From Camelus ferus (taxonomy: Eukaryota), in the NCBI RefSeq assembly GCF_009834535.1, contig NC_045713.1:868001-932000 (forward strand): DNA of 64,000 nt. Reading direction: 5' to 3'. Both the position numbers and the translations under genes were made by a program. This document shows, in pieces, positions 1-64,000 of this stretch. How positions within the stretch are numbered: position 1 is the stretch's first letter; the number at the start of each line of letters is the position of its first letter. A model generated the notes under the pieces. The model ran no database searches and was not told where the DNA came from. It worked only from the letters and a program-made list of their open reading frames with translations.

Positions 1-337
1 ATGTTTTGACTTACATGTGGAATCTAAAAATAATAAATAAAACAAATGAATGTAACAAAACAGAAAGAGACTCACAGATACAGAGAACAAACTAGTGGCT
101 TACCAGAGGGGAGTGGGGTTGAGGAGAGGCAAAGACAGGGGAAGGGGATTAAGAGGTACGAAATACTAGGCATAAAATTAGTAAGATACAAGGATAATGT
201 ACAGCACACGAATATAACTGATATTTTATAACTTTACGTAAAATATAGTCTATAAAAATACGTAACCACTATGTTTCACATCTGAGGCTAATGTAATATT
301 GTAAATCAACCATACTTCAATTAGAAAAAAAAAAAAA
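1..337 (+). mobile_element. LINE-1 3' end with poly(A) tail (5' part outside window)
   Basis: L1 3'-UTR-like text (ACTTACATGTGGAATCTAAAAA...GTAAATCAACCATACTTCAATT) ending in an A-run at 325-337; near-identical to 23231-23566. Confidence 0.85.
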
Positions 338-442
338 GATAGCCACACCCTGCAGGCTACCCCCAACTCCCACCCACCCAGTGTTGTGAGTGGCACCATG
401 CTGGCTACTGGCATGGGGGTGGGAATGGAGGTAGAAACTCAC

Positions 443-1433
443 AGCTTTAGGACAGCCAGGTTGGCTTCCAGGTCATAGGCATTCTCCTTGGCCTGTGTCT
501 CCACATAGCGCTCCAGGGTGGCCAGATTCTCAGGATTATACCTAGAGGAGAATAAAGATGGATGAACAGAGAGGAGACAGGAGTTGAGCTCAGTTACTCT
601 ATGGGGCCAGGGAGGAGGGTCACTGTAGCCTGCGCCTCTCTCTCTTCCTTTCTTCCCTTTCTTTAGCTCTGTCACTGGCCACTTAGGCTCTACCCAAATA
701 CTGAATCAGCTCTATAATTTCTAATAAAACTTATCCACACCCCAGACCTAAGCCAAAGCTCTAAACTGCATCAGAGCCTTGGGTCTTTTCTAGCTTGCCT
801 CCTCAACCTTTCAGACAGCCAGTCATTGCAGACTGTATACCTAGCCTCCTAGACATCTTTGCTACCCACCCTTACCTTCCCTCCCCAGATCTCATTCTGG
901 TCTAGCCCCGTCCCTCTCCTGCCTAGCTCCCCTCATCACACCCTGACCACTACTGGTTCTAACTAGCTACTTGGTTTGTTTGGATTCTGAACTGGGAACC
1001 CTATGAAAGCATGGCCTGCGGCTGTCTTGGTCAACTCTGGTCTGCAGCATTGCCCAGCACTCACAGACTAGATTTTAGTAAACATGTGTTAAATGAATAA
1101 TGAGAGGTGAAGGAAGGGAGAGATAAAGAGGCACTAAGAGACACGAAGAGACTGAGGAGCAGACACAGAGAGACATTAAGGCAATTAAAGGGGAGAGTGG
1201 CGGTAGGAAACGCTATCTTCTGCCTTTAGGTCTTCGCAGTGCTATTTCCTTAAACATCTCCAGGATGATAGGTGAGAACCCCAGGTCAAGCCCAGGACTG
1301 ACCACGCCTTACTCCAGAAAATTCTCTCCTCCACCCCGCTTGGCCAGAAGCGCTCCCTACCACCGAACTCAGACCTGTCGATACCCTTGAGCGTCTTGCC
1401 CACGTTTGCTCTCACCTGCTCAAACATCGCCAG
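443..1433 (-). pseudogene. EIF3K: EIF3K 5' fragment (exons 1-2 only), copy 1
   Basis: Exon 1 1375-1433 (59 nt; LAMFEQVRANVGKTLKGIDR, initiator ATG replaced by CTG) and exon 2 443-541 (99 nt; [33 protein letters not shown]), with GT-AG sites. The intron beyond exon 2 runs into L1 and off the window. Confidence 0.9.
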
Positions 1434-1830
1434 GACTCCGTCGCCTCCCACACCCGGGGTGAAGCCGCAGACCCGGCCGCCGCAGACCCGGCCGCCGCGG
1501 ACTCCTCGAGGACCGGAAAAGGAAAGACTGGTGGAAACGGAAACTACGTCATTGTTTTCGCTCCGGCGCAGTTAGCGCATGCGTGTATGCTCCACCCGAG
1601 CAGAATCAACGGCGTGAGAAAAAGCCTGGTCTAGCCAAGTGCGCAGGCGCCTTCTCGTGGCACGCTGGCGAGGAGGCGGGGCTGAGGTTTTCCCCGGCCT
1701 CGCGTACCCTGTTCTAGTGCCTGCAGGTGTGCGCGCGAGCTGCCAGGGAAGGAGACGGATCCCTGACGGCGTGCACGCACGTCGCGTTGCTCGCGACCCT
1801 GAACTCAAAAGCTGTGCTGGAATGCACGTA
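1380..1830. promoter_or_regulatory. CpG-rich bidirectional promoter between EIF3K and MAP4K1, copy 1
   Basis: High CpG density between head-to-head first exons; NRF1-like GCGCATGCG (1575-1583) and TGCGCAGGCGC (1640-1650); ETS-like CCGGAA near 1513. Confidence 0.7.
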
Positions 1831-2693
1831 TTAGTCTCCCTTTGGGCCATGGCCAAGTCCCGAGGAAGGTGCTTTTTGAGGTCCCCTTTGCCTCACGCCA
1901 TGATCCCTAAAGCAAGATCCGAGCTCCACAATTTCAAGTCCCTGAACCCGGTCCCACGCTGCACCCTGACGCCAGGGTTAGGGGCCTGCAAAGCTGTTGT
2001 GCTCTGCCTGTCAGGGACAGGGGTGAGGGGCTCCTGGACCCCGCCAGATCACGCCCAGTCCCCATAGGCTCCTGTCTTGTGGGTGAGAGCGAGCACCGCA
2101 TGTGTGTACAGGTTCTGCACACTGCAGGCATGAAAGCACATGCATGTGTCGTATATGTGGAGGTATATGCTCTGGGTACATCCACATGTACGCACACGGG
2201 TATCCAGACACGTGCACGTTGACTGGTCTTCACACTGCACAGGGGGTTACCACTAAGTGCCTTATGAGCCCCACCCCCCACCACCCCGGAACAGTAATGG
2301 ACACTGCATGGTCATCCCCGTGCAGACCTGCCATCTACCGGTTGTGGCCAAAGTCTCAAGCACTCAGCAGAGGTTCAGCTACAGTTTTTAGCTGCCACCC
2401 AGAACGAGGGAGGGAGTGTTAGGGCACCCCCCCACCCCAGGTCATAATTAAGATAGTTTGCATCTGGTTTACATTCAGCCCACGGCCCTGGAGGTGGAGG
2501 GGGGTCCCCTGGGTCCCAAGGCAAGCTGCCTCTCACAGGCTTTCAGGGCCCAGGGGACAGGGGGTGGAGCCGGCCGCACAAGCCTGCTGGGGCAGGAAGC
2601 CAGAGTGGGGAGGGGGAAGGCCACAGCCAGTGGAGGCAAGACGGGTGCAGGGCCTCTGGGGAGGGAGGGAGGTGCCAGCACTCCGAGCCCTGA

Positions 2694-9879
<7,186 letters not shown>

Positions 9880-10126
9880 CGTGATTTTAGCCTCTGCTGT
9901 CATCTTGGTTTTCTGTGGTGAGGGGAGGAGGGCCGAATTCCTGGATGCCTACTGACCCCCCCCAAATTCAACGATCCAGTACAACGTCAGGTGCAGCACA
10001 GACATTATTTCTACAGCACATGGTCACCTCTCCCCCAGCGGCCTTGGGAGGAGGGATTTGGGGACTAAGGGGCTTGCTCTAAGCATAAGGCATTTGAAGT
10101 GGGAGTGAAGGCCAGCTGTGGGTGTC

Positions 10127-10868
<742 letters not shown>

Positions 10869-11274
10869 CTGGGGAGGCAGGGTGCAAGTCAGTGCCTAAT
10901 CTCTGACCAAATTCAGACTGCTCCTTCTTCTGGCTACCCCCTTCTGAGCCTTGCCTCCCATTCCCTAATCTCTCATCTCCCTAATCTCACCCTGATGCTT
11001 AAAAATAATACCTAGCATTTATGAGCACTTACCATGAGACCCTTACTACCTATGAATTTACTTAATTCTCACAATGGCCCTATAAGACTAGTATAATTAA
11101 TATCCCCATTTTACAGATGGAGAAACTGAGGTTTCTCCTCTTCTGAGGTCTCCTCTTCCTCTCCAAGTTCACTTCAGAAAGAAAAATGGGAGGAAAATAC
11201 TTAAGGGCTAATCGTGTATGTAAATTAAGGAGGACCACGGGGGTGCGGGGGTGGCGGGAGATTGTGAAACAGCA

Positions 11275-11475
11275 CAAGTTTTTTTTGTTGTTAAATTTGT
11301 TGTTGAAGTCTACTCAATTTACAATGCTAGTTTCAGGTGTACAGCAAAGCAATTCAGTTACACATACATAGATATTTTCTTTCCCATTATAGGTTATTAG
11401 AAGAAGTTGACTATAGTTCCCTGTGCTGTGCAGTGGGTCCTTGTTGTTTATCTATTTTAAATACAGTGATACATA
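11275..11475 (-). mobile_element. LINE-1 3'-UTR fragment
   Basis: TTTACAATGCTAGTTTCAGGTGTACAGCAAAGCAATTCAGTTACACATAC...TTCCCTGTGCTGTGCAGTGGGTCCTTGTTGTTTATCTATTTT is an L1 3' end in reverse; repeated near 34530 and 62060, related fragment near 59905-60110. Confidence 0.75.
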
Positions 11476-11822
11476 CCTGCTAGCCCCCAGCCATGCTCTG
11501 TTAAAAAGGCAGTTTGATACAGTGGAGCCATCACCAGCATTCAGGCAGCCCTCTCGGCAGAATCTGGGTGACTCCAGTTACGTTACCACTGTCTCAGAGT
11601 CTCCATGGCCAAAGTAGAGACTCTGTAATAAAAGGTGTTGGCATTGTAATTTTAAGAAAGCATGCATCTTGGCTTTTAAAAAAAATCTGAAAAATAAGAA
11701 GCCTTGAAATTCCTTACAATGGCACACATTAGGCAAGCTCCCGAACCAACCATCACATCCTAATCAGAGGAAAAGTAACAAAACATGAAGCAGTATCATA
11801 TTAAATTGTTACACTCTTTTCT

Positions 11823-11910
11823 TTTTTTTTTTTTTAAACAGAAGTCATGAGGATGGTACACAGGACCTCCTTCATGCTAAGCATACACTACCACTGTGCT
11901 TACCCTCCCC
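11823..11910 (-). mobile_element. Degenerate tRNA-derived SINE
   Basis: T-run followed by CAGGACCTCCTTCATGCTAAGCATACACTACCACTG...ACCCTCCCC; repeated near 35070-35172 and 62606-62701. Confidence 0.65.
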
Positions 11911-12634
11911 CTAAATTGTTACATTTTTGACAAATAATTTTCAGGAATTTAACCATAAGGCCTAATGAATGAAGGTCTCGTTATCCTCACTTCTTCCCTA
12001 GGTACTAACCCACTTTGGTGTGTTCTCAACTGGAGGAGCGTGAACAGCCCCCACAGTGGATCCCAGCCCCTCCACACCATGGTACCCACCGCTCTGCCAG
12101 CAGCCCGTTGGAAGTCACTGTTACAGAAATGGCACATCTGTTCTGTGTGGCCTCGGTATGCCTTTGTCTCTGGAGGGACTCCACGTGCCTCTGCCGGGCT
12201 CCTTGGGGGTGGCAGCCTCACAGCTGCACACTCTGCAGGGGAGGTCTCAACCCCCCCTCCCCACTTCCTCCAGAGCCCAGGGGTGATGTTGCACAGGTAA
12301 TATCATCCTCTGAGCAGCTCCAGGTGTTCATGCAAGTGCTTGTTCTGGACACACGGATGCTGGCAACGTGCCTGGTCCAGAGGAAGCCCCTAACCACCAC
12401 CCGGTGAAATCCCCTAGGATTGTTGGGTGAACTGAGGACGCTCCACTGCTGGCAACGTCAAGACCTGGCTCTTGTCCTCCAGCGTCCAAACTATCAATGT
12501 AAGTCTGCCAACTTTTAGTTCTGCATGGTTCTGGAGACAACACGTTCTGCATTACTGATTTTATTTAATCTGATGATGCTGTGACCTGCTAGTCAGTCCA
12601 CCTGAGGGGGGCCCTGCACCAAATGCTGTCAGGT

Positions 12635-12734
12635 NNNNNNNNNNNNNNNNNNNNNNNNNNNNNNNNNNNNNNNNNNNNNNNNNNNNNNNNNNNNNNNNNN
12701 NNNNNNNNNNNNNNNNNNNNNNNNNNNNNNNNNN
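12635..12734. other. Assembly gap (100 N)
   Basis: Run of exactly 100 N, typical of an unknown-size scaffold gap. Confidence 0.99.
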
Positions 12735-12763
12735 GTAAACAGATTTTTCTCTTCCTTCCCCAG

Positions 12764-12937
12764 GCCTGTGGTAGTGGAGACACGCCCAGCAGATGATCCT
12801 ACTGCCCCCAGCAACCTCTATATCCAGGAATGAGTCCCTGGGGTTGGGGGTGGGTGTTTGGAATCAGTCTCTGCACCCCCTCCCCTCCCCAGTGGACACA
12901 ATATAGTGGACATGACATGCCTGTGTCTCCCAATAAA
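12764..12937 (+). pseudogene. MAP4K1: Orphan MAP4K1 terminal exon (copy B2)
   Basis: Acceptor TTCCCCAG at 12763, then intact PVVVETRPADDPTAPSNLYIQE* (12764-12833) and AATAAA at 12932. Confidence 0.88.
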
Positions 12938-14499
12938 TGTGATTTTAACCTCTGCTGTCATCTTGGTTTTCTGTGGTGAGGGGAGGAGGGCCGAATTCCT
13001 GGATGCCTACTGACCCCCCCCCAAATTCAACAATCCAGTACATCAGGGATATAGCACAGACTTTATTTCTACAGCACATGGTCACCTCTCCCCCAGCAGC
13101 CTTGGGAGGAGGGATTTGGGGACTAAGGGGCTTGCTGTAAGAATAGGGCACTTGAAGTGTGAGTGAAGGGCCAGCTGTTGGTGTCTCAGCTAAGCTGGTC
13201 CTCATACTGCTTGCAGGAACAATCACCAGCAGGGGAGACATCCCAACATCTCTCTTGGTACATCTTCCAGACATAAGACTCCTAGGGGTTGGGGTTGGGG
13301 AAGAGTTGGTTGGTCACATCTTCAAATGCTTGATAAGATCTGAGCTTTTTACTGCCACCTGCTGATTGAACTTTTATTAAAATTCTCCATGTCCTTGCCC
13401 ATTTTTCTCCCATTAACACCCCCTTACCTGACCCGTGTGTTCTGTCTCATCCTTGTTTATCAGACACTTCAGGAAAAACCTGGGGTTGGAAGGGCTGTGG
13501 GAGATAAGTCAGAACCAGCCTTACTTACCTTCTCCTGATTGGCTGGCTGAGAACCCACCCACATGGAAGCCACAGCCCTTTCCTAACTGACCAAAGCCCG
13601 GTATCCCCTCCCCGGATGTTGCCGGCCACGGGCCCACCCTCCTGATTAGCCAGCGGGCCCACGCTCACATGTAATTGGCCAGGTTGTGCTCCTCTAGCGT
13701 GTGGGTCTCGAAACCATGCAGTGTCGTATCAAAGTCATCGCTGCCGATGCTGATGCCGCAGATGAAGCACTTGGTCTGTGGGTGGCAGGAAGCATCAGAG
13801 TCGAGGCCCACTTGACACCCCCAGGGTCCTGTAATCCCTCTGGATCGCCCCCTGATATGGCCTACCTCCATATCGTCCCTCACTTGCTGTTGTTGGTCTC
13901 GGAGCTCACCAAGAGCGTCAGTGATCAGACCTGGGGAGGCAGGGTGCAAGTCAGTGCCTAATCTCTGACCAAATTCAGACTGCTCCTTCTTCTGGCTACC
14001 CCCTTCTGAGCCTTGCCTCCCATTCCCTAATCTCTCATCTCCCTAATCTCACCCTGCTGCTTGAAAATAATACCTAGCATTTATTGAGCACTTAGCATGA
14101 GACCCTTACTACCTATGAATTGACTTATTTCTCACCACGACCCTATAAGACTAGTATAATTAATATCCCCATTTTACAGATGGAGAAACTGAGGTTCAGA
14201 GAGGTAACTTGCCCAAAGTCTCACAGTAGGGAGAAACAGAGCCAGGTCAACCAGATCCCGGGCCTGCACTCTCAGAGGAGCTAGTCTGCCTCTGGGCATC
14301 TCCACTCCCACAACCCCGACCAGCACTGACCCTGGATGATGGCCAGCAGGATGACGATGACAAAGAAGAAGAAGGTGATTTCGAAGACCACCCGGTACAG
14401 CTCATATTCATCACCTGCTGGGTCCTCAATCTCGTCCCCAATGCCCCCACCTGCTCGGACACCCACGTACATGTGAAACAGGTAACACTGTGGGGGCAA

Positions 14500-15450
14500 G
14501 GTGAGAAGCATATTAGTCATGCATTCAATCATTCGGTATTCACAAAGTACCTACAGGACCCTGGGCTAGTGGGCAGGAGACTCACAGTAATGGCTGAGAC
14601 AGCCCTGGGCTCGCCCTACATGGCATCAGACAGTGACAGCCCAGAAATGATCAGGGTTGTGACAGGGACAGCTCAGGCAGAGGGCTGAGGGCTGGGACGG
14701 GGAAAGCACAGTGTAATGGGGGCGAGATGGGGGGAGTATAGGAAGCGCTGAAGCTCTGAAAGCCTCACAAAGCCTGGGTGATCAGGCAAGGCTTCCTAGA
14801 AGCAGGGACATGTGTGAACTGGAACTTGAAGGAAATGTTAGGTGGAAGAGAGTGTTCCAGGCAGGGAAAACCACACATGCAACGTCACCACTGGGGAGGA
14901 AAGAAGACATCTGTTCCTGTGAGGAAGTGAAAGAGGGTCAGTGAAGCTGGAAAGTAGAGCTCCCGTGAGCAAGAACAGCAAGAGGAATGAGGTCCAGCCG
15001 ATGGTCAAGGAGGGCTTCCTGTAGGAGGCAGCACTTAAGTTGAAAGGTGAGGCATCAAGGGAAGGGGTATTTGTACTCAGGGTCTGAGGTGGGTGGGGCA
15101 GAGAGACCGTCAGATGCAAAGGGCTTGGGTTGGGAGGAAATACATGATCTTAGGGGAACTGAGGGGCACCAGGCAGCCAGAGAGCAAAAGGCAAGAAGGA
15201 CTGTGGTTAGACTCAGGCCAGGCTAGCTATTCCCTGGCTATTCATAAGCCATGCTGAAGGCACTGGGGAACCAAGAGGAAGTTCTGAGAAGAGAGAGGAA
15301 CATGGTCTGCCTGGCATGTGGGAAAGATTTTACACTATCCTTTTTGTGTCCCTGGGAAGTGGGAGAACCTAGTTGTCTTAGGTAAGGGCTAAGACCAGTG
15401 ACTGGAGGGAACAAGGCTGAGTGGCAAGGCCAGGTCTGGGTGGTGGGGCT
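14500..15450 (+). mobile_element. Ancient LINE-2 fragments in RYR1 intron
   Basis: CATTCAATCATTCGGTATTCACAAAGTACCTAC... and purine-rich L2-like text; recognised by eye only. Confidence 0.5.
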
Positions 15451-16065
15451 CAAACGTCAGGCTGAGGAGCTGGATAGGTCCCAGGAGCACGGTGCCTGAT
15501 TACAGGCCATCTTCTGAGATAAAGCCCTGGGACAATTCATTTAAATGTGGCCCATGCCTCTAGTAGGAGAAACTCAATTTGGTTATGATCATCTCTAGTA
15601 GACTAGAAGAGAAAAAAATGAAACCTGCATGGCATTCTTTGGGTGAAACTTTTAATTACAGATAATGATGACAATAGCTCACCTCTATGGAATCCTTGAT
15701 CCCTACCAGGCAGTGTTCTACAACTATTTATTCTTAGATGATCAGGGAGCATCACTACGTCCTAAAAGCCACCCTAGGATGTAGGCACTGTTATTATACA
15801 CTCATTTCACAGGTGAGGACACCAGAGCATAGGGAAGCTGAGTAGCTAAACCCCAAAACATGTAGCTTGTAAGTCAGGCACTGTGCCTGAGCACCTTTCC
15901 AATAATAACAGCTTTAAAAGCTCAAATAATACGACAACAGTGGCTAACGTTTATTGAGCACTGTTCGTAGTACCTCACAAGTATCAGCTCACTGAACCCT
16001 CACGATAAGCCTACAAGGTAGGCACTGTTCCTAAGCCCCTTGGCAGATGGGAAACCTGAGGGTCA

Positions 16066-16356
<291 letters not shown>

Positions 16357-16482
16357 TCACGACCCACACCCACCCTGGCTCGGCCTGCCCTCCTGGCCCC
16401 TCCTCACCCTGGCCGCCCAGCCCTCACCCCTCCACCCTTGCTCAGACTGCCATGCTTGGCCCTGCCCGGCTCACATCCCTCA

Positions 16483-16689
<207 letters not shown>

Positions 16690-18091
16690 TCAAGGAGAGC
16701 TCGGGGAGCCCCCGGAACATTCAAGAGGGTCAGGTGCGCTCTGGGGGGTCAGGGTGCCATCGCTGGCTTGGGATTACTTGAGGGATCAGGAACACTCTAG
16801 AACAATGGAGCACTCTGGGTGAGAAGCCATCCTGGGTGGGGTTGAGGAGCCCTCTGCAGGACGTAGTCTGGAAATCCAAGAGCATTCTAGGGGACAAGGA
16901 GCCTTGGGGCGGGTGTTCAGAGGGTGGCCCGAGGAACAGAGGTGCACAGAGGCTCAGGACGTCAGTCCCTGGTCAGGGCTCCCTGGTGCTGGAGCCCCCA
17001 ACCCTCCCAGGCCCTTCTCCTGCAGGTCCTCCCCCACCTACAAGTCCCTCCTCACATTGTCGGTGAAGATGACCCCGAACTTCCAGATCTGGTACTTGAC
17101 TTACGCCGATGGACATGAGCCGTCAGGTGGAGGGAAGAGGGATGGCCAGATGCCGGAGGGTCAGACACCTGGGCCACCTCCCCTGCCTGCCCCTGGCCTG
17201 GGCAGGATCACCCCTGGCTCACCAGGTAAGCAGCCACCGGCGTGTGGCTCAGGCTTGCGTTCAACGTGTGCTGTGATCTCCAGCATGGACAGAATCCATG
17301 CCCAGCAGCTCGGCGATCTGCTCCCGCCCACAGATGTCCCCTGTGCTTGTCCAGACCTGCGCAGGAGAGCACGAGGGCAAAGCAGACCACCCCACTGGAG
17401 TGGGGCGAGTCATGGCCTGGGTTGGAGAGGCATCTGGGAACACCTCTGAATTTTCGTGTGAAAAATTGGGGAATGCATTTTTCTGGGAAGAAGGGCCAGA
17501 GCTTTTTTCAGATCCTCAGGGGGAGGGTCCAAACGTGAGAAGGTCCAGTTAATTCATTGGCCAAATTATTTGGGATAAACTTATTATTATTAGGCAGGTG
17601 GGCAAAGAATCCTATACAACTGGGCCGCCTGTCATCTAAGTGGACTTATCTCCTCCCCCTCACCCCCCTTAATCACTCTGCTCCAGCCACACTGGCCCCC
17701 CTCACGGCTCCTCAAATACGCCAGGCACGTTCCTCCCCCAGGACCTTTCCACTGGCTGTTCCCCCTGCCCAGGGCAGTCTTCCCCCAGATTTCCACCTGG
17801 CTCACTCCCTTACCACCCTGCACAAGAAAGAGGCAAACCTCTCTGGGCCAGCACCCACACACTCCCCAACCCTCTTACTGGATTATTTTTTCCTTCTGCA
17901 GTACTTATCACCGCCTGAAACACCATAAACGTGTTCCTCATCTGTCTGTCCAACTCGAGCATCAAAATGTGTTTACTGCTTGAAGCGTACCTACTGCTTG
18001 GACTCCACGCCCTCCAAAATTGTTTCTTGGCACGTAGTAGGTGCTCAGTAAACATCTGCTGAGTGAATGAACGTATCAGCCAACATGTATC

Positions 18092-18180
18092 TTTTTTTTT
18101 TAGGTGCAGAGTACTGGGGATTGGACCCAGGACCTCATGCATGGTGGGCATGTGCTCTGCCACTGAGCATACCGCAGCCC
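18092..18180 (-). mobile_element. tRNA-derived SINE
   Basis: T-run followed by GTACTGGGGATTGGACCCAGGACCTCATGCATGGTGGGCATGTGCTCTGCCACTGAGC. Confidence 0.75.
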
Positions 18181-19450
18181 GGATGTTTTCCTATGGGCCA
18201 GATACTGTGCACCTAGTAGGTTCATATAAACTTTACAACAACCCTGTGGGGGCGGCCCTCTTATTACCTTAGTTTGAACGTGAGGGAAACTGAGACACCG
18301 AAAGGCTCACACAGCTAGGAGGAGAAAAACAAGACAGTCCAGCTCCCCGAGTCAATGTGCTTAAAAACAGAATGCTTTACTTCCTCCCCTAAAATTAGTA
18401 TTTATTGAGTACTTACCTCTGTGCCAGGCACTGCGTCATACTTGTTATGCACATCGTCGCTTTCCAGAGAGGGGTGTGTGGTTGTCATGCCTATTTCCAG
18501 ATGGGCAAACTGAGGTGCTCCCTCAGCAAATCCCCCTCGCCCAAGGTCACACACACAGCGAGTGCCTGATGGGGCTTAGGTGGCCAGGGTGGCAGGGAGG
18601 GACCCAGCCCAGGAGGCCCATCTATCTGCCCCATTCACATTCTCTCACCTTCCGCTTGACGAACTTGTCCCAGTAGTTGCTGGGGAAAGACCTGCCGAGA
18701 GAAAGAGGCCACAAGATGTCAGGGCAGGAGGGAAGAGGAGCCACCAGCCAGGCCAGGGGGCTTTGGAATTCCAGTCCTTCTCTCACAGGGGACTCGACAC
18801 AGTGGGGTCGCATCTCACTCGGGGTCAGGCTCTAAAGACCCCGTGCCAGGTGAAGTTTGTCCTTCCCCCCTACTGCCATCTTTTGGGGAGCTTAGGGGAG
18901 GTAGGTGGCTTGCATTTGGAGCCGGGATGTGCAAAAACAAAAAACAAAAGACAAACAACATAGACCTGAATTCAGGTGGGGAGCCAGGGCCAGCGGTCTG
19001 GCCTTGCTCTGGCTCTGGGGAACGGTGTGCTTCTCACTGTTTCATTTAATTTTGTCTGATGAATCAGGCTCTTTCGTTACCAGTTTTATAATGACGAGTC
19101 GATGCTCTAACATCCTGCCAAGGTGGCCAATGGGTTTTGTTTGCAGGGGGTGGGATGGGGAGTGGAACAGAGATTTACTATGAATCCATGGATTTAGATC
19201 TATTTGCTGTTTCAATTCATAGCCCTTCCTGATGCTCAGGGTGTCCCTGATTTGCCCAGTGGGGGCCCCTTCTAGCTGGTGGCTGGGTCCTTTCAGCCTG
19301 TCACCCATTTTTCATTGAGCACATCCTTGCTTTCTGATAAGGTAATCCACTCTCATCTTGCATTTCCCTGCCCCAGCCCTGAAATCTGCCACTTCTCCAA
19401 GCTGCTTGGTTCCTCGTTGAGGAAAATGGTATTTAGAAGTCAAGGTCTTA

Positions 19451-19545
19451 GGTGGGTAGGTATAGATTAGTGGTAGAGCACATGCTTAGCATGCACGAGG
19501 TCCTGGGTTCAATCCCCAGTACCTCCATTAAAAAAAAAAGATAAA
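19451..19545 (+). mobile_element. tRNA-derived SINE (Vic-1-like)
   Basis: AGTGGTAGAGCACATGCTTAGCATGCACGAGGTCCTGGGTTCAATCCCCAGTACCTCC followed by an A-tail; A-box and B-box visible. Confidence 0.85.
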
Positions 19546-19799
19546 TAAATAACCTAATACCCCCCCTGTCTTGTTGTCCTAAATGCCCAAGTTAATGTCG
19601 CCCCCTTTGAACACTCAAGCCACCTCAGAATTCAGACTCATAAGAGTTAATTAAGCACATCTTCCTCCTTCCCCTCCTCCCATCCCTCCTTCCTTCTTTC
19701 TCTCTCCCTCCTCTCTCCTTTGTCATTCATTCACTTAGCTTATAAGGCCACTTCATACGGCCTCAAGGACCGAGTGATGCTTTCTCTCTCCAAATCCAA

Positions 19800-21809
19800 G
19801 TCCATACTGGACACACTGAGTAGGCCACGACTTGTCCAGCCGGCTGTGCCTGTCTTAGGTTGTCCTCCTCTGAGGATCTTACCCGTCGTTGGCTATCCAG
19901 CCGTCCATGCTGGACACAAAGAGTAGGCCATCTGTGGTCCAGCCAGCTGTGCCTGTCTTAGGTTGTCCTCCTCTGAGGATCTTACCCGTCGTTGGCTATC
20001 CAGCCGTCCATGCTGGACACACTGAGTAGGCCATCTGTGGTCCAACCAGCTGTGCCTGTCTTACGTTGTCCTCCTCTGAGGATCTTACCCGTCGTTGGCT
20101 ATCCAGCCGTCCATGCTGGACACAAAGAGTAGGCCATCTGTGGTCCAACCAGCTGTGCCTGTCTTAGGTTGTCCTCCTCTGAGGATCTTACCCGTCGTTG
20201 GCTATCCAGCCGTCCATGATGGACACACTGAGTAGGCCATCTGTGGTCCAACCAGCTGTGCCTGTCTTAGGTTGTCCTCCTCTGAGGATCTTACCCGTCG
20301 TTGGCTATCCAGCCGTCCATGCTGGACACAGTGAGTAGGCCATCTGTGGTCCAGCCAGCTGTGCCTGTCTTAGGTTGTCCTCCTCTGAGGATCTTACCCG
20401 TCGTTGGCTATCCAGCCATCCATGCTGGACACAGTGAGTAGGCCATCTGTGGTCCAGCCAGCTGTGCCTGTCTTAGGTTGTCCTCCTCTGAGGATCTTAC
20501 CCGTCATTGGCTAGTCAGCTGTCCATGATGGACACACTGAGTAGGCCATCTGTGGTCCAGCCGGCTGTGCCTGTCTTAGGTTGTCCTCCTCTGAGGATCT
20601 TACCCGTCGTTGGCTATCCAGCCATCCATGCTGGACACAAAGAGTAGGCCATCTGTGGTCCAACCAGCTGTGCCTGTCTTAGGTTGTCCTCCTCTGAGGA
20701 TCTTACCCGTCATTGGCTATCCAGACGTCCATGCTGGACACATTCAGCAGGTCATCTCTTGTCCAGCCGGCTGTGCCTGTCTTAGGTTGTCCTCCTCTGA
20801 GGATCTTGCCCGTCGTTGGCTATCCAGACGTCCATGCTGGACACATTCAGCAGGTCATCTCTTGTCCAGCCGGCTCTGCCTGTCTTAGGTTGTCCTCCTC
20901 TGAGGATCTTACCCGTCGTTGGCTATCCAGCCATCCATGCTGGACACATTCAGCAGGTCATCTCTTGTCCAGCCGGCTGTGCCTGTCTTAGGTTGTCCTC
21001 CTCTGAGGATCTTACCCATCATTGGCTATCCAGCCGTCCATGCTGGACACACTGAGTAGGCCATCTGTGGTCCAGCCGGCTGTGCCTGTCTTAGGTTGTC
21101 CTCCTCTGAGGATCTTACCCGTCATTGGCTAGTCAGCTGTCCATGATGGACACAAAGAGTAGGCCATCTGTGGTCCAACCAGCTGTGCCTGTCTTAGGTT
21201 GTCCTCCTCTGAGGATCTTACCCGTCGTTGGCTATCCAGCCATCCATGCTGGACACAAAGAGTAGGCCATCTGTGGTCCAACCAGCTGTGCCTGTCTTAG
21301 GTTGTCCTCCTCTGAGGATCTTACCCGTCATTGGCTATCCAGACGTCCATGCTGGACACATTCAGCAGGTCATCTCTTGTCCAGCCGGCTGTGCCTGTCT
21401 TAGGTTGTCCTCCTCTGAGGATCTTACCCGTCGTTGGCTATCCAGACGTCCATGCTGGACACATTCAGCAGGTCATCTCTTGTCCAGCCGGCTGTGCCTG
21501 TCTTAGGTTGTCCTCCTCTGAGGATCTTACCCGTCGTTGGCTATCCAGCCATCCATGCTGGACACAAAGAGTAGGCCATCTGTGGTCCAACCAGCTGTGC
21601 CTGTCTTAGGTTGTCCTCCTCTGAGGATCTTACCCATCGTTGGCTAGTCAGCCGTTCATGATGGACACACTGAGTAGGCCATCTGTGGTCCAGCCGCCTG
21701 TGCCTGTCTTAGGTTGTCCTCTTCTGAGGATCTTACCCGTCATTGGCTATCCAGACGTCCATGCTGGACACATTCAGCAGGTCATCTCTTGTACAGCCGG
21801 CTGTGCCTG
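19800..21809. repeat. 103-bp tandem repeat array (about 19.5 units) with 618-bp higher-order structure
   Basis: Units start at 19818, 19921, 20024 ... 21775 with an exact 103-bp period; variant units recur 6 units apart (20436/21054, 20642/21260, 20745/21363). Confidence 0.97.
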
Positions 21810-22540
21810 CTGAGTGCCCTTGGACTACTTATCTTAAACACTCTGTGCATCAGTTTCCCCTCTTGCACGATGGGACAGTAACAACCAGACCTACCTCACA
21901 AGGGCCATACAGCACCTAAGAGAGTTCATGCACCAAAGCTTACAGCACAGAAGCTACCATGTGGGGAGCACTCTCTCAGCAGTGTCATCACCAGTAACAA
22001 CCTCACAAACACAAGCACCGTTATCTCCATTTTACAGGTCAAAACCGAGCCCTTGCAACCTGTAAAAATCAACAAAGCACTGAGGCGGAAGACATCAAAC
22101 GTCCGCCAGCAGGAGAACAGTCCCACGTGGAACACTATACAGCCATGACAACAAACAAATCGCATCCACACAGAGAGGGGATGGATCTCACAAACCCAGG
22201 GCTGAGTGGAAGATGCCAGGAGAGCTCCCAGTTCAGAGCAGGCAAACCTGAGCTAAGCTAACTGGGACGCACACATGTGCGGTAAACCCACATAAAGCTG
22301 GGCCGTGAGAGCATAAAGGTGGTGAGCAGGGTGGGGGCGGTTGGCACAAAGCATATGAGACAAAGGACGAGGGGCGCCAGCAACACAAAGCTTTGCAATT
22401 TGGATGGTGACCACGCGGGTGTTCATTTACAATTACTTGCTGAACTCTGTATTTATGTACTAGCCTTTATGTTTTATAACCAATTTTGAAAACGCCATCC
22501 CTCCTCCTGCCCCAACTTCCTTGGCTTCCTAATCCTGCAC

Positions 22541-23566
22541 ATCAAAGGAAGCCACATCTTATCCAAAATATACAAGAGTTCATACAACTCAATGTCAAAA
22601 ACCAAAATAAACCAAACCAAACCAAACAAACAAAAACAAACCACCCTGTTAAAAAAAGGGCAGAAGACCTGAACAGACATTTTCCCAAAGATGTACAGAT
22701 GGCCAACAGACACAAGAAAGATGTTCGACGCTGCTAATCACCAGGGAAATTCAAATCAAAACCACCATAAGATATTACTTCACAGCTGTCAGAATGGCTA
22801 TCGTCAAAAGGCAACAAACAACAAAATGTTGGTGAAGGTGTGGAGAAGAGAGAACTCTTGTTGGTGGAAATGTAAAACTGGTGCAGCCACTTTGGAAAAC
22901 AGGATGGAAGTTCCCCACAAAATTAAAAACAGAACTACCAAGTGACCCAGCAATTCCACTCACGACTATATATCCAAAGAAAACAAAAATACCAATTCCA
23001 CAAGATACATGCACATTTTCATGGCAGCACTATTTACAACAGCCAAAATATGGAAACAACCTAAGTGTCCATCAATAAATGAATGGATAAAGAAAATGTG
23101 ACACCTAAACACACACAAAATGGAGTATCACTCAGCCATAAAAGAATGAAATTTTGCCATTTGCAACAACATGAATGGACCTCGAGGCTATTGTGCTTAG
23201 TGAAATGAATCAAAAGAAGACAAATACTGTATGTTTTGACTTACATGTGGAATCTAAAAAATAATAAATAAAACAAATGAATGTAACAAAACAGAAAGAG
23301 ACTCACAGATACAGAGAACAAACTAGTGGTTACCAGAGGGGAGTGGGGTTGAGGAGAGGCAAAGACAGGGGAAGGGGATTAAGAGGTACGAAATACTAGG
23401 CATAAAATTAGCAAGATACAAGGATAATGTACAGCACACGAATATAACTGATATTTTATAACTTTACGTAAAATATAGTCTATAAAAATACGTAACCACT
23501 ATGTTTCACATCTGAGGCTAATGTAATATTGTAAATCAACCATACTTCAATTAGAAAAAAAAAAAA
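22541..23566 (+). mobile_element. 5'-truncated LINE-1 (ORF2 C-terminus remnant, 3' UTR, poly(A))
   Basis: Fragmented L1 ORF2-like translations (KRAEDLNRHFPK, LKTELPSDPAIPL) and an A-tail at 23555-23566. Confidence 0.9.
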
Positions 23567-23671
23567 GATAGCCACACCCTGCAGGCTACCCCCAACTCCC
23601 ACCCACCCAGTGTTGTGAGTGGCACCATGCTGGCTACTGGCATGGGGGTGGGAATGGAGGTAGAAACTCAC

Positions 23672-24662
23672 AGCTTTAGGACAGCCAGGTTGGCTTCCAG
23701 GTCATAGGCATTCTCCTTGGCCTGTGTCTCCACATAGCGCTCCAGGGTGGCCAGATTCTCAGGATTATACCTAGAGGAGAATAAAGATGGATGAACAGAG
23801 AGGAGACAGGAGTTGAGCTCAGTTACTCTATGGGGCCAGGGAGGAGGGTCACTGTAGCCTGCGCCTCTCTCTCTTCCTTTCTTCCCTTTCTTTAGCTCTG
23901 TCACTGGCCACTTAGGCTCTACCCAAATACTGAATCAGCTCTATAATTTCTAATAAAACTTATCCACACCCCAGACCTAAGCCAAAGCTCTAAACTGCAT
24001 CAGAGCCTTGGGTCTTTTCTAGCTTGCCTCCTCAACCTTTCAGACAGCCAGTCATTGCAGACTGTATACCTAGCCTCCTAGACATCTTTGCTACCCACCC
24101 TTACCTTCCCTCCCCAGATCTCATTCTGGTCTAGCCCCGTCCTCTCCTGCCTAGCTCCCCTCATCACACCCTGACCACTACTGGTTCTAACTAGCTACTT
24201 GGTTTGTTTGGATTCTGAACTGGGAACCCTATGAAAGCATGGCCTGCGGCTGTCTTGGTCAACTCTGGTCTGCAGCATTGCCCAGCACTCACAGACTAGA
24301 TTTTAGTAAACATGTGTTAAATGAATAATGAGAGGTGAAGGAAGGGAGAGATAAAGAGGCACTAAGAGACACGAAGAGACTGAGGAGCAGACACAGAGAG
24401 ACATTAAGGCAATTAAAGGGGAGAGTGGCGGTAGGAAACGCTATCTTCTGTCTTTAGGTCTTCGCCAGTGCTATTTCCTTAAACATCTCCAGGATGATAG
24501 GTGAGAACCCCAGGTCAAGCCCAGGACTGACCACGCCTTACTCCAGAAAATTCTCTCCTCCACCCCGCTTGGCCAGAAGCGCTCCCTACCACCGAACTCA
24601 GACCTGTCGATACCCTTGAGCGTCTTGCCCACGTTTGCTCTCACCTGCTCAAACATCGCCAG
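23672..24662 (-). pseudogene. EIF3K: EIF3K 5' fragment (exons 1-2 only), copy 2
   Basis: Exon 1 24604-24662 (ATG>CTG) and exon 2 23672-23770. No exon 3 (YQFNP...) is visible between exon 2 and the tandem array. Confidence 0.9.
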
Positions 24663-25060
24663 GACTCCGTCGCCTCCCACACCCGGGGTGAAGCCGCAGA
24701 CCCGGCCGCCGCAGACCCGGCCGCCGCGGACTCCTCGAGGACCGGAAAAGGAAAGACTGGTGGAAACGGAAACTACGTCATTGTTTTCGCTCCGGCGCAG
24801 TTAGCGCATGCGTGTATGCTCCACCCGAGCAGAATCAACGGCGTGAGAAAAAGCCTGGTCTAGCCAAGTGCGCAGGCGCCTTCTCGTGGCACGCTGGCGA
24901 GGAGGCGGGGCTGAGGTTTTCCCCGGCCTCGCGTACCCTGTTCTAGTGCCTGCAGTGTGCGCGCGAGCTGCCAGGGAAGGAGACGGATCCCTGACGGCGT
25001 GCACGCACGTCGCGTTGCTCGCGACCCTGAACTCAAAAGCTGTGCTGGAATGCACGTATT
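24610..25060. promoter_or_regulatory. CpG-rich bidirectional promoter, copy 2
   Basis: Same NRF1-like and ETS-like motifs as 1380-1830, upstream of the open MAP4K1 copy. Confidence 0.7.
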
Positions 25061-25921
25061 AGTCTCCCTTTGGGCCATGGCCAAGTCCCGAGGAAGGTGC
25101 TTTTTGAGGTCCCCTTTGCCTCACGCCATGATCCCTAAAGCAAGATCCGAGCTCCACAATTTCAAGTCCCGAACCCGGTCCCACGCTGCACCCTGACGCC
25201 AGGGTTAGGGGCCTGCAAAGCTGTTGTGCTCTGCCTGTCAGGGACAGGGGTGAGGGGCTCCTGGACCCCGCCAGATCACGCCCAGTCCCCATAGGCTCCT
25301 GTCTTGTGGGTGAGAGCGAGCACCGCATGTGTGTACAGGTTCTGCACACTGCAGGCATGAAAGCACATGCATGTGTCGTATATGTGGAGGTATATGCTCT
25401 GGGTACATCCACATGTACGCACACGGGTATCCAGACACGTGCACGTTGACTGGTCTTCACACTGCACAGGGGGTTACCACTAAGTGCCTTATGAGCCCCA
25501 CCCCCCACCACCCCGGAACAGTAATGGACACTGCATGGTCATCCCCATGCAGACCTGCCATCTACCGGTTGTGGCCAAAGTCTCAAGCACTCAGCAGAGG
25601 TTCAGCTACAGTTTTTAGCTGCCACCCAGAACGAGGGAGGGAGTGTTAGGGCACCCCCCCCACCCCAGGTCATAATTAAGATAGTTTGCATCTGGTTTAC
25701 ATTCAGCCCACGGCCCTGGAGGTGGAGGGGGGTCCCCTGGGTCCCAAGGCAAGCTGCCTCTCACAGGCTTTCAGGGCCCAGGGGACAGGGGGTGGAGCCG
25801 GCCGCACAAGCCTGCTGGGGCAGGAAGCCAGAGTGGGGAGGGGGAAGGCCACAGCCAGTGGAGGCAAGACGGGTGCAGGGCCTGTGGGGAGGGAGGGAGG
25901 TGCCAGCACTCCGAGCCCTGA

Positions 25922-31661
<5,740 letters not shown>

Positions 31662-32917
31662 TCCGCCCATCGATCCAGCTCTGTGGGGATCCCAGTTGCG
31701 GACTGCTGTCGTCAGTAGAGAATCCTTAAGCTTTGGAGACCCTTGTAATCCCCTCATCAGATTGCCAGAGACCCCAGAGACCCTCCTCGCTTCTAAACAG
31801 ACCCTCAGAGGCCCCCCATTACCATCTGATCCCACAAGAGGCCCCAGAGAACCTCATCTACAAAATGATTCTAGAGACCCCTACCTCTCCGCTCTGCACA
31901 CGGACCCCATAAAATTTCCTATAACCACCAGGACTCCCAGAGACCTCAGAAACCTTGTTCTGATCCCAGATACCCAAGTGGAATCTAAAAACAAACACTC
32001 TATAACCATGTTGAGCCCCCATCGCCCTGATCACAAATCTTGACCCCAAAATGAGACCCCTGTAAACCAAGATCCCTCCCCTGAAGGGACAGCTCCAGTC
32101 CTAAGATCCTGGCTGCAGACCACACCCACACCCCAGTTCTATTCTTTCTATTCCCGAATCCATGTCCCCAGCTCACTGTGTGTCACCTGCATACCACCCC
32201 ACCCCAACCCCCATGGCGGCACATAGAGTTCATGATGCTCAGAGGCATGTAGTCCAGACCCACAGCTGACAAGGTGAGATGCCTCCCCACTGCCCCGCCG
32301 CCCTCCCCTCCCCCTGGGCCACTGCTGACTCTTTCCTATCCCACAGGCTCGCTTACAACCCCCTGGAGGCTTCAAGAGCAGCAGTCCTAGGTCAGGGACC
32401 CTCAGCGTGGGAGGGGGGCTGGGATATGTGTGGGGACCGCCCGAGGCTCATGCCTGTCCCTCCTCAGGAGGAACCTGTCAGAGTCCGAAGATGACTACGA
32501 CAACGTGGACATGTGAGAGAGCGCCTCAGACCCCACCAAGCCCCACCATCCATGACCCCAACCTCAGGCCCTGCTTTCCTTCCACCACTCAGCCGTGACC
32601 CCTGGCTGGACACTCAGTACCCACACCTAACTTCACCCTAACCCTGACCCTCCCACACCAGCCCCCACTCTCCTCCCCACCAACCCTTCACCCCTAACCT
32701 CACCCCAACTCAACCCTGGAGCCCCTGCCACATCCTAGTACCCAGCACTCACGTCATTCACTGATTCATGTTGGGCTGCTGCTCCAGACTGAGCTCCTCG
32801 ACAGCAGGAGCCCTGCCTGCTCTCGCACTGCTGAAGCCCAGCATTGTGCTGGCACACCCTCTGTAGACTCTTTGTGAATATATGTATGAATGAAGGAATG
32901 AATGAATTAACAAATGA

Positions 32918-36459
<3,542 letters not shown>

Positions 36460-36471
<12 letters not shown>

Positions 36472-36950
36472 GTCTCGTCTTGTGAGGCCTGGCTTTGCAC
36501 GGCTGCTGCAGCAGAGGACAAGCCCTCCTCCCCCTCCTGGGGTCTCCGGCTAAGAAGTAAATGCACAGAAGACAGATGAGCAAGGAGAAAAGCGTGGCAG
36601 GTGTGCTGAGGCTTTCCACGTACACAGGGCCCTTCACAGGAGGATGAATTCCTAACAGAGCGGCCAGAGCAGGAAGACTTTATACCTTTTAGATAAAGAA
36701 ACAGTAAACATGTGAAGGCTTGGAGGCTGGAGGGGCTCAGGCGGGGGCAGTGAACGGTGGAGAGCTGTGTCCTGTTGTCCTCTGTCCCCAGGTCTGGGAG
36801 TCGGCAGGGCAGGGCTGGCTCCTCCTTTCAGGGAGGAGGTGGGGGACAGGTCCCAGTGGCTGCCCTCCTGCTGTTGCTCACCTGGCTCCTCCAGCTAGGA
36901 TGTTTGACGTGTCAAGGTGCCGTGCTTGGGGGAACCTCCCAGGGCCCCCC
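36460..36950 (-). mobile_element. Possible solo ERV1-type LTR (MER34/39-like)
   Basis: Reverse complement begins GGGAGGTTCCCCCAAGCACGGCACCTTGACACGTCAAACATCCTAGCTGGAGGA, resembling MER4-group LTR starts; by eye only. Confidence 0.4.
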
Positions 36951-38191
36951 GAGCTCCTGCAGGGGCACCTCTGCTCCCTGGGGGACTGTCAGGTGAGAGC
37001 GGGTGTGTTCCCTGCCATGCAGCAGAGGCTCCCCACCTGGCCAGTTCCTCTCCCGACTGAGCACTCTGGGGCAAGAGCCGTCAGCCAGTCAAGAGACCAC
37101 CTGTAAGTGAGGGTAGCAGAGGAAGGGAGACAAAGACCATTGCTGTCTGCCCTGGACCCACCCACCCCCGGTTCTCGGAGGAGTGCTTTTCCTTTTCCTG
37201 AGTAAATCCTGTGAAATCTTTTGCTGCACAACGCTGTCTCCTGTCTGTTATCTTATCTTTCAGGTGTGACAAGAGCTGGGGTCTTTTCCCTTTCCCTTTT
37301 GGGGTAACAGTTCCATGAGTCCCAAGAGAGAAGGCAGGAAGAGGAACAGATTTAACTGGAACCGAGGGGGCAGAGGCTCCTTGGAAAGAGGCAGTGGCTA
37401 AAGCCTTCCCAGTGTTGGAGAGTGGTGAGTGGATCATGGACTGAAAGAGTATTGCCCGGATTTCCAGTCACTGGGGCATCCCCGGTGACCTCAGAGCAGG
37501 TTCAGGGTAGCTCCAGAGGAAAGGGGCCCGAGGACTTGGAGGAGTGAGGAGGTGTAGACATACAGTGTAGACAAGAGGGAATCGGGCCAAAAAGAGGAGG
37601 CTTGAGATGGAGTGGGAGACCGTTTAGTTTTAAATGGAAGTGACCTGAGACTGTTAGAGGGTGAACAGCAGTCCCTGTGCTGATGGAACAGAGGCGAATA
37701 CATAAGACTGAGGAGCAAGGAACTGAGAAGTTGGAGCAGAAACCCAGCCCCGTCATGGGGTTACTTGGTTTGGGTCTGGGTGGTGCCTGGTGTACCCTTC
37801 TCAGACTCTGAGAATTGCAGATGGAGTCACCCTAAAGTTGAGAGGGGGCTGAGAACAGAGGCATCCTGTCATCAGAAAGGACTTGAGGAGACTAGAAAGT
37901 TCTGGAAGGCTGAAGCCATCATTGTAGGATTAGGGCGGGAAGGGAAAGTGTGATACCCACTCCGCCAAATTAAAGAGGACACGTGGATCTAGACCCCAAT
38001 CGCGATGCGTGGTGTCTGCAACCTGACTGTCGAGGTTCAAGGGTCTGTTTCTTGTGACTATAAAACAACAGAACTGGTGGAACCTAGTCCTTTACTGACT
38101 TTGATGGTGCGTGCTAACCTACAAAACTGGTGGACTTCTAAGTGCTAATTTCACAATTATGTCCTTCCCACCCCTCCCCCCGCCCCCACAG

Positions 38192-41100
38192 GATGCTGAG
38201 TATGCATATTTCAACTTCCCTGAACTTCTCCCTCTGAAGAGGGCTTTAATTCTCCACCTAGAGCACAATACCACCGTCGACGTTCGAACAACCTTTTCTG
38301 GGTGCTTGTCGCAGGAGTGGCAGACTTTCCTGGAGGACAGTTACCCGTATTTCCTGATAGTGGAGGATGAAGGCCTGAACCACCTCCAGACACACCTCTT
38401 CAACTTCTTAATCATTCAGTCTTGGGCGATGAAGGTCAATGCTGTGCTCTCCTCGGGCCAGGTGTCCGACTTCCTACGACTTTATGCGTATTTCATGCCA
38501 AGCAAGCACAAGAACCAGATGTTTTTCCAGAAGGTAATTTGCATCTCAAAGACAGGCTTCTGGAATGTCACAGAATTTTCCAAATTACTTGACTCAGTTT
38601 TATTTCTGCCTCTCCTATGGGAATTATCACCAGTCTCACAGAGAGGTATAGAGAAGTAGTAATAATGATGATTGTAACCCTAAATGCAGCCCTTTACTGG
38701 GCACGTGCGGCCATGACAGGAGTTAGTGTGTGGTCCTTCCAGAGAGCCATTTTATTTACCGTTTGCAGCAGCCCCGTGAGGGAGGGTCAGGGTCACAGGT
38801 AAGTAGTCTGCTCACTGTCAACACACAGTGGGTCTGAGGAGAGGCCTCTGACCCCCCTGCCTGCATATGCTCCCCTGTGGTGTGGGGTGCTGGAGCCACA
38901 GATGAGTGAAATGATGGTTAACTCAGCAGCTTTTCACGAGACAACCATGGAGAGAGTTGAGGAGGAAGGAAAAGAAGTGAAATATGTTTATTTAATAATA
39001 AATCATTAATAGAGCTTTCAAAGTATTGAGAATTTTAATTCCGTGATCTTACTACTTTGCTGTATCAGTATAATTAGTAATTACTGTACTGAAATTTTGG
39101 GAGTCAAAAATGCTCACCAGTTTTATAAATAAATCTGGTTTCTGTTTAATTTTCGCTGCTTAGAACAAATTTAGAATGTGAGGATGACTCTTATTTCATC
39201 AAAATGATTTTTGAGTTAGTTAACACTTTTCACTTTTTGAGTTTGGGGTCACACCCCTCATGATATTGGGGACATCTGGATGGTTGTAATGAAGTATAAG
39301 ATAGAACTCCAATCATTAAACCATTTCCAACTCGAGGTGCCCTCTGTGAGCAGAAACAGACCTGGGACTTGTTTCTGTATTGAGAGGAGGTCCTGTAATC
39401 CACTCACCCTTTTTTACTCTGTGAGAGCGTTTTTTGAATTTGAGTTTGAAATGTCCCTACAAGTTTCCTTCCCAATCTATCCTTCAGGAAAACTTTTTTT
39501 TAATGGAGGGTTTTATTTCTGGTAAAATAATTTTTTCCTAATTTACTGAACTCTCACCCTAGAGAGGATCTTTCACTTTCATTCTGAGGACCATGTAAAA
39601 TGCTGAAGAAGATGCAGTGTATGTTGATAATGGTAGTTACTGGGGAGGGGGGAGTGTTACGCTTTTCTCTGTGTGTATGTTTGAAATTTTTCCTAATAAG
39701 ACACAGTGCATTACATGAGTACAGTGTTTCTTTTTCAGATGTTGAAAGCGTTCTAAAATTACATTGTGGTGATGATTGCACAACTCTGTAAATTTACCAA
39801 AAGTCATTGATTTGTACCCTTAAAGTGAGTAAATTTTGTGTCATGTTAATTATACCTTCATAAAGCTGTTAAAAAAATAAAATGGACCAAATTCCCAGAC
39901 AAAAATTGATTTGGCAAAGACAAAATAGTGCTGTTTGGCAGACTTGAAAAGCACTGTTGATGATATATAATTACTTTAGTGTATTTTTTAATTTAGAAAT
40001 ATATTGTAACAATTATATCTTTAATATATGATTGTCTATAGTTGGAAAGTAATGTGACACTTTATTTATGACAATTTATGTGACTTGCCTATCTTTTACA
40101 GAATAAGAATAACATTGAAAATGCTTATAAAACCCTGATGAAGAAATTGGAAGAATGTCGACTTTTAGCATTGGGACATCTTTTTGGAAATTTTAAATGG
40201 GAAAATATGATGGAAGAGGTACTGAAACTTTAAAAAAAACCTCTTGACTTGAACTGTTTAATGACAAAAAAAAGATGCAAAAGTAGTACAGGGTCCCCAC
40301 TTGCCCCTCCCCCAGCTTCCCTGCATGTTAGCACCTAGTGTGACCACGTGCACCTGTCCAGCCAGGGTGTTAGTGTCAGTGTAACAATATTAACTAAGCT
40401 CAGACATTATTTGTATTTCACTTACATTTGCACTGATGTCCTTTTTACAGACAAAAGGAACTAAACTGAGAAACATATTAGCAACAGATTTTAATAGACC
40501 ACTTTTTCTGATTATCAAAAAGTTCCTCACAAATTTTGTTTTTTACTGGGTGCTACTATTTCTCTAATGCCTGGCATTTAAATTGTTTGAAAATTGGCTC
40601 TAACAAAGAACTCCACAGTTACGAATATATGTACGTATATGCGTAACTGGGACATTGTGCTGTACGCCAGAAATTGACACATTGTAACTGACTGTACTTC
40701 AATAAGAAAAAAAAAGAACTCTGTGATGAACATCTTGATGCCTAAATCTTGGTACATATTTTGTGGTATTTACCTAACCTAGATACCTAGAACTTGAGTA
40801 GTCAATTAAAAGTATCAACATATTTAATGATAATCTTATGTTTTACTAAATAGCTTTGCAGTAACTCTGTACCTATTTATATTCTTATCAATAAAGTAAA
40901 AGAGAAATGACATGTCATATGATTTCCAGTGCTATTATCATTAAGATATACTTTGCAAACTTGGAAGTAAAAAATATGCTAATTGTTCATTTTGTTACTT
41001 AAGAGGTTAACACTTTTATTTTTATTTGTATTTCTTTGGTGAATTATCTGCTCATCTCTTACTAAAGGCTTAGTTGTTTTCTTATTGATTTATAGGAGCT

Positions 41101-44100
41101 TCCTACGTATTGAAGTTTTTAATAATTTCACTGAAATACTTTTTATTTTCTCATGGTAAGTTTTATTGTTTTAGATAGGAATAGTTATAGTTTCGTGTCA
41201 TCAAATGTGTTCTTTGTATTTCTTCCAGTGAGATCACTTATGATTGAAACTGTTTTCCTGAACATCCTGGTATTTTACAATTTCCTTCTGTGACAGGCAC
41301 GTGAAATGATTTCTCTGCTTAAGGAGCTGTGGCCGGAAGGGTCTGACATTCGACGAGTTCTTTGTGTCACTTCATGCTCGTTGTTCTTGAGTTTGTACCA
41401 CAGCGTCTTAGAGAATAGGTCGCAGACTCCCGCTGCTCAGAAAACTAACACCCAACAGGTGCGATCATTATTTTACTGTGAAATACAACACCATGGTTCT
41501 CCATGTTTGAAATTTTATTGATTTTCATTTCCCCAATTCGTTTGATTGACTTTATTTCTCTAATTTATACGAACTTCCAAACAAGGGGTGGGGGAGGCGA
41601 TAGAATTTGTTTCTAAGACTCATCGATGGTGCCGTTACACGATTTGGTGTTTTACTCTGCACGTTTCCCTTAGTCCACGTCTAGTCAAATCTGTCCAGTC
41701 CTCCCCGGAAGAAAGGAGCTGGCACTGGTGAGAGCTGGCCACCGTCCGAGGTTCGGGTCTCCTCACACCCCTTCTGCCCTTAAATCCTCACAGTAGCATT
41801 TTTAGGGGGCGCTGTCATTCTTATTTCCCGGATGGGCACGCTGAGGTTCAGCGGGTCCGGGGAGCAGTCCTCAATCCCAACTGTTAAATGCGGTGTGGCG
41901 TGAACCCAGGGCTGTCTCGTCCCGGTTCCGCTGGTCCTGGAAGCGGCAATCCTGCCTCCCGTCCTCGCCGGGGAGACACGGAAGGGCCGAGCCTTCCCCG
42001 GCTGAGAGGCCGCCGCGGCTTCGCTGTCCCGCTGAGCAGCCGTCCCTGCGCTGCGCACACGCGCTCACACACGGGTCCCCCTGCTGCCGTGGAAGATTCT
42101 CACTAAGGAAAAACGAAGTTTTGTCTCTTTCTTCCGCAGTTTCAGAAATGAGCGGGGCTCACCGTGCTTCTCTTGCGTCCTTTGTGTGAGTCGTGTCCTG
42201 GTGGCGCGTCCCCACGGGGCTAGGCGGGTCATCTTAGGTACCACCCAAGTGACCTACACCCAGTGTCTCTGGAGCGGCTCATCCTTAGGCCCGTCTCGCT
42301 CCGGGGAGGCGCTGCACCCTCTGCGTCTGGGGCCCCGAAACCCGCGGGCACGGGAGGTGGCCAGGTTACATGCGCCCCCGCCTTTCCTGCTCCCGCCGGG
42401 GACGCCTTCCCAGCCGCGCCGCGTTCAGCGCCAGCTGTACACACGAGGCCGGGGGAGAGGACAGCCTCGGGGAGGGCTCCTGAGCCCGGGCCGCTCGGCA
42501 GCCGCGCGTCACCAAGACAGCCCGCCCCTGGGACGTGGGGAGACCGGCCTGCTCAGAACCGGGGCGTCAGTGCGTGACGGCAGCCCGCACGCGGGGAGCA
42601 GCTCGAGGGCTGCCCAGGCGTCGCGCAGCGTCACGCAGGGTCACGCAGCGTCCTGCCGCGTCCTTCAGCCTCACGCAGGGTCACGCAGGGTCACGCAGCC
42701 TCTCACAGCCTCACGCAGCCCCACGCAGCGTCGCGCGGCATTGCGCGGCCGCCGGTCCCTGACGCGCTCTGTGGCTCGTGCAGGGGGAGCGCCGCGGCCC
42801 GGCCCTGAGGGAGGCGGAGGACCTGTGCAGGCTGCGCTGTCTCGCTGCGGTTTTCCTGCTCCGCGCGCCTCTTCCCCAGAGAGCCCGCACCAGAGTCGTG
42901 GCTTCCTGCTGGACCGAGGAAATTCAGACCGCCGTACAGATGGTGAGTGGACGCTCGGCCAGGGGGCCTTGTCTCTGGTGTGTGGGAGCCACGTCAGCGC
43001 GGGCGCCTGAAAGGGTCAGTGGCCTGGTCAGTCCCTTCCGAACTCCAGCAGCTGTGTTTGCGGTAGGACCGGCCGCGCGCCGTCTCCAGCCTGAGGGGAC
43101 CATCTCTCCACTCCGCTTGCGTCAGGGCCGGGGTCGGGTCAGGCCCAGGGTCAGGGTTGGAGCCGGGGCCGGGGCCGGGGCCGGGGTCAGGGCCGGGGCT
43201 GGGGCGAGGGCCAGGGTCAGGGTCAGGGTCAGGGTTGGGGCGGGGGCCGGGTCAGGACTGGGGGCCAGGGCCAGGGCTCCTGGCCCTGTCCTCTGCTCTG
43301 CGCAGCCCGCCTGTCTGCGGGGGCGTCTGCTTCTTGCTTCTTCTTCAGCCTGAGCCCCACCCGTGGCCTTTCCCTCATCTCCTGTCCCTGGAGTGTGCGT
43401 CTCTGAATAAATCTTCACTCAAAAAAAAAAAAAAAAAAAAAAAAGAAAGAAAGAAAGAAAAAGAAAAATCAGGGTTTTGTGATGTCAACTGGGAGAGAAC
43501 AGTGACCGTTGTGTTCTGCTCTTGAGAGCCGTTGAGGAAAGCAGTCTGATTGTTTATTATTTTCGTCCAGTATTGAGGATATTTAGAGAAAATATGTTGA
43601 CTTGAAAAAAATAGCGAAAGAAAACCTTACCCAGGAGCCCACGCAAATCAGTGCTGGTCACCATTGATGTTTCAGTTTATTCTTTTTGGTGTAAATGCGT
43701 AGGTTTTTCTCTGTTATGTGTAATTGTTTCTAACATTGGGACTATACATAGTTATAGGTAAAGATATATATAATGTATAGTCTATACTTTTTTTCTTTCC
43801 ACGTGTTTTCCCAGTTTCTCCCTCACTCCACTCATTCTGTGGTGGCTATTGGCTGTTTTCGATGGACACAGCGCGGTCTGGGAAGTGAAGAGGGCGTTTG
43901 CTGTGTTATAGGTGCTGCTGCTCCCGGGTTCTTCGTGTGTGAGTCTTTCCCTTTGATCTGGGGACTCCATGCCCAGAAATGGGATTAGCAGACCTTTTTT
44001 ACGGATCTTGACACTTAGAATCCAAGTGCTCAGGGAGAGTACTTTAGAACCAGTCAGTTAGGAAGCCAGTCTACAGGTGTCGACCCACCGCACACGCGCT

Positions 44101-47100
44101 GCATGAGTCCTAGGGAGGAAACTGAGAACCTAGTTTCCCCACCCCCAGCACTGTCATAGAGCCCTGTTTTGCGGGGGAGACAGATACTGAATTTTTAAAA
44201 TTTACATTAAGGAGGAACTGCAGGATGCTTTAGTACCTGATAATGAGAAGACTCCACTCAGTCTGAGAAGGATGGCTTCTCCTAAGAAACAAAGAAGTCA
44301 GGTAACCCGAGTCTGTTGGTTTGGGCTGGTTTCACTGGTGGTGCCTCAGCGATGTCTGCTGTGGCAGCTCATGGCGTGTGCGGGCAGCACTTCCAGTCCA
44401 GGTGTGGAGGGGTGGGCCTGGGTCTGCAGTCATGAGCACTTCCAGGGGACACAGGATCATGTACTTCAAAGCCCACTGGGGAACCCTTTCCTTGGCATTT
44501 TCCATCAGGAAGAGGCAGACTGTGGTTCACTAAAGGGATAGAGATCCTGTCTTTAGCACCTATTTAATTCACTTCAGGCATCTTAGTGTAAGTCGTGCCA
44601 GGGCAGTACGCTGAGCCTAGGGATACTGTACGTCAGACACTGAAATAATATGATACAGCGTCAACAATGTTGTGCTATAAGTTTTGCTGTAAATTTACTT
44701 TCGAGAAATACTTAATTTTTTGCCAACTTTGTGTCGGTTGAATTACATGTACTCAACTACTGAATGGTATGTATATATTAATTGTGGTATTGATTTACAG
44801 ATGTAAAGGAGTGCTCTGTATGTGTAATTTTCACTTACCTGAGTTTCATAAACAGTTTTTTAATGCACAGTGGGTATTAAATGAAAAGAATAGTACAGAG
44901 TCTTTCTAAATGATGGGATGTTCTTGGGGGACCCTGCAGGACATGCTCAGTGGTCTTGGCTGGTAGAAAACATCGTTCTTTAACTAGAGTGGTGTGGATG
45001 GCCAGATATGTGGGAAGAGCACTGTTTATTCCGTGCCCGTGTTGTGTGTCCTTGACCTCTGTTACCTCATTCAGACAACACTCCTCATATGTCCTCGTTT
45101 TATGAATGAAAACCTGGGCTCAGGAAGGCTAAGTGGCCCCTTAGTGGGCAGCTAACAAATGACCAGGTTGAGGTCCTGTTTCATCTTAAGCCTGTGCCCT
45201 CCCACGCCCTCTGCTCTCCCCGCATGTTGGGAGCAGCTGATGACCCCTCACCCCTCTTCTGGTCTCCCCCTTCTCTGAGCTTCACTTGGGTAGCACCGGC
45301 ACCAGGAAGCATAACTTCAGGGAGCCTCGGACATTTTGGCAGTAAAAGGCATATTCTGAGGTCTCTGGAGAAACTGAGGAGCTCAGCAAACTGCAGGAAG
45401 GGTTTCATGTTTGCTCCAATCTTGGTACTTGAAGGCCACTTGTGGTGCCTGTCAAATGGAGTGAGTAACGTCGGGGACTTCTGGTGTTCTGTTCTCACAC
45501 ATTATTGCTGACTCAGTGGTGTGATGGGGAAGGATCTGTGGCCTGGGGGTGGGGACAGACCTCACGTGCGTGGTTCCCAAAGTAGGGTCCCCTGACCAAC
45601 AGTATCAGCATCACCTGGGACCTTGTTAGAAGTGCAGATTCCTGGGTCCACCCAGACCCATGGGATCAATCTCTGTGGATGGTGCCCAGCAATCTGTCAT
45701 ATTTAATAACCTTTCCAGGTGAGGCTTATGCTGCATTTTGAGAATCACTGCTCCGTGGCTCTTAGGAAATCTCCTCAGTTTTTATTTGTAGATAAAACTA
45801 CAGTTGAGGTGGGAGGTCCCTGCCTTTTTGGTATGTATGATTTAATCAGGAACCACAGGTAGCCGTCCTGAGTTACCTGGTTGGAGTGGAGCTGCCCAGC
45901 GCAGTAGCCAGCAGCCATAAGTGGACAGTGGGCACTTGAGATGTGGATAAGTCTAAAAGAGACACCATATTTCAAAAACTTAGTGTGAAAAACACGTAAG
46001 CTGTTCTGTTAATATTTTTATATTGATTACACATTGAAATGATAATATTTTGGATATGTTGGGTTGAATGAAATAAGTTAAAATGAATTTCAGCTTGTTT
46101 CTTTTATAATGTGACATCCAGAAGATTTGAAATAACATTTACAACTTGCCTGTTTGCCTGTGTTACACTTCTGTTGGGTTACTCTGGATGCAGTGCCACA
46201 TCGATCGAGATGACAGGAGAGCCTGAGTGTTTTATCAGTAAGGGAGTTTAGTGCAGAGAGCTGGCCTTTTTTTCCCTCTGAACCTAACTCCTCAGACTCT
46301 AACACTGACGAAAGGATGACTCCACTCACTCAGAGAAGTTACTGAACTCTTGTCTGCCTTGCTCTGTGCTAAGCATGCTCGGGGAGACATCCTGCCTGTG
46401 ACTGGTGGGGGGACAGATGCACTTCTGTTAACTCTGTGGCTGCACAATGATGTAGGCTAATGGGAATCTTTGAGTTTGAAGGTTTCAGCATCTTCTAGAT
46501 CCTTGAATGATCAAATGCTCCTTATTTTTTTTAATGCTCTTTTGACCTGGAAATAAAATGGAAAACATTAAATCCTAAGTAAATATTGTACATTTGAAAG
46601 CAGTGTTTCTGTAGTCTTGGATTTGTGGGTTACAGTAGGAGAAAAAAATGTATTAGGCATGAAATACAGATTTCTATGATTCAGAATACAGAACTATGAT
46701 GAATTCATTTTTTGGTTAGTTTGATTTTATTTTAGCTTTAACCTTGCAAGGTGTAAAGCGCTCATCATTAACCAGCCCAGAAGGGCTCACATCAGTAAGA
46801 AAAGGAGGAGCCTGGCTACCTTACCCTACGTGTTCAAGACCATGTTAGAGTTTACTGCTAATGTAAAAATTGTCAATAACTTGGTTTTATTTCCAATTTT
46901 CAGAAAAACTGGTGTGACTATTTCATCCTAAGTAATATAAATGTTTTTGAATTTTGGAATCTGAATTTAACTCACCTTTCCGACTTAAGTGATGAGCTTT
47001 TGTTGAAAAACATAGCATTTTACTATGAAGAAGAAAATGTTCAAGGTACCACCTTAGTATATTATAATAAGTATACTTTTATCCAGAGGTAGACCAAAGG

Positions 47101-50100
47101 ATTTAAAACTTCAAAATCATTTTTCTATACTTCCAACATATAACATAGCAGTCATCGTCTTTCCACTGTTTGTTTATACATGTATATAAGTTTTGCTTAG
47201 TTGCAATCAGAGTGAATGTATTTTAAAACATTTTTAACTTAATATTACTCCACAAGTGTTGTTACAAACAATATGTGTTTGGGAAATTGGCATTTCTAGG
47301 TAACAGTTGAATTTTCCGTTTAAATACATGCATAACATTTTTTCATAACATTAATGGAATCCTTCTACTACATTAGATATTTAGGGAATTTAAAATTTTT
47401 TCCAAAGATAAAGCTGATATATATATATACATGTATTATATGTTATATGTAGTTAATTTTCTTTTCTTTGCCTCATTTTATGAGAATAAATGTTCTGTTT
47501 ATTAATAGTGAAAGAAAAATAAGACACATTTTAAGAGAAGTATAACTGAGCATTACCGTGAATCAACAGTACTGTGAAGCAACATTACTAATTGAGCAAA
47601 ACCACTAAGTTTTGGTTCCTACATATTGCTAACACTGGAATGAGTTAGCTACAGATACATTTAGCAATTCTTTACAAACATTCTAACTTTTGAAAACTCA
47701 TAGTTTTTATTCTGTTTTATTGATTGTAAAGCTATGTGTGACATAACATTTCTTACTACCTTGAAGAATAGTTAGGTGTTCACCATCTGTTATTGTTAGT
47801 TAAGATAGTTATAATTTTAATACTTAGTTATCAAATAGGGGAACAAGATAAATTTTAAGGTGTGCAGTCTCACAGGCAACACTAGGGATCATTTTCCTTT
47901 AGGTTCAGTTTGGAACTCACTGAAAATGTCACTGTTTGACAAGTATTTTAGAGTTCTATGACTTTAGTCAAAGTAAGTGCATCTGTGTATGTGTGAATGA
48001 CTTTTAGTACTTACCACTTTTAACTCTTATATAGGTCTACATTTGAATTTGGGAAATGTCATTACGAAGGATTATGAACACCTCTGGGATACTGTATCAA
48101 AGTTGGTCCGAAAGTTTGATGTTGGAAAGCCATTTCCTCTGAGAACAACACAACTTCCTTTTCTTAAAAAGGCTCCATCACCGATCAAAGGTAAGAGATT
48201 GCTGAATTAATTTGAAAGAAAAGCCTCATCCCTCTGAAAATGTTTTGAAACATTTGAACGTTGTTAACTAAGTGTTGCAGGTACATGTATTTTCCTGGTG
48301 CTGTGCATTTTCACAATAAATTACCTATATTGTCATATCCTTGGGGCAATAATACTTTCACTGTAATTTTGAAGTTTTATGTTTTGCTTGTAACTAATAT
48401 TGCTGTCAATTTTAAAAAAAGCAAGATACATGTGATTTCCATTTCTGTCAGTATGAAAGTGTTAGTAAGTGAAATGCTGGCTAAAAGACACCAAACATCT
48501 TTGTATAAAATCGTAACTGAGCTCAAAACAATAGGAGGGAAATCTCAGGAGCCAACAAATGAAGGAAGAGATAGATCTGCAGATCACTCTGAGAATTTCT
48601 AATTATAGGTCTGCTCTCCCAGGAATCTGGGTTTTGGTTTACTCTGTTATCAGGGTCAGGACCACGCTAAGCCAGAAAATAACCTTAAAGTGATCAAAGG
48701 AATCTGGCACATTCTCCATAGAAGAGCAACACGATAAACCCTGGTTTTACAGGATTCTCTGTGAAATATGAGTGTAAACACAAATTTATAAAACAGCAGA
48801 AGAAATAAGTCCCAAGAGAAACAAGAAGTTACAGAAATGGAACTCTTAAGTCCTTCAGGTTTTGTAATTATCCAAAGTAGAATGTACTATATGTGTGTTT
48901 AAAAATGTTTAAAGAAATAAAATAGGAAATTTGAAATGTGAGAAAATAACAACACGATACAAAACACTTCATTCACTTTGTAAAGTAGCCAAAGTTGTAG
49001 AAATGAAAATACTGTCAGCGGATAGGCTCGAAGCTGACGGGATTTTGCCAAAGAGAGAATTTGTGAACTAGAAGTAGGTCACAAGAATTACACGTACAAA
49101 TAGAGATGACACAGTGTATGCCTTAAATTTACACAATGTTGTATGTCAGTTATATCCCAATAAAGCTGGAAAACATTTGAAAATAACCAAAACAAGCAAA
49201 AAAAATAGATATAAAAATTATAAAATACAAGTTATATCTTCCATGTCTTCATGGAATGAAGCACACTAATATTCGCATTACAGGGGTCCCAGAAAGAGAA
49301 GAGAGACAGAAAGGACCTGAGGAAATTTTTGAAGAAATAATAACCGAAAACTTACCCAACTTGGTAGAGGAAACAGTCACCCAAGTCCAAGAATTGCAGA
49401 GTTGCACACAGGATCAATCCAAAGGGGAACACACCAAGGCACGTAGTAATCAAATTGACAAAAGGAGAAAATATTAAAATTAAAATGACTAAAATTGAAA
49501 GACTGACCATAGCAAGTGTTGGCAAGCTGTGAAGCAGCACTACTGGTGGAGTGCAGAATAACACAATACTAGGCTTCTACCTAATAGAAATGAAAACATT
49601 TTGTCCGAAGACTTGTATATAACTGTTTATGGTGGCTTTCTTTGTGATAGACATTATCAACTAGAAAACATGTTTATATAACCATGCAATGGAATATAAC
49701 AACAATGAAAAGGGATGAATACAGACCTAATAACTACATGAGTGAATTTCTAAATAATAATGCTGAGTGGAAGCAGCCAGAGAATAGATTATTCCATTTA
49801 TATAAAGTTCTTGAAAATGCAAACTAATCTATAGTTACAGAAATCATATCAGTGATTTATTTCTGGACAGGGTCTAGATGTCAGGGAAGGAGGGAAGAGA
49901 GAGATTATAAAGACACACAAGAAACCCTTTGAAGATGTTTATATTTATTTTCTTGTTTGTGGTAAAGGTTTTGTGAATATATACATATGTCAAAACATCA
50001 AATTGTACACTTTAGATATGTGACCCTTGTCAGTTTAACCTCAAGCTGTAATTTCAAATAAAAAAGATATAACAAGAAAAAATAAGAGACATGGAAGATA

Positions 50101-53100
50101 GAATGAAGATGTGTAACTTTTCATTCATTTGGAGATTCAGAAGCAGAGAATGAGCCAAGGTGGGTCAGGCAGTATTTGAAGAGATGATGGCTGGGCAGTT
50201 GCCTGGATGATGAAACACAAGAATTTGCACGTCGAGGGCATACGATGGGTCCCAAGTGGGTCAGTTAACAACTGCACATGCACACTGAAAAATACCCATG
50301 CTAGACACAATGCAACAGAATCATAGAATGTGAAAAATAAGTATTTTAAAAAAATCAAGAGTTACTTACAAAGGAAAAAATTAGTCTGATAATAGACTTT
50401 CCCAGTAATGGTGATAGAAATCAGAACATAATGAAATTATATATAATTTTTAACATGTAATTTAAGAATGAAGGAGTAAAGTGGACATTTTCAAAAGTAC
50501 AAACATGGATTTATCCATCATCCTGTCACAGCTGAAGATATTTCTGCATCATGAATTTCAGGAAGAATAAAATGACCCCAGAAGGAATGTGAAGGAAAGC
50601 TAAGGGGAAGTCAGGATGTAGTTACAAGTATGGTTTTCAGAGGACAGGGGAGGAATATATATCCTCTGCCCTTAGTCAGGATAAGTCCCCTAGACAAAGA
50701 CTCTTGAGTTCGAGGAGATGGTTGGCCCCGGGAAGGTCAAATAAGGGAGTGTTAGGTAACACCAGGGAGAAAACATAGTCCATGCAGGGCGTTAACGAGT
50801 AGGTTTCCATGTAGGCAACTGCAGGTAAGTTATACTAGGAATTTTCAAACGGTGTGCAAATCACTTGGGAGATGTCTTACCCAAAGAGCAAGATAGCCAG
50901 GGTATTTACCCTGCAACTTCCATCCAGTCTTTGGGGCATGAAATCCTTAGGACGCTGGCTGTACCCACAGCTGTAAGAGGAAGGTGCCCAGGTAGAGTTG
51001 TAGGGCTCATAGGAAGGTATCAGGCAGACACTGGAACAGTGAGCATCAGGGGAGTAATAGGCAGCCTACCTGGAATTAGGAGCCAGATATTAGATAAAAA
51101 GGCATTCGTTAGCCAGCTGTCATATATACAGTGTGCATGTGACATGTATGAACACTGTTGTGTGTGTGTATCCATGTTTGTAATATCCAGAAGGATGTAA
51201 GGGAAGACACCAGTGATACCCAGTAACTTCACTGACATCGGTATCTTCCTCTACTGTTTTTTTATTTTATTTTCATAAAAGTATAATGTAAGAGATTTAT
51301 GAGTGAGACTTCCATGTTCAAATTCCTTGTCCCATAATAAGATATAAGAGAAGGAATAAATATTTGGAAATAGGAAACAGGCGTTTTTCTGTCTATCTAT
51401 CCATCCATCCACCTACCTACCTACCTACCTACCTAAGTGCTGCCTTTCTTATACACTGCGGTGTTCCAGAATGTTTTAATGTGGGAAGTAGCCTTATGGG
51501 ATGGGCTGGAATTGATCAGTGTAAATTTAGATCAATGAAAAATGTTTCTTTAATGTGAAGTTTTGGAAAATGATGTATAATATGTCTGCATGAAAGTTTC
51601 ACATTTGACCTTGTCTTAATTTTTTACTTGTTTACAGATACCTTCAAGGAAAAGATGCCTAATTTGGGTTTTATTCCAATGTCATGTCAGGTGGTGGATA
51701 AGTTTGTTGGAGACATTTTGAAAGATTTGCCCTTCCTGGTGAGGTATGGGGCTCAAAGTGCCTCAGTAAATACCTGGGTGGAATGAATGAATTACTCATT
51801 AAAGATTCTATGAAATGTGACGTTGTTTATAAATAGGGTATGCTAGATGTAATGTGTTTGTAACACATGAGTTTAATATCAAAGCCTTTTGGATCATAAC
51901 TAGGTTAAAATCAACATGATTTTAATCTTAGAGTAAAATCATTCTACCTGCGTGTTTTTAATTAATGAATTAATCTGTGAATATTTGTTGATGTTGACCT
52001 CACTGTTAGAGACACACAGTGGAGTCTGGGTTCTTAAGTCCCTAATAAACTGCTCTTTGGAGCCTACCATCCACATTCTATGACAGAAAGAGGAAAGGTG
52101 GCTGTGATTTAAAAAAAAAAATTTTTTTTAAATGAAATCTGTGCTGTGTTTGGAGGCATGTGGTTTAAAATAAGCATGTACTTCCTGTCATCTCATAGTG
52201 ACGACCCTGCTGTAACTTCGCTGGTCAGACAGAAGGAATTTGATGAACTCGTGCACTGGCATTCCCACAGACCCCTCAGTGATGACTACGACAGGACAAA
52301 GTGTCAGTTCAATGGTCAGTGCTGCGACTCTGGTGAAATAAATTAAGATCGGTTTCACTCTCTTCCTGTTATTTTATAATGAAAAGTTGTCGTGTTATGA
52401 GCCAAGAGTTATACTTCTTGAATAATAACAGTGTTCTAGGTGTTTAGAGGTGTGTCAGTGAGGCAGGTGATGGAAGAGCCCCCCTTGGTTGCTGACGGCC
52501 ACCTGTCCATGGCACGCGGCTCTCTCGGGAGGAAGTGCATGGATAATGGCATTTGTCCCCACAGAAGTTAGAAGCTTTTTTAAGCAAATACAGCTTGCAG
52601 TTTGACACCTGTGTGTTCCTTGACCTCAGAAATATTGAGGCCAAAGGCTTCTGAGCAGTTTCATCAGCTTTCACAGCACTCAGTTGTCTGCTCATCACAA
52701 GTATAGTGGTTCACCGCCATGGTGCTCAGGTTGGAGGGGCTGCCGCAGGAGGCCGGTGTCACTGCTGACAGTATGTCAGTGAGAGTGAGTTAGGGACCCT
52801 TCTCCCCGGCTCATCCCGTGTCTTCCTCTCACCCTGGTCTACCCCCTGCTCAGCCCCTCCTTCACATGGACAAAACTTAGCATCAGAAAAATCTAGATGT
52901 GTACATGATAAGCACGCTCACACACACCACTCACCAGCCCGCTGATGGACACAGCAACCAAGATCCAAAAAAATACGAGGGACTTTTTAGATTAATCCCT
53001 AACATCCTTCCAAGTGGTTTGATTTGATATTGGCAGATAAGGATAGAAAAATCAACCCACTGAATTATCCCCTTTAAGTGAGGACTGTAGTTTTCTTTGG

Positions 53101-56100
53101 GGCTGGGAGCAAGTCATACCTTTGTTGTTGGGGTTTCCTATGTCAATGGATTTTTCCACAGTGACAGGTTTTCTGAGCTGACAAGTTCTTGGCTCTGTGG
53201 CTGTGGTCTGGAGTAAGGGTTTTTCTATCAAGTAATGCAAGAAGGCCTAGATGGGTGTCTTCCTGATTCTTCCACCTTCCCCTCATTAACCTCCTTCACA
53301 GAGCACATGACAGAAGCAGTGCTCAGAAGCTGTCATTCTCTGCAGCATCTTGATGTTTACTTTGAGAGGTAGATGATGAAAGAGTGTTCTATCCCTTCCA
53401 TCCTTTAAGGAATGAGGCTACAGACGAGAGAGCTTGACTGAAGATTCCCTCTTCAATGGAAGTAATCAGCCTAAATGACTGCTCCAAACTAAAAGGAAAA
53501 GTGTGTGTGTATGTGGGGGTGGGGTGGGGTGGTGTGAAGCATCAGTGAGAATGCTGTTGCAAAAATATAGTTGTGTTGCATTTTAAGTCTTTTCTTTTTC
53601 AGAAAAATCTAGAGATCCCCATTATCTCAGATCTGTGCAAAAGTATCATGTTTTTCAGCGATTTTATGGGAAGTCACTAGAATCAGTCTCTTCAAAACTT
53701 CTTGTAACTCAAGCCGCCAAGCCCAGGAGGAATTTCTGTGAACCCAAGAGCAAAAAGGCACAGGTAGTTTCTGTTAAGTCTATCCTTTTTTTTTTTTTTT
53801 AACTTTTCTTTATCTTGTATTGTTATTTGTTCCATCTGTTTGGTAGTTGCTTTCCATACTGTGTTTTTAGAAAGTAAAGAGTTAGAAAAGATACTTCATG
53901 CAAGTGGAAACCAAAAGAAAGTAGGGGTAGCTATACTTATACCATACAAAATAGACTTTCATGCAAAGACTGTAATAAGAGAGAAAAAAGGTCGTTATAT
54001 AATGATAAAGCTGAAAACCTGAAAGCTTTTCCTCTAAGGTCAGGAACAAGACAAGGATGCCCAGACCACCACTTCTTTTCAACTTCGTACTGGAAGTTTT
54101 AGCCAGAGAAGTTAGGGAAGGAAAAGCAATAAAAAGCATCCACATTGGAAAGGAATAAGTCACACAGTCGCTATTTGCAGATGACATTACGGTACATAAG
54201 AACCCTTAAAGACTTCACCAGAAACCTGTTAGAACTAATGAATTTTATTCTTCAGTAAAATGAAGAATAAAAAATGAAGATACAAAGATCTGTTGTGTTT
54301 CTATACACTAATAAGAAACTATCAGAAAAAGAAATTAAGAAAATAACCCCATTTACAATTGCATCAAAAAAAAAATACCAAGGAATAAATTTAACCAAGG
54401 AGGTGAAAGACGTGTACTCTGAAAACTGTAAGGCATTGATGAAAGAAATTGAAGAGGATACAAATAAATGGAAAGGTTTTCTGTACTCACGGATNNNNNN
54501 NNNNNNNNNNNNNNNNNNNNNNNNNNNNNNNNNNNNNNNNNNNNNNNNNNNNNNNNNNNNNNNNNNNNNNNNNNNNNNNNNNNNNNNNNNNNNNNNNNNN
54601 NNNNNNNNNNNNNNNNNNNNNNNNNNNNNNNNNNNNNNNNNNNNNNNNNNNNNNNNNNNNNNNNNNNNNNNNNNNNNNNNNNNNNNNNNNNNNNNATGTT
54701 ACTAAGCTATAGTAATCAAAACAGCATAGTATTGGCATAAAAGTCCTAGAAGAAAGCATAAGTGATAAGCTCCTTAGTATTGGTCTTGGCGGTGAGTTTT
54801 TGGCTCTGACACCAAAAGCAAAGGTAACAAAAGCAGAAATAAACAAGTGGGACTACTAAAAAGATTCTGCACAGCAAAGGAGACCATAAAAAAAAAAAAA
54901 GGCAGCCTACAAAATGGGAGAAAATATTTGCAAATCGTATATCTGATAAAGGGTTAACATCTAGAATGTGTGATGAACTCATAAAACTCAATAGCTAAAA
55001 AACTGAACAGTTGGGTTAAAAAATGTCAGAGTGACTGAATAGATATTTAACCAAAGATGACATGCAGATGGCCAACAGGTTCATGGAAATGTGCTCAACA
55101 TGACTAATCATCAAGAAAATGCAAATCAAAACCACAGTGAGATACCACTTCACACATGTCAGAATGGCCATCATTAAAAGACCAGAGATGATAAGTGTTG
55201 GTGAGGACGTGGAGAAAAGAGAGCCCTCGTGCACTGTTAGGAATGTAAATTGGTGCAGCCCCTGTGAAAAACAGTATGGAGTTTCCTCAAAAAAATTAAA
55301 AATAGAACTGCCATATGATCCAGCAACCCCACTTCTGGGTATTCCAGAAAGGAAAACAGGATATGGAAGCTCTCTCTGCACACCTGTGCCCATTGCAGCA
55401 TTACTTACAGCAGCCCAGTTATGGAACCAGTGGAAGTGTCCACCAAGGCATGAGTGGATGAAGAAGATGTGGTAGATACATGTACATATTGGAATAGTAT
55501 TGAGTCATAGGGAGGAAATTCTGCCATTTGTGACCACACGGATGAACCTAGAGGTCAGAGGGAGGCAGATACTGCGTGGTAGAACTTACATGTGGAATGT
55601 GAAAGAAAAACACGCCAAGCTCATAGGAACAGAGAGTAGAAAGAAGGCTCCAGGCTCAGGGGTGGGGAACTAGGGTGGGTCTGGTGAAAGGGGACTGGCT
55701 CTCGGCTCCGAGAAGAGCAGGGTCTCAGGAGCTAATGTAACACGTGGCGACTGGAGCTGACAGCGTTACATCACACCACTGAGATTTGCAAAGAGAGTAG
55801 ATTTTAAATGTTCTCACCTTCCCCTCTCTGAAAGATAAATATACGAGGTGACGGATGGGTTAATTAACTCAATGGGGAGGACCCTTCCACAATGTATATT
55901 GAGTCACCATGATGCACACTTTGAATATCTTACAACTTTATTTTTCAGCTATATCTAAAATTAAAAAAAAATGTATCTGAGCAGAAGCGGGGACTTTTGC
56001 TTTAATGTCAAAAAGTAGCCTCCCCAGGCCCAGCCAGGTGGTCTTGTTTTTCTCCTTGTGGTGACCCCCTTCTTTTTATTTTCATAGCCAATTTTATTGT

Positions 56101-59100
56101 TAGTGAGACCACCCAATGACAACTGTGCCTTTTTTATTTAGGGCTACAAAAAAAGCTTCTTCTGGGTTTTTTTTTTTTTTTTGAGAGATGTTATAAATAG
56201 AAAGTTTGCACAAATTCCCATTATATAGTGTAAGGTATAAAGACTGAAAAAACATCTCATGCTTTTCTTTCTTTTACACTATCGGAAATTAAATTATCTC
56301 ATGGGGATTAAACAACCTTCACACTGTATAAATGTTCTCTTCCAGCAACAGTTTAGTAAGTCTGCATGTTCTAGCTAAAACAAGCACTGTGTGGCAAAGA
56401 GCCAAGGGTCACCTTGTCCCCTTGAGACAGAGCCATGCTGGCTCCACCTGGGACAGTACCTCTGGGAGACCAGAGCACTGAAGATGACCCATTGATGAGA
56501 ACTGAACTCTAAGAAAGTGATGAAACTAAAGTGACTTCATTACAGGCAAGGCTTAGATACTGGTATCATGGCTGACCAGTGCAGTGGGAGGTTTGTCAGA
56601 ATTCTCTACAGGTGCGACGGTTCTCTGATTTTCTCCGCAGATGAGTAAGTCAGGTTGGTAACAACATATCAGAAGTGGGTCCCTGTTGTGTTTAAGTAGG
56701 TCAGAAATGCTTGTCCAGATGGAGCAGACCTGCTCGTTTAACTTGTTCCTTCCCCTCCCTCCTTCCCTTCGTGCTCTTGCCCGTCTTCACTCACTCATCA
56801 GACAGTCTGAGCTACATCTTCCGTGCTTGGGACCCAACAACAACTGTCTCAGGGAAAGTAATCTGGAGATACAGCACGGCGCATAGGGTCATGGTGGCCC
56901 TGTGCGTGATGAGGCTTCTGTAGAGATGCCGGGCGGAGGGGGCACAGGACTTGGGCTCGTAGAGTTGGGTGAGGTTCTGTGGAAGAAGCATCTTGATGGA
57001 CACGTAAGGGTCGGGGGTGACCCTGGTGGGTAGGAGAGGAAAGCCAGTCCCTGAGAGAGTGGGAGACAGGAGGCCCAGGGGCCTGATTGTTTTCCATTTG
57101 CTCTTCGGCTGATAACCTACAGCACTCAAATCTAGGAGATGCTCTTCAGGGGCTTTACTGTCATCCAGGTGGGTTTCCACGGTATTCAGTTCACAGAGAC
57201 TTCAATTTTAAGAAACAGACAGTGAACCAAAAAGTGTGCCTTTTCAAGAATAAGAGGGTGGTCAAAATAATTAGTATACACTTACTTAAAAATACCATCT
57301 CATTCATATTGCCAACTTGTTTTATGAGATGATTCTTTCTTTTTTGAGCAGGAGACCAAGGCTGAAATAATCACTAGAGAGAATAAGAAGAGGTTATTTG
57401 CCAAGGAGGAGCAAAAAGAAGAGAAAAAATGGGATGTCCTATCATTTTCTATTGAGGAGGAGATGCAAGAGAATTTGAGCTCTGGAATAAAGAACCTGGA
57501 AGATTTTCTGAAATCGTGTACAAGTAGCTCGGTGAAATTTCGGGTAGAAATGGTAGGCTTAAAGGCCTGCTTGAAGGCGTGGAAAGAGCATTGCCGAGGG
57601 AAAGGTGTGTGAGTGGATGCTCATTTGTTTGCTTTAATAAATTGGAGAAGAAATAAAAATGTAATGATGACAGCTGTCCCTTATTAAGTGGAAATTTGTG
57701 GGAGAAGCCTTAGATGCATTATGTCATTTTCTCCTTGCAGAGTTCCTCTAAGGCTGATTTTCTCTGTTTTGTCAATGAGTGCTGACCTTTCAGAGAGGGC
57801 CCCAGTAGCAGTTAAATATACAGCACATTCATAAGCGAATTCAAATCAAATTACAGGCAAAGTTAGGTCTAAAGATAACTGCATACAGAACTGTGGGCGT
57901 GGTTCAGGGGACCAGCCGAGACGGTGAGTTTCCCGAGGAGGGTCTGTCCTTCATCTCTGAGATCTCAGCTGCAGACTTTTTCTTTCTGAGTGGAGCGTGG
58001 ATCGTGTTTGCCTGGCTTGCTGAGTCCTTCCAAAAGTGGCTGTGGTTTCCACATGCTTTGCTTTACCGCTGCTACAGTAGATGGCAGAAAGGAATGGGAG
58101 AGGCAGGAAGAGGCAGGTGATGGAGAAATCAGGCAGGGTGGAGATGTGCAAGTTGACAGGAGGTGTGACAACCAGGTGCCTGATGCCTCTGGATGGACAG
58201 CTCTTTCCTGCACCTCACTGGTCTGACTCTCCATTCTCTCCATGCTGGAGTCCGCTGCACACGTGGCTGCCAGGTTCTCTTTTCCTTCTCGTTCTACCAA
58301 CTTCAGTCTGTTGAGCAAAGTCAGCCTTTCACTGTGGCCTTCATCACCGTGAGAAGCACACGACTTGGCCTGTTTAGTGCTCACTCAGACACTGCATCAG
58401 GATTTGCATTTGGCTGCTAGTAAGGGGTTGAGGATTAGCAGTGGCTCACCTTCCTGGGCAGTGAGAATTCTGGATTAAGTGTGTTTTGTAGCCTTTATAG
58501 CATCTGTAGGTGTCTGGTAATATTTGTTAAATAGATAAAATGTAGGGTGATGTAAAGAAAGGTGGAATCAAAACAGCTCTGACAGGTAGCGCAGGAGAAG
58601 GTCAGCAGTGAGGAGGAGCAGTAGGGATGTGTGGGACTGTGAGGAAGTGGTGGGGTCACAAATTGGGGGCTGGAAGTTGTAACAGACTGAGGGAATGAAA
58701 AGGCTGCAATGATCATGCCACATACTTACCCATTAGGCCACCATTAGGATTCAAAAAATGTTGCCAAGGTTTTAACCAGATATTTAAAGTCAGCTGAATA
58801 TTTTTCTTTGAACACAGTAGAGAAGGAATGAAAATAATAGGTGGAGAAAAGATTTGTTCCCCAGAATTTATACAAACTCGGGCTTTGACGATCTTGTTTC
58901 TACCATGAACTACAAGGTGTTTCTTTTCCTTCAGCACTCAGGCAGCCACATTGCAATTATCCGTGGAGATGATGAAGTGTGTGTAGTTGCTCTTACAACA
59001 TTTAATTTTATTCAGTTGTCTGTACTCCCAAACCTCCATTAATGCTTAGACAGTGAATTTAATTGGGTCAGATTGGTAGCCTGATGACTAACCTTGGATA

Positions 59101-60322
59101 ATCAAATATTTATTGCTTTTGATGGGCTTTAAACAGTTTTGCTGTTCTTTGTCCAGGTGAAACCACAAAAGACATAAGTATAGCTGTTCAAATGATGAAA
59201 AGGATCCACTCTGTGATGGAAAAGTACCCAGAACTTTTGCAAGAGGCAGACCAACAACTCATAGCCAGATGCCTTAGGTATTTAGGATTTGAGGAGTTGG
59301 CAAGTTCTGTGCATCCATCCCAGGTAATGCTTTCAGAATAGCTCCACTTTAGTTATTAGGTATACATAAAGTGTCTTGTAGACACCATGACCTCTTTTAG
59401 ATTTTTTTTTACTGAAAATATTTACTCTAAGTTCTTAATCATTGTTAGTAATCTAGCTGCCCCAACTTGAAGTAATCCAGAGTTAGAAAATTGTGCACAT
59501 GCTTGTCTGGACAGGCAAATTAAATGCCAGATAATCTCTGCAGACCTTTAAAATCAGTCCTGTGTTTGATTCTAGCAAAACATTTAAAAGCTGTACTGTG
59601 ATTGCTCAGTTGTCTTTATATCAGACCTAGCTCAGATATCGTGGTGGGCATGTGAAATCTTGATGTCTGCTAATTATTTACTCTTAGTTAAGGTGACGAT
59701 TTAGGTGGGAAAATATTTCTTCAATAAACATACAAATCTAAAAGGTGGTGGGTGCTTTTCTCATAAAATGATTTAATTATTTTATTAAAAATAATATTTT
59801 AATCATTTAAATGATGTAATTTTTTGTGTTCTAAAGTTGTACATTTTAGCAAACGTGGTTTAAAAAACAATGCCAAGAATCCAAGTGACAATGGTAGGTC
59901 TTTTCTTTTTGTTGTTGGAGTATAGTTGATTTACAGTGTCAGTTTCAGGTGTACAGCTAAATGATTCAGTTATACATACACATACATATATACATATTTT
60001 TTTCAGATTCTTTTCCATTGTATGTTATTTCAAGAAATTGAATGTAGTTCCCTGTGTTATACAGTAGGACATTGTTGTCTGTCTATTTTATATATAGCAG
60101 GGTGTATCTGTTAAATGGTATAATTTAAAATCAGCTTCAAAATGGACTTTTAAAATATCGCAGGTCACAGGAAATGACATAAAAGAGAAGAAAAAGAATA
60201 AATACTCAGTTGGCATTGGGCCAGTTCGGTTTCAGCTGCAGCACATGGGCCAGTATTTGGTACGAGAGGAGAGGAAAGACCCAGACCCCAGGGTTCAGGA
60301 CTTTATTCCTGACACTTGGCAG
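38192..60322 (+). CDS. DDX60: DDX60 (DExD/H-box helicase 60) N-terminal region, 12 exons, 680 open codons; own first coding exons absent; cut by a gap just before Walker A
   Basis: Exons 38192-38533 (DAEYAYFNFPELL...), 40102-40218, 41297-41458, 42784-42942, 46904-47045, 48035-48190, 51638-51743, 52199-52314, 53603-53763, 57352-57604 (ETKAEIITRENKKRLF...), 59157-59323 and 60164-60322 (...DPRVQDFIPDTWQ). All GT-AG, phases concordant, 2040 nt, no stop on manual translation. Confidence 0.93.
40612..40716 (+). mobile_element. Short LINE-1 3' end with A-tail
   Basis: GTATATGCGTAACTGGGACATTGTGCTGTACGCCAGAAATTGACACATTGTAACTGACTGTACTTCAATAAGAAAAAAAA. Confidence 0.75.
42620..42735. repeat. Degenerate 10-bp tandem repeat (TCACGCAGGG/TCACGCAGCC)
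   Basis: Roughly ten imperfect units just upstream of the exon acceptor at 42783. Confidence 0.8.
43125..43280 (+). repeat. Degenerate hexamer repeat (GGGGCC/GGGTCA), G-quadruplex-prone
   Basis: GGGGCCGGGGCCGGGGCCGGGGTCAGGGCCGGGGCTGGGGCGAGGGCCAGGGTCAGGGTCAGGGTCAGGG... Confidence 0.85.
43406..43444 (+). terminator. AATAAA followed by genomic A24 (retroposon tail or intronic poly(A) site)
   Basis: AATAAA at 43406-43411, A-run at 43421-43444, then (GAAA)n. Confidence 0.55.
45569..45750. mobile_element. MER5A-like hAT DNA transposon fossil
   Basis: GTGGTTCCCAAAGT...CAGCATCACCTGGGACCTTGTTAGAAGTGCAGATTCCTGGG...TTTGAGAATCACTG. Confidence 0.8.
45890..46180. mobile_element. MER3-like hAT DNA transposon fossil
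   Basis: GTAGCCAGCAGCCATAAGTGGACAGTGGGCACTTGAGATGTGG...GATAATATTTTGGATATGTTGGGTTGAATGAAAT. Confidence 0.65.
49250..49480 (+). mobile_element. LINE-1 ORF1 fragment
   Basis: Translation HTNIRITGVPEREERQKGPEEIFEEIITENLPNL matches the L1 ORF1p RRM region. Confidence 0.85.
53860..55965 (+). mobile_element. Fragmented LINE-1 ORF2 and 3' UTR (contains 201-N gap at 54495-54695)
   Basis: KVGVAILIPYKIDF, KIQRSVVFLYTNKKLSEKEIKK and QIKTTVRYHFTHVRMAIIK...LKIELPYDPATPLLGI, with internal deletions and stops. Confidence 0.9.
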
Positions 60323-60344
60323 GTAATGACTGAATGAAATGGAC

Positions 60345-60444
60345 NNNNNNNNNNNNNNNNNNNNNNNNNNNNNNNNNNNNNNNNNNNNNNNNNNNNNNNN
60401 NNNNNNNNNNNNNNNNNNNNNNNNNNNNNNNNNNNNNNNNNNNN
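60345..60444. other. Assembly gap (100 N)
   Basis: Run of exactly 100 N, starting 22 nt after the last DDX60 exon. Confidence 0.99.
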
Positions 60445-60477
60445 ATGAGTAAACTGATTTTTCTCTTCCTTCCCCAG

Positions 60478-60653
60478 GCCTGTGGTAGTGGAGACACGCC
60501 CAGCAGATGATCCTACTTCTCCCAGCAACCTCTATATCCAGAAATGAGTCCCTGGGATTGGGGGTGGAGATGTTAGGAATCAGTCACTACCCCCCCTCCC
60601 CTCCCCAGTGGACACAATATAGTGGTCATGACATGCCTGTGTCTCCCAATAAA
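60478..60653 (+). pseudogene. MAP4K1: Orphan MAP4K1 terminal exon (copy B4)
   Basis: Acceptor at 60477, PVVVETRPADDPTSPSNLYIQK*, AATAAA at 60648. Confidence 0.87.
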
Positions 60654-60904
60654 CGTGATTTTAACCTCTGCTGTCATCTTGGTTTTCTGGGGGGAGGGGA
60701 GGAGGGCCGAATTCCTGGATGCCTACTGACCCCCCCCCAAATTCAACGATCCAGTACAACATCAGGGAAGTAGCACAGACTTTATTTCTACAGCACATGG
60801 TCACCTCTCCCCCAGCGGCCTTGGGTGGAGGGATTTGGGGACTAAGGGGCTTGCTGTAAGAATAGGGCACTTGAAGTGTGAGTGAAGGGCCAGCTGTGGG
60901 TGTC

Positions 60905-61651
<747 letters not shown>

Positions 61652-64000
61652 CTGGGAGGCAGGTGCAAGTCAGTGCCTAATCTCTGACCAAATTCAGACT
61701 GCTCCTTCTTCTGGCTACCCCCTTCTGAGCCTTGCCTCCCATTCCCTAATCTCTCATCTCCCTAATCTCACCCTGATGCTTAAAAATAATACCTAGCATT
61801 ATTGAGCACTTACCATGAGACCCTTACTACATATGAATTTACTTAATTCTCACAATGACCCTATAAGACTAGTTATAATTAATATCCCCATTTTACAGAG
61901 GAAGAAACTGATGTTTCTCCTCTTCTGAGGTCTACTCTTTCCTCTCCAAGTTCACTTCAGAAAGAAAAATGGGAGGAAAATACTTAAGGGCTAATCGTGT
62001 ATGTAAATTAAGGAGGACCACGGGGGTGCGGGGGTGGCGGGAGATTGTGAAACAGCACAAGTTTTTTTTGTTGTTAAATTTGTTGTTGAAGTCTACTCAA
62101 TTTACAATGCTAGTTTCAGGTGTACAGCAAAGCAATTCAGTTACACATACATAGATATTTTCTTTCCCATTATAGGTTATTAGAAGAAGTTGACTATAGT
62201 TCCCTGTGCTGTGCAGTGGGTCCTTGTTGTTTATCTATTTTAAATACAGTGATACATACTTGCTAGCCCCCAGCCATGCTCTGTTAAAAAGGCAGTTTGA
62301 TACAGTGGAGCCATCACCAGCATTCAGGCAGCCCTCTCGGCAGAATCTGGGTGACTCCAGTTACGTTACCACTGTCTCAGAGTCTCCATGGCCAAAGTAG
62401 AGAACTCTGTAATAAAAGGTGTTGGCATTGTAATTTTAAGAAAGCATGCATCTATCTTGGCTTTTAAAAAAAAATCTGAAAAATAAGAAGCCTGAAATTC
62501 CTTACAATGGCACACATTAGGCAAGCTCCCGAACCAACCATCACATCCTAATCAGAGGAAAAGTAACAAAACATGAAGCAGTATCATATTAAATTTTTAC
62601 ACTCTTTTCTTTTTTTTTTTTTTTAAACAGAAGTCATGAGGATGGTACACAGGACCTCCTTCATGCTAAGCATACACTACCACTGAGCTATACCCTCCCC
62701 CTAAATTGTTACATTTTTGACAAATAATTTTCAGGAATTTAACCATAAGGCCTAATGAATGAAGGTCTCGTTATCCTCACTTCTTCCCTAGGTACTAACC
62801 CACTTTGGTGTGTTCTCAACTGGAGGAGCGTGAACAGCCCCCACAGTGGATCCCAGCCCCTCCACACCATGGTACCCACCGCTCTGCCAGCAGCCCGTTG
62901 GAAGTCACTGTTACAGAAATGGCACATCTGTTCTGTGTGGCCTCGGTATGCCTTTGTCTCTGGAGGGACTCCACGTGCCTCTGCCGGGCTCCTTGGGGGT
63001 GGCAGCCTCACAGCTGCACACACTCTGCAGGGGAGGTCTCAACCCCCCCTCCCCCACCTTCCTCCAGAGCCCAGGGGTGATGTTGCACAGGTAATATCAT
63101 CCTCTGAGCAGCTCCAGGTGTTCATGCAAGTGCTTGTTCTGGACACACGGATGCTGGCAACGTGCCTGGTCCAGAGGAAGCCCCTAACCACCACCCAGGT
63201 GAAATCCCCTAGGATTGTTGGGTGAACTGAGGACCGCTCCACTGCTGGCAACGTCAAGACCTGGCTCTTGTCCCTCCAGCGTCCCAAACTATCATGTAAG
63301 TCTGCCAACTTTTAGTTCTGCATGGTTCTGGAGACAACACGTTCTGCATTTACTGATTTTATTTAATCTGACTGATGCTGTGACCTGCTAGTCAGTCCAC
63401 CTGAGGTGGGGCCCTGCACCAAATGCTGTCAGGTCCGTCCCCATCGGAATCCACACCCTCTGGGGTAAAGAGCTCTGGGGGGCCCTTTCCTTGCAGAGAC
63501 CACGTATAAAGCTAGGTGACAGACACCTCCACGAGCACTCAGCCCCAGGACAACCTCCCCCGCCCCCGGCACATGCTGCGTCCCCGTGGAGCTCCAGGCG
63601 TTACCACCGTGACGTTCAAGTCTCTTCTCAGAAAACCGTGCTGCGCTCTCGAAGGAAGATTTCAGTGGGACTTTGAGGGTCCATATGCCCCTGGTGGCCA
63701 GATGAATTGGTTTAATTAAGAGGACCTGCGGGCTCTTCCCAGAGCTCTTATATAAGTTACAGAGCAGCACATGGGCCTGGAGGTGTCACCATAGCCACAG
63801 GCATCGGGGAAGCTAAAATCCCGCCTCACCCTTGCCACTCAGACCCCCAACTGCCTTTAGTGGCCACAAGGGCGGGCACCTCTGAGTTCACGTTTCCTGG
63901 TTCTCTCCCTCCTCCTCAAGGATCTACTTTGCTTCCTGGGGAGGCGTTTGTCCTGTTCCCTAAGAGTCTGAGTCACCACTAAGTTCATGCCGATGTTAGG

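Follow-up and report, generated by a model that had tools for sequence, protein, structure and literature searches.

The stretch of Camelus ferus DNA analysed here (64,000 nt, CM020785.1:868001-932000 of assembly GCA_009834535.1, hereafter the window) holds a place where intron sequence derived from RYR1 gives way, inside a MIR element, to sequence that leads into DDX60. RYR1 is a muscle gene, and DDX60 the gene of an interferon-induced antiviral helicase. Is the point at which they meet a true rearrangement and, if it is, in how many copies does it exist, when did it arise, and by what kind of joining?

Organisation of the window

A comparison of the window with itself revealed three large matches: 1-12634 with 23231-35905, 9674-12634 with 60445-63434, and 32918-36471 with 60445-64000. 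The first repeated unit (1-9677, duplicated at 23231-32921) carries 5' exons of EIF3K on the - strand and kinase-domain exons of MAP4K1 on the + strand, collinear with a 3' fragment of a ryanodine receptor gene. This fragment, called A1 (9678-11133, - strand), consists of the last coding exons and part of the MIR-bearing intron. Its paralogues are A2 (32922-34386), A3 (60449-61915) and B2 (12735-14196), the latter being a more distant relative of the 1.46-kb piece (94% identical). The RYR fragments of the window bear the NCBI name "ryanodine receptor 3-like". They are assigned here to RYR1, because EIF3K and MAP4K1 adjoin them as they do at RYR1, EIF3K-MAP4K1-RYR1 being the known neighbourhood of that gene.

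Two assembly gaps of 100 N interrupt the window, at 12635-12734 and 60345-60444. The contigs that follow them both begin immediately past an (ATGA)n microsatellite, which in copy A1 occupies 9640-9677, and this placement accounts for the contig breaks. A third run of N (54495-54695) is a mask and no gap: the public record around the annotated 701-aa DDX60 fragment, otherwise identical to the window from 28159 on, has letters there. The gap-free contig between the two gaps (12735-60344, 47.6 kb) contains both the A2 junction and B2. The alpaca Y chromosome was considered as a place for the array and rejected, since the paper on it lists no such genes and the window is C. ferus sequence of autosomal style.

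The junction at base resolution

Copies A1, A2 and A3 are collinear with B2 through CTGAGGTT (11126-11133, 34379-34386 and 61908-61915; 14189-14196 in B2), and diverge from it completely afterwards. In B2, the MIR is unbroken at the homologous position (14189-14204, + strand), where CTGAGGTT is followed directly by CAGAGAGG. The sequence past the break point is the MIR core GAAACTGAGGTTCAGAGAGG, with one mismatch to the core motif, and then comes the RyR1 pore exon. The motif used for this identification, GAAACTGAGGCTCAGAGAGG of the conserved MIR core, is found at 14185-14204 of B2 with one mismatch and in two further copies in the window, where 0.01 would be expected by chance. The intact MIR of B2 represents the ancestral state on the RYR1 side.

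In the A copies, the sequence past the break reads TCTCCTCTT CTGAGGT CTCCTCTT. In A1 (junction 11126-11157, + strand) the MIR-derived CTGAGGTT stops at 11133 and foreign sequence runs onward. The A2 junction (34379-34410, + strand) is identical to it, with the switch at 34386/34387, and A3 (61908-61939, + strand) has the same breakpoint at 61915/61916, with two changes within the repeat, G>T at 61912 and C>A at 61934.

The junction consists of an adjacent imperfect direct repeat. Its first unit (11126-11142, 17 nt) is CTGAGGT+TT+CTCCTCTT, the opening 8 nt of which are MIR sequence, and its second unit (11143-11157, 15 nt) is CTGAGGT+CTCCTCTT. The two units are directly adjacent and match at 15 of 15 positions with one 2-nt gap, as in a templated insertion, where inserted bases copy nearby sequence. 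Adjacent duplications of such quality were found at two independent places in 63.6 kb of the window, the junction included, so that a chance location exactly at the breakpoint has a probability of about 1 in 1000-2000. The position of the repeat on the breakpoint is not due to chance. The repeat itself is pyrimidine-rich, of low complexity and slippage-prone. Alignment places the breakpoints at 11133, 34386 and 61915, and the intact MIR of B2 at 14196, to the very base that the original prediction had proposed, and the 15-17 nt imperfect duplication with CTGAGGT that it had described at the junction is likewise there.

An exact look-up of the two ORFs at the junction returned no record, and a 31-nt pattern from the foreign side gave no match in a metagenome scan.

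The same junction in Camelus bactrianus

A cluster of RYR fragment models led to the C. bactrianus model XP_074201518.1 (assembly GCA_048773025.1, CM109923.1; locus L006). On the reverse strand of that locus, at 11011/11012, the junction is present base for base, including the 17+15-nt duplication. Because this independent assembly carries it, the junction is not an assembly artefact. On the evidence of the two assemblies, it is real and shared by two Camelus species. In 20 public runs (10 studies, 3 organisms), 55-66% of the 31-mers sampled from a 2-kb stretch centred on the junction were present, a figure which speaks for a wide occurrence of the stretch but is not specific for the joint.

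Origin of the foreign sequence

The foreign block was compared with the native DDX60 loci of C. ferus (L001), C. dromedarius, C. bactrianus and alpaca, each with 10-kb flanks. These loci are intact in the four camelids, and the foreign block is collinear with all of them. Positions 36050-60344 of the window are 97.8-99.6% identical to native C. ferus DDX60, and thus class as a segmental duplication, defined by a length of 1 kb or more and an identity of 90% or more with another, intact locus. In the coordinates of L001, where the start codon is at 10001, the copy is made of three parts. Window 36050-37055 corresponds to 1-1006 (+ strand) and is a copy of the 5' flank, 2.0% diverged; 37056-37926 corresponds to 2229-3098 (+ strand), an 870-bp island of 5' flank between two deletions; and 37926-60344 corresponds to 11837-34269. 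The deletions, of 1.22 kb and 8.74 kb, take out the DDX60 promoter and first coding exons. The first coding exon retained (DAEY..., 38192-38524, + strand) encodes the PIN-like_DDX60 domain (E 8e-56). The two deletion joints (37055/37056 and 37926) have microhomologies of 0 and 1 nt and contain no inserted bases. The two-deletion structure is common to A2, A3 and the C. bactrianus copy.

The proposed continuity of the foreign sequence with DDX60 in the second copy was borne out in A2, and extends to A3 and to C. bactrianus. The block had also been expected to be the DDX60 intron that precedes the DAEY exon. It is DDX60-derived from 36050 on, but most of the mapped pre-exon block is intergenic 5' flank (L001 1-3098), 7-10 kb upstream of the start codon, and only the last 265 bp ahead of the exon are intron.

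The first 1.66 kb of the foreign block (34387-36049, + strand; also 11134-12634 in A1, 61916-63578 in A3, and the C. bactrianus copy) lie beyond the native sequence compared. Since homology reaches the very edge of the native sequence in all four species, this segment is presumed to come from the far-upstream flank of DDX60. The 701-aa array DDX60 model, used as a query, brought up no other fragment models from camelids, and we found no paper on a camel DDX60 duplication.

With the junction, the proximal edge of a duplication specific to Camelus is located to single-base precision; this duplication put a headless DDX60 behind MAP4K1 and RYR1 fragments.

How many copies carry the junction

The number of copies was addressed by comparing the A paralogues with each other and with C. 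bactrianus. To the right of the junction (11134-12634 versus 34387-35905), A1 and A2 show no substitution in about 1.5 kb, and to its left a single one in 1 kb. Around the junction they differ by 13 small deletions, mostly of 1 nt and up to 4, all of them in A1. Such one-sided deletions point to an under-polished, deletion-biased consensus, and frameshifts in the contig 1 region should not, without reads, be taken as biology. Further upstream, A1 and A2 are 1-5% apart, the differences being unevenly spread. They share four derived sites, not present in A3, C. bactrianus and B2, within 1 kb to the left of the junction.

Copy A3 is of another kind. Its first 450 nt or so (60449-60900; 9545-9995 on the L006 reverse strand) are 4-6% away from both A1/A2 and B2, about 6% in the case of A1/A2, and 0.9% from the C. 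bactrianus junction copy. This stretch represents a third lineage of RYR1 fragments, so that two paralogue lineages have recombined in the junction copy. The C. bactrianus locus also holds an A2-type piece (L006 reverse strand 1-9370, 0.2% from A2). It ends at the equivalent of window position 33450, within the last RYR1 coding region, and continues, with no junction, into 8.2 kb of unrelated sequence, in which neither a Pfam match nor a tandem repeat was found, nor any similarity to the window or to the other loci.

Within the DDX60 body of A2, the sequence turns from array-type to native-type at about 40489: 38 of 39 informative sites are array-type before this point, and 44 are native-type after it. 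The native-type part (40489-60344, + strand) is 0.13-0.14% from native C. ferus and 0.06-0.16% from the C. bactrianus gene. The A3 and C. bactrianus DDX60 copies, on their side, remain about 2% diverged from native. Either the A2 contig is chimeric, or a very recent conversion has taken place.

By sequence, there are only two types of junction-bearing copy, one being A1/A2 and the other A3, shared with C. bactrianus. The number of real junction-bearing copies is at least one and probably two; three are not established. In the original prediction, the same junction in three slightly different copies was held to argue for a real rearrangement. The rearrangement is real, as C. bactrianus demonstrates, but the case for three slightly different copies is weaker than proposed, A1 and A2 being nearly identical around the junction.

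It is quite possible, although we stop short of calling it probable, that the junction is real while its amplification is largely an effect of assembly, with one or two copies in truth, and with A1 and part of the A2 contig redundant or chimeric. Such a reading draws on the near absence of substitutions between A1 and A2 combined with the one-sided deletions of A1, on the A2-type left part that ends in C. bactrianus without reaching the junction, on the native-type DDX60 body of A2, and on the flank tree, where A2 and A3 group together against C. bactrianus. It is opposed by the four derived sites confined to A1/A2, by the 1-5% that separates them further upstream, and by the existence of three separate NCBI gene models.

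Age of the junction

Distances in the DDX60 flank were used to date the duplication. Divergence among array copies is 0.3-0.7%; it rises to 1.9-2.35% against native Camelus and to 3.9-4.15% against native alpaca. For the native loci, Camelus and alpaca are 3.1-3.4% apart, and C. ferus and dromedary 0.75%; the transition bias is normal. In a maximum likelihood tree, the array copies form a clade (support 100/100) whose sister group is native Camelus, and alpaca falls outside both. Measured along the native path, the duplication node is about half as deep as the Camelus/alpaca split and about three times as deep as that between dromedary and Bactrian camels. The tree thus places the origin of the DDX60 copy after the camel/alpaca split and before the split of the Camelus species. 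The breakpoint is several million years old.

Between A-type and B2-type RYR pieces the divergence is about 6%, therefore the RYR1 block was duplicated well before the junction formed. The junction may serve as a presence/absence marker, predicted to be present in Camelus and absent in Lamini (llamas and alpacas).

Chromosomal setting of donor and recipient

In dromedary, the 3' end of DDX60 is 7.3 kb from the end of the chromosome record and points to it. This end (positions 88000-88768 of the dromedary locus, L002) carries degenerate TTAGGG-like repeats, so that DDX60 is the terminal gene there. In alpaca, the DDX60 locus spans 12,283-98,742 of its chromosome, with DDX60 12-22 kb from the chromosome start. 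In both species the donor is chromosome-terminal and faces the telomere, as expected for a terminal duplication. The C. ferus and C. bactrianus assemblies place native DDX60 far inside the chromosome, and such internal versus terminal placement suggests scaffolding differences.

On the recipient side, 86,510 bp separate the C. bactrianus junction from the chromosome end, towards which DDX60 points, and the annotated DDX60 copy encodes 1660 residues. Subtracting the two deletions from the dromedary terminal segment leaves about 80,450 bp, versus these 86,510 bp, of which the first 10 kb past the junction were compared. The layout of donor and recipient is consistent with duplication of the entire terminal segment to another chromosome end, by unbalanced translocation or break-induced replication (BIR).

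Human subtelomeres are patchworks of blocks from chromosome ends, joined by end joining or BIR. The camel locus resembles their interchromosomal duplications in being a mosaic of unrelated gene fragments (EIF3K/MAP4K1/RYR1 beside DDX60), and in having a terminal donor (dromedary, alpaca) that stayed intact and a recipient 86.5 kb from an end (C. bactrianus). It departs from them in C. ferus, where the block lies, facing inward, at 0.87-0.93 Mb from the start of the chromosome.

How the two sequences were joined

Our preferred explanation, which we hold to be fairly probable, is that of a real breakpoint of the Camelus stem, where a decaying EIF3K-MAP4K1-RYR1 copy was joined to a DDX60 segment, probably in a polymerase-based way. 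A duplicated copy of EIF3K-MAP4K1-RYR1 (3' end) would have broken within the MIR of the intron that immediately precedes the third-from-last RYR1 exon group. The broken end would then have been fused with a duplicated piece of the chromosome end that carries DDX60, a piece starting some 11.7 kb ahead of the DDX60 start codon. This would have taken place in the stem lineage of Camelus, after the llama/alpaca split and before the dromedary/Bactrian split. The event was duplicative, since the native DDX60 locus is intact. The joining itself may have been Pol-theta end joining or microhomology-primed BIR: a polymerase would anneal at a short microhomology, copy a few bases, dissociate and re-anneal, leaving an adjacent duplication.

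MMBIR has been described to yield templated insertions at microhomology (PMC8421209), and the camel joint plausibly reflects a microhomology of 7-8 bp with a templated duplication. As at MMBIR or Pol-theta (TMEJ) junctions (PMC8421209), a short direct repeat sits at a non-homologous joint and its first unit starts in one parent. The neighbouring joints of the camel block lack these marks, and the one parent known here is that of the RYR1 side, from B2.

A more ambitious scenario, which we regard as doubtful, would explain the entire block by one BIR "telomere capture" in the Camelus stem, with 8-nt priming, one stutter and two jumps, that carried an 80-90-kb DDX60 segment to the telomere. The end broken in the MIR of the RYR1 pseudogene would prime on about 8 nt upstream of DDX60, the one stutter would give the 17-nt duplication, and two jumps within 3.5 kb would give the 1.22- and 8.74-kb skips. 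BIR yields non-reciprocal translocations, with template switching up to about 10 kb from the invasion (PMC3459980). The camel copy resembles BIR with early template switching (PMC3459980) in that it is one-ended toward the telomere, leaves the donor intact, and shows two jumps, of 1.22 and 8.74 kb skipped, less than 3.5 kb from the start of the copied tract. It differs from yeast BIR, which was started from long homology, as the camel joint shares at most 8 nt. The two skips could equally be later deletions. Against a tidy one-event picture speaks also the C. ferus position, inward and 0.87 Mb internal, and the two other joints in the block look like the work of classical end joining. If this scenario were true, the locus would be a base-resolved germline fossil of MMBIR, and a second DDX60, headless, would have ended up behind a kinase fragment of MAP4K1.

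End joining by plain microhomology, or close to blunt, with nothing templated, is an unlikely source of the junction. The DDX60 flank would in this case natively have a tandem CTGAGGT..CTCCTCTT repeat, within or next to which the break happened to fall. The blunt or 1-nt overlaps at the neighbouring joints are what such a process would leave, and the motif is a low-complexity polypyrimidine, but an 8-nt match between MIR and donor is required exactly at the break, or else CTGAGGT has to occur by chance 9 nt downstream (simple counting gives about 0.2-0.4%), and adjacent duplications of this sort are rare in the window. The native donor site might already hold the tandem repeat, or be without CTGAGGT.

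Still less probable is a simple junction made first, followed by a replication-slippage duplication of about 15-17 nt that became fixed before the copies spread. As the duplication is in all copies of both species, its order relative to the joint is inseparable, and a T-run indel separates the two units, both of which suit slippage. Two independent events would however be required at one nucleotide, and the full MIR CTGAGGTT kept in the first unit is a better fit to a one-step origin. Finally, a pure artefact, in which a chimeric contig fused RYR1-like and DDX60-like reads, is hardly credible: the assembly is noisy and two of the three junction copies adjoin 100-N gaps, but A2 is interior to its 47.6-kb contig, the flanks are about 2% diverged from the native gene with a normal transition bias, and the same junction in another species and assembly refutes it unless both share a reference-guided step.

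The junction is an ordinary scar of segmental duplication, well resolved but unsurprising, and mechanistically one more example of a well-known class.

Gene models and RYR1 pseudogenes

The C. ferus assembly mixes, at this place, real paralogues with redundant or chimeric stretches, therefore local gene models, including the one that spans the junction, are not to be taken as genes. That model (XP_032316920.1/XP_032316923.1, "ryanodine receptor 3-like", 147 aa, 33376-34987, - strand) begins with MCAI at 34987 in the DDX60-flank block and splices over the junction into RYR1-derived exons. It is a predicted chimera.

A tandem repeat with a 103-bp unit (19.5 copies, 92% matches) occupies 19800-21809, after the last recognisable RYR1-like exon of B2. 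It was not found in the native DDX60 loci compared, nor in the C. bactrianus junction locus. This satellite was considered as a template of the bases inserted at the junction and was rejected, the likeness, judged by eye, being too weak.

Exons were searched singly. The exon of the RyR1 pore and selectivity filter, reached from B2 at 14305-14490 (- strand), matches RyR1 residues 4881-4942. This exon and its neighbours have non-conservative changes. Among the RYR1-derived pieces, several conserved residues are altered and one exon is frameshifted, and these pieces are pseudogene copies. All camel copies have, in one RYR1-type exon (10607-10714, 13668-13775 and 61388-61495), a 6-nt insertion encoding GI or SI. 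Models from C. bactrianus and dromedary have the same insertion, and RYR1 fragments of birds do not. The camel RYR1 copies therefore descend from one pseudogene ancestor.

What the first reader, a model, noticed from the sequence alone, without database searches (positions are those of the whole stretch)
38192..60322. Headless DDX60 fragment with no disabling lesion in 12 exons
Seen: 2040 nt across 12 exons, all GT-AG, phases chaining correctly (0,0,0,0,0,1,1,2,1,0,1,0) with no stop or frameshift. This contrasts with the decayed MAP4K1 and RYR1 exons in the same array. The initiator exon and the exon ending 'FTIVFFK' were not found in 34.4-38.2 kb. The fragment stops at 'FIPDTWQ', one exon before the Walker A motif, so in the window it encodes only the N-terminal non-helicase region. 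Inference: either it is under purifying selection as part of a new transcript, or it is a very recent duplicate.
Basis: partly seen in the sequence, partly recalled or inferred. Interest (0 to 1): 0.72.

Follow-up and report, generated by a model that had tools for sequence, protein, structure and literature searches.

The report
Headless DDX60 duplicate in camel array
This is a promoter-less, 5'-truncated duplicate of the antiviral helicase gene DDX60 in a repeat array of the wild camel genome. Ten of its 12 exons look intact because their DNA is almost identical to the real gene, not because selection has kept them.

Summary
In detail: 12 exons, 2040 nt, 680 codons, all AG/GT, phases as stated, no stop. 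The N run at 54495-54695 is intronic and no exon is missing there.

The window is Camelus ferus CM020785.1, about 0.9 Mb from the chromosome start. RefSeq already annotates the fragment as XP_032316924.1 (701 aa). The full DDX60 gene lies on another chromosome, so this is not simply the native gene mis-scaffolded.

The copy is headless because an 8.7-kb deletion removed the first two coding exons. That deletion is shared with the next array copy.

The sequence is a mosaic:
- **Up to 40337 (exons 1-2):** old paralog DNA, 1.8% from all native Camelus genes and 0.29% from the next array copy.
- **40338 to the contig end at 60344 (exons 3-12):** 0.09-0.13% from native alleles.

The next copy stays about 2% diverged. 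It has lost the exon-3 acceptor (AG to TG) and carries 9 nonsynonymous and 5 synonymous changes in four exons. One spliced RNA contig carries native letters.

So I see no sign of purifying selection; the intact exons reflect recent sequence. I could not settle whether the native-like block is a real ectopic exchange (about 0.5) or a chimeric contig (about 0.4). The 3' "stop" is a contig end.

Other first-reader notes of this scan cover the same stretch.

The parts
36050..37926 (+). Paralogous copy of the DNA that lies 7-10 kb upstream of the native DDX60 start. It has a 1.2-kb deletion at 37055/37056 relative to all four native loci.
   Evidence: Aligns to native L001 1-1006 and 2229-3098 at 97.8-98.0%. 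The same holds for the bactrianus, dromedary and alpaca native loci.
37926..37927 (.). Junction of the 8.7-kb deletion that makes the copy headless. Native L001 3099-11836 is missing; one base (A) fits either side.
   Evidence: The first two native coding exons lie at L001 10204-10278 and 10856-11047, inside the missing piece. Copy 3 has the identical junction.
37927..40337 (+). Paralog-lineage DNA carrying exons 1 and 2.
   Evidence: It is 1.8% from the ferus, bactrianus and dromedary native loci and 0.29% from copy 3. Copy 2 and copy 3 share 40 sites against native. Independent runs X1 and X8 carry these letters.
38159..38191 (+). N-terminal 11 codons (MSFPPLPPPPQ) of RefSeq model XP_032316924.1. 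They are an ATG in the intron read through the acceptor.
   Evidence: P0274 sequence against the window ORF 38111-38659.
38192..38533 (+). Exon 1 of the fragment (third coding exon of native DDX60), entry phase 0. It differs from native at 4 sites: 2 synonymous, plus R16K and A58E.
40102..40218 (+). Exon 2, entry phase 0. It has two nonsynonymous differences from native: I127M at 40140 and V135L at 40162.
   Evidence: RNA contig X15 carries the native letters at both sites.
40338..60344 (+). Native-like block holding exons 3-12 and running to the contig end.
   Evidence: There are 26 substitutions against native ferus in 19,759 aligned sites (0.132%) and 18 against native bactrianus (0.091%). 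Six derived alleles are shared with bactrianus, and 13 are private and clustered. Copy 3 differs from it at 51 of 56 variable sites up to 42955.
41297..41458 (+). Exon 3, entry phase 0, identical to native. In copy 3 its acceptor is TG.
42784..42942 (+). Exon 4, entry phase 0, GC 0.69. It carries R249C (42907, a letter shared with copy 3) and L258V (42934, private to copy 2).
   Evidence: All 9 sampled words of 42870-42965, which include these two letters, are held by seven runs and 8 of the 9 by an eighth, in organisms A and C.
46904..47045 (+). Exon 5, entry phase 0.
48035..48190 (+). Exon 6, entry phase 1.
51638..51743 (+). Exon 7, entry phase 1.
52199..52314 (+). Exon 8, entry phase 2.
53603..53763 (+). 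Exon 9, entry phase 1, with one synonymous difference at 53649.
54495..54695 (.). Run of 201 N inside intron 9/10. It is a mask, not an assembly gap, and no exon is lost there.
   Evidence: I did not read the letters.
57352..57604 (+). Exon 10, entry phase 0.
59157..59323 (+). Exon 11, entry phase 1.
60164..60322 (+). Exon 12, entry phase 0, ending ...FIPDTWQ with a GT donor.
60345..60444 (.). 100-N scaffold gap, 22 nt after exon 12. It is the end of the contig that carries the fragment.
   Evidence: also N in the public record.
60478..60510 (+). Last 10 codons (ACGSGDTPSR) and stop of the RefSeq model. They lie beyond the scaffold gap, in the next array unit.

Best explanation
**What it is.** The fragment is copy 2 of an unprocessed, partial duplicate of DDX60. 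It sits in a tandem array (MAP4K1 kinase part, RYR1 intron piece, DDX60 5' region) about 0.9 Mb from the start of Camelus ferus chromosome CM020785.1. The functional gene lies on CM020786.1.

**History of the duplicate.** The DDX60 piece was copied with at least 10 kb of upstream flank. It then lost 1.2 kb and 8.7 kb by deletion, and the larger deletion took the first two coding exons. This lineage split from the native gene at about 1.8% divergence, which is roughly 10 My by the alpaca yardstick and predates Camelus speciation. It evolves as a pseudogene: all exon changes fall on its own branch, omega is about 0.5, and copy 3 has lost a splice acceptor.

**Why the window's copy looks intact.** From 40338 to the contig end, its DNA is not paralog DNA. 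It is a native-type haplotype, 0.09-0.13% from native alleles. Ten of the 12 exons are therefore a few hundred thousand years old at most.

**How the native-like block got there.** I think the more likely route (about 0.5) is a real ectopic exchange from the native gene into this copy, by gene conversion, break-induced replication or subtelomeric crossover. Short patches from neighbouring copies would have been copied in afterwards. A chimeric contig that switches to the second native haplotype (about 0.4) is not excluded.

**Function.** Either way, the product would lack the first third of the PIN-like domain and, as far as assembled, the whole helicase. There is no evidence that it is expressed. 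Most likely it does nothing.

**Shown versus inferred.** Shown here: the anatomy, the mosaic, the deletions, the neighbour's lesions, and native letters in one RNA contig. Inferred: the route of the exchange and the lack of function.
For: **Identity and location**
- The model is 100% identical to XP_032316924.1 (P0274, contig 37.76 Mb). It has 6 of 680 residues different from native C. ferus DDX60 (P0266, a different 43.7-Mb contig).

**Deletions**
- Collinear alignment to the native locus lacks L001 1007-2228 and 3099-11836.
- The first two native coding exons lie inside the second deletion.
- All four native loci have both pieces. Copy 3 has the same junctions.

**The switch at 40337**
- Up to 40337, copy 2 equals copy 3 against native at 40 sites. 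After it, copy 2 equals native against copy 3 at 51 sites.
- Run X8 matches copy 3 at all 14 sites tested across the switch.

**Decay of the paralog lineage**
- Copy 3 has a TG acceptor at exon 3, with 9 nonsynonymous and 5 synonymous changes. All are derived on the paralog branch.
- Omega is 0.51 against 0.22 for native ferus versus alpaca.

**Expression and domains**
- A spliced exon1-exon2-exon3 RNA contig in X15 carries native letters at 40140 and 40162.
- The PIN-like_DDX60 match covers only profile positions 83-222 of 225.

**For a real exchange**
- All 9 sampled words of 42870-42965, which include T at 42907 and the copy-2-private G at 42934, are held by seven runs, and 8 of the 9 by an eighth, in organisms A and C. 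None of the four native loci compared has that G.
- The 13 private substitutions are clustered (P = 3e-5), unlike the 6 that are private to native ferus.
- No ferus or bactrianus native carries a copy-3 letter at 90 diagnostic sites.
Against: - **Real exchange versus chimeric contig is not settled.** The block lies within the allelic range, shares 6 derived alleles with the bactrianus native haplotype, and runs straight into a contig end and a scaffold gap.
- **The A at 40337.** It sits exactly at the switch and appears in none of the four runs laid.
- **Depths.** They fit two copies in X1 but give inconsistent answers in X2 and X8. These are contig word depths, not read counts.
- **The words.** They show T at 42907 and G at 42934 in the same runs, but not necessarily on one molecule.
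- **Omega.** With 14 changes, 0.51 cannot be told apart from either 1 or 0.22.
- **Expression.** Contigs drop minor variants, so native letters in one RNA run do not prove that the copy is silent. RefSeq does model it as a coding gene.
- **Location.** The placement in the array rests on one fragmented assembly.
Confidence: 0.78

Rival explanations
1. The native-like block (40338-60344) is an assembly artefact. A long-read contig that started in the true paralog switched, inside 98%-similar sequence, onto reads of the animal's second native DDX60 haplotype and ran on until the contig broke. The real copy 2 would then look like copy 3, diverged and decaying, and 10 of the 12 'intact exons' would simply be the native gene assembled twice.
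For: - The block is 0.13% from the native ferus locus and 0.09% from native bactrianus. The two natives differ from each other by 0.08%. The block shares 6 derived alleles with bactrianus.
- The switch is abrupt.
- The block ends at a contig end followed by a 100-N gap, and the contig is only about 47.6 kb long.
- The A at 40337 is not seen in X1, X2, X8 or X15.
- X8 shows the paralog continuing as copy-3 type across the switch.
- Another camel assembly (CamDro3) visibly blends native and paralog letters here and carries an inverted, low-quality piece.
- A published comparison found blocks missing or misoriented in a duplicated region of this same assembly (PMC8069558).
Against: - G at 42934 is private to copy 2 among all assembled sequences, yet the words that include it are held by eight runs (7 hold all 9 words, 1 holds 8) of two organisms.
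- The private differences are clustered like short paralog patches, and native ferus and bactrianus show none.
- The X1 depth after the switch (154) lies nearer the two-copy expectation of about 160 than the roughly 125 expected under this model. The same reasoning fails for X2 and X8, however.
Confidence: 0.4
2. The fragment is kept intact by purifying selection because it is part of a new transcript, for example an N-terminal DDX60 decoy or a fusion with the upstream HPK1-like kinase gene.
For: - There is no stop or frameshift, and all 24 splice sites of copy 2 are intact.
- RefSeq models it as a coding gene, and a Pkinase gene lies upstream on the same strand.
- Omega of 0.5 is below 1.
Against: - Ten exons are intact simply because their DNA is 99.9% native.
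- In the exons that are truly paralogous, 4 of 6 changes (copy 2) and 9 of 14 (copy 3) are nonsynonymous, and copy 3 has lost an acceptor.
- Paralog-branch exon divergence (14 of 780 sites, 1.8%) is not lower than the intronic paralog branch of about 0.9%.
- The PIN-like domain is cut at profile position 83.
- The RefSeq start and end are an intron read-in and a piece beyond a scaffold gap.
- The only spliced RNA seen carries native letters.
- The annotation keeps the kinase gene and the fragment as separate genes.
Confidence: 0.07
3. The whole fragment is the one native DDX60 gene, wrongly placed in this scaffold.
For: Exons 3-12 and their introns are near-identical to the native locus.
Against: - The same assembly holds a complete native gene elsewhere.
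- Positions 36050-40337 are 1.8-2% diverged from all native loci, carry two private deletions, and are contiguous, without N, with the array upstream.
- Copy 3 repeats the structure on another contig.
- Paralog letters occur in independent runs and in the CamDro3 dromedary assembly.
Confidence: 0.02

Closest known systems
Native DDX60 of Camelus ferus (XP_032317566.1, P0266; locus L001 on CM020786.1)
   Same: The exon-intron structure is the same for coding exons 3-14. Residue identity is 674 of 680. The introns are collinear, and the DNA is 99.9% identical from 40338 on.
   Different: The fragment lacks the first two coding exons (and presumably the promoter) through an 8.7-kb deletion. It is 1.8% diverged over 36050-40337 and lies on another chromosome inside a MAP4K1/RYR1-derived array. 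No helicase exons are assembled after exon 12.
RefSeq model XP_032316924.1, 'probable ATP-dependent RNA helicase DDX60' (701 aa, C. ferus)
   Same: It is this very locus. The 680 residues are identical and the coordinates match.
   Different: The model adds 11 residues from an intronic ATG and 10 residues from beyond the scaffold gap. It is named as if it were a helicase, although no helicase domain is present.
Unprocessed partial pseudogenes in subtelomeric or pericentromeric segmental duplications, with concerted evolution between copies (general knowledge, not tested as a family)
   Same: Introns are retained and the gene is truncated. It is juxtaposed with pieces of unrelated genes and repeated in tandem. 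Divergence between copies is a mosaic, and the array lies 0.9 Mb from a chromosome end.
   Different: A 20-kb tract at allelic-level identity to a parent gene on another chromosome is unusually long for gene conversion. That is why an assembly artefact remains a serious rival.
DDX60L, the known mammalian paralog of DDX60
   Same: It belongs to the same family.
   Different: The fragment is only 58-61% identical to DDX60L proteins, against 99% to camel DDX60. It is not DDX60L.

Membership tests
DDX60 helicase (functional gene) | Complete N-terminal PIN-like_DDX60 domain (PF23002) | tested here: not met
   P0274 matches profile positions 83-222 of 225 only, whereas native P0266 matches 2-223. 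The missing part is encoded by the two deleted exons.
DDX60 helicase (functional gene) | DEAD/ResIII and Helicase_C core with the Walker A motif | tested here: not met
   P0274 has no such Pfam hit. tblastn with native residues 777-1653 finds nothing in the window. The contig ends 22 nt after exon 12, so absence from the real locus is not shown.
DDX60 helicase (functional gene) | Own initiator exon (and promoter region) | tested here: not met
   An 8.7-kb deletion removes native L001 3099-11836, including the coding exons at 10204-10278 and 10856-11047.
DDX60 helicase (functional gene) | Close sequence relationship to DDX60 rather than DDX60L | tested here: met
   Identity is 99% to camel DDX60, 73-81% to DDX60 of other mammals and 58-61% to DDX60L.
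Unprocessed partial pseudogene from a segmental duplication | Introns retained and collinear with the parent, at a different locus | tested here: met
   The locus assignment rests on one assembly.
Unprocessed partial pseudogene from a segmental duplication | Relaxed constraint or disabling lesions | tested here: inconclusive
   Copy 3 has a lost acceptor, with 9 nonsynonymous and 5 synonymous changes. Copy 2 has 4 nonsynonymous and 2 synonymous changes in its paralogous exons and no lesion. Omega of 0.51 is not separable from 1 or from 0.22.
Unprocessed partial pseudogene from a segmental duplication | No transcript of its own | tested here: inconclusive
   One RNA run shows a spliced contig with native letters only. 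Contigs drop minor variants, and no further runs could be laid.
Assembly artefact (chimeric contig or duplicated haplotype) | Identity to the native locus within the allelic range | tested here: met
   The block differs by 0.132% and 0.091%, against 0.081% between the two native references. This applies to 40338-60344 only.
Assembly artefact (chimeric contig or duplicated haplotype) | Single-copy read depth over the duplicated block | tested here: inconclusive
   Contig word depths are 133.8 and 95.3 before the switch and 154 after it in X1; 10.3 and 10.2 then 18.6 in X2; 37.8 and 33.2 then 28.1 in X8. No single copy-number model fits all three.
Assembly artefact (chimeric contig or duplicated haplotype) | Block-specific variants absent from other individuals | tested here: not met
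   The word set that includes G at 42934 is held by eight runs (7 hold all 9 words, 1 holds 8) of organisms A and C.

The most novel reading that the evidence does not exclude
The array copy is periodically overwritten by the native gene through ectopic exchange between chromosome-end regions. Native DDX60 lies at the very end of its chromosome in the dromedary and alpaca assemblies. Such exchange would keep a promoter-less N-terminal DDX60 module (partial PIN-like domain plus TPR region) intact, and an array promoter could then express it as a truncated regulator or decoy of an interferon-induced helicase.
Probability: 0.06. Interest if true: 0.6.

Novelty: new member of a known kind. Interest (0 to 1): 0.27.

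Why it matters
It matters mainly as a caution.

- **Annotation.** RefSeq lists this locus as a 701-aa 'probable DDX60', and a first reading suggested an intact, possibly selected immune-gene fragment. The intactness is explained by sequence recency, and the neighbouring copy is visibly decaying.
- **Camel immunogenomics.** DDX60 reads, variants and expression counts over coding exons 3-14 can be contaminated by paralog copies. One older dromedary assembly already blends the two.
- **If the block is real.** A real 20-kb native-like block would be a clean example of long-range ectopic exchange between a chromosome-end gene and a distant array.
- **If it is chimeric.** A chimeric block would mark a mis-assembly in a reference genome.

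Tried and rejected
- **Read laying on 37500-43499.** I avoided those places and used the last call on 39900-40620.
- **Alignment of P0146 with the 12 exon translations (A1).** I built it to bias a profile search towards camelids, but MAFFT misplaced several short exons. I dropped it and searched with P0146 alone.
- **Greedy splice-site chaining script.** It failed, so I replaced it with peptide-anchored exon coordinates.
- **Copy-number modelling from contig word depths.** It gave 1:1 paralog to native in X1, about 0:1 in X2 and about 2.4:1 in X8. The predictions for the region after the switch contradict each other, so I treat it as inconclusive.
- **The search for homologous proteins with P0274 and a second listing of cluster members.** I was looking for fragment-type DDX60 proteins in other camel assemblies. 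Neither found any, so I could not fetch the array from the HiFi dromedary or Bactrian assemblies.
- **The look-up of sequencing runs on 61 nt.** The stretch was too short for the index, so I repeated it on 96 nt.
- **Literature search for camel DDX60 duplicates.** Nothing relevant turned up.
- **DDX60L as the identity of the fragment.** Rejected at 58-61% identity.

Full report
**1. Observation**

The window has three N runs: 12635-12734, 54495-54695 and 60345-60444. I mapped DDX60 proteins found by a library search onto the window with tblastn. I then fixed exon ends by peptide anchors and rebuilt the model. It has 12 exons, 2040 nt and 680 codons, with no stop. Every acceptor is AG and every donor is GT, and the phases are 0,0,0,0,0,1,1,2,1,0,1,0.

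- The first 96 native residues and everything after exon 12 are absent from the window.
- The 201-N run lies in the intron between exons 9 and 10. The protein alignment is continuous across it, and the flanks are collinear with the native locus, which has 201 bases there.
- The public record of this same locus has letters at that place, so it is a mask rather than a gap. I did not read those letters, and I left that stretch out of all alignments.
- Exon 12 ends 22 nt before the 100-N run at 60345. That run is a true scaffold gap.

**2. Whose genome, and is it annotated?**

The 680 residues are 100% identical to P0274, which is XP_032316924.1, 'probable ATP-dependent RNA helicase DDX60' of Camelus ferus (701 aa). 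The other identities are:

| Compared with | Identity |
|---|---|
| Native C. ferus and C. bactrianus DDX60 | 99.12% |
| Dromedary DDX60 | 98.97% |
| Alpaca DDX60 | 96.9% |
| DDX60 of other mammals | 73-81% |
| DDX60L | 58-61% |

The locus is CM020785.1:896159-938510 of GCA_009834535.1, about 0.9 Mb from the chromosome start. The full 1710-aa gene is on CM020786.1.

The RefSeq model's first 11 residues come from an ATG in the intron at 38159. Its last 10 come from 60478-60510, beyond the scaffold gap. Pfam finds only positions 83-222 of the 225-position PIN-like_DDX60 profile, and no helicase domain.

**3. Surroundings**

The window is a tandem array:
- 1-12634 matches 23231-35905 at 98.1%.
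- 32918-36471 matches 60445-64000 at 98.1%.

The annotation puts a 360-aa Pkinase gene upstream on the same strand. It also calls two small unnamed genes on the other strand, and a further 500-aa gene that starts at the equivalent of exon 1 in the next unit.

**4. Why it is headless**

Aligned to the native locus (L001), the window matches as follows:

| Window | Native L001 |
|---|---|
| 36050-37055 | 1-1006 |
| 37056-37926 | 2229-3098 |
| 37926-54494 | 11837-28413 |
| 54696-60344 | 28615-34269 |

The duplicated segment therefore begins more than 10 kb upstream of native DDX60 and has two internal deletions. The larger one (8.7 kb, with one base of microhomology) contains the two missing coding exons, at L001 10204-10278 and 10856-11047. 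The native loci of C. bactrianus, dromedary and alpaca all retain both pieces. Copy 3 of the array, which lies on the next contig, has the identical junctions.

**5. The mosaic**

Divergence from the native locus is about 2% from 36050 to 40337. It then falls to about 0.1% up to the contig end.

A three-way comparison with copy 3 (window equivalent 65456-70510) makes the switch explicit:
- Up to 40337, copy 2 equals copy 3 against native at 40 sites. Only 7 sites show other patterns.
- After 40337, copy 2 equals native against copy 3 at 51 of 56 variable sites.

With all native loci included, in 37926-40337:
- the paralogs are 1.74-1.87% from the three Camelus natives;
- those natives differ among themselves by 0.12-0.25%;
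- alpaca is 2.9% from everything.

The paralog lineage therefore predates Camelus speciation. If Camelini and Lamini split about 15.8 Mya (PMC13603154), it is roughly 10 My old.

Over the 19,759 aligned sites of the block:
- copy 2 is 0.132% from native ferus and 0.091% from native bactrianus;
- those two natives differ by 0.081%;
- copy 2 shares 6 derived alleles with bactrianus.

**6. Selection**

Copy 2 differs from native at 9 coding sites:
- four in exon 1 and two in exon 2 (4 nonsynonymous, 2 synonymous), all shared with copy 3;
- two nonsynonymous in exon 4;
- one synonymous in exon 9.

Copy 3 carries 9 nonsynonymous and 5 synonymous changes in exons 1-4, and the acceptor of exon 3 is TG. 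All 14 changes are derived on the paralog branch.

Omega is 0.51 for the paralog, against 0.22 for native ferus versus alpaca. With so few changes, 0.51 cannot be distinguished from either value. Nothing points to constraint, though, and exon divergence on the paralog branch (1.8%) is not below the intronic branch (about 0.9%). The ten lesion-free exons in the native-like block say nothing about selection.

**7. Independent reads**

The second covered 39900-40620 and showed:
- **X1 (organism A):** native letters at 40058, 40140 and 40162, and paralog letters at 40240-40327.
- **X2:** native letters throughout.
- **X8 (organism B):** paralog letters throughout. After the switch it carries five further letters (40489-40556) plus a loose end at 40618. 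All of these equal copy 3.

So the paralog lineage is real in other animals, and there it continues as copy-3 type. All four runs have G at 40337, where the window has A.

RNA run X15 holds a spliced contig whose loose ends match the end of exon 1 and the start of exon 3. It carries native letters at 40140 and 40162. That is evidence for native mRNA and none for the copy.

The depths do not fit one copy-number model, so I do not rely on them.

**8. Real exchange or chimeric contig?**

*For a chimeric contig*
- The divergence is allelic-level and the block looks like an ordinary native haplotype.
- The block runs into a contig end.
- An unsupported base sits exactly at the switch.
- Chimeric joins in duplicated regions are common (general knowledge).
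- The older dromedary assembly CamDro3 shows an interleaved native/paralog pattern here, and an inverted, low-quality piece after the equivalent of 41049.

*For a real exchange*
- The 96-nt stretch 42870-42965 differs from native at T 42907 (shared with copy 3) and G 42934 (private to copy 2). All of its sampled words are held by seven runs, and 8 of the 9 by an eighth, in organisms A and C. Eleven other runs hold the 0.56 share expected for copy-3 type.
- The 13 copy-2-private substitutions are clustered: seven neighbour gaps are under 200 bp, against 1.5 expected (P = 3e-5). The six sites private to native ferus are not clustered.
- Native ferus and bactrianus carry no copy-3 letters at 90 diagnostic sites.
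- This clustering is what short conversion patches from array neighbours would leave on a block that physically sits in the array.
- Tracts of very low divergence between array copies show that homogenisation, or assembly duplication, occurs there. Copy 1 against copy 2 has 0 differences over about 1,470 sites, and copy 2 against copy 3 differs by 0.29%.

I put a real exchange at about 0.5 and a chimeric contig at about 0.4.

**9. Comparison with known things**

The fragment is DDX60-derived, not DDX60L. It fails three defining features of a functional DDX60: a complete PIN-like domain, a helicase core, and an initiator exon of its own. It fits the pattern of an unprocessed partial pseudogene inside a segmental-duplication array.

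I found no paper on a camel DDX60 duplicate. The only record of it is the RefSeq model.

**10. Verdict**

This is an ordinary kind of object with an unusual, still unresolved 20-kb native-like tract. Interest is low to moderate.

Noticed in passing
L004 (dromedary CM070327.1:47920320-48009087) and L005 (alpaca CM108738.1:12283-98742): Native DDX60 lies at the very end of its chromosome in the dromedary and alpaca assemblies, with its 3' end about 7 kb and 22 kb from the end of the record. In the C. ferus and C. bactrianus assemblies it is placed 15.5 Mb and 33.3 Mb into chromosomes of different lengths. Either the gene is subtelomeric in camelids and two assemblies are mis-scaffolded, or the chromosomes differ.
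   Followed up: no
L006 11856-26212 (dromedary CamDro3, CM016645.2): The older dromedary assembly has native and paralog letters interleaved at adjacent diagnostic sites between the equivalents of 38364 and 40140. After the equivalent of 41049 it jumps to an inverted piece that is 93% identical with over 400 gap openings. This looks like a collapsed and mis-joined assembly. It also shows that the paralog exists in dromedary.
   Followed up: partly
window 40337: The window has A where copy 3, all native loci and all four runs laid have G. This is the last difference before the switch to native-like sequence.
   Followed up: partly
window 9674-12634 vs 32918-35905: Copy 1 and copy 2 show no substitution over about 1,470 aligned sites of the DDX60-flank part (34418-35905 equivalent). 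They differ more further upstream, and copy 3 is 0.2-1.4% from both. The array copies are much closer to each other than to the native locus.
   Followed up: partly
window 42784-42942 (exon 4): The high GC (0.67-0.69) and 14-16 CpGs of this exon are the same in the native DDX60 of C. ferus, C. bactrianus, dromedary and alpaca. The GC-rich exon is a feature of camelid DDX60 itself, not of this copy.
   Followed up: partly
L002 37531-42352 (window equivalent 65689-70510): The annotation calls a further gene with a 500-aa product. It starts at the same intronic ATG in copy 3, although the acceptor of copy 3's exon 3 is TG. I could not retrieve the protein.
   Followed up: no
window 39900-40366, runs X1, X2, X8: The assembled contigs keep a different branch in each run: mixed letters in X1, only native letters in X2 and only paralog letters in X8. 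This hints that the paralog's copy number varies between animals or species.
   Followed up: no
window 60071-60154: A tight cluster of 4 substitutions and 2 indels against all native loci lies 190-270 bp from the contig end, just upstream of exon 12. It could be a paralog-type patch or poor consensus at a contig end.
   Followed up: no
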